A stretch of 64,000 bases of DNA, taken from NCBI GenBank assembly GCA_963787125.1, contig CAWBBV010000006.1, positions 220,725 to 284,724 on the forward strand. Direction: 5' to 3'. Positions 1 through 64,000 of this stretch are shown here, piece by piece. The first letter of the stretch is position 1; every line of letters begins with the position of its first letter. The notes beneath the pieces were generated by a model. It made no database searches, had not been told where the DNA came from, and was given only the letters and a program-made list of their open reading frames with translations. Both the position numbers and the translations under genes were made by a program. Origin of the DNA: an uncultured delta proteobacterium (GTDB lineage Bacteria > Desulfobacterota > Desulfuromonadia > Geobacterales > DSM-12255).

Positions 1-69
1 CAATCTTGATAAAAGATCCATAGAAAATCAAACTCCTACAAGGTAAGTACGGGTTCCGGAAGCATATTG

Positions 70-963
70 TTAACGCCCACTCACCCCTACCCCCGCCACA
101 ACAATCGGCATCTCAAACATGAACCCCAGATACGGCAACTCCCGCGCGGCCTTCTCGTAACTCATCATCCCTGAATAAACCGGCGACCGCTCACTTACAG
201 AGTTCTCCCGCGCTCGCTTCTGCCCCAACTCGCACAGGAGCGCCGCAAAGGCCGTCATCGGACAGAGAAGCAGGCCGAGCCTGGCAGCCCTGTATTTACG
301 GGCCAGCATGAACTTTACATAGTCCTGGTAGTAGGAGCGGGCATTGCCGAACTCCACCTCTACCCAGATGCCGTTCTTCTCGAAATCGCACTTGAGCCCC
401 AGTTCCGGCACAACCCGCTGCTCCCGCTGCCAGCCTCGATCAACTAATCCTGCGCTGATCAAACCGTTGTAGTCCGCCTGATTGAAAGCAGCATCATAAT
501 CCACCGCGGCCAGCGACTCCCTGATCTGGTGAATCTCTGTGATGCCCTCCATTTCCTGCCTCTCCAGGTGATGCAGCTGTAGAGCGCCGATCTGCAGGGC
601 TGGAGCGGTACTCTTCAAAATCGGCTTGAACAGGAAGGTGAACGGCGCAACCTCGACAATCTCCAGCAGGTTCCCTGCTACCGATCCGCCGAATACCGCA
701 GCCAGCCAGAGCCGCAGCCGCTCCTGTGACTTGTTTTCATAGCGGAACTGGAGATGGCCCGGTTTGTTGTTCAAGCGGCGTATCTCGGCCTTCACCGGTT
801 CTTCAGCACCGCAGAGTATTGTCACCGCGACCTTGCCGCCCTTCTCTATCGCCCGCAGCCGCTCCGTCTGCGCCTCAAGCGGAATCGTCACGCCGTACCT
901 GAAGGTGGACAGACCGACCGGGTGGAGGAACTTCAAGTTTTCAAACAAAGAAGGCTGCATCAT
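70..963 (-). CDS. Putative restriction endonuclease: C-terminal BglII/BstYI-like PD-(D/E)xK domain, uncharacterised N-terminal domain
   Basis: CDFEKNGIWVEVEFGN...YQDYVKF...GLLL motif typical of the BglII/BstYI family; overlaps the upstream HNH gene by 4 nt. Confidence 0.7.
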   Translation of the reverse strand: MMQPSLFENLKFLHPVGLSTFRYGVTIPLEAQTERLRAIEKGGKVAVTILCGAEEPVKAEIRRLNNKPGHLQFRYENKSQERLRLWLAAVFGGSVAGNLLEIVEVAPFTFLFKPILKSTAPALQIGALQLHHLERQEMEGITEIHQIRESLAAVDYDAAFNQADYNGLISAGLVDRGWQREQRVVPELGLKCDFEKNGIWVEVEFGNARSYYQDYVKFMLARKYRAARLGLLLCPMTAFAALLCELGQKRARENSVSERSPVYSGMMSYEKAARELPYLGFMFEMPIVVAGVGVSGR

Positions 964-1775
964 GTGTGCAAGAACACCTCTTCCCGGTGCATCTGCATAA
1001 ACTCGGCATCCGGTGGAAACTTCTCCGGCATCACGATCTGCTTCCCTTCGTAATCAAGGAAGTTACGCGCAAGCGAATCGTTCGGCAAATACTCTCGCAG
1101 ATAAGGGCTGAGTACAAGACGATACTCTTCGTCCAGAGTGATTAGCCCCTTGTCAAATGCAGCGTCCTGGGTCTGCGCAAGGCAAAGGCCATTCTGCGGA
1201 TTAAGACGCTGCTCCGGGTATTTGCCCCACGGGAGGATGTGGCTTGCCACTAATAGCGCCGGAACCGGATTTCCGGTAATGCAGCAGCAGCTGTTGTAGG
1301 AAGCGAGCACGCTTTGGCGAAAGAACTGCTGGCCGAGGCGTGTCTTTACCGAGACGATCTTTTCTGTCGGTCCGGAAGGTTCTGTGATAGGGAGCTTGAA
1401 TATGGATTGGCGGCGTGACGTGCTCTTTCCTGGCACAGCAGCCGGCTCCGCCACTTCGGTCTGCCCGATCAACAGTTGCAGCTGTTCTTCGCTGGTTACG
1501 CCATACTCTTCCCAATTGGCGGTGAACTCATTCCACGCTTCCCGATCAGCGCGACTTGCCCCCTGCAAACCCTTGATGCCACGGGCCTGATGGTACGGGT
1601 CGAGCGAGGCAAGGTTGCACAGCTTCATGGAAAGGCTGCTGGGCGTCCTGCCGAGCTTTTGCGCGACTTCGATGATCAGGGGGTTGCCATGGCGCAGCTG
1701 ACCAAAGGGAAGCTTGCAATACAGGTTCATTGCCAGCATCAACTCATCATGTGACCACGCTTTACCTTGTGCCAT
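960..1775 (-). CDS. HNH endonuclease (predicted restriction endonuclease)
   Basis: R.GQQFFRQSVLASY..CCITG....LLVASHILPW....NGLCL...D.AFDKGLI; N-terminal WSHDEL..A..LY..GRTPSS..MKL.NL domain. Confidence 0.85.
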   Translation of the reverse strand: MAQGKAWSHDELMLAMNLYCKLPFGQLRHGNPLIIEVAQKLGRTPSSLSMKLCNLASLDPYHQARGIKGLQGASRADREAWNEFTANWEEYGVTSEEQLQLLIGQTEVAEPAAVPGKSTSRRQSIFKLPITEPSGPTEKIVSVKTRLGQQFFRQSVLASYNSCCCITGNPVPALLVASHILPWGKYPEQRLNPQNGLCLAQTQDAAFDKGLITLDEEYRLVLSPYLREYLPNDSLARNFLDYEGKQIVMPEKFPPDAEFMQMHREEVFLHT

Positions 1776-1954
1776 TTACAGCCCTCAAAATCAAAAAAGC
1801 CGCTCCACCGGTCGATCCCGGCACAACGGCTTGCAGTCATCTATCTATGCCCATCTCCATCCACCCACTCCACACCACCTCATAAATTCGCTTAATTAAT
1901 ACACTTTGTCTATCTTGACGTCAATGCGATTTAATGGCACTTGAAACGGCCTTA

Positions 1955-2623
1955 TTACTGCTCTAACAATTTGCGGGCTAAGCTATGCAGCTCTGAGTTT
2001 GCTAATGCGACCACCTTTTTCTTAACTGAACGGGAATAATACTCCTGTTCAGTCTTGGACAAAGGGAGGCCTTCGAGTTTTTTCTTAAACAGATCCTTCT
2101 GTTTTGGCGAAAAGAGCTGAGAAAGGGCATACGCTAGAGAAAACTCCTCATACTTCTCCTTGCTCCGCCTGGTTTTATCAACGTTTTGTTCGAAGTACAG
2201 TTCAAACAGTTTCCTGAGACGCTTAGAGTCGAGTTCCTCATTATCCCAGGCTAGTGGTTGATTATGAGCTAGAGAGTTGCGCCACTCCTTTGCCTGAAAC
2301 TTGTCTTCATTGGAGAGTTTCTTTTTAAGCTTGGTCAACCACGGAAATGTCAGGTGGTAGGACGAGTACACGGATGAAGACAGGAGTAACAGCTTGTGAA
2401 AGTTATTCTTATCCTGGTCAGATAAAAGTCGCTCAACCAGTTCGGGGGTAAACTGGTAGTTTTCAGCGGCATTTACCAGCAGCACCGGAAATCCTTCCCA
2501 AAGACGGGTGTCATGGCTCTTAACCACATCTGCAAGAGTTTTATTAACATCCAGTTCCTCGCTTGGCTCAAGCATAGGAAAACCGAGCTTCGATAAGCTG
2601 TGCATCAGGTCATTGTTACTCAT
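1955..2623 (-). CDS. Hypothetical protein, coupled to the nucleotidyltransferase gene
   Basis: 222-aa ORF overlapping the stop of 2616..3218; AT-rich. Confidence 0.7.
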   Translation of the reverse strand: MSNNDLMHSLSKLGFPMLEPSEELDVNKTLADVVKSHDTRLWEGFPVLLVNAAENYQFTPELVERLLSDQDKNNFHKLLLLSSSVYSSYHLTFPWLTKLKKKLSNEDKFQAKEWRNSLAHNQPLAWDNEELDSKRLRKLFELYFEQNVDKTRRSKEKYEEFSLAYALSQLFSPKQKDLFKKKLEGLPLSKTEQEYYSRSVKKKVVALANSELHSLARKLLEQ

Positions 2624-3218
2624 AGAGACCCTTCTCCTTTAGCAATGCAACGAAATGCTCAATGTTTGGTTTCAGCCGACTTTCTGCCACGTCATAGCTG
2701 ACCATCTCATTGAAGTGCTCAATAAGCCCTGTTATGGATAAATCGGCTATATGGGCTTCAGCCAGAGCAAGGCAATCCGCAAAATCGACTCTTGTCCCAC
2801 GCATCAGCTTACTGGAAATCAGATCATAGTCGTTTAGGATGCCGATATAAAGGTGTGAGTACTCTTTTAAGAGAGTGTGCCTCCCCTCTTCCAATGGAGA
2901 TGTCAGCAGCCCGGTTGTATGAATGGAGTTCCCACGAAAGATATCAAACTGAAATTGTTCCCCTGGTCGCTGCCAGCCCGCATGAGTTACCGGTTCATAA
3001 TCCAACGCCTTGAGATTGTATATTAAATACTTATACTCACTGATACTCGGAACCATGAAATCTACATCTTTCGTCGACGGTTTGACTCCAAGCAGGGTCA
3101 TGGCTGTTCCACCACAAGCGATCAGGTGAACTTTGCGTCTGAGGACGCGGTTCCACTCCTCCATAATCTCAAGCAGCTGGTTTCTGTTTAGCCTGTAGTC
3201 CATTTTGTAGTTATCCAT
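2616..3218 (-). CDS. Nucleotidyltransferase, Pol-beta fold (DUF6036/AbiEii-like)
   Basis: LIACGGTAM...KPSTKDVDF (GG...T.DxD) and D..SKL.R....D..D motifs. Confidence 0.75.
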   Translation of the reverse strand: MDNYKMDYRLNRNQLLEIMEEWNRVLRRKVHLIACGGTAMTLLGVKPSTKDVDFMVPSISEYKYLIYNLKALDYEPVTHAGWQRPGEQFQFDIFRGNSIHTTGLLTSPLEEGRHTLLKEYSHLYIGILNDYDLISSKLMRGTRVDFADCLALAEAHIADLSITGLIEHFNEMVSYDVAESRLKPNIEHFVALLKEKGLYE

Positions 3219-3519
3219 ACAATATTTTGTACTTATTCATACAAACTCTTGTACAGTATTATACATTTAAACAATATTATTCAAGCTCAATTTGTGAGTT
3301 CCGGTTATCCCTTGTCTTGAGTGAAGTGGTAATGTCTGCCTTACCTCCAAACGAGTTACGAAGGTCAAGCGGTATCCATTGCCGATAATAAAAGTGACCA
3401 TTACGGTTAAGCAAATGCTTAGACATAAAAAAAACCTGCCTTCGGCACAGTCGTTAAACTGTGACAAAAACAGGTTCTCTCTAGTCGAAATCAAGCTAAC
3501 TTATTGATTTCATTATTAT

Positions 3520-3606
3520 TGGTGCGGTGGAATGGACTCGAACCATCACAGGGTTGCCCCCGCCAGCCCCTCAAGCTGGTGCGTCTACCAATTCCGCCAC
3601 CACCGC
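3520..3606 (-). tRNA. tRNA-Leu(GAG)
   Basis: Reverse complement GCGGTGGTGGCGGAATTGGTAGACGCACCAGCTTGAGGGGCTGG...GGTTCGAGTCCATTCCACCGCACCA; anticodon GAG, long variable arm, encoded CCA; follows secG. Confidence 0.97.
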
Positions 3607-3693
3607 ACAAAGAGGATATTCTGTTGTCAAACTGTCCTGCAAAAAGAAATGAATATGTACCTTAAGACAGCTGTTGCTGTCAACAAAAAACTG

Positions 3694-4068
3694 CTACTTT
3701 GCCGGTGCAGCCGGTGCCGGGGCTGGCTGGACAGGAGCAGTACCCTGGGGAGCGGCAGGTGCTGCCGGAGCTGTCTGCTGAGCCGGGGCAGCCGCTGGTG
3801 CCGGAGCAGATTTTCCTGACATTATCGAGGAACTTCTCCCGGTTGAAGAGAGATGAGCCAGGGTAAGTGAGGTCAGCATGAAGATTACCGCTGCGCCTGT
3901 TGTCATTTTGTTCATGAAGGTGTTGCCGCCACTGGCGCCGAAAACAGTCTGGCTGCCGCCTGCACCAAAGGATGCGCCCATTTCTGCGCCCTTGCCCGAC
4001 TGCAGCAGAACAATCCCTATCAAAGCGACACTGACAAAAATATGAAGAACTATGAGTACGTAATACAT
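3694..4068 (-). CDS. secG: Preprotein translocase subunit SecG
   Basis: LIGIVLLQSGKGAEMGASFGAGGSQTVFG motif; between tpiA and tRNA-Leu. Confidence 0.95.
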   Translation of the reverse strand: MYYVLIVLHIFVSVALIGIVLLQSGKGAEMGASFGAGGSQTVFGASGGNTFMNKMTTGAAVIFMLTSLTLAHLSSTGRSSSIMSGKSAPAPAAAPAQQTAPAAPAAPQGTAPVQPAPAPAAPAK

Positions 4069-4135
4069 AAGTTTTTTCCTTTATTGTCCCGTAACGGGAT
4101 TAAATTAAATAACACAACAAACACAAAAAACAAAG

Positions 4136-4894
4136 TTATTTTTGCGCAGCGTTAACCAGAGCGGCAAATGAATCCGCTTTGAGACTTGCTCCACCCACAA
4201 GAGCACCGTCAATGTCCGGTCTGGCTATCAGCCCGGCAATATTATCCGGTTTGACGCTGCCGCCATAAAGAATCCGCATATTGTCAGCCGCAGCGGTGGT
4301 GTACAGTTTCTTGAGTTCAGCGCGGATAAAGGCGTGAGCCTCCTGAGCCTGGTCGTCAGAAGCTGTCTTGCCGGTGCCGATCGCCCAGACAGGCTCATAA
4401 GCCACAATGACGCTGGCGAGATCTGTTTCGGGAACTGCTGTCAACCCGCCTTTAATCTGCCTTGCCAGGACATCAAAGGTGCGGTCGCTTTCACGTTCGG
4501 CCAGAGTTTCGCCGATACAGAGTAGCACAGTCAGTCCGGCAGCAACTGCCGCCTTGAGCTTTTTGTTAACGGTATCGTCGGTTTCGCCGAAATACTGGCG
4601 GCGCTCCGAATGGCCGATGATGACATGACTGCAGCCTGCATCCAGCAGCATTTTCGGGGAGATCTCCCCGGTAAAGGCGCCTTCTGCTTCCCAGTAGCAA
4701 TCCTGGGCTGAGAGTTTAACATTGCTGCCGGTGATGACGCTGTTGACGCTGTCCAGTACGGTGAATACCGGGGCGACGACTATTTCAACATTATCGGCGG
4801 CGGCGACAAGCGGGAGCAACCCGCTGACCAGCTCGACAGCCTCTGCTTTAGTTTTAAAAAGTTTCCAGTTACCGGCGATTACAGGTTTACGCAT
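4136..4894 (-). CDS. tpiA: Triose-phosphate isomerase
   Basis: [36 protein letters not shown]. Confidence 0.98.
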
Positions 4895-4903
4895 TGAATC
4901 CTC

Positions 4904-6101
4904 CTATTTAACCTTTACGTCGAGAGCTTTGACTCCCGGCAGCACTTTACCTTCCAACAGTTCCAGAAAAGCGCCGCCACCGGTGGAGATGTAGCTGACC
5001 TTGCCGGCTACGCCGGCCTTGTGGACAGCAGCATCAGTATCGCCGCCGCCGATAACGGTCGTGGCATAGCAGTTACCGACTGACTCGGCCACCGAGAAAG
5101 TACCGCGGGCAAAAGCGTCCATTTCAAACACTCCCATCGGTCCGTTCCAGATAACGGTCTTGGCATCACGAAGCGTTTCGCTGAAAAGTGTCGCCGAGGC
5201 CGGGCCGATATCCAGCGCCATCCACCCTTCGGGGATCTCCTGAACGGTCGTTATGAAGTTGGTGGCTGTCGCTTCAAAAGCGTTGGCAACGACGCAGTCA
5301 ACCGGCAGGTAAAAGGTTACGCCCCGTTTTTTAGCCTTGTCCATAATCTTTTTGGCGGTCGCGATCAGTTCGTCCTCTACCAGCGACTTGCCGACCGAAT
5401 ACCCCATGGCTTTGAGAAAGGTAAAGGCCATGCCGCCGCCGATAACAATCTTGTCGACCTTGTTGACCAGTTTTTCCAGCACTTCAAGCTTGCCGGAAAC
5501 TTTAGCCCCGCCAAGAATCGCCACCAGCGGCCGCACCGGATTGCTCATTGCTTTATCGAAAAAGGTCATTTCGTTTTTCATCAGAAAGCCGGCAGCGATG
5601 GTCGGAATGATCTTTGTGATGGCCTCGACCGAGGCATGGGCGCGGTGGGAAACGGCAAAAGCGTCGTTGACGTAGATTTCGCAGCCGTTGACCAGCTGAG
5701 CGGCAAAGGCCGGATCATTCTTCTCTTCTCCAGGGTAAAAACGGACATTCTCCAGCATGACGACTTCGCCAGGTTTCATGGCGGCAATGAGAGCGTCAAC
5801 TTCAGGGCCGAAGCAGTCAGGCGCCTGGGTAACTTTTTTGCCGAGGAGCTGGGCAAGCCTTTTGGAGGCCGGAGCCATGGTGATACTTGGCCTTTTTCTC
5901 CCCTTTGGGACGTCCGAGATGTGATGCAAGCATCACTTTGGCTCCCTGTTCGATGGCATATTTGATCGTCGGGACAGCACCGGCAATCCGGCTGTCTTCG
6001 GTGATGTTTCCCTTGTCATCCTGGGGGATATTAAAGTCAACCCGGATGAAGACCTTCTTCCCTTTCAAGTCCTTGAGCTGGTCGATATAACGGATAGGCA
6101 T
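4904..6101 (-). CDS. pgk: Phosphoglycerate kinase, split by an apparent +1 frameshift at ~5882
   Basis: N-part [16 protein letters not shown]-part LENVRF, NDAF..HR, LGGAKV, WNGPMG, GGGDT, STGGGA. One extra base in AAG TAT C ACC ATG; AAGGAGG RBS before the ATG at 6101. Confidence 0.93.
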
Positions 6102-6121
6102 AAAAACCTCCTTGGTAGAAT

Positions 6122-6150
6122 AAAAAAAGAGGGGGAACATGTCCCCCTCC
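6122..6150 (-). terminator. Rho-independent terminator-like hairpin between gap and pgk
   Basis: Minus strand GAGGGGGACATGTTCCCCCTC followed by T7. Confidence 0.7.
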
Positions 6151-6169
6151 GTCTGCTTGCCAACTGCTG

Positions 6170-7219
<1,050 letters not shown>

Positions 7220-7419
7220 CTAAATAATATACAAATCTTTAGTTCATCGTCAATGGTTTTCCTTAAAAAATTCATATATGCACAGCAGGGCAACACGAAC
7301 AACTCCTGCTCAGCAGCCGGTCATCTGTAAATTTCCGGCAGCAGCAACCTCTGCTGCCTGGTCTACCTTCGGATCCGGGCCGTTACTTGAAGGGGCAGCT
7401 CTTGTTGCGTACTTTGGTT

Positions 7420-10400
7420 TCAATTCTGAATAACGATGCCGTCGAAGCTGACAGTTCCGGCGGTGATCGTGATGGAACCGTGAACCGTGGACAGCCCGGA
7501 AGCGGTCGTAAACCCGGCATCATAGCCGCCGATCAGGGTATATGTTACTGCCCGGTCCAGGGTCAGCACTTCGTAAAAATCACCGGTCATCAGGGCAAGA
7601 TCACCACCTTCCAGAACATTAATCAGACCGTCGCTGACTGTCCCAAAAGTGACGCCGTTCGCCTTGACACTCCCCCCGGGCACCAGAGTGTAGCCGGTGC
7701 CGCTAAGGGTGATATCGGTATTGGGTGCGTTGACATCACTGGCGGAGACCCTTAGCGTAGTGCTCTTTGCGCCGCTGCTGGTGGGGCTGAAGCTGACTGT
7801 CAGCGTGCAGCTTGTGCCCGGTTCCAGGCCCGGCGTCAGCGTACCGCAGGTGCCGCCGGCGCCGTTGCCCGGGTTGATGCTGTACTGGCCGGAAGCTGCC
7901 CCGGTCAGCACCATGGCGCTGATTTGCAGCGCACGGGAACCGTTGGCGGCGGTGTTGCTGATGGAGATGGTTTGACTGACCGTCCCCCCGCTGGCGATAT
8001 TGCCGAAATCTTTGGACAAAGGTGAAACCGCAATAACAGGATTACCGGACTGGCCGCCGCGAACCGGCCAGACATAGCCGACGTTGGTCCTGCCGTCGGC
8101 GTAGGTGAGGCCGTAATCCATACTGACGCCCCAGGCGCTGGTAGTACCGCCAGCGTTGATACTGGACGACCAGTAGAAGTACGCCTGAACATCAGTAAAC
8201 AGGTTATTATTCAGCCAGGTACCCGGGCTGTTTTCCGCTTTATTGAGCAGACTGCCAATTTCACTGATATTGGGAAGCCGCCAGTCACTATGCCCCTGAT
8301 AGTTACTGTTGTTCAGGCCATTAATATAATTCAGTGCGCCTTGCCAGGTTTTAGTCGGGTGAATAACACCTGCAATATTGCCGCTCTTGCTCCATATCAG
8401 ACCGGTCAGGTTATCAGTTACCGACTGATCGCCGTTATCGGAAAACCTGGGGGTTGGCCAGGCCGCGCCAAGCTGTAACTCACCATCCTGTCCTGTGCCA
8501 CTGCAGGATACGGCCAGATTGGACGCGTTGTAGCAGGTGGTCTGCCCGGTTTTCGCAATAACCGGATCACCGGACAATCCGGACTGTCCGCCGCGAACCG
8601 GCCAGACATAAAAGTTGAGGGTCTTGGTGTTCATGCCCACGTAGCCATTGTTCATAGCGACGCCCCAGGCGTAGATGGCAAGGCCGGCGACGGTACTGGA
8701 CGACCAGTAGAAGTTAGCGCTGGCGGCGGTAAAACCACCACTGTTCAACCAGTCAGCCTGATTTCCCGCCCCGCGACTGATCAAGCTCTGCAGCTCATTA
8801 ATATCAGGCAGGCGCCAGTCATTGTGCCCCTGATAGTTACTGCCGTTAAGATTCTTGATATAGTCCAGCGCTTCATGCCAGTTTTTTGTGCCACTGGCAA
8901 TATTCCCGTTCTTGCTCCAGATCAGCCCGCTCAGGTTGTCGGTTACCGTCTGGTCACCATTATCCGTAATGCGGGGGACGGGCGCAACAAGGCCCATCCG
9001 CAGCTCCCCGTCCTGGCCGGTCCCTGCGCAGCCGGTGGGTGCACCGGCTGCGTCGAAACAGGCGCTCTGGCCGGTCTGGGGGATCTGCACGACAGCACCC
9101 CCCTGCTTATAGGCGACACAGTCTGCATCCGGGCCGTTGCTTGCTCCCTGGCAGATCCAGCTCCAGGGGCCGGTACCTGTGACGCTGGTCGGTGTGCCGG
9201 AGTTGCAGAGATTGGCTGCCGGTGCAGTGGTGACTATGGAAGTGTGGCTGCTGCCGCAGGTCTGGATAAAGGTGGCAGTAACTGCTTTTGCAGCGTCCAT
9301 GGTGAGCTGACAGCTGCCACTACCGCTGCAGGGGCTGCTCCAGCCGCTAAAGCTGTAGCCGGCTGCTGCGGTGGCCGTCAGGGTGACAGCGGTATCGATA
9401 TCGAAGGACTGGCTGCAGCTGCCGCGGCAGTCCACGCCTGGCGGCTTGGGAAGGACTGTCACCTTCTCGTCACCACTGCCGGCAAAGGTGATGGTCAGCG
9501 GGTAGGTGATCGTGGTGAAGGTGAAGCCGACGGTGCAGTTGGCCGTGACAGCGCCGGTGGTGTAATCGTTACCGTTCCAGGAGCCTGGCGGGCAGTCGCC
9601 GCTGACACTGCCTGCCGGCTGATAGGTGGCAGCCGGGGTCAGAGTGAAAGTCGCGCCGGCGCCGCTTGCCACGGTAAGCGGATTGGTGGTGGCGATAGTG
9701 CCGTTGCCGCCACTGACGCTGGCGGTGGCAGTGTAGTACATGACCCCTGTTCCGGACAGCGCGATATCGATGTTGGGCGCATTCGCATCACTGCCGGAAA
9801 CCCGCAAAGTGGCGCTTTTGGCACCGGCGCTCGTCGGGCTGAAGCTGACCGCGACGGTGCAGGAAGCGCCAGGGGGGAGCAGCGGCGTTTTGCTGCCGCA
9901 GCTGCCGCCGGTACCGTCACCAGGATTTATATTGAACTGGCCGGGATCGGTACCGCGCAAGTCGATGGCGCTAAGTTGCAGCTTGCTGGCGCCACCAGCA
10001 GCGCTGTTACTGACCGTAACAGTCTGGCTGCTACTGCTGCTGACCGCAACATCACCATATGTGCCGGCTGCAGGCAGAACCGAAATAACCGGATTACCGA
10101 ACAGCCCCCCGCGAACCGGCCAGACATAGTGTCCGCTGGCCTTAAGGTAGCTGTAGACGGTGCCATTGTCCAGATTGACAACCCAGGCGGAGGTAGTACT
10201 GCCAGCGTAGGTAGTGGACGACCAGTAGTGCGCCTGGACGGCATTAAAAGGATGACCGTCAGGCAGTGCAGGGGTGTATTTTGAGGCGTCTAACAGGCTC
10301 TGCAACTCCGTGCGATCAGGCAGACGCCAGTCAGCGGCGCTGGAGCCGTCGGTCAGACTGCAATTGCCACTCGCCAGACCGTTACTCCAGGTGAGGGCAT

Positions 10401-10695
10401 TGGCCCAGGTGAGGGAGCCGCTTGCCTTGACTATCCCGCCGACAGTGTCAGTACAGTCGGCGTTCAAAAGCCATATAAGGCCGGTGAGATTATCGCTCAC
10501 CGTGCCGTTGCCATTCGAGGTAAAGCGGGAAGCCGGCCAGGGGAGACCGGGTTTTAAATCCCCATCGTCACCTGGGTCATATGTTACGCTCTGGCCGGTT
10601 TCCGGAACAACGGCTTGCAGCGCCAGGGCTGAACCGTAATCAAGTAACAGGCTGCCGGCAAGTAAACAGCTCAGAAGAAAATATCTGTGATTCAT
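7420..10695 (-). CDS. Secreted/surface protein with three DUF1566 (C-type lectin-like) domains, two choice-of-anchor-D/Ig-like domains and a B-repeat-like domain
   Basis: Signal peptide from the ATG at 10695; 3x (TDNL.GLIW...W..AL...DWRLP...EL...YWSS...YVWPVRGG); 2x CG...L.PG.SCT..VSFSPTS.GAKS. Confidence 0.85.
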   Translation of the reverse strand: MNHRYFLLSCLLAGSLLLDYGSALALQAVVPETGQSVTYDPGDDGDLKPGLPWPASRFTSNGNGTVSDNLTGLIWLLNADCTDTVGGIVKASGSLTWANALTWSNGLASGNCSLTDGSSAADWRLPDRTELQSLLDASKYTPALPDGHPFNAVQAHYWSSTTYAGSTTSAWVVNLDNGTVYSYLKASGHYVWPVRGGLFGNPVISVLPAAGTYGDVAVSSSSSQTVTVSNSAAGGASKLQLSAIDLRGTDPGQFNINPGDGTGGSCGSKTPLLPPGASCTVAVSFSPTSAGAKSATLRVSGSDANAPNIDIALSGTGVMYYTATASVSGGNGTIATTNPLTVASGAGATFTLTPAATYQPAGSVSGDCPPGSWNGNDYTTGAVTANCTVGFTFTTITYPLTITFAGSGDEKVTVLPKPPGVDCRGSCSQSFDIDTAVTLTATAAAGYSFSGWSSPCSGSGSCQLTMDAAKAVTATFIQTCGSSHTSIVTTAPAANLCNSGTPTSVTGTGPWSWICQGASNGPDADCVAYKQGGAVVQIPQTGQSACFDAAGAPTGCAGTGQDGELRMGLVAPVPRITDNGDQTVTDNLSGLIWSKNGNIASGTKNWHEALDYIKNLNGSNYQGHNDWRLPDINELQSLISRGAGNQADWLNSGGFTAASANFYWSSSTVAGLAIYAWGVAMNNGYVGMNTKTLNFYVWPVRGGQSGLSGDPVIAKTGQTTCYNASNLAVSCSGTGQDGELQLGAAWPTPRFSDNGDQSVTDNLTGLIWSKSGNIAGVIHPTKTWQGALNYINGLNNSNYQGHSDWRLPNISEIGSLLNKAENSPGTWLNNNLFTDVQAYFYWSSSINAGGTTSAWGVSMDYGLTYADGRTNVGYVWPVRGGQSGNPVIAVSPLSKDFGNIASGGTVSQTISISNTAANGSRALQISAMVLTGAASGQYSINPGNGAGGTCGTLTPGLEPGTSCTLTVSFSPTSSGAKSTTLRVSASDVNAPNTDITLSGTGYTLVPGGSVKANGVTFGTVSDGLINVLEGGDLALMTGDFYEVLTLDRAVTYTLIGGYDAGFTTASGLSTVHGSITITAGTVSFDGIVIQN

Positions 10696-10855
10696 GAATC
10701 GTACCTCAGTAAATGACCGATAACTACTGTCCGCCGCGAACAGGCCAGACATATACGCCGGAGTTAGTCTTAAAGTTGGCGTCAACGACACCACTGTTCA
10801 TAGAAATGTACAATGCTTTGGCCGTATCGCCGGCGTAGGTAGTGGACGACCAGTA
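8054..10855 (-). repeat. Four related ~122-bp cassettes (8054-8175, 8588-8709, 10106-10227, 10731-10855), DGR variable-region-like
   Basis: Each runs TACTGGTCGTCC...TATGTCTGGCC(G/T)GTTCGCGG; aligned internal codons vary at positions 1-2 and largely keep C/T at position 3. Confidence 0.75.
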
Positions 10856-11293
10856 GGAGTCCGCCTGGACGGCACTGAAGGGGTGACCGGTCGGCAGCGC
10901 CGGATTGGACTTTGAAGCATCCACCAGGCTTTCCAGCTCCAGGCGGGTGGGGAGCCGCCACTGACCGGCGGCAGAGCTGTCAGAAAGCCCGCAGGCGCCA
11001 CTCGCCAGGCTGTTGGCGCTGGCAAGTGCGTTCACCCATGCCTGAGAGCCATAACAGTTGGCATTCTGCAGCCAGACAAGGCCGGTCAAGTTATCGGTAA
11101 CCGCGCCGTTTGCAGCGGTAAAGCGCTGTGCCGGCCACGGCAGACCAGCTTGTACCGCGCCGTCATCACCGCTGGCATAGCTGCTTGTCTGGCCGCTGCG
11201 GGGGAGGTTGATCTCCGCTGAATGGAGGGTGGAAAATGTTGCAAGGAGCATCAAAACTGTACAGACCAGGATGGGAACGATCTTTTGCAGCAT
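10724..11293 (-). CDS. Secreted single-DUF1566 protein
   Basis: Signal peptide; TDNLTGLVW, QWRLP..LEL, YWSSTT, YVWPVRGG. Confidence 0.85.
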   Translation of the reverse strand: MLQKIVPILVCTVLMLLATFSTLHSAEINLPRSGQTSSYASGDDGAVQAGLPWPAQRFTAANGAVTDNLTGLVWLQNANCYGSQAWVNALASANSLASGACGLSDSSAAGQWRLPTRLELESLVDASKSNPALPTGHPFSAVQADSYWSSTTYAGDTAKALYISMNSGVVDANFKTNSGVYVWPVRGGQ

Positions 11294-11699
11294 GGGGTTG
11301 AACCTCTTTGCAGAAGGAATAGTGACACGAAAAACCATGTAAGGACTCGTCCCTTGCAGACACTGACGAAGCTGTAGAAATAAATCCAGCCGTGCAGATC
11401 CACAACCAAGGAGGTGAGTCGGCAGAATGTTAGCATATTTGCTGAATTTTCGACTCTTTTTTTGCTGGGTTTATCGAGCCTAAGCGGGACATCCCGGTAA
11501 AATGTCTGACAGGCAGGAATTACACCAGCCTGATAATTTTACTGAATTTTTCATCAGGAAGATTAGCAGTGGAACTCGTGTAACATCAGTTTTCATCTTG
11601 AACAAAAAGCCTTGATACGGTATAAATTTTGATTCACTCTATCTTGCTTGTTTAAACTTGAATCCGTCTATTCAAAAAGAGCAACGCTCGGAGAATTTA

Positions 11700-12470
11700 T
11701 TGAAAATCAGCATACTTGCCAGTGGCAGCAAGGGGAACGCCGTCTATATTGAGACCGGTGAAACGCGCCTTTTGATTGACGCCGGCCTGTCGGCTACCGA
11801 GATTATCAAGCGTCTCGCCGTCATCGGTGTTGAAAGTTCCAGCATCCATGGCATCCTCATCAGTCACGATCACTCCGATCACACCAGAGGCGCAGGCATT
11901 CTGGCAAGGAAGCTGAAGATTCCTGTCATTATCAGTTCCCCCACCAGAGGGGCCTGCGAGCAGCTTCTGAAGAAATGTGCCGTTACCGAATTTGAATCCG
12001 GCCGCGCCTTTGCATTCCGCGATATTGCTATCGACCCTTTTCAGACGACTCATGACGCGACTGATCCGGTCGGCTTTGTCATCGAATCTATTGAAGGTCG
12101 CTACGGTCATGTCACTGATTTCGGTATTGTTACGCGACTGGTGACCGAAAAGCTTAAAAAATCAAGAGCATTGGTAATAGAGGCAAATCACGACGAAGAG
12201 ATGCTGATGAACGGCCCCTATCCGTGGCATCTGAAGCAGCGGATAAAATCCAGGCATGGCCATATTTCCAACAATGAATCAATCGGCCTCCTGGAAGAAC
12301 TGCTTCACAACCGCCTTGAAGGGGTATTTCTGGCCCATCTCTCGGAAGCGAACAACGACCCGAAGTTGCCGCGAATTGCCGCTGAGCAGCTTCTGGCAAG
12401 GCAGAACTGTTGCAACCCACGGCTTTTTATTGCCGACCAGTATCAACCAAGCACAATGTTTGTAATATAA
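11700..12470 (+). CDS. MBL-fold metallo-hydrolase (YycJ/WalJ-like)
   Basis: LASGSKGN, SHDHSDH, HDA, EANHD, GHISN, AHLS; probable TTG start at 11700 after GGAG. Confidence 0.9.
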   Translation: MKISILASGSKGNAVYIETGETRLLIDAGLSATEIIKRLAVIGVESSSIHGILISHDHSDHTRGAGILARKLKIPVIISSPTRGACEQLLKKCAVTEFESGRAFAFRDIAIDPFQTTHDATDPVGFVIESIEGRYGHVTDFGIVTRLVTEKLKKSRALVIEANHDEEMLMNGPYPWHLKQRIKSRHGHISNNESIGLLEELLHNRLEGVFLAHLSEANNDPKLPRIAAEQLLARQNCCNPRLFIADQYQPSTMFVI

Positions 12471-12563
12471 ATTCAGGCTGAAGGTTGCAGGTTGAAGGAA
12501 TAACCTTCAGCCTTCAGTCTAATTACCTTTTACCAGTTACTATTATTTCAAGGAGCGTCAAAA

Positions 12564-13859
12564 ATGATTGCACGTTACACAAGACCGGAAATGGCTAAAA
12601 TATGGGAAGCTGACAACCGCTTCCGCATCTGGCTGGAGATTGAAACCCTCGCCTGCGAAGCCCAGGCAGAACTGGGAGTTATCCCGAAAGAGGTTATCCC
12701 GGTCATCCGCGCCAAAGGAAATTTCGACATCGAGCGGATTGATGCCATCGAAGCCGAAGTAAAACATGACGTTATCGCCTTCCTCACCTCTGTCGCCGAG
12801 CATGTCGGCCCGGAAGCCCGCTTTATCCACCAGGGGATGACCTCTTCCGACGTGCTGGACACCTGCCTCTCCGTGCAGATGACCCAGGCGGCCGACGAGC
12901 TGCTGGCCGATCTTGACATGCTGCTGGAATCGATAAAAGTCAGGGCCTATGAGCACAAGGATACGGTCTGCATGGGCCGCTCCCACGGTATTCATGCCGA
13001 ACCGGTGACGTTTGGACTCAAGCTGGCATCCTTTCATGCCGAGATGCAGCGCAACCGGATCCGACTTGCCGCCGCCCGGGAAAACATCGCCACCGGCGCT
13101 ATCTCAGGGGCTGTCGGCACCTTTGCCAATATCGACCCTTTTGTCGAGGAGTACGTCTGCGAAAAGATGGGGCTCAAACCTGAGCCGGTCTCTTCACAGG
13201 TCATCCCCCGTGATCGGCACGCCGAATACTTCTGTACCCTCGCCATTATCGCGTCGTCCATTGAACGGATCGCCATAGAAATCCGCCACCTGCAACGAAC
13301 CGAAGTGCTTGAGGCGGAAGAGCAGTTTACCAAGGGGCAGAAAGGCTCCTCAGCCATGCCGCACAAACGCAACCCGATCCTTTCCGAGAATCTGACCGGC
13401 CAGGCGCGCTACATCCGGGCCATGTGCATCCCGGCCCTGGAAAACGTCGCCCTCTGGCATGAGCGGGACATCTCCCATTCCTCAGTCGAGCGCTACATAG
13501 CACCGGATGCGACTGTCGCCCTTGACTTCTCCCTGCGGCGGATGAACGGACTGATCAGAAATCTCGTTGTCTACCCTGAAAATATGCTCAGGAACCTGAA
13601 TCAGATGAAAGGGCTGGTCTTCTCCCAGAAGATCCTTCTCGACCTGACCCAGGCCGGCGTTTCCCGCGAAGACTCTTACCGTCTGGTACAGAAAAACGCC
13701 ATGAAGGTCTGGGAGGACGGGAAGGATTTCCAGACCGAGCTGCTGGCCGACCCTGAAGTGTCAGGCGCACTCGGCGCAGCGAAGATCCTCGAATCCTTCG
13801 ACCTCGGCTATCACTTAAAGCATGTAACCACCATTTTCAAGCGGGTCTTCGGTGAATAG
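12564..13859 (+). CDS. purB: Adenylosuccinate lyase
   Basis: HDVIAF, GRSHGIHAEP, GSSAMPHKRNP, WHERDISHSSVER. Confidence 0.97.
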   Translation: MIARYTRPEMAKIWEADNRFRIWLEIETLACEAQAELGVIPKEVIPVIRAKGNFDIERIDAIEAEVKHDVIAFLTSVAEHVGPEARFIHQGMTSSDVLDTCLSVQMTQAADELLADLDMLLESIKVRAYEHKDTVCMGRSHGIHAEPVTFGLKLASFHAEMQRNRIRLAAARENIATGAISGAVGTFANIDPFVEEYVCEKMGLKPEPVSSQVIPRDRHAEYFCTLAIIASSIERIAIEIRHLQRTEVLEAEEQFTKGQKGSSAMPHKRNPILSENLTGQARYIRAMCIPALENVALWHERDISHSSVERYIAPDATVALDFSLRRMNGLIRNLVVYPENMLRNLNQMKGLVFSQKILLDLTQAGVSREDSYRLVQKNAMKVWEDGKDFQTELLADPEVSGALGAAKILESFDLGYHLKHVTTIFKRVFGE

Positions 13860-14934
13860 GGTTCTCGACTACTATCGCGTGCAGGAGAGTGACAGCCTTT
13901 ATCTTTTCTGGGCAAAAGAGATCCTGCTGGCGATTCTGATTTTTGCCGCCTTCTGGCTGCTGGCAAAATTCGTCCGCTATTTTATGACAACCTGGGGGCC
14001 GAAATTCACCTCTTTTACCACCACCGACCTGGACGACCGGATTCTTTTGCGGATAACTCCGCCGACCTCCATCATGGTCGTCTTTGCCGGTCTTTATCTG
14101 GCGGTAAAATCGCTGCCGCTTCCTGAAAAAGCCCATCTGGCGGCCTCCGGTGCTCTTTTCATCATCACCATCGCCATCCTGACCAACATCCTTTATCGCT
14201 CGCTGGATGAAGTTCTGGCATGGTACTCCGGCAGACTTGCCGAAAAAGGTGGCGGCGGGCTCGACCGGCAGGTACTGCCGCTGGTCGAAAAGCTGGCGAC
14301 AATCTTTCTGGTCGGCACGGCGCTGATCATCGTCCTCAAACATTTCAACTACGATATACTTTCTCTGGTAACAGCACTGGGCATAGGCTCCCTTGCCCTC
14401 GGTATGGCGGCAAAAGACACCCTTGCCAACATGATCTCCGGCTTCACTCTGATGATTGACCGCCCTTTCAGGCTGGGAGACCGCATCCAGCTTGCCGCCG
14501 GGCAGGTCGGCGATGTTCAGGATATCGGCCTGAGAAGCACCAAGATCAAGACCCTCGATAATCAGCTGCTGATAATTCCCAATTCGGATCTCTGCAACAC
14601 CATCCTGACCAATCAGGCGTTCCCTGACCTGCGGGCAAAAGCCAGGATCAACCTGGGGGTAGCCTACGGCAGCGACGTTGAGCAGGTAAAAAGCCTGCTG
14701 ACTGCGACGGCGTTTGAGGTCGGGGATGTCCTTCGCGACCCGCCGCCGGAAGCTTATTTCGCCTCCTTCGGTGACAGTGCCCTGCAGATGGCGCTCTTTT
14801 TCTGGGTGGATGAATACACCAAGGTTTTTCCGACCACCGACAAAATTAATTCTCTTCTCATAAAAAGGTTGGGAGAAGCGGGGGTTGTTATCCCCTTCCC
14901 CACCAGCAACGTCCATATTCATAAGGAACAGTAG
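13852..14934 (+). CDS. MscS-family mechanosensitive channel
   Basis: TM segments; AKDTLANMISG...DRPFRLGD.I...G.V.DIGLRSTKI...IPN; IPFP. Confidence 0.92.
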   Translation: MNRVLDYYRVQESDSLYLFWAKEILLAILIFAAFWLLAKFVRYFMTTWGPKFTSFTTTDLDDRILLRITPPTSIMVVFAGLYLAVKSLPLPEKAHLAASGALFIITIAILTNILYRSLDEVLAWYSGRLAEKGGGGLDRQVLPLVEKLATIFLVGTALIIVLKHFNYDILSLVTALGIGSLALGMAAKDTLANMISGFTLMIDRPFRLGDRIQLAAGQVGDVQDIGLRSTKIKTLDNQLLIIPNSDLCNTILTNQAFPDLRAKARINLGVAYGSDVEQVKSLLTATAFEVGDVLRDPPPEAYFASFGDSALQMALFFWVDEYTKVFPTTDKINSLLIKRLGEAGVVIPFPTSNVHIHKEQ

Positions 14935-17925
14935 ATGCCAAACAGAATCGAAGTTGCACTCAAAAGCGGTCTGCGCGATTCGCGCGGAGAGCGGATAAAA
15001 AAAGAGATTGAACACCTCCTGCAGCTGAAGGTGGCGGAAGTCAAAAGCATCGATGTTTATACAGTCGACGCGGATCTTAGCGAAACTGAGCTGGCAGCTG
15101 CGGCTTCAGGGCCGTTCAGTGACCCGGTTATCCAGAACTGGAGTATCGATGCCCCGCTGGCAAAAGGCTTTGCTTATGCAGTCGAGGTCGGTTTTCGCCC
15201 CGGAGTGACCGACAACACCGGTCGCACCGCCCGGGAAGCGGTCGAGTACCTGACGGGGAGAAAATTTGCCCCGACCGAGGGTGTTTATTACTCGGTGCAG
15301 TACCTGATCACCGGCGAACTGTCTGCCGCCGAAGTTGAGCAGATAGCCACCGGCCTCCTCTGCAACGTTCTTATTCAGCGCTATACGATTCTGTCGGCAG
15401 CCGAATTTGCCGCCGGCAAGGGTTTCCCGGTTACTGTCCCCAGGGTGCTGGTGGAGGCAAAAGCCGAGGTCCGGGAGATTGACCTGGAAGTTGCTGATGA
15501 AGAGCTGCTGCGCATCAGTAAAGATGGCGTTCTTGCCCTGACCCTGGAAGAGATGCAGATCATTCAGGCTCACTACCGCGACCCTGAAGCAGTTGCCGCA
15601 AGGGGTGCTGTCGGTCTCGGCGCAAAGCCTACCGATGTGGAGATCGAGTGTCTGGCACAAACCTGGTCGGAGCACTGCAAACACAAGATATTCGCCGGCA
15701 CGGTGCATTACGAAGACGAAACCGGCAAAAAAGAGGAGATCAAATCTCTTTTCAAATCATTCATTCAGCGGACTACCAAGGATGTCCGCGCAAAGCTGGG
15801 CGAGCGTGATTTCTGTCTTTCCGTTTTCAAGGATAACGCCGGAGTCATCAAGTTCAACGCCGACCATTCCCTGGTTTTCAAAGTCGAAACTCATAACTCC
15901 CCCTCGGCGCTCGACCCGTACGGCGGGGCGCTGACCGGCATTGTCGGCGTCAATCGCGACCCGTTCGGCACCGGCCAGGGGTCGAAGCTGATCTTTAATA
16001 CCGATGTCTTCTGCTTTGCCGATCCGTTCTATGCCAAGCCGCTCCCCAAGAGGCTCCTTCACCCGCGGCGAATCTTTGAAGGGGTTGTGGAAGGGGTGGA
16101 ACATGGCGGCAACAAAAGCGGCATCCCGACTGTCAACGGTTCGCTGGTTTTTGACGAGCGTTTCTGCGGCAAGCCCCTGGTTTTCTGCGGTACCGCGGGG
16201 ATAATGCCTGCCGTACTGAACGGCCAGCCGAGTCACGACAAGTCGATCAAGCCGGGCGACCTGATCGTCATGTCCGGCGGCAGAATCGGTAAGGACGGCA
16301 TCCACGGGGCAACCTTCTCCTCTGAGGAGCTGAACGAAAATTCCCCGGTCACCGCAGTCCAGATCGGTGACCCGATCACCCAGAAGCGGATGTTCGATTT
16401 CCTCATCAGGGCCCGTGACAAAGGGCTCTACAGGTTTATCACCGATAACGGTGCCGGCGGACTCTCCTCCTCCATCGGCGAGATGGCGGGCGAATGCGGC
16501 GGCTGCCGCATGGATCTGGCCAAAGCGCCGCTGAAATATGCCGGCCTCAACCCCTGGGAAATCCTCATCTCTGAAGCCCAGGAGCGGATGAGCATGGCGG
16601 TACCGCCGGAAAATATCGACCGCTTCATGGAGATGTCCAAACAGTTCGGCGTCGAGTCGACTGTCATGGGTGAGTTTACCGATAACGGCATCTTCCATAT
16701 TCTTTACGAAGACAAGACCGTTGCCTGGCTCCCCATGGAGTTCATGCACGAAGGGCTGCCGCCGATGCAGCTCCCGGCCAAGTGGACCCCGCCGGTGTTA
16801 ACCGAGGTAGAGGTAAAGGTAAAGGATGACTACAGCGACGACCTGAAGCAGCTGCTGGCGGCGCTCAACATCTGCTCGAAGGAATCTGTGGTGCGGCGCT
16901 ATGACCACGAAGTTCAGGGTGGCTCGGTTGTCAAGCCGTTCACCGGCGTCAATAACGACGGCCCTTCGGACGCTGCGGTTGTCCGCCCGCTCCTCGACTC
17001 CTTTGAAGGGGTTGTCACCGCCCACGGCATCTGTCCCCGCTACTCCGACATCGACACCTACGACATGACCGCCAACGCGGTGGACGAAGCACTGCGCAAC
17101 TATGTGGCAGTTGGCGGTTCGCTTGAGCTGGTGGCCGGTCTGGACAATTTCTGCTGGTGCGATCCGGTTCTTTCCGACAAGACTCCGGACGGCGATTACA
17201 AGATGGCCCAGCTGGTCCGCTCCAATCAGGCGCTCTACGACATCTGTATGGAGTACAACCTGCCGCTGATCTCCGGCAAAGACTCCATGAAGAACGATTT
17301 CTACGACGGCACGGTAAAGATCTCCATCCCTCCAACCCTGCTCTTCTCGGTTATCGGCAAGATTGACGACGCCAGAAAAGCGGTCACCATGGACCTGAAA
17401 AAAGCTGGTGACCTGGTCTACCTGCTTGGAGCGACAGCAGATGAGCTTGGCGGCTCCGAATACTTCGCCCTGCAAGGGGCACTCGGGGTCAGAGTGCCGA
17501 AGGTTGATCCAAAGAATGCCTACAGCCGCTATCAGGCGTACCACCAGGCGGTTAATGCCGGACTGGTAGCCTCCTGTCATGACCTCTCCGATGGCGGCCT
17601 CGCTGTTGCTGCCGCCGAATCCGCCTTTGCCGGTGGTTTCGGGATAGATATGGATCTGGCAAAAATTATCTGGAAAGGTGATAGCGCCGGTAAAACCGAT
17701 GCGACGCTCCTCTTCTCCGAATCAGCCTCACGGCATCTGGTCACCATCCACCCGGAGCAGCAGGCAGCCTTTGAAACAATCATGAAAGGCCACAGCTTGG
17801 CCGCTATCGGCATAGTAACTGTGAAGCAGTCCGTCACCGTCACCGGCAGCAACGGCGGCTGTGTGATTAACAGTGGACTGACAGAGCTTAAAGAGGCCTG
17901 GCAGAAAACCCTCCGGGAGTTGTAA
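14935..17925 (+). CDS. purL: Phosphoribosylformylglycinamidine synthase PurL (with PurS-like N-terminus)
   Basis: QTWSEHCKHK, KVETHNSPSA.DP.GGA.TG, DNGAGG, SEAQERM, HDLSDGGL. Confidence 0.95.
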   Translation: MPNRIEVALKSGLRDSRGERIKKEIEHLLQLKVAEVKSIDVYTVDADLSETELAAAASGPFSDPVIQNWSIDAPLAKGFAYAVEVGFRPGVTDNTGRTAREAVEYLTGRKFAPTEGVYYSVQYLITGELSAAEVEQIATGLLCNVLIQRYTILSAAEFAAGKGFPVTVPRVLVEAKAEVREIDLEVADEELLRISKDGVLALTLEEMQIIQAHYRDPEAVAARGAVGLGAKPTDVEIECLAQTWSEHCKHKIFAGTVHYEDETGKKEEIKSLFKSFIQRTTKDVRAKLGERDFCLSVFKDNAGVIKFNADHSLVFKVETHNSPSALDPYGGALTGIVGVNRDPFGTGQGSKLIFNTDVFCFADPFYAKPLPKRLLHPRRIFEGVVEGVEHGGNKSGIPTVNGSLVFDERFCGKPLVFCGTAGIMPAVLNGQPSHDKSIKPGDLIVMSGGRIGKDGIHGATFSSEELNENSPVTAVQIGDPITQKRMFDFLIRARDKGLYRFITDNGAGGLSSSIGEMAGECGGCRMDLAKAPLKYAGLNPWEILISEAQERMSMAVPPENIDRFMEMSKQFGVESTVMGEFTDNGIFHILYEDKTVAWLPMEFMHEGLPPMQLPAKWTPPVLTEVEVKVKDDYSDDLKQLLAALNICSKESVVRRYDHEVQGGSVVKPFTGVNNDGPSDAAVVRPLLDSFEGVVTAHGICPRYSDIDTYDMTANAVDEALRNYVAVGGSLELVAGLDNFCWCDPVLSDKTPDGDYKMAQLVRSNQALYDICMEYNLPLISGKDSMKNDFYDGTVKISIPPTLLFSVIGKIDDARKAVTMDLKKAGDLVYLLGATADELGGSEYFALQGALGVRVPKVDPKNAYSRYQAYHQAVNAGLVASCHDLSDGGLAVAAAESAFAGGFGIDMDLAKIIWKGDSAGKTDATLLFSESASRHLVTIHPEQQAAFETIMKGHSLAAIGIVTVKQSVTVTGSNGGCVINSGLTELKEAWQKTLREL

Positions 17926-17928
17926 TAA

Positions 17929-18336
17929 ATGCCCGCAGTTGAACTAAAATCAGCCGATAATCCCATCGGTTTCAGAAAGCTGATCGGTCTGAAAGCGAAG
18001 CACGCTGCGGACGGTTATGCCGCCATGGAACTGACGATCTCTGCCGAGCACCTGAACAGCCTCGGTGCCCTGCACGGCGGCATTATCGCCACCATGATCG
18101 ATCACTGTGGCGGTAATGCCGGCTGTATCTGCCCAAATACCGGCTCACGGAGAAAAGCTGTGACCCTCTCCCTGACAACCAGCTTTCTGGCGCCGGTATC
18201 CAGCGGGACGGTTACCGCCACCAGTCGCAAACGACCGGGCGGCCGCCGTATTTTTGTTTCGACAACAGAAGTGACCGACGAAAACGGCATGCTGATTGCC
18301 GTAGGAGAAGCAACCTACCGCTACATCGACCCTTGA
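17929..18336 (+). CDS. PaaI-family thioesterase
   Basis: HLNSLGALHGGIIATMID hotdog-fold motif. Confidence 0.88.
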   Translation: MPAVELKSADNPIGFRKLIGLKAKHAADGYAAMELTISAEHLNSLGALHGGIIATMIDHCGGNAGCICPNTGSRRKAVTLSLTTSFLAPVSSGTVTATSRKRPGGRRIFVSTTEVTDENGMLIAVGEATYRYIDP

Positions 18337-18349
18337 TAACCCGGACTTT

Positions 18350-19051
18350 TTGATGGAACTGATTTTTGATGGCATAAAAACCGCGCTGGCGCTGATATTC
18401 TCTCTGGATGCCGAAGTCTTTGCCGTGACGCTTCTCTCCCTGAAGGTCTCTTCGCTGGCCACCTTGATCAGCCTTTTTACCGGCTTACCCGTCGGTGTAT
18501 TTCTTGCGCTCTCAAACTTTCCCGGCAGACGTTTCATCATCAGTCTGGTCAACACCGGCATGGGGCTCCCGCCGGTTGTTGTCGGGCTCTTTATCACTAT
18601 CTTCCTCTGGCGCAACGGCCCCTTGGGCTTTCTGGAAATCCTCTACACACCGGCGGCCATGATCCTTGCCCAGGCGGTGATAGCCGCACCGATAGTCACC
18701 GGCATCACCATCGCTTCCATCCAGCAACTCCCCGCCAATCTTAAACTTCAGGTAAGAGCACTGGGTGCTACCCGCCTGCAGACTGTCTGGATACTTGTCC
18801 GGGAAGCAAGGCTGCCGCTCCTGGCAGCGGTGATGGCCGGCTTTGGCGGGGTAATTTCCGAAGTTGGCGCCTCCATCATGGTCGGCGGCAACATCAAAGG
18901 TCAGACCAGGGTCCTGACAACCGCAACGGTCATGGAGAGTGGCAAGGGTAATTTTGAAACAGCAATCGCCCTTTCCTTAATCCTCCTGACTCTTACCTTC
19001 GGCATAAATTACTTTTTGACACTGATCCAACAGCGCGAGCGACCCCGATGA
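18350..19051 (+). CDS. tupB: Tungstate ABC transporter permease (TupB-like)
   Basis: MGLPPVVVGL, ISEVGA.IMVGGNIKG.TRVLTTA. Confidence 0.85.
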   Translation: MMELIFDGIKTALALIFSLDAEVFAVTLLSLKVSSLATLISLFTGLPVGVFLALSNFPGRRFIISLVNTGMGLPPVVVGLFITIFLWRNGPLGFLEILYTPAAMILAQAVIAAPIVTGITIASIQQLPANLKLQVRALGATRLQTVWILVREARLPLLAAVMAGFGGVISEVGASIMVGGNIKGQTRVLTTATVMESGKGNFETAIALSLILLTLTFGINYFLTLIQQRERPR

Positions 19052-19794
19052 GCGCGCAGAATCAACTTCTCACTGTTCAAGGACTCCGCATAGTCCGTGG
19101 TGGGGTTCAGGTACTTGACGTCGAAAGTTTTGGCATCTGCCGTGAAGAGAAGGTCGCCGTAATCGCCCCCAATGGCGGCGGCAAATCAAGCCTGCTCCTT
19201 GCCCTCGCCAGCCTTATCCCAAGAGAAAGCGGCGCCTTGATCTTTAATGGCGCAGAGGTGACAAGCAGTGGCGAAACCGGCTTCAGACGGCGGATTGCCA
19301 TGCTCTTTCAGGAACCGCTGCTTTTCGATACAACCGTTATTGACAATGTGGCTGAGGGTTTGCGCATCAGGGGGGTAAAGCGAAACGAAGCCCGGGAGCG
19401 GGCAATAGAAGGTCTGGAACTTTTCAAGATAGGTCATCTGGCAAAACGCTCTGCCCACAAACTCTCGGGTGGCGAAGCCCAGCGGGTCAGCCTGGCACGG
19501 GCCTTTGCGGTAAAACCCGAACTCATCCTGATGGATGAACCGTTTTCCAGTCTCGACCTCCCGACGCGGATCATCCTGGCCGAAGAACTTGGCGAGATCC
19601 TCCATAAATCAGGAACTGCAGCGATCATCGCCACCCACGACCGGATTGAGGCGCTACGGGTGGTGGAGAGGCTGGTTGTCCTTGATTCCGGAAGGATTGT
19701 ACAGGAGGGGACGCCACAGGAAGTTATGGAGAACCCGGCAAACTCTTTTGTGGCTGCGTTCAAACGGACCAGCTATTCTATGCCGGTTCACTAA
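19048..19794 (+). CDS. tupC: ABC transporter ATP-binding protein (TupC-like)
   Basis: APNGGGKS, LSGGEAQR, MDEPFS, THD; overlaps tupB. Confidence 0.8.
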   Translation: MSAQNQLLTVQGLRIVRGGVQVLDVESFGICREEKVAVIAPNGGGKSSLLLALASLIPRESGALIFNGAEVTSSGETGFRRRIAMLFQEPLLFDTTVIDNVAEGLRIRGVKRNEARERAIEGLELFKIGHLAKRSAHKLSGGEAQRVSLARAFAVKPELILMDEPFSSLDLPTRIILAEELGEILHKSGTAAIIATHDRIEALRVVERLVVLDSGRIVQEGTPQEVMENPANSFVAAFKRTSYSMPVH

Positions 19795-20368
19795 GCTCAA
19801 CCCACCGGAAACAGTCGTGAGTATGATCATTAACCATTCCCACCGCCTGCATAAAAGCGTAACAGATTGTCGGCCCGACAAACTTGAAGCCGCGCTTTTT
19901 CAACTCCCGGCTCATCTGCTCTGACTCAGCAGTGCTGGCCGGGAGATCGGCGTGACTGGCCCAACAGTTCTGCAGCGTCACTCCGCCGGTAAAACTCCAG
20001 ATATAGCTGTCAAAGCTGCCGAACTCCGTCTGAACCTGCAAAAACGCCCTGGCATTGGTAATCGCTGCCCCGATCTTGAGGCGGTTTCTGACAATGCTGG
20101 CATTACCCATAAGCAGAGCGACTTTTTCATCGTCAAAGGCAGCAACTGCTGCAGCTTCAAATTTATCGAAAGCCAGCCTGTAAGCCTCTCTTTTTCTTAA
20201 AACAGTAATCCATGACAGTCCGGCCTGGGCCCCCTCCAGGATCAGAAACTCGAACAGTAGCCGGTCGTCATGGATCGGCACGCCCCACTCACTGTCGTGA
20301 TACTGGCAGTAAAGCGGGTCGCTGCCTGCCCAGCCGCAGCGGACAGGCGATTGCAGAGAATTATTCAT
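19778..20368 (-). CDS. tag: DNA-3-methyladenine glycosylase I
   Basis: RCGW, YHDSEWG, LEGAQAGLSW, IVRNRLKI, GFKFVGPT, NDH...C. Confidence 0.95.
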   Translation of the reverse strand: MNNSLQSPVRCGWAGSDPLYCQYHDSEWGVPIHDDRLLFEFLILEGAQAGLSWITVLRKREAYRLAFDKFEAAAVAAFDDEKVALLMGNASIVRNRLKIGAAITNARAFLQVQTEFGSFDSYIWSFTGGVTLQNCWASHADLPASTAESEQMSRELKKRGFKFVGPTICYAFMQAVGMVNDHTHDCFRWVELSEPA

Positions 20369-20414
20369 CAGTCCCCCCTTTCAAAGTCGTTGTTGACCGA
20401 ACAAATCAAGCGTA

Positions 20415-21626
20415 TCACAAGCACCCCACCGGCACCGAACGCACCGCCGGCCCAAGCGGCAACGATTGCGTCGCCAGACAGATAACAGCGCCAGGACCGA
20501 CCGGCATCTTCAGGTTTGCCAATACCCCAAAGTTGCGAATATCACCCATGCCCGGCGATGCGCTCTTTTTGCACTCCAGCGGATAGATCGTCCCGTCCTG
20601 TATTATCAGCAGGTCGATCTCTTTTTTATCCTTGTCGCGATAGTAGAAAAACGGCGCCTGACGGCCATTGTGCCAGTAGCTCTTCAGCAGTTCGCCGATG
20701 ATCCAGGTTTCCAGGATGGCGCCGGACATGGCCCCCGACTCAAGGGTTTCCGGGGTAGACCACTGGGTAAGGTAGGCGCAAAGGCCGGTATCCAGGAAGT
20801 ACAGCTTGGGGGTTTTCACCAAACGTTTGGTCAGGTTGGAATGGTACGGTTCCAGCAGATAGACAATGCCGGAGGCCTGGAGGATGGAAAGCCAGCTCTT
20901 GGCGGTGTTGAAGGCCACGTCGGCGTCGCGCGCCAGGTCGGCCATGTTGAGCAGCTGACCGGTGCGGGCAGCCGCGGCTCGGAGGAAACGGAGAAAGGCC
21001 ATTTCATCCCCCACACGGGCCAGGTCGCGGATGTCGCGTTGCAGATAGGTCTGAATATAGGAGCTGTAGAACAGGTCGCGGTCACCCTGTTCGCTCAAGG
21101 CGATGGCCGGGAATGAGCCGCGCCAGATCAGGCGATACAGCTCCATCAGATCGAGGTGGGAGCTGGGTTCGGTCTCATCCGGCAGCGGGAGAAATGGCCG
21201 GGAGGTTTCCCCGCAGCCAAGCAGTTCACGGCGGGAGAAGCCGAGAAGCTGGAGCACCCCAACCCGCCCGGCCAGGGATTCCGACACTCCCCGCATCATC
21301 TGAAACTGCTGGGAACCGGTCAGCCAGAAGAGATTGGGCGAGCGGCGCTGGTCGCAGGCCATCTTGATATAGGGGAGCAGTTCGGGAGCGTACTGGATTT
21401 CGTCGATCAGTACCGGTGGCGGAAAACGCTGCATGAAGAGGGCCGGGTCGCTTTTGGCAAGGGCGAGCACCAGCGGGTCATCCAGGGTGACGTAGGTTCG
21501 CTCCGGTTCGCTTACCCTGCGCAGAAAGGTTGTCTTGCCGACCTGGCGGGCACCGGTGACCAGCAATACCGGGAATTGCCGGGAAGCTTCCTTGAACCAG
21601 TTTTCGAGAGTGCGGGTGAGATACAT
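20415..21626 (-). CDS. AAA_14 ATPase with DUF4143 domain
   Basis: GARQVGKT, IDEIQ, LTGSQ, KTPKLYFLDTGL, YYRDKDKKEIDL, PLECK. Confidence 0.9.
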   Translation of the reverse strand: MYLTRTLENWFKEASRQFPVLLVTGARQVGKTTFLRRVSEPERTYVTLDDPLVLALAKSDPALFMQRFPPPVLIDEIQYAPELLPYIKMACDQRRSPNLFWLTGSQQFQMMRGVSESLAGRVGVLQLLGFSRRELLGCGETSRPFLPLPDETEPSSHLDLMELYRLIWRGSFPAIALSEQGDRDLFYSSYIQTYLQRDIRDLARVGDEMAFLRFLRAAAARTGQLLNMADLARDADVAFNTAKSWLSILQASGIVYLLEPYHSNLTKRLVKTPKLYFLDTGLCAYLTQWSTPETLESGAMSGAILETWIIGELLKSYWHNGRQAPFFYYRDKDKKEIDLLIIQDGTIYPLECKKSASPGMGDIRNFGVLANLKMPVGPGAVICLATQSLPLGPAVRSVPVGCL

Positions 21627-21861
21627 GGAAAGCCACCTATCGTCTGAATTGCATAGTGATTGCAATATAGACGATGGATGGTTATTTTGTCAATGGTTTT
21701 AGCGGGATAGGTGAGGTGTGTTCTCTTTAAACAAATCAGACCTTCAACAGATAAATCCGCCAGGACATGGAAAAGCCATGCCGTGGAGTACGTACCACTT
21801 TGAGGAGCGGTTCAGGCTGCTGTCATATATCATCTGAAGGTAAGTTCATTTGTTGGCCTAT

Positions 21862-22367
21862 TTATTCCCCATTCGCCGTAGAAAGTTCCGCCTGCTTCAA
21901 GACAAGCTGAGTCGCATCTTCTGAAAGATCAGGCGGGTAGCCATACCGTGCCAACAGCCGCCGCACCTGCCGCCGTAAATCGGCACGGACCGACTCGCGT
22001 TGCGACCAGTCCAGCTTGGGCAAGCGCTTTACCATCTCCGCAAGTTCACGCGCCATCAGACGCAGCTTATCGCTCTCCATTGCCTGGCGTGCCGATTCGT
22101 TCTCGGCGATGGCATCATAGAACGCCGCTTCATCGGTGCTGAGGCCGAGCTTCCGACCGTGGTTTTGTACCTCGCGTACCCACTTCGCAAGATCCAGCAG
22201 CCGGGTAATCATCTCGGCAGTCGTAATGGCCTTATTCGTATAGCGTACCATCGCCTCTTCAAGGGCTTCGCGGAACTTCTTGCTCTGCACGAGATTGGTT
22301 CGCTCGGTGCTGCGAATCTGGTCGGTAAGAAGTTTGCGCAGCGTCTCCAGTGCCAGGTTCTTTTGCT
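21862..22367 (-). pseudogene. hsdR: 3' fragment of hsdR (DUF3387-like C-terminus), separated from the 5' part by the Mu-like element
   Basis: Joining across the TTTTGCT duplication restores ...VAALEQKNLALETLRKLLTDQIRSTERTNLVQSKKF...YGYPPD. Confidence 0.92.
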
Positions 22368-22373
22368 TGAAAG

Positions 22374-22584
22374 GAGAAAGGCATATATGTAATTGAGATC
22401 ATTACTTTTATAATTGTGTGCGGTTGTACTTGTGTTGAGGAAAAGTTGTTTATTTGCTGTAGGTTAGATTCACATTCTCGCTGAAAAAGCTCTATATTGC
22501 TTACGAAAGCTATTTTTATAATTCGGGGTAAAAAATGGCTGATTCGGGCTGTTGTGTGTGTTTGCGAAAAACATTTTTATAATT
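22374..22584 (+). promoter_or_regulatory. Putative transposase-binding sites at the left end (22374-94, 22395-415, 22503-23, 22564-84); inverted copy at the right end (41945-65)
   Basis: GAGAAAGGCATATATGTAATT, GAGATCATTACTTTTATAATT, ACGAAAGCTATTTTTATAATT, GCGAAAAACATTTTTATAATT; right end (reverse complement) GCGAAACCCTTTTTTATAATT. Confidence 0.75.
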
Positions 22585-23101
22585 GTGTCGCTGGGAGGGT
22601 TGTAGCGTTTAAAAATCTGCAAATATCATTTAAACGCCCTTTTCATGCCATTTAAAAAGAGATCACACTCGGAGGCTGTCAACAGCGCTCAAGGTGAAGG
22701 AAGTGAGCGCCGTCGAAAATCGAATGCAGAGCCGCTGTTGTCAATGAGCAGGGAACAAAAGACGCGGGGAGCGTGCTAAAACAGCTGAAATAAAGTTAAA
22801 TCAGCGCGAATGCTGCGCTCTAATACAAGAGTTTGCTTTTATAAGCTGATTTTATTTGTACCGGAACCATATATCTTCGGGCAAAGCATACATGCTTTTT
22901 GATATTCAGACGTTGCGGATGCATATTCCGGAGGAATCCGACCATGATTCCGGCGTGAAACCGACCGCTATTCCGATTTGAAACCGACCAACATTCCGCT
23001 GGCAATCCGACCAGCGTTCCGGAATGAATCCGACCAACAGTTTGTAGTCGCAAGGTAACTCAACAGCGTATTGTACCCCTCATTTATTTGAGGAGGTCAC
23101 A

Positions 23102-24643
23102 ATGCCGCAGAATCGAGTTACTATGCGTAAAATCCGAGAGATACTCCGTCTTGCCTGGTCTTGCAATCAGACCAGACAATCCATTTCCGACAGTTGCGGT
23201 ATCGGCAAGACAACCGTCACCGATACTCTATACCGGGCTTCTGCTGCCGGTCTGTCCTATCCCTTGCCAGCCGACCTCGATGATGAACGGCTGGAACGCC
23301 TTCTCTATCCTCAACATCCTCGTGCCATAACCAGTAGGCGGACACCTCCCGACTGGGCATCCCTGCATAACGAACTACTCTCCCACAAGAACCTGACGCT
23401 GATGCTTCTATGGCAAGAGTATAAGGAACGGGAGCCATCCGGTTACCAGTACAGTCAGTTCTGTGACCTGTTCCGGTTCTGGCGTGGCAAACTCGACCTG
23501 TCCATGCGTCAGGAACATCGTGCCGGCGAGAAGATGTTCGTGGACTACTGTGGTCAGACTATTCCGATTGTTGACTCGAGCACCGGAGAGATACGTGACG
23601 CTCAGGTGTTTGTTGCGGTCATGGGAGCCAGCAACTACACCTATGCCGAAACCACATGGAGCCAGTCCCTTGCTGATTGGACTGGTTCACATGTCAGAAC
23701 ATTCTCCTACTTCGGTGCCGTTCCTCATTGTCTCGTTCCAGATAATTTACTGTCTGGTGTCACCAAGACCTGCCGATATGAACCTGGCATCAATGTCACC
23801 TATCAGGAAATGGCGACTCATTACGGCACCGCTGTTGTTCCCGCCCGTGTCCGCAAACCACGAGACAAGCCCAAGGTAGAAGCCGGTGTCCAGTTCGTGC
23901 AGCGGTTCATCCTTGCCGGTTTACGACATCACACCTTCTTCAGTCTGGCAGAAGCGAATGCTGCCATCAAAGAACGGCTGGAACTTCTGAACAACCGTCC
24001 CTTCAGGAAACTTCCCGGTACCCGCAAGAGTCGGTTCGAGGAACTTGACCGTCCGGCAATGCTGCCACTGCCGGAACTCCCTTACCAGTATGCCCAATGG
24101 AAGATTGCCAGAGTGCACATTGATTACCATGTCGATGTGGAAGGGCATTTCTACAGTGTGCCGTACAGACTGGTACGGGAACAGGTCGATGTTCGCTACA
24201 CGTCTGCTACTGTGGAGTGTTTCCATAAGGGAAATCGTATCGCCTCGCATCCTCGCTCGTTTGTAAAAGGGAAACACACCACTGACCCCGAGCATATGCC
24301 AACAGCCCACCGGGAGTATGCTGAGTGGACTCCGGAACGCCTCGTCACCTGGGCATCCCAGACCGGCAAGGCAACGGCGGCGGTTGTAGAATCCATTCTC
24401 TCCAGAAGAGCCTATGCGGAACATGGCTTTCGTTCCTGTATGGGAATCATCTCCCTTGGTAAAAAGTTCGGCAAGGAACGACTGGAAGCAGCCTGTGAAC
24501 GTGCCCTGTTCATAAAAGGGATTAGTTACGCCAGCATCAAGTCGATTCTGAATAATAACCTTGACCAGAAACCTCTCCCCAAACAACAGGAACTGCTGAC
24601 CGTTACCCACGATAACATTCGTGGTACGGATTATTACGGATGA
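23102..24643 (+). CDS. istA: IS21 transposase IstA
   Basis: AGEKMFVDY, VPDNL, KPRDKPKVE DDE residues; YSVPY. Confidence 0.95.
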   Translation: MPQNRVTMRKIREILRLAWSCNQTRQSISDSCGIGKTTVTDTLYRASAAGLSYPLPADLDDERLERLLYPQHPRAITSRRTPPDWASLHNELLSHKNLTLMLLWQEYKEREPSGYQYSQFCDLFRFWRGKLDLSMRQEHRAGEKMFVDYCGQTIPIVDSSTGEIRDAQVFVAVMGASNYTYAETTWSQSLADWTGSHVRTFSYFGAVPHCLVPDNLLSGVTKTCRYEPGINVTYQEMATHYGTAVVPARVRKPRDKPKVEAGVQFVQRFILAGLRHHTFFSLAEANAAIKERLELLNNRPFRKLPGTRKSRFEELDRPAMLPLPELPYQYAQWKIARVHIDYHVDVEGHFYSVPYRLVREQVDVRYTSATVECFHKGNRIASHPRSFVKGKHTTDPEHMPTAHREYAEWTPERLVTWASQTGKATAAVVESILSRRAYAEHGFRSCMGIISLGKKFGKERLEAACERALFIKGISYASIKSILNNNLDQKPLPKQQELLTVTHDNIRGTDYYG

Positions 24644-24656
24644 ACAAAGGAACCCC

Positions 24657-25391
24657 ATGCTGACACAACCGACCATCGAGAAACTCAAAGTAATGAAGCT
24701 CACCGCTATGGCTCAGGCATTCACTGAGCAGATGCAACGTCCCGACATGGCGTCCCTCACCTTTGAGGAACGCTTTGGTCTGCTTGTAGACCACCAGATG
24801 ACAGAACTGGAGAACCGTAGGATGCAGAATCGACTGAGAACTGCCAAGCTACGCCTGTCGGCATCAATCGAAGACTTGGACTTCAGAGATGCACGAGGTA
24901 TGAACCGGTCACAGGTAATGTCCCTTGCCCAGAATCAGTGGGTGCGAAGCCATCAGAATATCCTCATCACCGGACCAACCGGAGCTGGCAAGAGTTATCT
25001 CGCCTGTGCACTGGCACAGAAGGCGTGCCGGGATGGACACACAACTCTCTACCAGAGACTGCCACGATTGCTTCAGGACATCTCCATTGCCCGCCACGAT
25101 GGTCGCTATCAGAAACTTATGGCTCAGGTGACCAAGTGCGAGGTGCTGGTGCTTGATGACCTGCTCATTTCGCCGCTCTCGCAGGATGACCAGCGGGAAC
25201 TGCTGGAAATCGTCGAGGAACGTTACGACCGGAAAGCGACTATTGTTACCAGTCAGTTACCCATTAAGGCTTGGCACGATGCCATGCAAGACCCAACGCT
25301 GGCTGACGCTATTCTGGATAGGCTGGTGCATAATGCCTACAAGGTCGAGCTGAAGGGTGAATCTATGCGGAAGCGACGGACAATTACTTGA
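24657..25391 (+). CDS. istB: IS21 helper ATPase IstB
   Basis: GPTGAGKS, LVLDD, TSQLP, ADAILDRLVH, GESMR. Confidence 0.95.
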   Translation: MLTQPTIEKLKVMKLTAMAQAFTEQMQRPDMASLTFEERFGLLVDHQMTELENRRMQNRLRTAKLRLSASIEDLDFRDARGMNRSQVMSLAQNQWVRSHQNILITGPTGAGKSYLACALAQKACRDGHTTLYQRLPRLLQDISIARHDGRYQKLMAQVTKCEVLVLDDLLISPLSQDDQRELLEIVEERYDRKATIVTSQLPIKAWHDAMQDPTLADAILDRLVHNAYKVELKGESMRKRRTIT

Positions 25392-25474
25392 CCGAAACAG
25401 TAGATATGTGACAATTTAACATGAATGCTATAATTGCTATTACAAACCATAATAAACCTGACTAACGGAGCAAG

Positions 25475-26239
25475 ATGACTATGAATAAATTTTTTCTGGT
25501 TATTTTCACCATATTACTTACTTCCCCTTGTTATGCTTTTGCTGGGAATGAAAGGATTAATCGATTCGAAGTAGAAGCCGGTGTCCTTGGAACCAAAAAC
25601 ATGGAAATTCATGGATACAAGCAAGAAAATGCGACTTCGGACTGGGACGCAATTGAGCCAACCGCACGTTTTGAATTCTGGTCGGTCAAAAAGGATGGGT
25701 GGAATTTTGGAGGCGTCTTACAACCTCTATATGCTCATTACTCTGATACGCTTACTAATGACCTCAATTTTAAAGGCACAGTATATCATGCAGGACAGCA
25801 TGGAACCCTTGACTATCAATTTCATTCAGCTCGGGCAACAGCAAACTATCCCGTGCTTTCATCAGATATTACCGGCAACTACCTTCGGCTTGGAGGGTCA
25901 GTCATCGCACGTTATGCTGATTTAAACTTTAAAACTACGTCGGATTCATTTCATGACACAAACTTTATTGTATTCCCATTGTTCAATATTGAAGGGGAAG
26001 CTGCAATTACGTCAAATCATAGTTTCTTCACTCGGGCTGACTTTTTACCATCGCCTTCTGGCAATGTATTTTTGGACGGTCTCTTTGATGTCTTTATTGG
26101 GGTAAAAACACATCTTAAGTCAGGTAACTCAGTAGATGCAGGCATTCGATTGTTTTTTGGCGGGTATGACCCAAATAAAGCAGACGAATATGCAAATAAA
26201 ATATTTTTCAACGCCGCAGTTATCAGATACTCATGGTGA
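25475..26239 (+). CDS. Exported protein, probable outer-membrane beta-barrel (IS passenger)
   Basis: Signal peptide; alternating hydrophobic beta-strand pattern; C-terminal aromatic residue (...IRYSW); inside the IS21 inverted repeats. Confidence 0.65.
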   Translation: MTMNKFFLVIFTILLTSPCYAFAGNERINRFEVEAGVLGTKNMEIHGYKQENATSDWDAIEPTARFEFWSVKKDGWNFGGVLQPLYAHYSDTLTNDLNFKGTVYHAGQHGTLDYQFHSARATANYPVLSSDITGNYLRLGGSVIARYADLNFKTTSDSFHDTNFIVFPLFNIEGEAAITSNHSFFTRADFLPSPSGNVFLDGLFDVFIGVKTHLKSGNSVDAGIRLFFGGYDPNKADEYANKIFFNAAVIRYSW

Positions 26240-27021
26240 CGATTCGGCATTAAGCTACAGACTGTGACACCCCATACCTTGCGACTATAACTCCACTTGG
26301 TCGCTTTCGCCGGAACGCTGGTCGGATTCACAGCGGAACACCGGTCGCCATCACGTCAGTTTCCTTGGTCGGATTCACCGGAATACGCAGCGGAGTCGTC
26401 TTTATCTTCTTTCAAGTATAACTCCGCTAAATCGTAATGATAATCTGCCAAATGCCGTTCAACCATTTCAAAGCAGTTGCCGCCCATTCCTTCGATATCT
26501 TTCTTGATGTAGTCGTATGCCCTGGGACTCTTAACAACAGAGTCAACTTGAGGTAAGAACCGTTCAAACAGGGCTATAAGGTCGTTTCGGTCTTTAGCTC
26601 GTGTGTTGTATTCTGCAACCTTGGGATAAAGGAGAAACGCCGGGGCGTGGTCTGGATCAGCAGCCAGGCAGTTATCAAGCAAGGGGTAAATCCTTCTCTT
26701 GAACTCAGCCTGAAGGCGGATACGTTCCGCCGCGTCAATAGTAGTCTGCTGCGTTGTCCCGTCCGGCGCTCTTGTTGTCTGGTAGGTGTCGGTAATGATA
26801 GCCATAAGTTCTTTATCTCTGCGAACAGATAAAGGCACATCTGAAGGTGCTTGATAAGGGAAATCGTAAAGGCACTGAGCAAGATCTTTTGCTACCTGGA
26901 AATAGGAATCGCTTGATATTGCAACTGGAGCGGCCACCGACTGCTGTTCAGCGTCAACCGGCCCTTTTACCGGTTGTGGTGTCGGTTTTAAACCTTTCAG
27001 AAAGTCAAAGAATCCCATAAA

Positions 27022-27561
27022 TTACACTTTCACGCGTCTGATAAATACTGAATCCATCAACCGGCCATAATCACCCTGGGATAACTTTATTTTTCTTCCA
27101 TCAATCATTAATTCACCATTTTCAAGGTTGTTTTCAAGATACATAAAGACTGAAAACATATCCTTTATTTCCTGCATTGCCGGGAGATCGACGCGCGATT
27201 CAGATATCAATCCGGCAATGTCAAAAGCAGCGTGAGCATATATATTGGCTATCTTTGAATCAACTTTACCAGCTGATTCAATGGCTGCCTGGATAACAGG
27301 AACAAACAGCTCATCATGTCCTATTTCAGATAGACGTTTACCACCACTACTTCCCCGCGCCATTTCGCCTTCACCAGCTAGTAGCCATGCTGGGTTTATA
27401 TGTGGGAATGCAGCAAGTATCTTGTTCAGATCGTCAACGTCCGGCGTCCTTTGGGCTCTTTCCCACCGTCCGATAGTATTCAAATGCACCCCTACCTTTT
27501 CGGCAAAAGCATCTTGACGCATAACACCACGAACGTTTTTTATCCTCTCGCCTATACCCAT
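27022..27561 (-). CDS. XRE/Cro-type HTH repressor (Mu c position)
   Basis: IGERIKNVRG..RQDAFAEKVGVH.NTI.RWER...P...INPAWLL.GEG; divergent from ner. Confidence 0.85.
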   Translation of the reverse strand: MGIGERIKNVRGVMRQDAFAEKVGVHLNTIGRWERAQRTPDVDDLNKILAAFPHINPAWLLAGEGEMARGSSGGKRLSEIGHDELFVPVIQAAIESAGKVDSKIANIYAHAAFDIAGLISESRVDLPAMQEIKDMFSVFMYLENNLENGELMIDGRKIKLSQGDYGRLMDSVFIRRVKV

Positions 27562-27765
27562 TTTGTAACCACCAGAAACCCAAAAAGGTTGTTGATCTCA
27601 CGCGGAGAAGTTACAACCATTTCAAAAAAGGTTGTAACTGTTTATATCTACTTGAAACATAACAAGTAATTTATAATATTTGTCACTTAGGCAGAAAACA
27701 ACACTAACAACCCATTTTAATTTTATTTATTGACAATGTACCCGTTTGGGTTTATTTTCACGGGC
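27562..27765. promoter_or_regulatory. Divergent repressor/early promoter-operator region
   Basis: Inverted repeat GTTACAACC...GGTTGTAAC (~27610-27638); TTGACA at 27730; AT-rich. Confidence 0.55.
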
Positions 27766-28068
27766 ATGATGTTGACAACGGACAAATTAAAAGAAACACG
27801 CGTTTTAAGAGCGTGGGTATTGTTCAGGCTCGCAGAGAAGGGATTGACCTTTACTGCCTTGGCAGATCGTTACGGAGCAGGCCGGGAACTCCCCTCAAAA
27901 GTGTTTACCAGTCCCCATTATCCAAAATGGGAAAAGATCATTGCTGACGCAATCCTGATGATGCCTGAAGAGATTTGGCCTGAACGATATAAAGAGCGGG
28001 CCGACCGCAAATCAAAGCAACTACTGCGTAAGGCTAAATCTACAAGAAAAGAGCGGGGGGCGCAATGA
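27766..28068 (+). CDS. ner: Ner/Nlp-family DNA-binding protein
   Basis: KGLTFTALA...YPKWEKIIADAI...PEEIWPERY. Confidence 0.85.
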   Translation: MMLTTDKLKETRVLRAWVLFRLAEKGLTFTALADRYGAGRELPSKVFTSPHYPKWEKIIADAILMMPEEIWPERYKERADRKSKQLLRKAKSTRKERGAQ

Positions 28069-28538
28069 CTAAGAGCAAACAAAGTTTAGTTCCCGACCCG
28101 GCGCAAATGTCCCTATTTGACAGCATAAAACAGGATCAGGCCGAACGGATCGAAAAGAAACCGGGGCGTATGTGTGTAACCCACCGACTGCATGCTGCTT
28201 ACAAGGCGGCGATCAAGGGCGCGTCAAAGTCCCGTGAGCAGATAGCTGATGACATGTCGGAACTGTCATGCCGCAAGGTCACAGTATCCATGATTAACAA
28301 CTGGCTTGCTGACAGCCACCCCCACGAAATGACATGCGACTTGATAGACGCATTCTGCGAAGCAACCGGAGATAACAGGCCGCTCCTAGTACTGACAGAC
28401 ACATACGGCATACACACTATCGAAGCGCCGGACAAAATCCGCGCCCGCCTGCAAAAGCTTGAAGAGCAAAAGAAGGAGCTGGACAAGGAAAAACACCGCT
28501 ACGCCTCATTACTGCATGAATTGGAGCGTAAACCATGA
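28065..28538 (+). CDS. Phage early regulatory protein
   Basis: SREQIADDMSELS...VSMINNWLA...AFCEATG; ATGA-coupled to ner. Confidence 0.65.
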   Translation: MTKSKQSLVPDPAQMSLFDSIKQDQAERIEKKPGRMCVTHRLHAAYKAAIKGASKSREQIADDMSELSCRKVTVSMINNWLADSHPHEMTCDLIDAFCEATGDNRPLLVLTDTYGIHTIEAPDKIRARLQKLEEQKKELDKEKHRYASLLHELERKP

Positions 28539-28726
28539 TGGGATTTCCGGCCATACCTTTCAAACTCTGTGATTTTTGGGCAATCCATAGCGAGACTTGG
28601 AACGGTGACACGCTGACAGTATCCGGCCTACTGCCAGGCAATACAGCAGCGGTTGCCACTTTCATGAGACAAGCAACGTCAAAAGGCAGTTGGCTTGCTG
28701 CTACCCTGGAAGGCCACAAACAATGA
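28535..28726 (+). CDS. Small hypothetical protein
   Basis: ATGA overlaps on both sides. Confidence 0.5.
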   Translation: MMGFPAIPFKLCDFWAIHSETWNGDTLTVSGLLPGNTAAVATFMRQATSKGSWLAATLEGHKQ

Positions 28727-30861
28727 AGCTGTCTCCAGTTCATGCCGAATTTCACGCCGCTGTCTACGAATATGAAAACCGCCTGCCGGTCTATGCCCTC
28801 TCAATTATAGAAATTGCTGAACATCTTGAATTATCACAGCAACTAATTGACAAGCAGCAAAAAAAATTCAACTGGCAACCGACCGGCGAACGTGTTCAAG
28901 GCGGGGGCGATAAGTACAATATCGACTTAATCAGGTTCTACAAGTCAAACGAAAAACACGCCGCCGCCCTGGAGAAGATAAAGAGCAAAATCAGAGATGA
29001 GAAAATAGCCCTTGAGCAAGATCAGGAAGCCGCCGCCATAGCTACCCGCCTTGCTAAGATCAAAGAGCAGATACGCATTGACCGGTTGTCTGAAGCTGAA
29101 GAAGAGATGAATCACGATGACCGTGAATGGCTCTGGAACCAGATGGGGAAGAAAGGCACGAAGCAACAGGACAAGGCTATCATGAGAAGCATGGCCGTGG
29201 CCAAAGTTAAGAGTCTTCTTGCTGCCGGAGAATGGGAGCGGCACGCAATAGAGCAGGTTGCCAAAGAGATTGGAGTTCATGAGCAGAGCGTACGTGGTTG
29301 GGTGAGAAAAACCAAAGATTGCCACCCCTCTGACCGCGCCGCAGTACTGGTAAATCAGATACAAGGCAAAGGTGAAGAGGCTGAATTTACCTTTGAAGCC
29401 TGGGAAGCCTTTAAAAAAGACTATCTCCGCAAGAAGAGCCCTTCTTACTCTTCATGTTACCGCCGCTTGCAAGCCGCCGCCGTTCTTAACGGCTGGACAA
29501 TCCCCACAAAAAAGACGGTTGAAAACTGGATTAAACGCAAAGTTGACGTAATGGTTATCAAATTCAGGCGTGAAGGGATGGAGGCCGTTGAAAAGTGCTT
29601 TCCGGCGATGAAGAGAAACAAAGACATGTTTGACGTAATGCAGGCGGTGAACGGTGACGGCTTCGCCCTGGGGATATGGGCCGATTTCGGCAACGGCACT
29701 ATAGTCAAGCCGATTGTCTGGAGCTGGCAGGATATCCGCTCTTCAAAGGTTCTCGCCTGGAGAATGGATATAAGCGAAAACCGTGAGCTTGTCAGACTGG
29801 CAACTCTTGACCTAATAACCGATTGGGGCATACCTGAATTTATGTATCTGGATAATACGCGGGCGGCTACTTCCAAGCAGATCAGCGGCGGCCTGCCGAA
29901 TCGTTACCGCTTCAAGGTCAAGGATGATGACCCGTTAGGAATCATGCCGCTACTCGGGATTGATCTGAAATACACCCTGCCAGGGCACGGGCAAAGTAAA
30001 CCTGTTGAGAGAGTTCACGGCATAGGCGGTTATCTGGACTTTGACACACTGCCGGTGTTTGAAGGCAGGGGCACAAAAGGCCGTCCCGTGCCGATTTCCG
30101 AAGTTGAAGAGCTGTTTAAAAACTTCGTCAACGAGATCAACGCCCGTCCGGATCGGCGCGGAGATTCAGTCAAAGGCAAAAGCTTTGACCAGGTATTCAG
30201 TGGACTGTATCCGGGGGCAATCATTACCAAGGCAACTGAAAAGCAGCGTAAATTCTGCCTTTCAGTTGCTGAAGTAGTCACGGTAAGCCGCACGAATGCA
30301 GAAATTACCCTGAAAGCTGGCAGGTCTGATGGTGGCGAGAATCGTTACTGGAATAACGAGCTTATAGCACGCATGGGGCAAAAGGTAACAGTACGGTTTG
30401 ACCCGGCGAATCTCCATAGTCCGGTTTATGTCGAGACCATAAGCGGAGTTGAAATCTGTACTGCCGCGCCGTCCATTACCGGAGGCTTTAAAGATGCTGC
30501 CGCCGCCCGTGAACATGCCAGGAACAAGGGCCACTTCAAGAAGCATGTCAAGCTTGCTGCTGAAGCGATTGGCAGAAATGACCTTGCTGAAGCACGGCGC
30601 TATATGGGGACAGTACCGGAGCCGGAGAAACCGCGAGCGAAAGTAACCCGGCTTGCTGCCAATGTACCGACAAAGGGCAAGGCTACCACGGATCAGGATA
30701 GCGGAGCTGTTGAGACACCTGCCTGTAAGACGCTACAGGAGTTGTTCCCGATTAAGAAAGTGGTGAACGGTAGTGATTGCGAACATGACGCGGAAAGCGT
30801 TGCTGCATTGTGGCATAAGGGCGCTGCAAAGCTTTATGGGAAGAAAAGTGTGCTGTCATAA
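28723..30861 (+). CDS. MuA-like DDE transposase
   Basis: FKKDYLR...SCYRRL; NGDG (D), YLDNTRA (D), QSKPVER (E); VRFDP C-terminal domain. Confidence 0.92.
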   Translation: MKLSPVHAEFHAAVYEYENRLPVYALSIIEIAEHLELSQQLIDKQQKKFNWQPTGERVQGGGDKYNIDLIRFYKSNEKHAAALEKIKSKIRDEKIALEQDQEAAAIATRLAKIKEQIRIDRLSEAEEEMNHDDREWLWNQMGKKGTKQQDKAIMRSMAVAKVKSLLAAGEWERHAIEQVAKEIGVHEQSVRGWVRKTKDCHPSDRAAVLVNQIQGKGEEAEFTFEAWEAFKKDYLRKKSPSYSSCYRRLQAAAVLNGWTIPTKKTVENWIKRKVDVMVIKFRREGMEAVEKCFPAMKRNKDMFDVMQAVNGDGFALGIWADFGNGTIVKPIVWSWQDIRSSKVLAWRMDISENRELVRLATLDLITDWGIPEFMYLDNTRAATSKQISGGLPNRYRFKVKDDDPLGIMPLLGIDLKYTLPGHGQSKPVERVHGIGGYLDFDTLPVFEGRGTKGRPVPISEVEELFKNFVNEINARPDRRGDSVKGKSFDQVFSGLYPGAIITKATEKQRKFCLSVAEVVTVSRTNAEITLKAGRSDGGENRYWNNELIARMGQKVTVRFDPANLHSPVYVETISGVEICTAAPSITGGFKDAAAAREHARNKGHFKKHVKLAAEAIGRNDLAEARRYMGTVPEPEKPRAKVTRLAANVPTKGKATTDQDSGAVETPACKTLQELFPIKKVVNGSDCEHDAESVAALWHKGAAKLYGKKSVLS

Positions 30862-30936
30862 AGAAAAAGCCGTGCTGTAACACGGCTCTTCACTCCCCCA
30901 AGGGGGAAATTTCCAGATCAGGAGGAACGATACCAG

Positions 30937-31896
30937 ATGAGTGAAAATGTTGCAAGAATGTTTGAAGAATTATCGGATGCAAGCGAACTGAGAGTCCGCG
31001 TAAGCGACATTATCAGCGAAACCGGCACGACACAGGGGAAGATTGCCAAGGAAACCGGCATTTCTCCTACCGCCCTTTCACAGTGGCTGCAAGAGAAGTA
31101 CAAGGGAGACAATGCCGAGGTTGAAAGCAAGCTCCTGAAATGGCTTGCAGCCAGGGAGCGCCGCACAGTTGCCGGTGAGACCATGCCCGCCGCTGCTGAT
31201 TATGTGGCGACACCTGCCGGAGAGCGTATCAAGGGGGTTTTGAGCTACGCACAGGCCGCCGCTGATTTGGCTGTCATTTATGGTGGGGCCGGAGTGGGCA
31301 AAACCCGCGCAATCAAGAGCTATGCCGCTTCAAGTCCTAATGTGTGGGTCGCTACCATGCGACCGGATACCGCTTGTGTTGCTTCGTGCCTGGAAGAGAT
31401 CGGCGAGTCCGTAGGGCTGAAAATGGCGAGCCGCGCCGCGCGCCAATCGCGGGATTTGACTCACAAATTTGCAGGAACCGGCGGGCTGTTGGTAGTGGAT
31501 GAAGCACAACACCTGAACATTGCCGCCATCGAAGCAATTCGTTCAATTTATGACGTTACCGGAATCGGCCTTGTCTTTTGCGGGAATGAATCGGTTTACG
31601 TCAGGATGACAGGAGGGAGCCGGGCCGCCACCTTTGCACAACTCTTCAGCCGGATCGGCAAGCGGTTAAGGTTGTCACAACCAAGTCAGGCAGATGTAAC
31701 CGCCCTTGCTGACGCTTTTGGAGTGAACGGCACGGCAGAGCGTCAGGCGCTTATAGAGATCAGTCAGAGGCCGGGGGCGCTTCGTTCTGTGGTTAAGGTA
31801 ATTCGCTTTGCTGCTGTTATGGCTGCTGGCAATGGTGAAGGTGTCAATCTTCATTATATTTCGACGGCCTGGAAAGAGTTGGGGGGGGAAGCATGA
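30937..31896 (+). CDS. MuB-like AAA ATPase
   Basis: N-terminal HTH; GGAGVGKT; VVDEAQHL; AQLFSRIG; PGALRSV. Confidence 0.93.
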   Translation: MSENVARMFEELSDASELRVRVSDIISETGTTQGKIAKETGISPTALSQWLQEKYKGDNAEVESKLLKWLAARERRTVAGETMPAAADYVATPAGERIKGVLSYAQAAADLAVIYGGAGVGKTRAIKSYAASSPNVWVATMRPDTACVASCLEEIGESVGLKMASRAARQSRDLTHKFAGTGGLLVVDEAQHLNIAAIEAIRSIYDVTGIGLVFCGNESVYVRMTGGSRAATFAQLFSRIGKRLRLSQPSQADVTALADAFGVNGTAERQALIEISQRPGALRSVVKVIRFAAVMAAGNGEGVNLHYISTAWKELGGEA

Positions 31897-32141
31897 CGTT
31901 ACCAGCTGGGACCATACCACCGATTAAAATGGGAATTGAACAAGAATTAACCATAAGCCAAGTTGATTTAATAATGGAACTTGAAGCCTGTAGAGCAATG
32001 ACTTTGTTTATCTCGGATGCTGTCGGCCTCATTTTGACAGAACATGGAAACTATAATGAAATATATCCTGTGCCATACGGCGCGGAGGTTTGCTTAACTT
32101 CACTGTCAGATAAAATTCATCAGCTCAGCATGAGAGGATAG
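31893..32141 (+). CDS. Hypothetical protein, C-terminus clipped by an IS insertion
   Basis: Removing the IS gives ...QLSMRVKGGIA*, ATGA-coupled to the ORF at 33983. Confidence 0.6.
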   Translation: MTLPAGTIPPIKMGIEQELTISQVDLIMELEACRAMTLFISDAVGLILTEHGNYNEIYPVPYGAEVCLTSLSDKIHQLSMRG

Positions 32142-33958
32142 TGTCAAAAGTTTCATGAAAAGCCGGGATATTGAAATGGAAAGTACTCGAAAGTAAACGA
32201 TGCCCTTCATCTGCATCTTTTCCGAGTCTGTCCAGACTGTGACTTCACTACTTTGTGGTTACTGGCTTGAATTTTGGGCAAGCCACTCTGTGACCAGGCA
32301 CGTGAGATAGTTGGTCAGATTAAAACAACAATCAGTAAATTGATCTTTGAAGACGGGAAGTCAGGCAGCTAGCGAGAGGATCTTGGTCCATCTAGCCTGA
32401 ATGGTCGGCAGTGCCTTCAACTCCTGCAAAGGCACCGGTGGTAGATATTTTAGCGACATGTGAGGCCTGAGGAAGTTGTAGTGGGTCACAAACAGCGTAG
32501 TTAAAGATACCGCACCGTTTGTGCTGTTGAATCCTGCTGCTGGCCTTACATGATACTTGAAGGTTCTGTTGAGCCGCTCAACGAGCTGCTTGAAGGATCT
32601 GTACTCTTCGGACTCGGCATCAAGGTTTTGGAGGCCAATAACCTTTTTGTGCTGAATCGTCTGGGAATCATCAGTCTGGGCATTGATGAAATGAATGCCA
32701 GCTGGATAAGAAGGGTTTCCGTCGCTGACAAGGGTTATTTGCTGATCGGCAGAAGCAGTCCTGATGGCTTCATTCATAGCGATAATGGCAGGCTGAGTGC
32801 CCCTGTTATCGGCCACGTGATAGGCGGAGATTTTCAGGTTCTTTGCCGAGATAAAAAAGAAGACATAATGGTGCTTGCCCAGGATCTTGATGTAGGTCTC
32901 ATCACCTGCAGAGATATTATCGATATGGCCTTTATGCTTGAGATTGAATCGGTGGCAGTGCCAGGCGGCGCCAGCGGCATAATTGAGAACTGTCTGATGA
33001 GAAACCTTGATACAGAAGACTTCGCGCAGGATTTGAGCAGTTTTTCTGGCCGGAACGGCGAATGAAACATAGAAAGTCAGAATCAGGCCAAGCACGTTTT
33101 CGCTGTTATGGATTCTCGCCAGTTCGACCGGCGGTTTGTCCGGAGAAGAGAGTTCCAACTCTTCCGGTTTGTAGTGATATTCGCGGTACTGGTAGTTGAT
33201 TTTGAACTGAGAACTTTTCTTTTTCATCAGCTCTTTCTCGGCTTTATTGAGCTTGGCAAGCGCCTGGATACGGTGAGGACAGTTATCATTTGGGCACTTG
33301 TGGATGGTCACTTCCTTTTGCGACTTCCACCTGAAGAGAGCCAGCCCGCAATGGGGACAGAAGAGCTTTGACTTTCTGTTGGTTCTGAAGCGCTGTTGGA
33401 GTTGGAAGAGTTGAGAGCAAACCTTGCAGAGAACTTGAGAGCGCTTCTTTCCGTCGTTGAAGTAGAGATAAGTATTTGGCGCTCCGCAGCAGGGACAGGT
33501 GACATGCACTGGAACCGGTGATGAACCCGCCCGGAGCTTGACCGGAGCAAGAGACTTTCCGTGAAGTGTTTCGTACTCAATCAGGAGTTGCCGGTAGTCT
33601 TTTTGATCGAGGTCTTTTTTTTAAACTTTGGGGGCTCAGTCAGTGGCGGCTTGGGATCGACAATAAAGTTTCTGTAGTTCGGATGTTTCTCTTTGAAATC
33701 GTCCTTTGGCTTAACTTCAGGATTACGATTTTCGAGGACATCTGACAACCCGACGACGATCTGTTCAATCTCGGTCTTTGTAAACTTGGAGCAAATCCAG
33801 ACAACAAACCGGGCAGTTTTGGATAGGTACGACATGAGCTAGCCCTCCATAACTGGCATTCTTAACCAGAATCACGGGGGGAGGCAAGACTTTGATTGGT
33901 AATGCATTGAAATTAGAACTGAAAAGCAAAAAGACATGTCAAGAAGTTTGACACAACG
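32137..33958 (-). mobile_element. IS element with a DDE (IS6/IS240-like) transposase
   Basis: Ends GATAGTGTCAAA / TTTGACACAACG; flanking direct repeat CATGAGAG (32129-36, 33959-66; 9 bp if the G is included). Confidence 0.85.
32361..33835 (-). CDS. DDE transposase encoded in two frames (33835-33581 and ~33614-32361), joined by a -1 shift at A AAA AAG
   Basis: Zinc-finger CPCCG/CKVC/CPHC; GDETYIKI, VSDGNPSY, QLVERLNRTFK; the -1 frame is open from the A8 run at 33615-33622. Confidence 0.8.
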
Positions 33959-33982
33959 CATGAGAGTTAAGGGAGGCATAGC

Positions 33983-34111
33983 ATGAAAACAATCAAGCGA
34001 TTTATTGAAGAGCAGATAGCAAAAGTCAGATTGATGGCCGCCCGTCGCAGTGCCATGCAAGGCGCAACCGCCGCCGCTTGCCGCATGGCCTTGAACGGCT
34101 GCCGGTTGTGA
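33983..34111 (+). CDS. Small hypothetical protein (42 aa)
   Basis: GGGAGG RBS; ATG...TGA; below the ORF-track size cutoff. Confidence 0.4.
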   Translation: MKTIKRFIEEQIAKVRLMAARRSAMQGATAAACRMALNGCRL

Positions 34112-34186
34112 ATATTATGAAAGAATTAAAGATAAGGCTGCGACGAATCTTGAGAGAAGAGCAACAAGGGAAAAAGGGGGCACACC

Positions 34187-34678
34187 ATGGCACAAAAAGC
34201 ACACAAGCAGGCCGGGCCACCGATAAGCGCCGCACAGATCAAGAAGCTTCACACCCTCAAGACCGCGCTGAAGTTTGACAATGAAACCTATCGGGCCGCC
34301 CTGGACAATGCCGCCGGGGTTACTTCTTCCAAGGATTTGACCATACAGCAGGCCGCTGCACTTATAGACGACTGGCAGACAAAGGCCACCGCTGCCGGGG
34401 TCTGGAAGACACGTCAACCGAAAGCGAAAAAGTTTGATGACTTAGAGAACCGCCGTGGAGTGGTAGCCATGGCAACCGTTCCACAAATGCGAATGATTGA
34501 AGCTATATGGGGTGAAGTCAGCAGAGCCACAGAACCGGAGGCAAGAGCCACCGGTCTTCGGCACTTCATCAAACGGATTGCCAAGGTCGATAGTCTTCGC
34601 TTCTTGGATAGAGAAGGAGCAAGCGCCGTGATTAACGCATTAACCGCTATGCAGAAGAGTAAGGCATCTCATAGTTAA
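34187..34678 (+). CDS. gemA: GemA/DUF1018-family Mu-like protein
   Basis: QIKKLH.LK..L..D.ETYRA.L....GV.SSKDLT...Q...I.AIW...L..FIKR...VINAL..M. Confidence 0.85.
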   Translation: MAQKAHKQAGPPISAAQIKKLHTLKTALKFDNETYRAALDNAAGVTSSKDLTIQQAAALIDDWQTKATAAGVWKTRQPKAKKFDDLENRRGVVAMATVPQMRMIEAIWGEVSRATEPEARATGLRHFIKRIAKVDSLRFLDREGASAVINALTAMQKSKASHS

Positions 34679-35027
34679 ACGATGTACGCGCCTCATTATG
34701 TCGAGATAGGTGAACCATAGACATAAAGAGGGTTTCCGGGGTGGGACCCGGTAAACGGGTATGGTTCACCAGGGGCAATGCCTGAGAGACCCCAGCTTCG
34801 CCTCAAGCTGCTAATCAGGCAATAATAAGTTGAATGTCTTGGGAAAGGGTGGAAATCGCAAAAATGACCGTGACGCGCTTTTTACCGTAGTTGGCGCATG
34901 AAGGGCAACGGTTTTATCCGAACGCCGAACGTGGGGAAATTTAAAGATGGTTTAAACGCGGTTTTGGGAATGGGCGCACCTGTAAAAAACACGAAACACG
35001 AAACAACACAAAAATGGAGGTAATCGC

Positions 35028-35201
35028 ATGTTCAGTTTTGAAGAGTACGTAATGTTTCAGGCACTAAGTGATTCCATGAAAAAAGCGCTTGCAGAAAAGT
35101 TTGCAGCAAAACGAATACCTTCTGAAGAGGCCAAAATTATTAAACAGATGGGAACCTCTTATGTAGATGCATGGGCACAAAAGCAGATTGACACTATGTA
35201 A
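35028..35201 (+). CDS. Small hypothetical protein (57 aa)
   Basis: GGAGGT RBS; MFSFEEYVMFQALSDSMKK...; stop abuts the hammerhead ribozyme. Confidence 0.6.
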   Translation: MFSFEEYVMFQALSDSMKKALAEKFAAKRIPSEEAKIIKQMGTSYVDAWAQKQIDTM

Positions 35202-35202
35202 A

Positions 35203-35272
35203 CGCGAAACCGGCGGGCAACATGCCGCCGGTCTGCCGGGAATGGCCGCCCGGCACTGATGAGCGAGGCCGT
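35203..35272 (+). ncRNA. Type II hammerhead ribozyme with pseudoknot
   Basis: CGC-GAAA-C CGGCGG(loop)CCGCCG GUC^ UGCCGGG(AAUGGCCG)CCCGGCA CUGAUGA GCG A GGCCGU; all core nucleotides and stems I-III present; predicted cleavage after C35233. Confidence 0.9.
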
Positions 35273-35285
35273 AAGGGGAATCAAT

Positions 35286-35513
35286 ATGGGCGAATTATGG
35301 AAAGAGCAAGTGACTGTATCTGAAGGAATATGGCTTAACGTTCTTCAACACGCGACACAAAGCGAAATTGAAACCTTTGTGTCGCTCCTGGAGAAGAACG
35401 GACTGAAAATCATAGAAGTCGAGAAGTACAACCGTGTGATGGAATTGGTTGATCGTTCAATAGAAGAAATTGAGGCGCTGGAGTACCGGATCAAGACTCT
35501 TACAGAGCAATAA
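35286..35513 (+). CDS. Hypothetical protein
   Basis: AAGGGG RBS right after the ribozyme; ATG at 35286. Confidence 0.6.
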   Translation: MGELWKEQVTVSEGIWLNVLQHATQSEIETFVSLLEKNGLKIIEVEKYNRVMELVDRSIEEIEALEYRIKTLTEQ

Positions 35514-35539
35514 CCCGTATAAGCAGGGGAGAAACAACT

Positions 35540-36292
35540 GTGCCGTTTCAAACTGCATTAATACAAGCCACTGCCCTAAGCCCACATGTTGATTATGATT
35601 CATGGCTATCAGCAAATACCGCCTATTGCCAGCGCCACCGCTGTAGCCTGACAATTGCCGATTGCGACAAACAAAAGGCAGAAAGCGCCGGTCATTTTAG
35701 TGATTTACGCTGTCAAGGCTGCGGCGGTCTGGATAATCAGCCGGAAGTTACTGACCATATTGGCACTTTTGGGGTAGTGACTCCGCGTCGGTTGCAGCTC
35801 GTCAAGCAGCAATCCGTTGAAATTATACTGCCGGTTCTTACCGAAAAAGAAGAGTTGCCTCCGGAGACCGCCGCGCAGATCAGCGAGCAGGCAACGGCGG
35901 AAACCTGCCTTGACCTGGAATGTTTGCATAACCTGGACTGTTGCGAAAGCTCCTTTGACCTTGCCGCAATCAGCGCACTAACCGGGGATAATGGCGAGCT
36001 TGCAAAAGAGCTGCAAATTCTCTTTATGGGTGAAGATGAAGAGGTTGAGACCAAAGAAGAGATAGCCGCTCTATACAAAAAGACAAGTAATCGGGCCAGA
36101 ATAATAAAACTCTTCGCAGTGTATCAAGGCCGCTGCATCCGTTGTGGTGGATACATGGATAACACCAGGGAGGAAGGAACTGACGAAAAATGGGATGATG
36201 ATGTTTATCGCTGCCTTGCTTGTGGATGGCGCACAAGCCCGGCCTATGCCTGGAATCGCGAGAACCCTGCTGTAGCAGGATGGAGGGGCTAA
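35540..36292 (+). CDS. Hypothetical Cys-rich protein with C-terminal zinc ribbon
   Basis: C..H.C, C..C, CIRCGG...CLACGW. Confidence 0.65.
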   Translation: MPFQTALIQATALSPHVDYDSWLSANTAYCQRHRCSLTIADCDKQKAESAGHFSDLRCQGCGGLDNQPEVTDHIGTFGVVTPRRLQLVKQQSVEIILPVLTEKEELPPETAAQISEQATAETCLDLECLHNLDCCESSFDLAAISALTGDNGELAKELQILFMGEDEEVETKEEIAALYKKTSNRARIIKLFAVYQGRCIRCGGYMDNTREEGTDEKWDDDVYRCLACGWRTSPAYAWNRENPAVAGWRG

Positions 36293-36293
36293 G

Positions 36294-36698
36294 ATGGTAG
36301 ACCAACAGGATTCAACCAGTAAACAGCATGAAGAGGGCCGGGACAATTTACAGCTGGGAATAATGGTAATCATTATCAGAGTTCTGACCGGCAAGGGAGT
36401 TAATAACGCCGCTGCTGTCAGGATTGCTATGGATATTATCAAGGAGCTTACAGCTACTTACGGAGGACATTCGATATATCTTCCAAAACAGGATGCAGTA
36501 AAGCATGCCGAAAAAGCCGCCTCAATACTGGCAGAGTTCAATGGTAAGAATCACGCCGCTCTTGCAGAGAAGCATGAGCTTTCAAGTCGGCAGATTTACA
36601 ATATCGTCGGACGGAAAAAAGACAAGAAACCGGAAAAGCCGGATGTTGCCGGATTAGCAGCACTTCTAAAAAGCAGACAAGGAACGGGGCATTCATGA
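36294..36698 (+). CDS. mor: Mor-family transcription activator
   Basis: YGGHSIYLPK...I.AEFNGKNHAALAEKHELSSRQIYNIV. Confidence 0.88.
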   Translation: MVDQQDSTSKQHEEGRDNLQLGIMVIIIRVLTGKGVNNAAAVRIAMDIIKELTATYGGHSIYLPKQDAVKHAEKAASILAEFNGKNHAALAEKHELSSRQIYNIVGRKKDKKPEKPDVAGLAALLKSRQGTGHS

Positions 36699-36916
36699 TG
36701 GATAAAGTTAAAGGCTTGACTGCTGAGGACTTAAGAGTTTGTGAAGTTATGGGAATGAACCCGCACACTCTCATTGAGGCGTACGGAGCGGAAATAGCCT
36801 GCAACTCTGCGCCGTCTTCGCTTGAAAAGATGACGCCGCAAGCTGTCAATACAGCAAAGCGACAGCTTTCTGTAGCCATTGGGCCGTCAATATGGATACC
36901 GCTGACAGCAAGATAA
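36695..36916 (+). CDS. Small hypothetical protein
   Basis: ATGA overlap with mor; LTAEDLRVCEVMGM resembles the C-terminal motif of Mu-like protease/scaffold proteins (weak). Confidence 0.5.
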   Translation: MMDKVKGLTAEDLRVCEVMGMNPHTLIEAYGAEIACNSAPSSLEKMTPQAVNTAKRQLSVAIGPSIWIPLTAR

Positions 36917-36934
36917 ATTTGCACGGGAGGCATT

Positions 36935-38791
36935 ATGGCAGACATGAAACTTTTTATCGAATTAATGGCACGTTCAACCGGCCTTAAACGCGAACTTAAC
37001 GACTCCGAAAGAGGATTCAAGCAGTTTGGCAATGTTGTCGGAAAGGAGATGGCGAGAATCGGTCAGTTTTCCGGCTCACTCCAGGGGAAGCTTGCCGGTT
37101 TGGGGGTGACAATAGGAGTTTTACAGCAGTTTAGAATATCTGCTCAGCTTGATAAAGATCTTACCCAGATAGGCCAAACTGCTGGAGCTGGCTCTAAGAT
37201 GGTTACGCTGTTACGTTCTGACCTTTTTCGCATGGGCAAAGATAGCGGTCAAGACCTTGAGAGCCTGAAAAACGGGTTTGATTCACTGGTTCAATCAGGT
37301 CTGAATATGCGTGAAGCAACTGCTACACTGGATGGAATCAACATTGCTATGGCTGTCACCGGTGCAAAAGCTGAAACTCTTTCCAGTGCGCTGACGGTTG
37401 GCGGGACACACTTCGGCTTTGATTTAGCTAAGCCGGGGCAGGCGCTGACAATGTTGGATAAAATGACTGTTGCAGGGAGACTTGGAAATGCTGAGCTTGG
37501 TACGCTGTCAGCTACCTTTTCTCGTGTAGGTGTCAGCGCAAAAGCAGCTGGTATGTCTTATGACAAGACGCTGGCTTTTATCGAAGCGCTGTCTTTGGCT
37601 GAGAAAAACCCCGAGCGACTGGGAACGCTGGCAACCAGTTCCCTCCGGGTGTTTACCGACGGGCGTTATATGATGAAGGCTCAGCAGGGGCTGGGGATGA
37701 GCAACCTGTTTTTTGATAAAAAAGGCGCACGCCGTGATGTCATGGATGTTTTTACAGATATCCAAAAGAAATATAAGACGCTAAAAACTGACCGTGAACG
37801 GGCTGGCTTCATTCATAAAGCCTTTGGTGAAATGGACACTGAGACGAAAACCGGTGTTCAGCTGATGTTGGATGGAAAGAGCCTTGATAAGGCGCGTGAA
37901 TTTCTTGGGATTATTGATAAGGCCGGGGGCACACTAAAAAAAGATTTCAATGCAGCGACCATGAATCTTATTACACAAGGCGGCCGACTTAAGAACACCA
38001 TGCGTGATGCTGCTGATAGCTTCATCCAGCCAATTAATAAAGTAATGGCCGAATGGTTACAATTCATGCTGGACAAGAAAGAGGACGGCGGCTTAGGGCT
38101 ATCTGGCAAGCAGATTGCTGGGGGCGCGGCAGGCATAATCGGCGGAACCTATGTTCTTTCCAAGGTCGGAAATAAAATCCTTGGGGATTGGGCAAAGAAA
38201 AAGGTCGGTGGGTTGAGCGGCAGCACCGCTGTGGGGGTGGCTGAAGGCAAGATCCTTCAGGCCGCCGCCGGCGTTACCCCTGTATATGTTACCAACGCGG
38301 CTGACATAGCCGGTTCGTTTAATGTCCTGCAACAGGGGGCCGGTGCTGTCGCAATGTCATCACCGGCTGTTGCAGCAGTTCCGGCACTTTTCACGGGTGG
38401 CATTGGTTATGCCTCAATGGAAACAGGGAAATATTTGGCACGGGAAGAAGCTAGCTGGCGTAGCAACGCTGACTTGGCAAGAATACGTTCTCAGCACATG
38501 GTCATGGGGGGAGGGGGGAATTCATTCCAGGTGCAGGCTATTGACGAAGAAATAGGAAAGCGTTGGAGATCAACCTTCGACGATTCCCGCAAAATATCTC
38601 CTTTTGATAGAGAGGGTGCTGGTCATCGTCCGGCAAGAGCAAATACAAATAATAACATTAATGTTGAAGTGCACTTTGATGAACTCGCACGGGCATTCAC
38701 TAAAGTCAACAGCATGGATACAGGTGTTAACGTAAAGAGTGGTGGCAGAGGCGATTTCTTTGAAGCTCTAACCAGTACAAAGAGCATGTAA
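36935..38791 (+). CDS. Phage tail tape measure protein (TP901-type core)
   Basis: Ala/Gly/Leu-rich helical protein; LDKMTVAGRLGNAEL..L...F.RVG; GVTPVYVTN motif. Confidence 0.82.
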   Translation: MADMKLFIELMARSTGLKRELNDSERGFKQFGNVVGKEMARIGQFSGSLQGKLAGLGVTIGVLQQFRISAQLDKDLTQIGQTAGAGSKMVTLLRSDLFRMGKDSGQDLESLKNGFDSLVQSGLNMREATATLDGINIAMAVTGAKAETLSSALTVGGTHFGFDLAKPGQALTMLDKMTVAGRLGNAELGTLSATFSRVGVSAKAAGMSYDKTLAFIEALSLAEKNPERLGTLATSSLRVFTDGRYMMKAQQGLGMSNLFFDKKGARRDVMDVFTDIQKKYKTLKTDRERAGFIHKAFGEMDTETKTGVQLMLDGKSLDKAREFLGIIDKAGGTLKKDFNAATMNLITQGGRLKNTMRDAADSFIQPINKVMAEWLQFMLDKKEDGGLGLSGKQIAGGAAGIIGGTYVLSKVGNKILGDWAKKKVGGLSGSTAVGVAEGKILQAAAGVTPVYVTNAADIAGSFNVLQQGAGAVAMSSPAVAAVPALFTGGIGYASMETGKYLAREEASWRSNADLARIRSQHMVMGGGGNSFQVQAIDEEIGKRWRSTFDDSRKISPFDREGAGHRPARANTNNNINVEVHFDELARAFTKVNSMDTGVNVKSGGRGDFFEALTSTKSM

Positions 38792-38854
38792 CTCAAGCAG
38801 GGCTGCATTACACTGGTCTTTGCAGCTCAAACTAATAATCCGGAGGCTATAATT

Positions 38855-39550
38855 ATGTCAGTAATCACAAGTAAGAAAGCGTTAAAGGAAGTCCTTGAAT
38901 GTCAAGTTTCTCTTGAAGGGGTAAACACGGATAAGGTGAACATGAAAGAGGCAATTCTGTTGCAGCAGCAAAAGCTTGATTCTGCTGAGGTATGCAAAAA
39001 GAAACTTGCTCTGTTAATGGAAAAGCGCCGGGGCTTATTGGCTGACGCCGCCTTGGGGAATGGCAACAATATAGAGCTTGCCGCGCTTAATGCCGAAATT
39101 GAAGTAAACAAGGCGAATACGGTTGATAGCGACTTGTTGATTGTTGCTGAAACCATAGCGGGATTAACCGCAAAACTTAACGCTGTATCCACTGTCCAGG
39201 AAGAACTGCAACGCAAGAAATCAGCACTTATTGCTACGCTACTGTTGGCCGAGGCTGAAGAACTGGGAGCGGTTTACATTGAGGATATGAACCGCCTTGC
39301 TGCTACTCACCGTCAACTATTGGTTAATAATGCCCTCTTGAAGCAGGCTGGTGGTGCCGGGATAGTTCCGGAATCAAGTGTCAGAATTGATGTCCCGCTT
39401 TTCAGACTTGAAGCTCACAAGGGGCTTGAAATTGGAGATATCCCCGGTAAAGTCAGGATCAACAGCCAGGCGCAGTATTCCGATACACTTATTTCTGCTG
39501 AGATAGCCGAGAGTAAGCAGCGGTTAAATCAATGGGGGGTTTGTTGGTAG
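38855..39550 (+). CDS. Hypothetical coiled-coil protein
   Basis: GGAGG RBS; heptad-rich 231-aa ORF. Confidence 0.65.
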   Translation: MSVITSKKALKEVLECQVSLEGVNTDKVNMKEAILLQQQKLDSAEVCKKKLALLMEKRRGLLADAALGNGNNIELAALNAEIEVNKANTVDSDLLIVAETIAGLTAKLNAVSTVQEELQRKKSALIATLLLAEAEELGAVYIEDMNRLAATHRQLLVNNALLKQAGGAGIVPESSVRIDVPLFRLEAHKGLEIGDIPGKVRINSQAQYSDTLISAEIAESKQRLNQWGVCW

Positions 39551-39560
39551 CAGGTAAGTT

Positions 39561-39597
39561 ATAAAGGCCGTTTACAGACGATGTAAGCGGCCTTTAT
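39561..39597. terminator. Terminator-like hairpin
   Basis: ATAAAGGCCGTTTACA-GACGA-TGTAAGCGGCCTTTAT. Confidence 0.6.
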
Positions 39598-39619
39598 CAT
39601 ATGTTAACAGGGGGTAGAT

Positions 39620-40123
39620 ATGTCGGGGAAACTGGATAAGATTATAGAGATTATCGGTATTGAGCTTGCTGCTAAACTCTGTCATGACTTCGCAGGCAAA
39701 CAGATACGCATAAAGAAATTAGAGTCAAAAATAGGCACATTCCAGGCGGTTATTGACAGTATAGGGATTAATGCCGCCAACCTGTTGCAAAAGGAAATAA
39801 CCGGACTTGTATATATTCCGAACTTAACAGCTGAGCTTGGCAAGCAGAGACGACAAGAAATTATTGAAAATTATCGGGGTGAAAGGATTGAGGATTATGC
39901 TCTTATAGTAGGGCTGACCTCCCGCCGGGTATATCAATTATTTAAGGAGACAGGGGTTAAACTCCCAGATAAGCCACTACGAAAGAAGCTGATTATTGAT
40001 GACTACAAGGGTGAGACGGCAAGAGAGTATGCGGATAAACACGGGATTAATATAAGGTCTGCCCGAGCAAGGTTGAAGTCAAACGGTATAATACCTTGTA
40101 GCGGGTTGCGACAGGTAAAATGA
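39620..40123 (+). CDS. Second Mor/C-like regulator with duplicated modules
   Basis: IIGIELAAKLCHDFAGKQIRI and IGINAANLLQKEITGLVYIP, plus two Y.GE...YA...G...R HTH-like units. Confidence 0.6.
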   Translation: MSGKLDKIIEIIGIELAAKLCHDFAGKQIRIKKLESKIGTFQAVIDSIGINAANLLQKEITGLVYIPNLTAELGKQRRQEIIENYRGERIEDYALIVGLTSRRVYQLFKETGVKLPDKPLRKKLIIDDYKGETAREYADKHGINIRSARARLKSNGIIPCSGLRQVK

Positions 40124-40139
40124 CCAGGTCAAATAAATC

Positions 40140-41756
40140 TTGCTGCTTTGTGCTGGGGGTAACTTTTTGACTATTAAATATGCTGGCACGTTGGCCCTGA
40201 TTCAGGGGGAGCCGGAATTTAACCGGGTTAGAGCCATGAAGCGCTTTTTGCTCCTGAAGGATTTTGAAGATAATTTCCTACAGAAGTATAAATTAGAGTC
40301 ATGCCGAAAAGTTTCTCTTACAACTGCGCGGAAAGCTTATTGTGAGCAAAGATCCCTTTCATATACGACATTTCTGCATTGGTCGGTAGCCTATCGAAAA
40401 CGTGGCATCAAGGGGCTTTTACCGAAATACGGGAGGACACTGAATCCATCAAAGCGCCCTATCCGGTATCGAAAACAAAAGCTGATGGCAACAATAGCCA
40501 TAGACTTAAACAACCCCCTGAAATGCCTGGAGACGTTGCAGCGAATTATTCAGTGGTGTCGGAAGATTGAACCGGAAGTTAAAAGCAGGACGCTTTCTCT
40601 GTTAAAAAGTTTCTTTGAGGATTCAGTTGCCGATCATCCTTTATCCTTGCGTATCCCTCTTACAGCTGAGGAAATTAAAGCTTTAAAGCGGTATAAAGCC
40701 GGGTTACATAAGAAATATAGTCCAAAAGCGGAAGCCATTCTTTTAATAAATGAAGGCCGTATGCTCCTAGAGGTAATGAACGCAACCAATGTATCGAAAC
40801 GCACAATTTACCTTTGGATGCGTAACTTTAATAAAGACCGTCTCGACTCTATAAAGGTCCGGATCAACGCACCCGAAAGGGAAAGAGTAAAGACAGAGCG
40901 GCAAACGAGAGTTATCGACATCATCCACAAGATGCCCTCGCTTTATGGGATCAATAGAACAACCTGGACATATGGGGCAATTGCTGAGGCGTATGAGAAA
41001 GAATATGGAACCGCTATCTCAAAGGATAAGGTTCAAGGCGTCATTCACAATACCAATTACTGTTGGCGACATGCCAGAAGGGTCTTGACCAGCCCAGATC
41101 CTGAATACAAGACAAAGGTGGAAAGGCTACTGGATGCCCTACAAGGGCTTAAAGAAGGCGAGCGATTCTTTTTCATAGACGAGGTAGGGCCGTACCAGGT
41201 GAAGAAATACGGCGGCAGAATACTGATGCCAAAAGACCAAATTGAAACGCTGCCAGAGTTCCAGAAGAGCCGAGGTAAGATCCAGTTTGTAGCCGCACTG
41301 GAGGCAGTCACAAATCAAATGTTATGGATGTTCACCCCTGACAAGAGCGCCCTTTCCGTGATTGGCTTGATAGAGAAACTGGCTATTGACTATGCTGTTT
41401 CTCCGGCCATATTCATGACGTGGGACGCTATATCAGTACATGGTTCAAAGGTCGTCATGGAATGGATTGCGGCGCACAACGAGGCAGACAAGGGCCCACG
41501 TATCGAGGTTGTTCCTTTGCCCTCAAAGTCGCAGTTCCTGAACGTCATCGAGTCGGTCTTTGGAGGGATGAAAAAGGCAGTGATCTGTAACAGTGACTAT
41601 GCCAGTCTTAACTAAATGCAAGAGGCTATAGCACGCCATTTTGAGGACAGGAACCAGTATTACCTGGAGAATCCCAAACGGGCCGGAAACAAAATATGGG
41701 ACAAGCAAGCTTTCGACTTTGACAAGCTCATAGGTGGGCTTTTCAAGAAGATGTAA
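40140..41756 (+). pseudogene. IS630/Tc1-like DDE transposase with long N-terminal extension and an in-frame TAA at 41613-41615
   Basis: FFFIDE.GP, WDAISVH, LPSKSQFLNVIESVF; the frame continues after the stop as MQEAIARHFEDRNQYYLENPKRAGNKIW. Confidence 0.75.
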
Positions 41757-41971
41757 ACGCCATTTAAATCAGTATTAAGGAGCATGATAGAAGAGATTAA
41801 ACGCCAGGACCGGCACAAGCATAGTAGGAGTAAGAACGATATTAACTACGTTTAAGGGGGTAAAGGCCGCTGACTCACTAGAGTTGTGCCTTTTTTGTAT
41901 TTAGTTGAAATCAAACATATTTTATTATATTTGTGGTTTGCTTAAATTATAAAAAAGGGTTTCGCGCTACA

Positions 41972-44620
41972 TTTTGCTCCAGCGCGGCCACGCGCGTGAG
42001 AAACTCCTCGGAGAAAATATCAAGCCTCGCATCTTCCAGTCCAGCCGCCGCAAAGAGGTCGATCACTTCCCCGGCGTTCACGGCTCCGCCGATAACTTGC
42101 CGAACTGCTGCGTTGATATCGGAATTCCCCGCCGCAGGCGCGCCCGTTCCGCGTTCGTCCGCCAGCCGCTTGCGAATCATCGCCTGAATTCGCTGAAAAA
42201 AAGCCAGATGCGGGGTAATAGCTTCTGCTTCGGAAAGCGGCACAACGAGGGCAAAGGCCATCGACAGTTCCTTCACCATCGCCCGAAACCTTTTCCAGCC
42301 ATCGTCCTGAGCGAAGACATGATTCGCGGCATCGGCATAAACCTTCAGTACCGACGTCGGCGCGGCATTCAGTGCCAGGTCATAATCAAAGTCATGGAAG
42401 AAAGCCTGCAATTTCTCGAAAGCGCCATTCATTGCCGGTACGGCTTCGTCCTGAACTTTCTTAACGGCATCACCCCGCCCGCCAGCTTGCGTATAGGTCG
42501 CCAGGGCGTCGGCCAGTTGGTCCGCCAACCCCAGCAAATCCACCACCAACCCGCCAGGCTTTTCGCCGTAAACCCGGTTCACTCTGGCAATGGCCTGCAT
42601 CAGGCTATGCCCAGCCAGCGCCTTGTCCAAATACATCGTGTGCATAGGCGGGCAGTCGAAACCGGTCAACCACATGTCGCAAACGATTACCAGCCGGAGA
42701 TCGCTGGCCGGATCCTTATATCGTTCAGCCAGCCGCTTGCGCGCCGCTTTGGTTCTCCCGTGGTAGCGAATCGGTTCAATGAGTGGTTCGATTCTCTTCT
42801 GGTAGGCATCATCACTCTCTCCTCGCCGCTGTGGCGGAATGCCAGCATCCATCACTACCTTGACGAAACCGAGGTTGTCATCGTCAGAATGCCATTCCGG
42901 ACGGAGTGCCACTATCTTCGCGTACAGTTCCATGCAAATTTCGCGACTCATGGTCACGACCATCGCCTTCCCTTCCATCGCCTCCCCTGCGCTTTTCCCA
43001 GTGCTCCGCGATGAACTCAGCCTCGCGCTCGATTCGCTCCGGAGCCCCCACCAACGCCTCCAGCGGCACTCGCACCGATTCGTCCAGGTCCTCACCCGTG
43101 TCCGACGCCTTGGCTGCCGAGTCCAATTCGGCCTCGGCGACTGCGGCGCCCGCTTCGTTCACCAGCAGCTTGATAATCCGCGACTCGTAGTAGATAGGCT
43201 TGGTAGCGCCGTCCTCCACCGCCTGCCGAATATCATAAATATCGGCGTATTCACCGAACACGCGCGGCGTGCTCCGGTCGTCGCGGTCCAGCGGCGTACC
43301 CGTGAAACCCACGAACGTTGCGTTAGGCAGCGCCTCGCGCATCCAGCGCGCGCCGCCTTCAGTAAAGCCGTACTGGCTACGGTGCGCTTCGTCGGCCATC
43401 ACCACCACATTTGCCCGTTCACTGATGACGCCGTGCTCTTCGGTGAACTTGTAGATAGTTGTGAAGATCACCCCGCCCGAGGCGCGATCCAACAATTCCT
43501 GTAGATGCGCCCGGCTCTCCGCCTGCAGGGGGGCTTGCCGTAGCAGCGCCCGCCCGCCTGCGAAGGTGCTGAAAAGCTGGTCATCCAGGTCGTTGCGATC
43601 CGTCACCATGACGATAGTCGGGTTGGCCATTGCCGATTCGCGAACCAGTGCCCCCGCCAGCATCAGCATCGTGAGGCTTTTGCCCGAACCTTGCGTGTGC
43701 CATACCACGCCGCCCTTGCCGGCCTCCGTCGTCGTGTTCACACCCGCCGGAGGCTTCAACGCCGCCAACACATGTGCACGGGTTTCGCGCACGGCGCGGA
43801 ACTGATGATAGCCCGCCACTTTCTTTGACACGTTCCCGCGTTCGTCTTCCTCGAACACCACGCAGGTGCGCAGATAGTCCAGCAGTGCCGACGGCGCGAA
43901 CAGCCCATGGATCAGAGCGTCCAGCGTTGGATCGCCGCCAGTCGCCGGACGCCAGGGCATGAAGCGTTGCCGCCCGCTCGTGATCGAACCAACCCGCGTC
44001 AGCAGACCATCACTCGCCACCAACATCATGTTTGCTACAAAGAGGTCCGGGCTGACGCGCATGTACCGCCCCAATTGATCAATCGCCTTCCACAGGTCCG
44101 CCGTCTCGTCTGTCGGGTCCTTCAGCTCAATCACTACCAGCGGCAGGCCGTTCAGGTACACGGTTAAATCTGGGTAGATCGGTTTTCCGTTAGCAGTAAG
44201 GACTCTCAGCTGACGCACTATCAGGAAGTCGTTGTTGGCCGGGTTGTCGAAATCCACCAACCGCGCCCGCCCACCCCGGTTTTCGCCCGTCGAGGTGTCG
44301 CGGTATTCCACCTCCACACCGTCAGTCAGCTGGCCATACAACCAGCGGTTGTTCTCGATCAGTGTCGGGTGCGGTGGACGCTGAACAGTTCGTACAACCA
44401 GTTCGATGGTGTCAGGTGGCAGCGCGGGATTTAATTTGCGGACAGCTGAAGTAAGACGCTTCGCAAGCAGGACGGTATCCGGCCCGGTTCTTTCGCCCGC
44501 GTCGTCCACCTCAATACCGCTCAGGTTGGCAAACCCATGTCCACCGAAAGAACTGGCGGCACCATATTCCACTGTTGCTTCACTGACCCTGCACTCGTGA
44601 AGATTCATTGAACGATCCAT
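41972..44620 (-). pseudogene. hsdR: Type I restriction subunit HsdR, 5' part (interrupted by the Mu-like element; also +1 G at ~42984-42987)
   Basis: [54 protein letters not shown]. Confidence 0.93.
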
Positions 44621-44664
44621 CCTGTCAGCATTGTCCTTGTAAATTCTCCGTCGTCACATTCAAA

Positions 44665-44745
44665 AGCAAACCCCCTCAATCCCCTTTGCAAAGGAGAAGG
44701 CTTGAAAGTCCCCCCCTTTTTGAAAGAGGTTTAGGGGGGATTTGC
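44665..44745. repeat. REP-like intergenic palindromic element
   Basis: AAACCCCCTCAATCCCCTTTGCAAAGGAG...CCCCCCCTTTTTGAAAGAGGTTTAGGGGGGATTT; nested imperfect hairpins. Confidence 0.5.
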
Positions 44746-44788
44746 TGCTTTCATCCAATCGAACTATTAAGTGGTACTTAATAGTTGC

Positions 44789-46443
44789 CTACTCCGACAC
44801 CCGCACCTCACCGCTCAGCAGCTTCGGCAGCAGATAATCGCGCAGTTTTTCGAGGGACTGGGATTCCCTGATGTTTGCAGCGAGTTTGTCGAAAAGTGGC
44901 TCGACAACCGCTGTGAAGGATTCGAGAACCGGCTTTGTCGGCACGCACAACTTGATCGGTCGAAAAGCGGTCTTGCTAATCTCCGGGAATGTCGTTCCAC
45001 TCGCGCGGTTCTTGATTTCATCCATAACCGACTTTGTCCAGTGAAAGACATAGAGCGGGGGCAGCGGACCGTCGCAGACCATGGCAATGAAGCCCTGGTT
45101 GATCGCTGTGGGTACACCCGAAAGGACGAGATAGCCTACCGGTGCGCGCGACGACAAGAGAACAGTTCCAACGGGAAGGAGGCCGGAACTGATTTTTGCC
45201 ACTCCCTTGTCAGTAATCTTTCGTGCAGTAGTTAGTAGAATGTGATCTTTCATTCCGGAAAGGTCTTTGGGAGTTAGCCAGCAATGAGTGCCATTTTCCC
45301 AATACTCCCCAACTGTTGTGCTGGGTGTGCCACCGCCCCGCACGCTCACGTTATCGCCAATGCTCCCAACATCCCACCCTTCCGGCACCGGCCCCAGTTC
45401 CGACTCGAGGAGACGAGTGGGAAGGCCGTCGAAGGCATCCTGGGGCATACCTGGAAAGGAGCGCGCTCCGGCGGCCTTGGCCTTCACCGGCTCGAAATCC
45501 ACGAACCACGCCCGGAATATCGCCCTTGCTAACGCCTCCAGCGCCCGGCTCGTCCGGCGATTCGACTCAATTTTTTCGTCCAACGAGCCCAAGACTGCTG
45601 CGATGGCGCGTTGTTCGGGAAGGGGGGGAGAGAAATAGGGAAACTCCTCAAATATGCGATATTAGTTTTGGGAACCCCAGTTGACTCAGAGTCTTGGATG
45701 ATTTTCTTAACATTCTCAGGTGCAGACACAAAATAATACACGAATAACGGATCTGCCAAATCTCTATTAACTGTCAATTTCATTTGGTTAGATGAGAGCA
45801 GAAATAGACTGTATTTCCCTCCACTTGGCACCAATCCTGTTTGTCCAAGTGTACCTTTCTTTGTAAAAATAATATCATCTGGACGACAAAGACTTCGCTC
45901 AATTTGTTGTGCAGTCTTTTCGGAAACATAAACAAATTCATCAGCACGAAACCTAGTGATACCTAGGCTTAGGTTGGAACCACGAATAACGGGAATGCCG
46001 TGATCTGTGTAGAGAGTGGCTGGGAGGTTAGAACCAAACGGTCCATCTACAAGGCCATAGCCATGTTTGTCGGCGATTGTGCCAAGAGTACAGAGTTTCC
46101 ATTCTTCCGCCATACCTAACCTTACGTCCGTTTGTTTGGCTTCTTGCAAAACCACATATTCCCTACGGATAATCTCCCGAAAACGTTCCGGCACTTCATC
46201 CCAGACGTGGAGGTCAACAAGGAAGGGGATGGCGCTGCTCTCGGCAAGCTCATCTTTCAGTTCGGAGACAAGCGGGCGTTGCTCCGGCGTGGTGAAGGCA
46301 ACCAGATCCAGGTCGGAGTTGGGGCGGGCGGTCCATTTTACGCGGGAGCCATAGGCCCACACAGCGACGCCCGGAATATAGCGGCGCAAGAGTGCAAGAA
46401 GCGCTTTCCGCTGCTCCTTAGTGATGTCGATAGCAACGGTCAT
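44789..46443 (-). CDS. hsdS: HsdS with N-terminal MNT nucleotidyltransferase fusion; frameshift in the G7 tract at 45622-45628
   Basis: YGSRVKWTARPNSDLDL (GSx10DxD); TRD1 DGPFGS...; one added C restores LPPLPEQRAIAAVLGSLDEKIE; TRD2 GGGTPST; LRDYLLPKLLSGE. Confidence 0.88.
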
Positions 46444-46862
46444 TCCCAGGTGGCTCCGGTCATAACTTGATAGAGGCCGATGGCATCATCGATAAAGTCT
46501 CCGACAATCAAAAGCGTTTCCGCCGCTTTCTCTCCGCTGTAATCATGGGCAGTGCTGGTTCGGGCGTCCGCGTATTTCAGCCACTGTTCCACGGAGGATA
46601 CGAACAAATCATTCTGTCCGGCCAGCTTCAGAATCGGTTTCGGGCTATTGGGGACATCAGCCAAACCGGTTTCTTCAATGAGGTACCGTTTCAGGTCTTT
46701 CCACAGGGTGTCATAGCAGGTCTCAAAGCGCTGGATAACGGACTCGGCAATCCCCTCACGGTCAAGATCGGTGAGTTCAGGACGATCCTGAGCAAAATTG
46801 TAATTTGCAAATTGCAGCTCCAGATGTTTGAGCGATTTTTGAAGTTTATCGTAATCGATCAT
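46440..46862 (-). CDS. HEPN-family protein (HI0074-like nucleotidyltransferase substrate-binding protein)
   Basis: [21 protein letters not shown] (Rx4H-xY); overlaps hsdM and MNT-hsdS by 4 nt each. Confidence 0.85.
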
Positions 46863-48532
46863 GGTCTGCCTCCCGTTTGCAGCAGTTTCAGGCTGCTTCT
46901 CACCACCGCCGTCAACCGCTCCCCCTCCGTCAACTCCTCCTCCAACTCCGCCAGCAACCGTGGGTACTTCACCTCGAACGGCTCGCCGTCGTCTTCCACT
47001 TCCTCTGCGCCAACATAGCGGCCGGGCGTCAGGACAAAGGCGTGCTTTTCAATCTCCGCCAGCGACGCCGCTTTACAAAAACCGGGTACGTCGGCATAGG
47101 CCCAGGGGCCGTGCTGTGCCTCGTCCCACTCGGCAGGCTGCGGCTCCCCGCGCCAGCGGCGGAAGGCATAGACGATACGTCCGGTGTCGGAATCGGGGGG
47201 CGGTTCACCTTCAACATCGCCGGAGAGTACGCGCAGGGTGCGCGTTTCCAGCGTCCCCATCTTGCGAGCGTCGATGAAAAGCGTCTCCCCTTTGCGTCCG
47301 CCTGGGCGTCCGGAAGCGCCGTTTTTGAGATTCTTGCCGGTCTTGTCGCGAGTCAGGAACCAGAGGCATACCGGAATGCCGGTGGTGTAGAAGAGTTGCG
47401 CGGGGAGTGCCACGATGGCGTCAACCAAGTCGGCTTCTACGATACGTTGGCGGATTTCACCTTCGCCACCGCTGTTGCTGGAGAGGGAACCGTTGGCCAT
47501 GACGAAGCCTGCCACGCCGCCGCCACGACCGTTGGGCGGGGCCAGGTGATGGATGAAGTGCTGAATCCAGGCGTAGTTCGCATTGCCGACGGGCGGGTCG
47601 CCGTAGGTCCAGCGGCGGTCGCCACGCAGCAGGTTCCCTGACCAGTCACTGACATTGAAGGGCGGATTAGCGAGAATATAGTCGGCCTTCAGGTCAGGGT
47701 GCTGGTCGCGCAGAAATGTGTCGGCATGCTGTTGGCCGAGATTGGCCTCAATGCCACGAATGGCAAGGTTCATATGTGCCAGCCGCCACGTCATGGGGTT
47801 GGATTCCTGGCCGAAGATGGAGATGTCGGTTTTCTGGCCGTCGTGAGCGGCCACAAATTTTTCCGACTGAATGAACATGCCACCCGACCCGCAGCACGGG
47901 TCATAGACGCGGCCGTTGTAGGGTTCGAGCATTTCAACCAACAGGCGGACGACGCCGCGTGGAGTGTAGAACTCGCCGCCCAGCTTGCCTTCGGCGGCAG
48001 CAAACTTGCCAAGAAAGTATTCATATACTCGGCCTAACGTATCGCTGGCCTTGGCGCGGTCACCTTTGAACCCAATGTCGGAGACGAGATTGATCAGGCC
48101 ACCGAGCTTGTCCGACGGAATACCGCGCCGGGCATAGTCGCGCGGGAGTTTGCCCTTCAGGTTCGGGTTGTCGCGCTCGACGGCAAGGATGGCGTCATCC
48201 AGCAGTGTGGCGATATTGGGCTGAACAGCCTGGGCGCGCAGGTTCGGCCAGCGCGATTCCGGCGGTATCCAGAAGACATGTTCGGCGGTGTATTCGTCAC
48301 GGCTTTCGAGGAGTAGTTCGATCTGATCGGCAGCAATGCCGTCCCTCTCCAACTCGGCCTGCAGCGCCTCCCGGCGGGACTCGAAGGCATCGGAAACATA
48401 CTTGAGAAAGAGCAGGCCAAGAACTACGTGTTTATACTCGGCGGCGTCCACCGTCCCGCGCAGCTTGTCAGCGGCGGCCCAAAGAGTGTCTTCAAAGCCG
48501 ATACCTGTTTCGTTTGCTTCCGGTTTAGCCAT
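46859..48532 (-). CDS. hsdM: Type I methyltransferase HsdM
   Basis: [40 protein letters not shown]. Confidence 0.95.
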
Positions 48533-48907
48533 TATTCCTCCATGGGTGCTTTAGCACTCATAAAATAAAACTCCATCTAAATGGAGAGTGTTTTTTGCTT
48601 ACTTGCAAAGGCGAGGTATGCCATTGAAGGTCTGCTCCAGGCGAATCTGCGTCAACAGTTCCTACTTGGTGTCCCCTTGGGAAACGGAGCGGACGGTTCA
48701 TTTGTCACCGGCATTTGCATTTTGCACAAGATTAAAACTGCTTGGGTATAACATGTGTAGACGCGGTACGAAAGGAATTTTGTATGAAGGATGGAGCTAT
48801 TCTGACCGGCTTACACCAGGCAGATCAAAACTGGCGAGATTATCTGCTCATCCTGTAATTGACAATTTCAAAGTAGACTTCAACTTTTCAGCTCCCCTCC
48901 CTGTTAG

Positions 48908-48941
48908 AAAAAAAGGGGCCACAGCCTCAAGCTGTAACCCC
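48908..48941 (-). terminator. Rho-independent terminator after the Tim44-like gene
   Basis: Minus strand GGGGTTACAGC-TTGAG-GCTGTGGCCCC followed by T7. Confidence 0.7.
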
Positions 48942-48969
48942 CATCAGTCCCATAATGAGCCAAAACTGC

Positions 48970-49935
48970 TTACTTCTGATCGATACCGCTAAGTTTCCAT
49001 GGACCGCTCCCCACGGGACGGGTGAAGGTCCAGAACTCCTCGAACTTTACCGGCTCTGTCTTGCTACCGGAAACCACCTGGCCGCTGGTATCGTCGGTGG
49101 TGTAGTCAAGCAGATTGGCATAAATCAGGGCAGTGATGTAATCCTGACCCTGCTCCTGCCATGCTTCGGAAATCTCGACAGAGCGCACCGCAATATTCTC
49201 CAGCCGGTTCACCCTCTTTTCACTGAGAAGTCTGTCGATATCAGTCTGGAAGGTTCGGCGCATTTCCTCCGCCAAAAGGGAATTGACCGGGGCAAGATCG
49301 CGATTCATCCAGGCACCCTGAATCTTGAAAAAGATATCCATGACCTGATCGGTGAACCGGCCTTCGTCGAAACCGGCATCCATCTGGCGGATGCTTGTCA
49401 GCCCCATATTCAGATCATCCTGAGTGGAAATCTGGGCATTTTGCGGGGTGATGTCATAAACAGGAGGCTGTGAAGAATAGCTGTTATATCCACCCTGCTC
49501 GGCTGCCTGGCGTCTTGATTTAATATAGCGATAAATCAGGTAACCAATACCGGCAAGAAGCAGAATTTCGAACAGGCCGATACCACCACCGCCGCCACCC
49601 ATACCGCCACCGCCGCCAAACCCCATACTTCTGAAGAGCATACCGCCGAGCATGCCACCTACCAGACCGCCTGCCATGCTCCGGAGGAAACCGCCGCCTG
49701 CCGGTTGTGGCTGCGCAAATGGTGGCGGGCTTACCGGACGCGCCTGCTGCGGGGCAGCTTTATAAGGACTCGGTGCGGTAGACGGTGATGCCGGTTGCGA
49801 GTAGCTGCGGGTACCACGACTGCCCATTGATCGACCGCCACCGGCCCGAGCTTCCGCTTCAGCCGCCATGAAGCCTCCTGCTGTCAAAGAGACCAGTAAC
49901 GCCGCGCAACTCCATAAAGCAATTTTTCTCAGCAT
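48970..49935 (-). CDS. Tim44-domain protein
   Basis: ARAGGGRSMGSRG, Gly-rich TM region, FFKIQGAW..RDL, EEFWTFTR...W.LSGI.Q. Confidence 0.88.
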   Translation of the reverse strand: MLRKIALWSCAALLVSLTAGGFMAAEAEARAGGGRSMGSRGTRSYSQPASPSTAPSPYKAAPQQARPVSPPPFAQPQPAGGGFLRSMAGGLVGGMLGGMLFRSMGFGGGGGMGGGGGGIGLFEILLLAGIGYLIYRYIKSRRQAAEQGGYNSYSSQPPVYDITPQNAQISTQDDLNMGLTSIRQMDAGFDEGRFTDQVMDIFFKIQGAWMNRDLAPVNSLLAEEMRRTFQTDIDRLLSEKRVNRLENIAVRSVEISEAWQEQGQDYITALIYANLLDYTTDDTSGQVVSGSKTEPVKFEEFWTFTRPVGSGPWKLSGIDQK

Positions 49936-50010
49936 ATTTTCCCCTCATATAATCTTTGTTGTAGTTGGCCTTAGCGGCCTGAATATTACCATAGTAATCA
50001 TTGTCTCCAT

Positions 50011-50037
50011 AAAAAAAAGGGGCCCAGGGCCCCTTTT
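50011..50037 (-). terminator. Terminator after fba
   Basis: A8-GGGGCCC-A-GGGCCCC-TTTT. Confidence 0.65.
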
Positions 50038-50069
50038 CAATAAACAGTGATATTTTTCCGCAAGTGCCC

Positions 50070-51350
50070 TTAATCGTCAAAATTGCCGGTTGGGCCTTTA
50101 TCGCCATCAAGCGTCTTGGCCCGCTCGATAAGCAGCGCTTCGGTCCAATGGGCAGGATCTTCCAGCTGGCTCCCTTTTGCGCCAAGATCATAAGAATTGG
50201 CCTTGAGGATGGCAGCAATCGCCAGGGGGGCGGTGTCTTTGGCGTTGAACACTTCCATAAACATCTTGTAGGCAAAAGCTTCGACCCTTTTAGCCATTCG
50301 CTCGCGAATCGCAGCCGGCTGGGCAAGCAGTCTGTTTTCAAAGGGGAGATTAAGGCTCTTGTAGTCGCCCTTCTTCCACCCTTTTTCATTGGCATAGGCA
50401 ACCATCTCCGCCCACATCTCCTCGGTCATCCCTTCGCCCTTCACCTTGATGAGATTGCCGTCGGCATCAAGCTGGGCATTGCCGTAATCATTGACCTCAA
50501 GACCCCAGGAGATCATCTGCAGCGCGGTGGCGACATTGGCTTTGGTGGTGGCAGTCAGATCGGCAATCTCCCGCAGCCGCTCGGAGCTGTTGCCGGAAGT
50601 GCCGTGCTGAGCGCCGTTGACCTTGTATGTTGCCAGCGCCTTGTGAATATCAGCGGTCAAGCCGACCTGAATCCCGGCATCCGACGCTTCGAGACCGTGA
50701 GTCGTGCCGTTATTGAGCGCAATCCAGTCAGGGAAGATATCATGGGCATTCAGCCCCTGGATAAGGAATTTTGCTTCCGGAACGGTGGAGAGACCCTGAT
50801 TCCCCTTGATTTCACCGACTTCCGTTTCCAGACCCGCCCACTTGGGGATGAACTTGTTAATGGCAAGATTGGCAAGGAGATTCTTGTCATCAGGGAGATG
50901 GGAAGCGTCAATGGCAATCGATGTTATGCCCGCTTCAAACATCGTCGGGATCTCGATCTTGGCAGCTTCCAGATCAGCGTCATTTTTGATGCCGTAATGA
51001 TCGGCATGAATAGCGACCGGGACAGTTATCCCGAGTTCATTACAAAGAGCATCAACTATTCGGGCCATATTCCAGTAGTTAACCGCACAGTAGGCTTTCT
51101 GCCCGCCTTCCGACTTGGCTATTTCGATAATAACCGGGCAGTTGGCACGCTGGGCGGCCTGGAGTACACCCTTGATAACGAAGATATTACGGCCGTTGGC
51201 AGCCATGGCGATGGCTTTGCCCTTGGCAATCATGGCTCGGTCAATTACCTTGCCGCTGACAATCAGCGCCTTGGAATTCGGAAAGAGTTTCGTGATATTC
51301 GGCGGTCTCCCAATCTGGAGCGCTTTTTCAAAATCTGCAGAAAATGCCAT
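50070..51350 (-). CDS. fba: Class II fructose-bisphosphate aldolase
   Basis: IHADH, IDASH, ETEVGEI, NGTTHG, AQHGTSG, KANVAT. Confidence 0.9.
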   Translation of the reverse strand: MAFSADFEKALQIGRPPNITKLFPNSKALIVSGKVIDRAMIAKGKAIAMAANGRNIFVIKGVLQAAQRANCPVIIEIAKSEGGQKAYCAVNYWNMARIVDALCNELGITVPVAIHADHYGIKNDADLEAAKIEIPTMFEAGITSIAIDASHLPDDKNLLANLAINKFIPKWAGLETEVGEIKGNQGLSTVPEAKFLIQGLNAHDIFPDWIALNNGTTHGLEASDAGIQVGLTADIHKALATYKVNGAQHGTSGNSSERLREIADLTATTKANVATALQMISWGLEVNDYGNAQLDADGNLIKVKGEGMTEEMWAEMVAYANEKGWKKGDYKSLNLPFENRLLAQPAAIRERMAKRVEAFAYKMFMEVFNAKDTAPLAIAAILKANSYDLGAKGSQLEDPAHWTEALLIERAKTLDGDKGPTGNFDD

Positions 51351-51471
51351 CTGACTTCTCCTTTTCAACTAAAATGGTTTTAACACCTGCAAAAGCACGA
51401 TTCTTGTAACATTTTAACGGAATAAAATCAAGCCGCTTGCACCAAACACCTCCTGCTGCCTCGCCCCACGA

Positions 51472-51990
51472 TTACCGCGGCTTTCGAGGTCCGGGCGCGA
51501 AATAACGTCCCAGCTTTGCATCCAGAGCGTCGATCCAACCGGCCTTGGAGTCCGGAAAGGCATCCGCGTAGGGCACATAGGGCTTGATATCCAGAACCGG
51601 GGTGCCGTCCAGAAGATCAACACCTCGAAGGTGCAGCGTCCGGCCCTCAATCTTTACTAATTCTACCGCCGACAGGCCAATCGAATTGGGACGATGGGGT
51701 GAGCGGGTGGCCAAAACGCCTCGACTTGGTCCGCCCCGAGGCGGCTTGACACAGCTTTTCCAGCCCTGACTCAAGTGAAAGGCGAAGATTAACCAGAGTC
51801 TGTCGAAACCGCTCAGATCCTGGATGACTTTCTCGTCAAGCCAATCCGAAAGTTCTAAAGTGGCGCTGGCGAAAGCCCCGGTTTCCGTCCCTTCCACTAC
51901 CGTACTTTGATGGGGTGCATCAATGCGCCGGGAATAAGGGGATCGCAGTATGCCAATGGGGCGATAAGTGAAATGTGCGTCGTGGGTCAT
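51472..51990 (-). CDS. tsaA: tRNA (t6A37) N6-methyltransferase TrmO
   Basis: GVLATRSPHRPNSIGLS, DLLDGTPVLDIKPY. Confidence 0.92.
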   Translation of the reverse strand: MTHDAHFTYRPIGILRSPYSRRIDAPHQSTVVEGTETGAFASATLELSDWLDEKVIQDLSGFDRLWLIFAFHLSQGWKSCVKPPRGGPSRGVLATRSPHRPNSIGLSAVELVKIEGRTLHLRGVDLLDGTPVLDIKPYVPYADAFPDSKAGWIDALDAKLGRYFAPGPRKPR

Positions 51991-52143
51991 ATGAATCTGT
52001 TTTTTGTGGGGCGTTTGGGGGACATTCTATCGTCCCCAGAACCGCCGGAGGCCAACCGTTCCATTGTCCAGGCATCTATCTTCGCGTCGGCCATAACTGC
52101 ACCCCTTATCAGTCTGATGGATACGGATGAGTGTCAGGATGAC

Positions 52144-52464
52144 TCAGTTGCATTTGATTTCGCGTGTAGTCACGTTGCCATAACCGGTAGCCCAGGATTT
52201 TTCGATATACCAGCCATTAGGACACAGACCCGCATTATTGAGATAATGCGACAATAATTTGCTTGCCTCCTCTTCAGTGGTATCTGCATAAGAGTCTTGC
52301 ATCCCTTTGCTGCCGTCCGGTTTTGTATATGGTGAAAATGAATATAGCGGTTTGCGGGAAAAGCACCCGGTCAACATTCCCAGAACCACGACCAAAACAA
52401 AAATACGCACAACGATTAGTGAGGTGAAAGCCTCATAGGTAAAAGTTCTCAAATTCATGTGCAT
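52144..52464 (-). CDS. Hypothetical lipoprotein
   Basis: Hydrophobic stretch ending in an LTGC lipobox; start uncertain. Confidence 0.55.
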   Translation of the reverse strand: MHMNLRTFTYEAFTSLIVVRIFVLVVVLGMLTGCFSRKPLYSFSPYTKPDGSKGMQDSYADTTEEEASKLLSHYLNNAGLCPNGWYIEKSWATGYGNVTTREIKCN

Positions 52465-52500
52465 CCCCTAAACTTATTTCATTCAGCCCTGCAAAACCGG

Positions 52501-53208
52501 TTATTTCGCCTCGCCCGGCTTGACACATTTAACCCCGCCGCCACGCATGTCGCAGAAGATAAAACGGATCTGCTGCGCCCAGTATTCCAGTGCATCATTA
52601 GCATTGGCCCAACTGCTCCAGAGCTTGTCCACCTCTTTGCCGCCGACGCGACTGTCAAGGGCGGCGCCAAGCAGTTCGCCGGTATTGGCGTCGGTGATAA
52701 GAATTTCTACAGAGATCTCGCCCACTCCAGACTGCTTGCCGGTCGCACTATACTTTACCAGATTGAGGCCCCAGCCGACCGGAAGGAAGGTCGAAAGGGT
52801 ATTACGAACGGGCTTGGAACTATCGGCATCGGTTATCGCCATCTGAATACGCATGGCACCGGGCTCAGGTGCCAGCAACATGGTGTAATCCTTACCGAGC
52901 TCCTTGTTTAGAAATACATAAGCGTTGTAGGTAAGATTCTGATAATCCTGCAATTCGTCCTTGTCAAGTTGGCCATCCTTTCTCACCAAAACCTTGTCTA
53001 CAAATATCTTGGTGTACTGCTTTATATCTGCTTTCGGGCTGACATAGCGATAAAGAGCCTGATCATCTTTACCTTTTTTCAGGATGGTTGGATCAAACAG
53101 AGTGGCCTGTTTGATGTCAACACTCCTCGCCTGGTAACTTTCAGAGCAACCTCCGAGCAGTGCAGCCATCCCTATAATCACTGCAACAGGCATACTGAAG
53201 TGTTTCAT
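52501..53208 (-). CDS. DUF3313-like lipoprotein
   Basis: LGGC lipobox; RIQMAITD, EILITDANTGELLGAALD.R.G, A..YWA. Confidence 0.75.
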   Translation of the reverse strand: MKHFSMPVAVIIGMAALLGGCSESYQARSVDIKQATLFDPTILKKGKDDQALYRYVSPKADIKQYTKIFVDKVLVRKDGQLDKDELQDYQNLTYNAYVFLNKELGKDYTMLLAPEPGAMRIQMAITDADSSKPVRNTLSTFLPVGWGLNLVKYSATGKQSGVGEISVEILITDANTGELLGAALDSRVGGKEVDKLWSSWANANDALEYWAQQIRFIFCDMRGGGVKCVKPGEAK

Positions 53209-53497
53209 GGAATTTCTCCTTTGTATTTATGCCCGGGATGACCTTGTACATTCAATACAGGTTCCGGATAGCATGAGATCACTATCTATGTTTATAAGTA
53301 TTTTATTCAAACGTAAAGTCTACATGGTGGTCTTTAGGCTGGCATTAGTACAATCTTTGCTTATATAACAACGGCTGGCAAACCCGAAAACGGTCAACGT
53401 AAAATGACAACCCCATTTAAAAGTGAAATTTGCACTAAATAGAGGCTCACGGATTACCCATGAGCCTCTATATTAGTCGATTACATGGATTGCAGGC

Positions 53498-54082
53498 TTA
53501 CTTCCAAACCTTCCAGCCATCATTTGTTAAAACCACTTTTATATCGTATTCGGCAGTCTCTTCCTTGGCCTCGCTATTTAGCAATTTCATTAACTCAGTA
53601 GGAATTACTTTGCACTTATATTTAACTGTGGACGCTTTTGAACCAGTCGAATCAGGAGCAGGTTCAGTGAACTGTAACACCTCCAAGACTTCTAGGTTAG
53701 CGGCCTTAAGTCCTTTGTCTTTTACAAAGAATTTCATGCCCTGATCAGAAATGGAGAATATGATGGCGTTTTGAAGCACATTGTTAACATAATACGACGT
53801 CCCGCCAGGATGGGTCTCTTTCGCATTTAGTACTCCGGCTTTAACCATCTTCTGAAATAGCCCCCTATTAGGGAAGTCTTCCATTATTCCAATCTTGAAT
53901 GGGAACTCCTTGGTGTCCTGATAGAATCCAGCATTGTCTTTGGCCCATTCTGCCACAGCCTTCTTGAAATTCTCTTTGCTGGGTGATTTGGCTGAAGAAC
54001 ATCCGCTCGCGAACAGGCAACACAACATCAGACACAAAAATAATACCTTGGATAGCATTTTCATTTTACTCGATCCTCCCAT
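53498..54082 (-). CDS. Hypothetical lipoprotein
   Basis: ASGC lipobox; C-terminal LTNDGW. Confidence 0.65.
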   Translation of the reverse strand: MGGSSKMKMLSKVLFLCLMLCCLFASGCSSAKSPSKENFKKAVAEWAKDNAGFYQDTKEFPFKIGIMEDFPNRGLFQKMVKAGVLNAKETHPGGTSYYVNNVLQNAIIFSISDQGMKFFVKDKGLKAANLEVLEVLQFTEPAPDSTGSKASTVKYKCKVIPTELMKLLNSEAKEETAEYDIKVVLTNDGWKVWK

Positions 54083-54130
54083 GTGTATATTGGCATTTTA
54101 GTGAACTCTTGACTGCAATTACCAGTTGTT

Positions 54131-54275
54131 TGTGAATCACATCTAATTCTAACCCATCATCGGCGTTTAAAAGTGACCCACAGAAACCTTAACGGGCTGA
54201 TTTAAGATAATTTATGGAGAAACATGGGTCGAAATTTAACACTGATGATGGGTCTAATTACGACGCCATTTCACA
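54131..54275. mobile_element. MITE-like remnant with IS21-type ends
   Basis: ~50-bp imperfect inverted repeats: TGTGAATCACATCTAATTCTAACCCATCATCGGCGTTTAAAAGTGACCCA vs reverse complement TGTGAAATGGCGTCGTAATTAGACCCATCATCAGTGTTAAATTTCGACCCA; no ORF. Confidence 0.6.
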
Positions 54276-54429
54276 CTCTCTGCTGATAGTCAATAATACT
54301 GACATGTTAGTCGTTTCTATATATTTCATTTTGATCATAACTTAATTTGCTGAGTACTCAGCCGGTGTTTGGCTTTGATCCATCCACAGTCCAATGCTAC
54401 CATTTAAAGCACTACATGGATTTGTTCAC

Positions 54430-54570
54430 AGCGGCTGGAATTCGGCATTGCTGCCCTTACTTTCACGCACAAAAACGTTTATATTGTCGCCGGTCATCAT
54501 GTATTGCTTGCTCCCTTGCATGTGCTGGGTCACGAGTACATAGGATTCTCCACGCTTGTCGTAGCCAATA
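54430..54570 (-). repeat. Truncated second copy of the 3' end of the pilin-like gene (matches 55489-55629)
   Basis: ~140-bp direct repeat with a few substitutions. Confidence 0.9.
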
Positions 54571-54574
54571 AGGG

Positions 54575-54860
54575 CGTACTATCACTTGAGGTTCAGCGCA
54601 AAGTTGTCAACAGCATCTGTGTAGCTACAGTCTTCCATCTGCTGGATATGGACGAGCCCAAGCATGGCATAGAGCTCATTGCTCTTTCGACCTCTGCACT
54701 CATCGTAAAACGGAAAGAGTTTCTCTGCCTGGAGATTGTGCAGTATCTCTTCCCGAAATAGATGTGCCCATGATGATTCCAAAAGAGCAAGACGCTTTGG
54801 CCATGATGAGCAAACGGGGTGAACATGTCACGTTGTTTGTGGTCTTTTACGTGAATCATC
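54575..54860 (-). pseudogene. Transposase N-terminal remnant
   Basis: MIHVKDHKQRDMF... then a frameshift to SWAHLFREEIL...GRKSNELYAMLG...QQMED, then a stop. Confidence 0.6.
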
Positions 54861-55002
54861 TGATTTCCTTGCAACATGCTGTTATTACAAGAAGTTTATA
54901 GCATGAAACCAGGTCAAGCACAAGCAATATTAGTGATTTTGCTCAACAATATCAGATGGTTAACACGGCTTGCGCTTTTGCGGTCGCTTCAGATTTAATA
55001 AG

Positions 55003-55401
55003 TCACACTTTGTGGCAAAACAGGCAGCGCATTGGCCCAGTGGTTGGCTTTCCCGGGTGCTTTACGGGGAACTTGACCCTGTTTCCGTCGTGGCACTCGG
55101 CGCACAGAGGGTCAATGTCGATCTTGCTCTTCCCGGACTTCATCAGGTCATGGAATCTCAAGTGATTTGAATCCTTAGGGAGTTTTTTGGTCTTCTCCTC
55201 ACCGGATATTCCCCAGAAAACGCCGAGAACCGACAGCAGGAATAGGAGCCCTCCTGTAGCCACAACGATAAGGACAATGACCAGAGCTTTGTTACCCCCT
55301 TTCTTCATCACCTGCCGCACGCCGCAAAGCGGGCAAACCTCTGACGCTGCATCAATCTTCCCGCCACAGTCAGCACAGAATTTCATCTTATCTCCATTCA
55401 A
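55003..55401 (-). CDS. Zinc-ribbon + TM + di-heme c-type cytochrome-like protein
   Basis: KFCADCG...CPLCGVRQ; TM; CAECH and CLFCH. Confidence 0.7.
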   Translation of the reverse strand: MNGDKMKFCADCGGKIDAASEVCPLCGVRQVMKKGGNKALVIVLIVVATGGLLFLLSVLGVFWGISGEEKTKKLPKDSNHLRFHDLMKSGKSKIDIDPLCAECHDGNRVKFPVKHPGKPTTGPMRCLFCHKV

Positions 55402-55481
55402 TGAGCCACTTTCTGTTCAGTTATAAGATGGCCTTGAGCCATCAAAAGCCCAGGGGGTTCCTTTTTTCAAGTCCGCCAGGA

Positions 55482-55982
55482 CTAGTTCAGCGGCAAGAAT
55501 TCGGCATTGCTGTCCTTACTTTCACGCGCAAAAACGTTTATATTGTCGCCGGTCATCATGTATTGCTTGCTCCCTTGCATGTGCTGGGTCACGAGAACAT
55601 ATGATTCTCCACGCTTGTCGTAGCCAATATCTACATTCTTGGAGACATTTCCACAGCTTGTCTCGGCAAGAGAGGTTGGATACTTCTGCTTGTCAGCATA
55701 ATAGGACTCAAGGCAGGTTTTAGCGTTCCTGATGTCAGATATTGCCGCTGAGTTATAACCTTTCATCCGATAGGCAGAAAACTGCGGAATGCTAATTGCG
55801 GCCAGGATACCGATGAACACGACCCCCACTAAAAGTACAACAACCATGATAATGACCCATGAAGGGCCTTTGGTCTTCTTCTGTATTTGCCGTACACCAC
55901 ACTTCGGGCAAATCTCAGCCTTGCTGTTGATCTGCTCGCCACAGTCGGCGCAAAATTTTACCTGTGCATTTACTTCAGCCAT
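55482..55982 (-). CDS. Zinc-ribbon + type IV pilin (PilA-like) fusion
   Basis: KFCADCG...CPKCGVRQ; IGILAAISIPQFSAYRMKGYNSAAISDIRNAKT.LESYYAD...YP; no G^FxxxE cleavage site. Confidence 0.78.
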   Translation of the reverse strand: MAEVNAQVKFCADCGEQINSKAEICPKCGVRQIQKKTKGPSWVIIMVVVLLVGVVFIGILAAISIPQFSAYRMKGYNSAAISDIRNAKTCLESYYADKQKYPTSLAETSCGNVSKNVDIGYDKRGESYVLVTQHMQGSKQYMMTGDNINVFARESKDSNAEFLPLN

Positions 55983-55994
55983 TTTGAGTCCTCT

Positions 55995-56306
55995 CTATGA
56001 ACAGTATTTTGCATCAAAATCTGCATCGGACATGGTGAGATAGATGATACCCTCTATCAAGCCGACAATCGCCGGTATTAACGTCCAGCAGAGCAGAATA
56101 TAGATCAGCCCGCGCAAAGTGTTCCCAAGGTAAAAGTGGTGCACACCTAAGCCACCTATCAGGATCCCAAGGATTGCTGCCGTCACCCGTTTGCCACCAG
56201 CTCCGCCACCGGTGGCAGGTTGCCGGACACCGCATTTCGGACAGATCTCGGCCTTCACATTCAACTCATTACCGCATGTCGTACAAAACTTCACATTTCC
56301 AGCCAT
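55995..56306 (-). CDS. Zinc-ribbon + TM2 (NINE) domain protein
   Basis: KFCTTCG...CPKCGVRQ; AAILGILIGGLGVHHFYLG...IEGIIYL. Confidence 0.85.
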   Translation of the reverse strand: MAGNVKFCTTCGNELNVKAEICPKCGVRQPATGGGAGGKRVTAAILGILIGGLGVHHFYLGNTLRGLIYILLCWTLIPAIVGLIEGIIYLTMSDADFDAKYCS

Positions 56307-56331
56307 ACTCCCTCCTTATGAATGAAATTAC

Positions 56332-56652
56332 TCATTGAGCCAATGACGTACCACACTCGCTGCAAAAACTTGCTGTAGCCGACATTCGCACACCACACGA
56401 TTTACAAAACCTGTCAATACTGGTCCTGGCCACTCCGCCCTCTATCCGCTGACCTCTACCGACAACATAATAGACGACCATCCCAATCAGCGGCAGGAGA
56501 ATTACCAGTACAAGCCAAACCACCTTATTATTACCAGGATACTCGGACTTGATGATTTCAACTAAGCAGAGTACCCAGATCACGGTGGACGCTAATCCGA
56601 GCAATAAAATAAAAATCACAAATAACTCAGGGAATCCAAATCCTAACATCAT
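56332..56652 (-). CDS. PLDc_N-like membrane protein with C-terminal zinc ribbon
   Basis: NKVVWLVLVILLPLIG..VY..VGR; FCKSCG...FCSECG. Confidence 0.75.
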   Translation of the reverse strand: MMLGFGFPELFVIFILLLGLASTVIWVLCLVEIIKSEYPGNNKVVWLVLVILLPLIGMVVYYVVGRGQRIEGGVARTSIDRFCKSCGVRMSATASFCSECGTSLAQ

Positions 56653-56682
56653 CGCGCTCCCATCATTTATCTGCTTTTATGA

Positions 56683-58629
56683 TTATCGCTTATTCTCAGC
56701 TACTTGTTGAGCCATCTGATCACGGTACATGCCCTGCATTGCCGAGAAGCCCCATAACCAACTACCGTAACGGGAGAACTTGGCTTCTTTGATTTTCAGT
56801 TCCCCATAAACCCCTTTAAGGAGTTTAGCGCCAGCCAGCAAGTTCTCTGTTGTAAAGACATCCTTGACAGAGTTTGCCTGCTTATTTGTCCACTCTTTCA
56901 CTTCAGCACTTTTAATCTTATCAATATTGACGGTATAGATTGTGTCAGGGTTCTTTTCCAACTTCTTAATAAATCCATCAATATCTGTCAGTGACAACTT
57001 CATAAAGCCTTCTTGGTTGCCGGGATGAGTAAGTGTAGCAATTGCCCAAGCAATACCACCGACAAGATAGACAGGGCGACGGTTCTTGTAGCCAGGTTTT
57101 TTCTGCGACTCTGCACGCAATTTCCCCAACAGTTGTTCTTTGAGAATCTTGTCGGCGGTAGAACCAAACTTGTCGCCACTCTGGTCGGCCTTGTTGATAG
57201 CATCAGTGAAAGTGACCGTGCCAAGCGGAATCTCAGTTGATACAGCTCTCCACCCACCAGACGGGTCCATATAGCCAATCTTGGTGTTACCGCTACCGAT
57301 ATCAAGGGAAAGGGACTTGTCGCGGTTCTTTGAGGGGATAGCCCCTGCGATGTTAAAGAGAACTTCCTGCTCAACGGTTATGAAAGACAACTCCTTGCCA
57401 GTCAGCTCCTTGACCTTGTCAGTAAGTTTGTCTTTGTTTTTGGCTTTCCAGAGGGCGCTGCTGCCTGCAACAAATATGTCGTTCGGATTTATCTGAAGTT
57501 TTCCGGTCAGCTGCTCGTAGATATCCTTCACAGCTTTTGCTGTCTCGTCTATTGAGGATTGGTCAAACTCGCCGCGTTCTTTTACACCGGCGATGATGGT
57601 GGTATTGATGGAACGACGAAACTTTTCATTAACGTCGTAGTCATCATCACCTATGGGGGTCATCACTACCACATTTGCCTTGACCCCTTTGGCCCCGATT
57701 TCGATACCGGCAACCGTCTGCGGTGCGTTGAGTTTATCTAAAGATGATTGAGCATCATCTGCTGCTCCTGTTGCCCCGAGTTTCTTTAACAGAACAGCAG
57801 CCGCCTGAAGGTATTTTCTTGCGGAAGCACGGTCGCCTGTATCTTTGTAGAGCCAACCAATATACTTAAATGCAATCCCTTCCCAGTAACTATCTCCTGC
57901 CTTACGGATACGTTCCAAACCATCCAGCAGTGTTTTTTCTGCATCAGCATAGTCACCTTTTTGCCTGTATGTATCGCCAAGGTTTAATAGCTTTTGTGCA
58001 GCACCGTGATAATCGCCACTCCGCACGCTGATATCAAAAGCCTTCTGAAGGTTTTCAATGCCAGCGGTAAAATTTCCCTTCTGATTATAGATAATGGCAA
58101 TATTGTTGTATGTGGTTGCCTTTGAGTTCTCTTCTTTTGCTTGTGAAAGCGACTGCTGATAATAATCTAGCGCCTTATCAAGTTGACCATTTGAATCAAA
58201 AACACTTGCGATGTTGTTTAATAGTGATGCCTCCATGTCGGGTTCACCTGATTCACGGGCTAGACCAAGTGATCGTTCATAATAATTGAGAGCAGCGGCA
58301 CTATCACCTTTTTTCACTACAACCATCCCAAGTTGGTTGTAAATGTACATCAGATCAGTTTTGTTTGAGGTAAACTGCTCCGCCTGTTTAAATGCTTCCA
58401 GTGCATCATTGAGTTTTCCTGATAATCTGTAGGCTTTGCCAAGGCAGAAATTTGCACCGATGTCTTTCTGAGAAGACTTTACGGCACGTCGACCGCTTTC
58501 AATGGCGCGCGCATAGTCGCCACTTTCTAGAAAGTTGTTACAGGCCTCTTTATCCGTAACCGCAAATGTCAAAGAAGTGCTGGTAACAATAACCAGCATG
58601 GAGATTACCGCCAAAAACCATTTTTTCAT
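56683..58629 (-). CDS. Secreted TPR-repeat protein with C-terminal Ppx/GppA-like (ASKHA) domain
   Basis: Signal peptide from the ATG at 58629; multiple TPRs; GIEIGAKGVK, EQE, LDIGSGNTK, GGIAWA. Confidence 0.75.
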   Translation of the reverse strand: MKKWFLAVISMLVIVTSTSLTFAVTDKEACNNFLESGDYARAIESGRRAVKSSQKDIGANFCLGKAYRLSGKLNDALEAFKQAEQFTSNKTDLMYIYNQLGMVVVKKGDSAAALNYYERSLGLARESGEPDMEASLLNNIASVFDSNGQLDKALDYYQQSLSQAKEENSKATTYNNIAIIYNQKGNFTAGIENLQKAFDISVRSGDYHGAAQKLLNLGDTYRQKGDYADAEKTLLDGLERIRKAGDSYWEGIAFKYIGWLYKDTGDRASARKYLQAAAVLLKKLGATGAADDAQSSLDKLNAPQTVAGIEIGAKGVKANVVVMTPIGDDDYDVNEKFRRSINTTIIAGVKERGEFDQSSIDETAKAVKDIYEQLTGKLQINPNDIFVAGSSALWKAKNKDKLTDKVKELTGKELSFITVEQEVLFNIAGAIPSKNRDKSLSLDIGSGNTKIGYMDPSGGWRAVSTEIPLGTVTFTDAINKADQSGDKFGSTADKILKEQLLGKLRAESQKKPGYKNRRPVYLVGGIAWAIATLTHPGNQEGFMKLSLTDIDGFIKKLEKNPDTIYTVNIDKIKSAEVKEWTNKQANSVKDVFTTENLLAGAKLLKGVYGELKIKEAKFSRYGSWLWGFSAMQGMYRDQMAQQVAENKR

Positions 58630-59096
58630 TATTCGCTCCACGTTTAGATTTGAACCAAATATCATTGCAATATGGTTTCGGCTCATTCTGAAGAATCATT
58701 CTCTTCGTCATCAGTATTACCGATTGTTATGGTTGTCTCACCATCACGCTGCCTACCACATTCCCTGCAGTTACTGTAAATGCCGCTATATTCAGTTCCG
58801 CTGCAAATTGATTTTACTGTAACCTTCTTCGTGCCGCCACTCGCGCAGTTATGAGTTTTGCCACTATTCTTATTCAGAATTTAGTTGGCGCTTTAAATAC
58901 AATGTTAATTAAATTAAATCAAGCTTTTATTCGCCTTCCAGTCGCCAACAGTGTCAGGCCGCACACATTTCACCCCTGAAAACTGACCAAATATTTCGAC
59001 CGATTCTAGCGCTTTTCTCATTTATTCGGAGCTTACCGCTATTCTCCCGGCGTATAACAATCAAGATCCTCGCTCTCCTGCTTCGGTGCCTGGTTA

Positions 59097-59888
59097 TCAC
59101 CCCACCCTCGGCACAAAAAACTTCGCCCGCAAAAGCTTGGCCTTTCTGTCATCAAAACCGTTCAATCCGCCGTTGATTCTCCTGGTGATGGTGGTGATAT
59201 CGTCCTTGTCGGCCAGCTGGTTGAGATTGTGAGTTGTCCAGAACCAGCAGGCCACGTCCACAGCTGTCTCCGGGTCGCTGGCGATCAGCTTTGCCCCATC
59301 AATGGTGGTGTAGTCGACCCTGCGGGCTTTGCCGTAGGCGATGTAGTTGCTCCGGCCGGTCAGCTGAATCAGGCCGCGCCCCTTGAAGCGGCGGCCGTCC
59401 CCCGGCTGGCTGTTGCCCAGATCCTTGCGCCCTTCGTAGGCATCGCCGCTGGCGAGCTCTTCGCAGTAGCGCAGTTCGCCGCTTTCATGGCCAACCTGGG
59501 CAAGAAAGTGGGCAACCCGCAGCGGCGTGCTTATGCCGTTGGCAGGCATTTTGTCGGCCAATGCCTGCCAGTAGCGGCTTACCAACTTGTCGCCGGCGTT
59601 GATGTAGATTCCTTGCAGCACCCTGGCGCAGAAAGTGGGAATCCCCTTGGCCATGGTCAGGATGGTTTTGCCACCGGGGTCAATCTTGCCGTCGGGAGTG
59701 GCGCTGCCCACGATATCCCGCTGGAACGTCTCTATCGCCCTTTGAGTGGCCTTGCCATAAGCGCCGTCCTCCGCCAGCTCAGCTAGCTGCGGCAGCTTGC
59801 CAAGGTGCATACTAAGAAGGATCTGCACGGTTTTGACGTCGCTGTTACCGTTTTTACAGTCACGGCCGACTGCTGCGGTTATGCACAT
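59097..59888 (-). CDS. GH19 lysozyme/chitinase with N-terminal peptidoglycan-binding-like domain
   Basis: DG.YG..T..AI..FQ; HFLAQVGHESG, FKGRGLIQLTGR.NY, TRRINGG.NG..DR. Confidence 0.9.
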   Translation of the reverse strand: MCITAAVGRDCKNGNSDVKTVQILLSMHLGKLPQLAELAEDGAYGKATQRAIETFQRDIVGSATPDGKIDPGGKTILTMAKGIPTFCARVLQGIYINAGDKLVSRYWQALADKMPANGISTPLRVAHFLAQVGHESGELRYCEELASGDAYEGRKDLGNSQPGDGRRFKGRGLIQLTGRSNYIAYGKARRVDYTTIDGAKLIASDPETAVDVACWFWTTHNLNQLADKDDITTITRRINGGLNGFDDRKAKLLRAKFFVPRVG

Positions 59889-60139
59889 GGGAGACTCCTT
59901 CAAAGATGGGTGCTGCGCCCTCTCTCCTGTCGCCTTTCCTGCGGATAGACCTTTTCATACTTATAATCAGATTCTTAGCAGATTGCATCAGAAGTTATCC
60001 GTGTGAAACGTTTTTGACCTTGAGCTGCTTTACCCATGCCCCTTATTCATGACAACTCTTCCCTCGGAGCAGCTACTAACCACCCTCCTTGCAATCCACC
60101 CCTCTTCTCCTTTATACTCCGGGACAAGGAGAGCTTATT

Positions 60140-61168
60140 GTGCCTGAAACCGTAACATTCCATCCCGAGCTGCTCGACAGCCACTGCATCGTCGACGCCC
60201 GGACCCCGCTGGAATTCGCCGAAGATCATCTTCCCGGAGCAATCAATGTGCCGCTCCTCAGCAACGAAGAACGGGTAGAAATCGGTACCCTTTACAAGCA
60301 GCAGGGGGCTCACATTGCCCGCATCAGAGGGCTGGAGCTGACTGCCGGCCGCTTTCCGCAGATTGTTGCCGAGATCGCCGCTGCTGCTTCAGGCCGTCCG
60401 ATTCTGGTTTACTGCTGGCGCGGCGGGCTGCGCAGCAAAACCATTGCCGCCATCCTGGATCTTACCGGCTTTCCGGTACAGCAGCTGGTCGGCGGCTACA
60501 AGGCTTTCCGCCATCAGGTATCCGCCTGTTTTGATAATTTTACCCCCCTCGCGCCGCTGGTTGTGCTCCACGGCATGACCGGTATCGGCAAGACGACGCT
60601 GCTGACGCTCCTTAGCCAGCGGGGTGAAGCCGTCATCGATCTTGAAGGCGTTGCCTGTCACCGGGGCTCTGCTTTCGGCTCTCTCGGCTTAAGTCAGGAT
60701 CATCTTACCCAGAAGCATTTTGAAACCCTGCTCTGGGAGGCCTTCAGAAAACTCCCCCCGGGGAAAACCATCTATCTTGAAGGCGAGAGCAGAAGGATCG
60801 GCAAGATGACGCTGCCGGGCAACCTGTATGAGGTCATGGCTGACAGCGTCAAGGTCTGGTGCACCGCCTCGCTTGCCACCAGAGTCGGAAGGCTTACCGA
60901 CGAATACGGCTTGAGAGAGTATGAAGAAGGGCTGACAGAGGCGCTCCAGAAAATCAAGAAGAGGCTGGGTGGCGATAAATACCTTGAGATAGCCGGCTAT
61001 CTTGAGCGCTGGGAGATGGAGCCGTTCATGACTGAACTGATTGTCAGCTATTATGACAAGCTGTACTACAAGGTGCGCGACTGGAAAGAGGATCTGACCC
61101 TGTCACTGGAAGACTTTGAGGCCGCTGCCGATGAGCTGGTGAAGGGATTTGCCGCCTTACGGGTATGA
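60140..61168 (+). CDS. mnmH: tRNA 2-selenouridine synthase
   Basis: Rhodanese DAR.P.EF..DHLPGA, YCWRGGLRS, GMTGIGKT, DLEG.A.HRGSAFG, EGES.RIG. Confidence 0.93.
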   Translation: MPETVTFHPELLDSHCIVDARTPLEFAEDHLPGAINVPLLSNEERVEIGTLYKQQGAHIARIRGLELTAGRFPQIVAEIAAAASGRPILVYCWRGGLRSKTIAAILDLTGFPVQQLVGGYKAFRHQVSACFDNFTPLAPLVVLHGMTGIGKTTLLTLLSQRGEAVIDLEGVACHRGSAFGSLGLSQDHLTQKHFETLLWEAFRKLPPGKTIYLEGESRRIGKMTLPGNLYEVMADSVKVWCTASLATRVGRLTDEYGLREYEEGLTEALQKIKKRLGGDKYLEIAGYLERWEMEPFMTELIVSYYDKLYYKVRDWKEDLTLSLEDFEAAADELVKGFAALRV

Positions 61169-61194
61169 GGACGACTACAAATAACTGAGAGCCA

Positions 61195-62412
61195 ATGGCC
61201 AATCTGAACCGCAATATAGTCCTGCTGTTTACAACCCGCACCCTCAGGCTCTTTGGCTACGGTTTTCTCTCGGTCATCCTTGCACTCTACCTCTCGGAAG
61301 CGGGCCTGAACGACTTTTCCATGGGGCTGCTGTTCTCGTTGACCCTTGTCGGTGACGCCGGCATATCGCTCCTGCTGACAACCACTGCTGATCGCTTCGG
61401 CCGCAAAAAAACCCTCATCATCGGCGCAGGTCTCATGATGCTGGCCGGTATCGTTTTCGTACTGACCAATAACCCGCTGCTGCTTATTATTGCCGCGATC
61501 ATCGGAGTAATCAGCCCGAGCGGCAATGAAATAGGGCCTTTTCTTCCTGTTGAACAGGCAATGCTCTCCCAGCTTGTGGAAAAAGAGCAGCGCACGAAGC
61601 TGTTCGCCTGGTACAATCTGAGCGGCTCCCTGGCGACGGCCTGCGGCGCGCTCGCCGGCGGCTTTCTGGCCAAAATACTGCAAAGCCGCGGCTTGAGCCC
61701 GTTCGACTCCTATCGAGTGGTCCTGCTCGGCTACGCTCTTATCGGCGGCCTGCTGGCGCTGGTTTTCACCGGCCTTTCCCGGGAGTGTGAGGTCGCTCAA
61801 CCTGTTTCTCCGGCTGCGCCGCAAAACCGCTTTGGACTGCATAAGTCTCGCGGTGTGGTTTTCAAACTCTCCCTGCTCTTTTCCCTTGATGCCTTTGCGG
61901 GCGGCTTTGTCCTGCAGAGCTTTATCGCCTACTGGTTTCATGTCCACTACGGCGCTGATGAAGCAGCGCTTGGGAGTATTTTTTTCGGGGCCAACCTGCT
62001 GGCAGGACTGTCGGCGCTCCTGGCCGTACCACTGGCGAAAAAAATCGGCCTGATCCGAACCATGGTCTTTACCCATCTGCCGTCAAACATCCTGTTGATC
62101 CTTGTGCCGCTCATGCCGAATTTCCCGCTGGCAATCACTGTCCTGCTCCTGCGCTTCAGCATTTCCCAGATGGATGTGCCGACACGCCAGGCCTATACCA
62201 TGGCGGTGGTCGATCCGGACGAGCGTTCTGCGGCAGCGGGCATTACCGGCATTGCCCGCTCGGTCGGCGCCTCCCTCTCGCCGGTTGTGGCCGGTGCCCT
62301 TTTGTCCCTGCTTCCGGGCAGCCCGTTCATCATCGCCGGCGGTCTTAAAATTGTCTATGATCTGATTCTGTATCGGAGTTTCAAGGCATCCAATGTTGCC
62401 GATGGTGCATAA
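61195..62412 (+). CDS. MFS transporter
   Basis: ADRFGRKK motif A; ~12 TM; SQMDVPTRQ. Confidence 0.9.
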   Translation: MANLNRNIVLLFTTRTLRLFGYGFLSVILALYLSEAGLNDFSMGLLFSLTLVGDAGISLLLTTTADRFGRKKTLIIGAGLMMLAGIVFVLTNNPLLLIIAAIIGVISPSGNEIGPFLPVEQAMLSQLVEKEQRTKLFAWYNLSGSLATACGALAGGFLAKILQSRGLSPFDSYRVVLLGYALIGGLLALVFTGLSRECEVAQPVSPAAPQNRFGLHKSRGVVFKLSLLFSLDAFAGGFVLQSFIAYWFHVHYGADEAALGSIFFGANLLAGLSALLAVPLAKKIGLIRTMVFTHLPSNILLILVPLMPNFPLAITVLLLRFSISQMDVPTRQAYTMAVVDPDERSAAAGITGIARSVGASLSPVVAGALLSLLPGSPFIIAGGLKIVYDLILYRSFKASNVADGA

Positions 62413-62443
62413 AAAAAGGCCCACGTAAAACGTGAGCCTTTTT
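62411..62443. terminator. Bidirectional terminator between the convergent MFS and moeA genes
   Basis: AAAAAAAGGCCCACG-TAAAA-CGTGAGCCTTTTT. Confidence 0.7.
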
Positions 62444-62464
62444 ATTTAACCGTGACTGGACTGT

Positions 62465-63681
62465 TTAAGCCGTCAGCATTGACAGGTCATGGAGGAAATG
62501 AAAATCTATCACTGCTCCTTTTCTGACGGTCGCACACTCTGCCGGCAGGATGCCGACAACATCGGCATTGAGGAGCGTTTTCTGCAGGCCGGTCTGCTGA
62601 TTGCCGGCAGAGGTTAACCTGAAAGTGTCGCCATCCCGTTTAACTTTCAGCCTGATGATACCCGCCTTCCCTGCCTTCTTCTGAAGATCCTCCTCCAGCA
62701 CCCCCTTGAAAAGCGGCCTGAAGGTTGCGGCATGCCCCATCATCCGCAACAGTGCCGGCCGGGTGAACTCTTCGAAGGTAAGCAGCGACGAAACCGGATT
62801 TCCGGGGAGCGAGAAGACCGGAACAGCTCCTTTAATGCCAAAAGCTGTCGGCCCTCCCGGCTTGACTGCCACCTTCCAGAAGAGAGGCTCCACCCCTGCC
62901 GCACCCAGTACCTCGCGGACCAGATCCCGCTCGCCGGCAGAAACTCCGGCGGTGGTTATCAGAACATCATACTTGAGACCTTCGGCTATCTTCTCCTCCA
63001 GGCTTGCCACGGTATCCGCTGCAATCCCCAAAAGGACAGGTTCCCCGCCTGCCTCCATAACTGCTGCAGCCAGAGCATAAGCGTTACTGTTGATAATTTT
63101 CCCTTCCGGCAGCGATTCAGACGGCTCCACCAGTTCATCACCGGTAGAAAGTATGGCAACCCGGACCCGCCTGAACACTGCCAATGACATGACTCCCGCC
63201 GCCACCAGCATGCTGACCTCTGCCGGCCGGATCAGAGTCCCGCCAGTGACAACAGGGTCTCCAAGGTTCATGTCTTCACCGGCAAAGCGGAGATGCTGCC
63301 CCTTTTTGACCCCTTCCGGCGTGGTGATTCTGTCGCCGCTATCAGCCAGCAGCTCTTCAAAAGGGATTACGGCATCAAATCCGGGCGGAATCGGCGCACC
63401 GGTCATTATCTTGATTGCCGATAAGGGGACTGACTCTTCCAGCAGGGACTCACCCGCCATAACGGCGCCAACAACCGGCAGTTCAGCTGAAACGCTGCAC
63501 TCATGAGCCCTGACAGCGTAACCGTCCATGGCAGAGTTATCAAAGGAGGGGAGGCTCCGACTCCGCCGACTGTTGCCGCTGCCACCATGCCAAGGGTCTG
63601 CAGGGTAGGCAGGGTTGTCAGCGGCAGCGGTTTGACCGATTCAAGAATAAGATTTCTCGCTTCATCAAACTGGAGAAGCAC
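62465..63681 (-). CDS. moeA: Molybdopterin molybdotransferase MoeA, apparent frameshift at ~63545-63575
   Basis: N-part FDEA..LIL; the other frame gives LPSFDNSAMDGYAV, IMTGA.IP, STGDEL, KPGGP, LPGNPVS. Confidence 0.9.
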
Positions 63682-64000
63682 AGACAGGTCGCCTTTCCCC
63701 TTGAGAGGGGTCAGTGGCTCGGAACCAAACAGGATAATGCAGTTGATTCAGGCCCTTTAATAGAATTTTATAAGATTCAAAATCTATTGAGACATACACT
63801 GATACGTATATAATTAAAAAGTAATAAAAAACTTGTTCGACCCGTGATTGTCAGTCCAGGGCAAGGGAAGGTCTCATGAAGAGAGTCTGTGCGCGGTGCA
63901 ACAAGCTGATGAGTCCGGTGAACACTGGCGATAAGGCGCTCGAGTTGGGCCAACCACAGCATAGCATATGTACTGGTACCAAGTGTGTGAACAGTAAAAG

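Follow-up and report, generated by a model that had tools for sequence, protein, structure and literature searches.

The segment 22368–41971 of a 64,000-nt stretch of DNA from an uncultured delta proteobacterium (the window; coordinates count from its first letter) raises the question of how a Mu-like element with intact ends and no recognizable head genes is to be understood: as a deletion-decayed prophage or, as the original prediction also proposed, as a streamlined transposable satellite that borrows helper virions. The element is indeed Mu-like, with TG...CA termini that are in register (TG at 22368, CA at 41970–41971) and form the best pair in an end scan, and it is flanked by two unstranded copies of a 7-bp target duplication, TTTTGCT (22361–22367 and 41972–41978). 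The insertion interrupts a type I restriction hsdR gene, with Pfam T1RH-like_C matched on either side. The left-end sequence TGAAAGGAGAAAGGCATATATGTAATT aligns to TGTAGCGCGAAACCCTTTTTTATAATT, the reverse complement of the right end; the left end (22368–22600, + strand) comprises the TG terminus and repeated transposase-binding-like motifs (at 22503 and 22564), and the right end (41860–41971, − strand) a binding-like motif and the CA terminus. A pattern derived from these ends themselves, with no more than one mismatch allowed, matched the 4.2-Mb genome at five places, three of them within the ends of the element. Without its two nested insertion sequences (ISs) the core measures 14,299 bp, matching the roughly 14.3 kb anticipated, and the tight ATGA coupling noted earlier holds for five of the six gene junctions examined. 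A promoter scan gave results at chance level.

A repressor (HTH_3; 27022–27561, − strand) is followed downstream by a cargo gene of unknown function (26356–27018, − strand), whose C terminus is broken by the IS21-family element and which has a 74% identical homolog in a related element (L060). On the + strand lie a Ner-like regulator (HTH_35; 27730–28068), a CII-like regulator (phrog_2345, phrog_101 in PHROGs; 28065–28538), an early gene for a 63-aa product, homologs of which occur in relatives (28535–28726), an intact MuA-type DDE transposase (28723–30861), the ATG start of which overlaps the stop of the gene upstream, an intact MuB ATPase (30937–31896), a small early gene (31893–32141) whose final codons are broken by the IS6-like element, GemA (34187–34678; Pfam), and two small genes of 57 and 84 aa (35028–35513), the latter sitting before the zinc protein gene in most relatives. 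Pfam and PHROGs thus bear out the predicted repressor, Ner, MuA, MuB, GemA, two Mor-like activators and one tape measure, with Pfam and PHROGs matches for the repressor, Ner, MuA and MuB alike. The best MuA matches among cultured phages reach only 35–36% identity, and no close MuA relative was found among viral contigs.

The genes of the right part, all on the + strand, include ZnR (35540–36292), a two-domain zinc-binding protein that serves as the family marker and is probably a regulator; a fold assignment was set aside because the model was of low confidence (pLDDT 58) and zinc-ribbon matches were weak. It is followed by a first Mor/C-like activator (36294–36698; Pfam, PHROGs) and a 73-aa protein (36695–36916) in which a motif resembling the tail at the C terminus of the Mu-type I/Z protease-scaffold is clearly present once, as against two to four times in relatives; a scaffold-tail HMM missed this 73-aa protein, and the reverse HMM missed the scaffolds of full phages. 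The tape measure protein (36935–38791; Pfam, PHROGs) is full-length and of the Mu-like contractile-tail type; at 618 aa, compared with 582–715 aa in full-phage relatives, it would not shorten tails. Next comes a coiled-coil hairpin protein (38855–39550) from a large unnamed family with 822 representatives, a candidate external scaffold, and then a second Mor/C-like activator (39620–40123; Pfam, PHROGs). Neither ZnR nor the coiled-coil protein had a match in 50,697 phage records. Identification of the latter as Psu or Sid found no support: an Atlas score of 0.95 to a Psu-bearing cluster, with low recognition, was a lead only, hhalign comparisons with P4 Psu and Sid stayed below 1% probability, PF07455 was matched in 0 of 239 genomes, in none of the controls and in 0/16 and 0/132 members of the coiled-coil family, and fold searches (Foldseek, VIA) returned generic hairpins only.

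The last gene, overlooked in the original prediction, belongs to the element and is a core gene of its family: an IS630-type DDE gene with an N-terminal extension (40140–41756, + strand; NCBIfam). Like IS630-family ISs, it scores above the NCBIfam IS630 transposase cut-off, and the D, D and E motifs are all visible in 13 of 15 aligned copies; unlike them, it has about 190 additional N-terminal residues, is single-copy in the genome, is always the last gene of the element, and has no inverted repeats of its own (best 15-mer, 12/15). Fourteen genomes were positive for the gene; of the thirteen examined, ten have it within a ZnR element and one in a remnant, and two are cut by contig ends. Two ideas about it were rejected, namely that the N terminus is a MuA end-binding domain (a weak PHROG hint that hhalign did not support) and that the gene co-diverges with ZnR (rho 0.23, p 0.06, n = 15). 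In the present copy the ORF (40140–41615) ends at a premature stop (41613–41615), 46 codons short of the family's end. Together with this stop, the two IS insertions place the copy in early decay despite intact MuA and MuB. The IS21-family element (22920–26389, + strand; 5-bp duplication) contains istA (23102–24643), istB (24621–25391) and a passenger ORF (25475–26239) and has three further copies in the genome; the IS6-like element (32137–33958, − strand; transposase 32361–33509; 8-bp duplication) has 12. Another genome, G219, holds a remnant element with a further deletion.

As predicted, terminase, portal, capsid, sheath or tube, baseplate, fiber and lysis genes are missing: head, packaging, sheath, baseplate, fiber and lysis families gave no match among the ORFs scanned, 26 with Pfam, 21 with PHROGs and 16 with NCBIfam, and none of the hypothetical ORFs proved to be a capsid, portal or terminase gene. 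The element is thus headless, as claimed, but to say that it keeps a tape measure and nothing more describes it a little too narrowly, given the additional IS630-type, CII-like, zinc, scaffold-tail-like and coiled-coil genes. Integrase and dedicated replicase genes, both core genes of P4-like, PICI, cf-PICI and PLE satellites, were likewise absent from the ORFs scanned with Pfam, PHROGs and NCBIfam, and the absence of a small terminase leaves the element without packaging redirection of its own.

A search of 239 genomes of the order for the same architecture at independent sites, as had been suggested, did find headless relatives. Using ZnR for selection, we collected 32 distinct related elements, several of which end at contig edges and which are spread across families of the order. 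None of the 32 matches terminase, portal, sheath, tube or lysozyme references, whereas all four full-phage controls do. Full-length ZnR occurs in 17 of the 239 genomes and a Mu portal in 34, never both on one contig, and a Mu portal match is present in only 3 of the 17 ZnR genomes. Members retain ends, a repressor/Ner switch, transposase and ATPase, and occupy unrelated sites with target duplications. Termini and duplications could be located for seven elements; the duplication is 6–8 bp long in the MuA clade of the window's element, and the six that each lie within one contig measure 11.2–14.9 kb excluding nested ISs. The coiled-coil (18/32), IS630-type (16/32) and scaffold-tail-like (13/32) genes are all absent from 11 full Mu-like controls. 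Each member adds few virion genes, which vary between members (tape measure in 15, capsid in 9 and head protease in 7 of the 32), and the tape measures and capsids derive from unrelated phage types; eight of the nine capsid carriers fall in a single ZnR clade (support 98/94).

A sister element in another genus (G013) has the same headless layout (MuB 97%, MuA 91% and IS630-type 81% identical) and sits at a different site with a 6-bp duplication. A second pair, L044 on a chromosome and L074 inside a 51.5-kb Mu-like myophage record, shares 86% DNA identity over 4 kb and an identical late gene order; the target duplication could not be placed for either. Between reduced elements, gene pairs gave dN of 0.10–0.54 and dS from 0.42 to saturation, with dN/dS ≤0.34 in all 20 pairs with finite dS; the late cassette, with the virion genes that members add, is under purifying selection. 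It should be noted that in the tape measure tree a full-phage protein nests between the copies of the window's element and its sister (89/93, 83/91), and that a clade made up of these two copies alone is neither shown nor rejected (p-AU 0.31), so that independent captures are possible and the purifying signal may partly predate capture. That the headless Mu-like family is a selected lineage is well supported, and we hold it with high confidence.

What kind of lineage it is can be weighed against three rival explanations. Repeated independent deletion of ordinary Mu-like prophages, from the late promoter to the right end, would make the kept genes chance remnants; the variable late content, the decay here and in G219, and a tape measure tree that permits separate origins agree with this, but it is very unlikely and already largely refuted. 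The common genes are absent from the full controls, no member retains terminase or portal, the genes with which the late operon opens in the full prophages annotated here, and what is kept consists of whole ORFs that stem from widely separated stretches of that operon as well as from unrelated phages. Sister pairs also occupy different sites, and capsid carriage tracks the ZnR tree. For the window's element itself, simple deletion decay is unsupported, and neither of the outcomes that the original prediction had named as counting against it was seen: its MuB type occurs in 7 of the 239 genomes, five with reduced elements, one cut by a contig end and one with a full prophage (49% identity), and the hypothetical ORFs did not turn out to be head or packaging genes. 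A host-domesticated gene-transfer device, that is, a mini-Mu loading flanking host DNA into unremodeled full-size helper heads (mini-muduction), would not require a small terminase, and in Mu genetics a short integrated element packaged by the headful would take along ~25 kb of host DNA. The patchy distribution, varied sites and disrupted host gene point instead to a selfish element, and the capsid-assembly-like genes would be left unexplained; this reading is very unlikely.

Less easily dismissed, though still rather unlikely, is a Mu-derived transposon family that moves within cells, on plasmids, conjugative elements and larger prophages without virion travel, its single virion genes being decoys that sabotage invading phages as they assemble. 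The same conservation evidence, the lack of a small terminase, the unrelated phage sources of tape measures and capsids, and the location of one member within a full prophage and another beside one all fit such a defense role, and in an excerpt of PMC10884400 Tab of a Mu-like prophage is described as a defense that interferes with tail assembly. However, the narrow 11–15-kb size, the Ner/CII switch, MuB and the late-type activators would be more in keeping with a cycle timed by and coupled to a helper than with constitutive defense, and members are spread across families of the order. We consider it most likely that these long-lived, 11–15-kb, headless Mu-like elements are transposable phage satellites, and slightly favor the view that the window's element travels in helper virions. 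Counted for the satellite reading are the missing packaging, tail and lysis matches relative to the controls, the separation of ZnR from Mu portals, the shared genes absent from full phages, the conservation between sisters and pairs with its low dN/dS, the size, the capsid clade and the parallels between the cassette and satellite tools; the full virion module is absent and assembly-related genes are kept under selection, a satellite trait. Counted against it are the lack of a small terminase, the few ZnR genomes with a Mu portal, a matching helper that is not resident, the full-length and possibly separately captured tape measures, the weak scaffold-tail HMM results, the lack of Psu/Sid homology in the searches, the decay here and in G219, and the ZnR-based sampling. 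The resident full prophage was set aside as a helper for the tail: its own tail is non-contractile (its transposase is also frameshifted), and no sheath match was found in the genome, so a helper matching the tape measure is not resident.

As a transposable satellite, the element would be derepressed upon infection by, or induction of, a full Mu-like phage and would be amplified by replicative transposition, after which the Mor-like activators and the zinc protein would turn on the late cassette. The helper terminase would fill heads starting at the element's left end, as helper packaging does with laboratory mini-Mu. The scaffold-tail-like and coiled-coil proteins (in other members, the capsid homolog) would bias the helper to small heads that fit the element and are too small for a 37–40-kb helper genome, and the tape measure would join helper tails, either serving the element's particles or spoiling the helper's. 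More speculatively, packaging may be preceded by excision of the element through the IS630-type enzyme.

The element shares with Mu, B3 and relatives the TG...CA ends, target duplication, repressor-Ner-A-B order, GemA and Mor/C, and contains all of TnpA, TnpB, Mor/C and GemA, the marker set of transposable phages in an excerpt of PMC8705779. It differs in its size, 14.3 kb rather than 36–39 kb, in the lack of head, packaging, tail-building and lysis modules, and in its family-specific genes. Its 7-bp duplication compares with 5 bp for Mu and 6 bp for B3 in the same excerpt, which also gives 36–39 kb as the length used in transposable prophage searches. P4, PICI/SaPI, cf-PICI and PLE resemble it in size (excerpted medians of 10 kb for P4-like satellites, 9.5 kb for PICI and 14 kb for cf-PICI; PMC10085698) and in combining regulation, replication and a few virion-assembly genes; suggested analogues are the scaffold mimic CpmB (PMC5644958, in part) for the scaffold-tail-like protein, and satellite capsid homologs and the external scaffolds Sid and TcaP (PMC10945586, in part) for the capsid and coiled-coil proteins. 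Unlike these satellites, the element has no tyrosine integrase, primase/replicase, AlpA or small terminase, integrates and replicates by DDE transposition, and has tape measure genes; the excerpted text of PMC10085698 treats integrases as core genes of all satellites and contains neither "transposase" nor "tape measure". With one survey treating an integrase as core and the prophage searches using a length of 36–39 kb, such elements fall between both screens, and searches of an open-access library turned up no description of such a headless Mu-like family.

Laboratory mini-Mu, which consists of the ends, A and B and is packaged by helper Mu, is a further likeness; the present element differs in that it is natural, has diversified and possesses a late cassette of its own on which selection acts. 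Of the original prediction's satellite option, the streamlined, selected lineage stands, the use of helper virions is plausible, and the tape measure becomes just one of several interchangeable virion genes. It is an even call whether the family represents a class of satellites that use Mu-type transposition, rather than an integrase and a replicase, to integrate and replicate, that swap transposition modules and capture single assembly genes (tape measure, capsid, protease, scaffold tail, neck, hub) from a variety of helpers, and half of which keep a domesticated IS630-type nuclease, possibly excising the element for small heads. In the order, Mu portals are about twice as common as these elements, whose 7–8-bp duplications also extend the known range for MuA-type enzymes. 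If they are defense transposons, their cassettes would be a catalog of natural assembly inhibitors; if they are carried in helper virions, they would define a new satellite life style and represent mini-Mu's counterpart in nature, with the potential to transfer host DNA among Geobacter-like bacteria.

The element at window positions 22368..41971 opens with TG (22368) and closes with CA (41971), its ends can be aligned with each other in register, and the 7-bp sequence TTTTGCT stands as a direct repeat on either side, so that the intact termini and target duplication of the original prediction stand. The gene split by the insertion, a type I restriction hsdR, carries a second lesion, a frameshift further upstream of the insertion (window 42884-44620 and 41947-43095). 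Nested in the element are an IS21 (22920-26389; 3 further copies in the genome) and an IS6-like element (32137-33958; 12 further copies), both flanked by duplications of their own; the 254-aa passenger gene of the IS21-family element is identical in all four genome copies and has no match in Pfam, PHROG or NCBIfam. Removing both leaves a core of 14,299 bp (about 14.3 kb had been predicted). Pfam, PHROGs and NCBIfam confirm a repressor, Ner, a CII-like gene, MuA, MuB, GemA, two Mor-like genes and a tape measure and detect no terminase, portal, capsid, sheath, tube, baseplate, fibre or lysis gene. The predicted head-less gene set, without any virion-module gene beyond the tape measure, was therefore correct as far as the named genes go, but an IS630-type DDE gene near the right end had been missed. 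This last gene of the element keeps its catalytic motifs and lacks its own inverted repeats; its reading frame extends to 215 bp from the right end, and in the window copy a premature stop cuts off the last 46 codons. One may speculate that it acts as the element's excision enzyme.

Using as marker the two-domain zinc-binding protein ZnR (window 35540..36292), and after removal of duplicates and of five metagenome contigs shorter than 4 kb, we obtained 32 distinct elements, several of them cut by contig ends. None matches reference small or large terminase, portal, Mu-type capsid, sheath, tube, major tail, spike, wedge or lysozyme proteins (E 1e-4), and all four full-phage controls did so in the same search. 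Among 239 genomes of the order, full-length ZnR is found in 17 and the Mu portal in 34, never both on one contig, and full prophages show only the N-terminal half of ZnR. The six elements with both placed ends on a single contig are 11.2-14.9 kb long once nested IS are left out. Genes for a coiled-coil protein (18/32), the IS630-type enzyme (16/32) and a scaffold-tail-like protein (13/32) recur in the family and, with profiles built from family members, were not detected in 11 full Mu-like controls. Where virion genes occur, an element carries one to three of them: a tape measure in 15 elements (in one of these assigned by BLAST alone), an HK97-type capsid in nine, a Mu-type head protease in seven, a neck protein in four and a baseplate hub in two. 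Eight of the nine capsid carriers form one clade on the ZnR tree (support 98/94), across which at least three transposase types have been exchanged. One locus, L139 (G219:C6), is a remnant with a further deletion that retains the repressor, Ner, a baseplate hub fragment and the IS630-type gene.

A sister element, met among 23 genomes of the bacterial family, lies in another genus (G013; MuA 91% and MuB 97% identical) and follows the same headless plan in a partly different order, with repressor, Ner, CII, A, B, zinc protein, two Mor genes, scaffold-tail-like gene, tape measure and IS630-type gene, and without gemA or the coiled-coil gene. A second G013 contig carries the right end and the continuation of the IS630-type gene (81% identical to the window's); we infer that the two contigs form one element, backed by a 6-bp duplication. 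Its insertion site is unrelated to hsdR; a like headless plan at an independent site is the kind of case that the original prediction had proposed to look for. Compared with its two nearest relatives, the window shows dN well below dS in 13/13 gene pairs; for genes common to the reduced elements, dN is 0.10-0.54 and dS 0.42 to saturated in 20/20 pairs, which include capsids, proteases, coiled-coil genes and the tape measures for which this comparison had been suggested. The signal of captured genes may derive in part from their time in full phages, a caveat of which the family-specific genes are free. On the tape measure tree the window, its sister and one full-prophage copy group together (100/98), with the prophage copy nested within the group at moderate support; constraining window and sister together is not rejected (p-AU 0.31).

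Ends and duplications could be placed for seven elements: 7, 6, 7, 7 and 8 bp in the window's MuA type and 5 bp in two others. The duplications of this MuA clade (L038, L043, L048, L011/L138 and the window), at 6-8 bp, are longer than the 5-6 bp given for Mu and B3 in the portion of PMC8705779 consulted. The right ends of the family members L044, L067 and L088 adjoin, by eye, tRNA-like sequence.

We are highly confident that the headless Mu-like elements are a real, selected and apparently undescribed family; chance decay of prophages, close to the deletion-decay reading of the original prediction, is improbable. L044 is located in a chromosome and L074 (G440:C1 about 7400-19400) within the early region of a Mu-like myophage, a record of 51.5 kb, and the two are 86% identical over 4 kb with identical late order, a similarity that points to transposition of a reduced unit and is hard to reconcile with separate deletions. 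The position of L074 would also allow hitch-hiking on a helper genome. For the family as a whole we lean, by a modest degree, toward a satellite packaged by a helper, a full Mu-like phage whose particles it would borrow; a defence transposon is a less probable reading, and a gene-transfer device is as improbable as decay. The genome of the window holds a separate 39.5-kb Mu-like prophage (G000:C1:206667-246122; TG...CA, 5-bp duplication), the first 20 bases of whose right end are those of the prophage end adjoining L067. Because its tail is non-contractile and its transposase frameshifted, and the whole genome yielded no sheath gene, a helper matching the window's tape measure is, judging by gene content, not resident; in related genomes there are Mu-like prophages of the appropriate type, with contractile tails.

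The 73-aa product of the gene at 36695 is one of a set of proteins in which a motif recurs that resembles the C-terminal 25-30 residues of Mu-type I/Z protease-scaffolds. The sister's scaffold-tail-like protein matches Pfam PF10123 (positions 305-330, E 5e-5) and PHROG 328 (positions 308-337, E 1e-7), and an HMM built on four scaffold C-termini of full phages finds two to four motif copies in seven family proteins and no match in the window's shortened 73-aa protein. SaPI CpmB, as described in the part of PMC5644958 consulted, redirects capsid size via a C-terminal motif common to the helper scaffold. In the predicted structure of the coiled-coil protein (window 38855-39550; pLDDT 85.5), a long hairpin of helices is joined to a small domain at the C-terminus; the predicted protein recalls Sid and TcaP, elongated external scaffolds according to the consulted part of PMC10945586, but the searches for homology found none. 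Tail shortening by the tape measure is unlikely, since the window's protein is full length and no shorter than the copies of its phage relatives; more likely, it competes with the helper's copy or serves the element's own particles.

The element resembles mini-Mu in its way of working and phage satellites in its build, and falls outside both the Mu-like phages, by its size and missing virion module, and the integrase-based satellite families. We found no description of such headless elements in the open-access main texts, covered in part, that include PMC8705779, PMC10085698, PMC5644958, PMC10945586, PMC10884400, PMC13626063 and two preprints. Clustered at 50%, the coiled-coil family numbers 822 representatives and greatly outnumbers the elements described here, so that other groups probably harbour related elements as well.

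Follow-up and report, generated by a model that had tools for sequence, protein, structure and literature searches.

A probable type II hammerhead ribozyme among the early genes of a Mu-like element

A short gap between two small open reading frames of a Mu-like element contains what looks like a complete hammerhead ribozyme. Is this motif a genuine self-cleaving RNA, and what would cleavage do to the message that carries it? In bacteria, hammerhead and twister ribozymes are concentrated near particular genes, the strongest associations being with Mu-like phage genes (PMC10085705, citing Roth 2014 and Weinberg 2015), and often lie within 6 kb of certain gene classes (PMC5737381). The pistol, hatchet and twister-sister classes, found through hammerhead and twister ribozymes, share this enrichment, and the reason for the link with Mu-like genes is described as still unknown (PMC10085705). 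We analysed the motif in its window, the 64-kb stretch of DNA in which it was noticed, and in related genomes. Our reading, to which we give a probability of roughly 0.85, is that positions 35202-35274 are a genuine self-cleaving ribozyme of the type II hammerhead class, carried by the rightward early transcript of the element. The family match, core, fold, covariation and conserved intercistronic position in related elements all point to this.

Gene context, core and fold

The element and its surroundings in the window are organised as follows.

23102-25391, plus strand: IS21-type pair, IstA-like with Mu-transposase C-terminal domain, and IstB
27022-27561, minus strand: HTH repressor-like gene
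27730-28068, plus strand: Ner-like gene (HTH_35)
28690-30861, plus strand: Mu transposase A (MuA) gene (PF02914, PF09039, PF09299)
30937-31896, plus strand: MuB-type ATPase gene (PF09077, 5.3e-25; AAA_22)
32136-33958, minus strand: 1.82-kb insertion sequence (IS) with a 382-aa DDE transposase and an 84-aa ORF (Pfam DDE_Tnp_IS240/rve_3)
34187-34678, plus strand: GemA-family gene (PF06252, 1.5e-23; phrog_286)
35028-35201, plus strand: 57-aa ORF (ORF call), its stop codon TAA at 35199-35201 abutting the ribozyme
35202-35274, plus strand: type II hammerhead ribozyme, whole match (RF02276)
35273-35279, plus strand: Shine-Dalgarno-like AAGGGGA, read from the sequence, preceding the ATG at 35286
35286-35513, plus strand: 75-aa ORF with ATG at 35286 (ORF call)
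35540-36292, plus strand: 250-aa gene, function unknown, conserved in the element family (tblastn: L017, L022, L027, L158, L159)
36294-36698, plus strand: Mor-family transcription activator gene (PF08765, 5.7e-19; phrog_532)
36935-38791, plus strand: tape-measure-like gene, 618 aa (PF10145, 1.3e-23; phrog_973)
39620-40123, plus strand: second Mor-like gene, among the last genes of the element
40140-41615, plus strand: terminal DDE_3 transposase-like gene, last gene of the element
41947-43095, minus strand: hsdR C-terminal domains
42884-44620, minus strand: hsdR N-terminal part (HSDR_N/SWI2_SNF2)

The ribozyme occupies the gap between the 57-aa and 75-aa ORFs in the early region, with MuA, MuB and GemA upstream on the same strand and Mor 1 kb downstream. 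The sequence-only reading had placed the motif in a Mu-like element, between two small ORFs and upstream of mor and a tape-measure gene, and the Pfam and PHROG assignments agree. It had also noted that the motif starts right after a stop codon and ends at the next ribosome-binding site, which is where the TAA and the AAGGGGA indeed lie. A genome-contig search with the 250-aa neighbour gave no relative, and querying the phage collection with GemA returned four distant records with less than 33% identity.

Covariance-model scanning (Rfam 15) matched Hammerhead_II (RF02276) at 35202-35274 on the plus strand with 49.9 bits, above the gathering score of 37, so that the Infernal check proposed with the sequence-only reading gave a positive result. 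The E value of 2.9e-7 refers to the 64-kb window searched against 4227 families, and the family was matched over its full length (model positions 1-66 of 66). In the cmscan alignment two bases of the stem II 3' strand are treated as an insert and one pair is flagged; read in its natural register, the stem consists of three Watson-Crick pairs. A permissive Rfam scan of 15000-64000 gave no second ribozyme, the next match having an E value of 0.007 and falling far under its cut-off. RF02276 matched none of 14 control genomes. The parts of the ribozyme are listed below.

35203-35205, plus strand: stem II 3' strand CGC (11.3-11.1), pairing with 35263-35265 (sequence, parse, MFE fold)
35206-35208, plus strand: core G12 A13 A14 (sequence, Rfam alignment)
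35209-35232, plus strand: stem III hairpin from A15.1 to U16.1, 8 bp with an 8-nt loop (parse, MFE fold)
35233, plus strand: C17, with predicted cleavage between C35233 and U35234 (consensus-core position; site inferred from the family)
35234-35255, plus strand: stem I hairpin, 7 bp, loop AAUGGCCG (parse, MFE fold)
35242-35247, plus strand: pseudoknot strand AUGGCC in loop I, potential pairing with 35267-35272
35256-35262, plus strand: core C3 U4 G5 A6 U7 G8 A9, CUGAUGA (sequence, Rfam alignment)
35263-35265, plus strand: stem II 5' strand GCG (10.1-10.3) (parse, MFE fold)
35267-35272, plus strand: pseudoknot strand GGCCGU in the 3' tail, potential pairing with 35242-35247

Judged by the core acceptance rules given in the methods of PMC3088659, the sequence has every required feature: C3 U4 G5 A6 N7 G8 A9, G12 A13 A14, the A15.1-U16.1 pair and H17. 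The GAA together with A15.1 spans 35206-35209, and the GUC that ends in C17 (C35233) spans 35231-35233. All pairs adjacent to the core are intact (U35234-A35255, C35205-G35263 and A35209-U35232). Stem III is formed by ACCGGCGG/CCGCCGGU, 8 bp between 35209-35216 and 35225-35232, and stem I by UGCCGGG/CCCGGCA between 35234-35240 and 35249-35255. Stem II is open and stems I and III are closed. A single A separates the stem II 5' strand from the GGCCGU tail, and the predicted pseudoknot AUGGCC/GGCCGU has 6 bp including one G.U pair, a length that 3 of 500 shuffled tails reach. For the core, the stems and both pseudoknot strands, the coordinates originally read from the letters proved correct throughout.

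The unconstrained MFE fold of the 73 nt at 35202-35274 is the hammerhead, with 3, 8 and 7 bp in stems II, III and I at -32.7 kcal/mol, and the same fold is obtained inside a 181-nt context. The energy is unremarkable when compared with shuffles (z -0.96; 33 of 200 fold equally well), as the sequence is 70% G+C. Since the fold energy is ordinary for such a composition, support for the ribozyme comes from the core motif and from covariation, not from stability. One might ask whether the match has arisen by chance, or whether the hairpins are those of an ordinary terminator or repeat, given the high G+C content and the ease with which shuffled sequences fold. We consider this scarcely credible in view of the E value, the empty control genomes and the covariation of homologues described below. 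Moreover, neither hairpin is followed by a T-run, and a terminator scan gave no site at 35200-35280.

The AUG within the CUGAUGA core (35259-35261) shares the reading frame of the downstream ORF, and no stop codon separates the two. Three of the four syntenic copies checked show this (the window, L017 and L022; L158 does not). No ribosome-binding site precedes the AUG, and its frame is probably a coincidence.

Covariation and copies in related elements

Homologues were collected with RF02276 from two places in the same genome, from 101 relatives (matches in 12 genomes, 11 of them above cut-off) and from 151 sampled genomes of the class (matches in 15, of which 13 above cut-off). Of 25 extracted sequences, a core is recognisable in 23; the pair that was dropped (L034 and L037, G107), both sub-threshold, lack one. 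L014, which is cut by a contig end, was excluded from all counts, and L032, with its long stem III insert, from the count on the MAFFT alignment. On that 24-sequence alignment RNAalifold recovered stem I only, plus three spurious core pairs. Stem III is misaligned there because its length varies, and the stems were therefore counted from core-anchored positions, giving 18 pairs (3 in stem II, 7 in stem III and 8 in stem I).

The covariation among homologues by which the sequence-only reading was to stand or fall is present. In the core-anchored count, 390 of 414 cells in the 23 sequences hold standard pairs; shuffles average 284 (sd 6.2), and none of 1000 reached as high. Each of positions 3-7 of stem III shows four or five standard pair types. 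In the 24-sequence alignment 90.6% of cells are paired, as against 24-43% with slid partners, and changes on both sides occur in 9 of 15 pairs overall and in 7 of 8 stem I pairs. A pseudoknot of at least 4 bp is possible in 22 of the 23 sequences. Its four core pairs (UGGC/GCCA) are nearly invariant in the 24 aligned kin, so that covariation argues neither for nor against the pseudoknot. The extra C-G pair in the pseudoknot of the window subtype, seen in 3 of 24 sequences, involves changes on both strands.

The ribozyme also keeps company with Mu-type genes. Scoring Mu transposase domains, AAA_22/MuB, DUF3164, Gam, GemA, Mor and gp27, we found a Mu-like context at all 14 examined RF02276 places (of 15 in relatives), which re-finds, within one bacterial class, the association reported in PMC10085705. 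Thirteen of these places lie between the B-type ATPase gene and Mor or late genes, and one at the far end of its element. Conversely, 3 of 12 MuB-anchored loci in the species collection have RF02276 at gathering score within 9 kb. The ribozyme is thus frequent in such Mu-like elements, not universal.

Other hammerheads were encountered along the way. The same genome has a second type II hammerhead (G000:C1:215145-215225, L001/L016; 53.9 bits). It belongs to another Mu-like prophage, where a DUF3164 gene and a GemA-like gene flank it, and has U instead of C at position 17. Three type II hammerheads (L028, L038 and L035) lie within 2.9 kb in one kin genome (G114:C1:3426104-3428968) and two within 6 kb in another (G149:C7:93820-99868), a tandem arrangement of the kind described in PMC3088659. 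A 29-nt pattern of the window subtype had no matches in viral contigs. A 15-nt pattern had at least 118; among the listed loci L039-L118 only L046 has a hammerhead fold, and the others were taken as chance matches.

Elements syntenic with that of the window were defined by tblastn with window proteins. The five relatives found in this way are the following, with identities to the window.

L017 (= L157, kin genome G012): MuA 91%, MuB 97%; junction hammerhead canonical, 63.1 bits
L022 (G082): MuB 52%; junction core CUGAUGG (A9G), 31.7 bits
L027 (G079): different A/B module, GemA 47%, DDE_3 51%; C.A mismatch at 15.2/16.2, 31.6 bits
L158: MuB 65%; hammerhead-like CCGAUGA (U4C) at about 10415-10490, seen by eye, with no Rfam match at gathering score
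L159: MuB 54%; no junction hammerhead found

The junction copy is therefore canonical in two of the six elements (window and L017), defective in three and absent from one, and this suggests that selection for cleavage at the junction is weak or intermittent. The position is well kept: in all four called copies (window, L017, L022 and L027) the motif starts 0-3 nt past the upstream stop codon, and in three of these four the next ribosome-binding site follows the hammerhead tail directly. A homologue of the 57-aa ORF (42% identity) stands directly 5' of the hammerhead in L017, and homologues of the 75-aa ORF come after it in L017 and L022. Further canonical hammerheads are present downstream in L158 (50.1 bits) and after the DDE_3 gene in L022 (53.1 bits).

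Comparison with L017 also revealed a sharp mosaic. The left module (orf157, MuA and MuB) is 86-97% identical to that of the window and the part from orf57 rightwards 42-60%, which indicates a recombination joint between MuB and orf57, upstream of the ribozyme. The sister element in G012 is adjoined by a group II intron domain match (L157 1611-1685, 42.5 bits), and a reverse-transcriptase ORF lies beside it at L017 11941-13371.

The defective copies bear on whether the structure might work without cutting, by insulating the two cistrons, blocking exonucleases or modulating the next ribosome-binding site, its core being incidental. The copies with A9G, U4C or the stem III mismatch do retain both hairpins at the junction, and the pseudoknot tail adjoins the Shine-Dalgarno sequence. 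Variant cores in prophage contexts, on the other hand, often still cleave slowly (PMC3088659). Furthermore, the 13 core nucleotides are conserved throughout the 23 sequences, which come from many genera, whereas the stems are free to vary, and such a pattern is the signature of selection for catalysis. A structure that serves without cleavage is accordingly very improbable, and a self-cleaving RNA remains the preferred reading.

Predicted cleavage and the state of the window copy

In hammerhead chemistry the 2'-OH of C17, with the help of G12 and G8, attacks the neighbouring phosphate, so that one product ends in a 2',3'-cyclic phosphate and the other begins with a 5'-OH. In the transcribed RNA of the window, hairpins I and III, both closed, and the open stem II of 3 bp would surround the canonical core, and pairing of loop I with the 3' tail in the 6-bp pseudoknot would hold this fold in shape. 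Internal phosphoester transfer would then break the chain between C35233 and U35234 and give the two end groups named above. We infer that cleavage would take place in the cell as well, where the ribozyme would probably cut the long polycistronic early message in two. This matches the published reading for prophage hammerheads (PMC3088659).

The upstream piece, carrying GemA and the 57-aa ORF, would close with the 8-bp hairpin of stem III. The downstream piece, with the 75-aa ORF, the 250-aa ORF, Mor and the tape-measure-like gene, would start 52 nt before the ATG at 35286 with the 7-bp stem I hairpin, its first base being paired. Because in the type II topology the scissile bond is flanked by two closed hairpins, both new RNA ends are predicted to be structured. 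Such ends should hinder exonucleases, and cleavage may uncouple the upstream and downstream halves in stability or translation. With two RNase E/G-type proteins and one RNase J-type protein encoded in the genome, the direction of the effect on the Mor half is not predictable from sequence.

The condition of the element raises the further possibility that the motif could still cut and is an idle relic in a decaying copy. The IS at 32136-33958 sits antisense in the early operon, between MuB and GemA and 1.24 kb upstream of the ribozyme, and may keep transcription from the early promoter from reaching the ribozyme in this copy. The window contains no head, lysis or tail genes other than the tape-measure-like ORF, the element is flanked by IS21 on one side and by a type I restriction-modification system and housekeeping genes downstream, and three of six syntenic copies have defects in or next to the core. 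However, in the window copy the core is complete, all three stems are kept, the pseudoknot is extended and the flanking ORFs are intact. Thirteen copies of the IS are present in the genome, including a pair that stands nearly side by side on the same contig, and with 99.5-100% identity they look like a recent burst; the insertion is then recent as well, and the intactness of the ribozyme reflects earlier selection. On balance an idle relic is improbable, though clearly less so than a structure that never cuts, and we retain the reading of a ribozyme that would cleave the early transcript.

Some features of the flanks may be recorded here. The IS21-type pair is separated from the Mu-like element, on its upstream side, by about 1 kb. 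Downstream, the R subunit of the type I restriction system is encoded by two overlapping ORFs (41947-44620, minus strand), which suggests a frameshift, and a nucleotidyltransferase pair lies between the split R subunit and hsdM (45529-48532). The ORF at 41947-43095, considered as a second IS copy of the same length, was rejected, as it is the hsdR fragment.

Published hammerheads and the compact element family

The first natural type II hammerheads were described by Perreault et al. (2011; PMC3088659), who reported hundreds of bacterial hammerheads near prophage genes, often flanking genes of varying identity. Most type II examples in that study share a pseudoknot in which at least four pairs join loop I to the nucleotides that follow stem II. 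Hammerheads arranged in tandem cleaved both in vitro and in E. coli, and the suggested role is the processing of long phage RNAs into shorter mRNAs. The window ribozyme resembles these type II hammerheads in its core, its topology, a loop I/3'-tail pseudoknot of at least 4 bp and its polycistronic prophage setting. It differs from them only in detail. Its pseudoknot is the 6-bp AUGGCC/GGCCGU, where the commonest version is UGGC/GCCA. The third pair of its stem II is C-G, whereas most kin have U-A or a mismatch there.

Two published arrangements come close to that of the window (PMC3088659). The clustered prophage hammerheads on either side of single genes (Agrobacterium tumefaciens ardA, Clostridium scindens and Azorhizobium caulinodans) are likewise intercistronic and on the coding strand, whereas a single hammerhead was detected in the window element. 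HHphage of the haloviruses HF1 and HF2 also comes just before a start codon, on a polycistronic early RNA, and its mapped 5' end is within 3 nt of the cleavage site. HHphage belongs to an archaeal virus and has a variant core, whereas the core of the window ribozyme is canonical. Class, pseudoknot, prophage setting and Mu-like enrichment are thus all already in print (PMC3088659; PMC10085705), and the window contributes one further well-formed example, conserved in synteny, to a class and a setting that are both known.

The compact virion-less element family is more unusual than its ribozyme. Together with L017/L157, L022, L027, L158 and L159, the element at 27022-41615 forms a family of compact Mu-like elements with the gene order repressor, ner, A, B, (gemA), hammerhead, orf75, orf250, mor and DDE_3. 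A tape-measure-like gene is only sometimes present after mor, and the DDE_3 gene is IS630-like. A DDE_3 homologue, 48-62% identical to that of the window, is the last element-type gene matched in five of the six members, L158 giving no match. Host genes follow the element directly in L022 and L027, and elements with both ends visible are about 12-15 kb long. Apart from the tape-measure-like gene, the family showed no genes for head, tail or lysis. A search for terminal inverted repeats of the window element found none, and its ends were not located. The family elements may be transposon-like or satellite-like derivatives of Mu.

A bolder proposal would be that the hammerhead is a fixed part of these virion-less elements in Geobacteraceae-type genomes, where it would mark the boundary between the transposition and Mor modules. 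We hold this to be doubtful. The wider value of the locus lies only in its possible use as a test bed, one gene junction being occupied by intact copies in some elements and by natural mutants in others. If the proposal were true, the canonical copies (window and L017) and those mutated by A9G, U4C or the stem III mismatch would be a natural test series for why ribozymes accompany Mu-like genes, a question called unanswered in PMC10085705.
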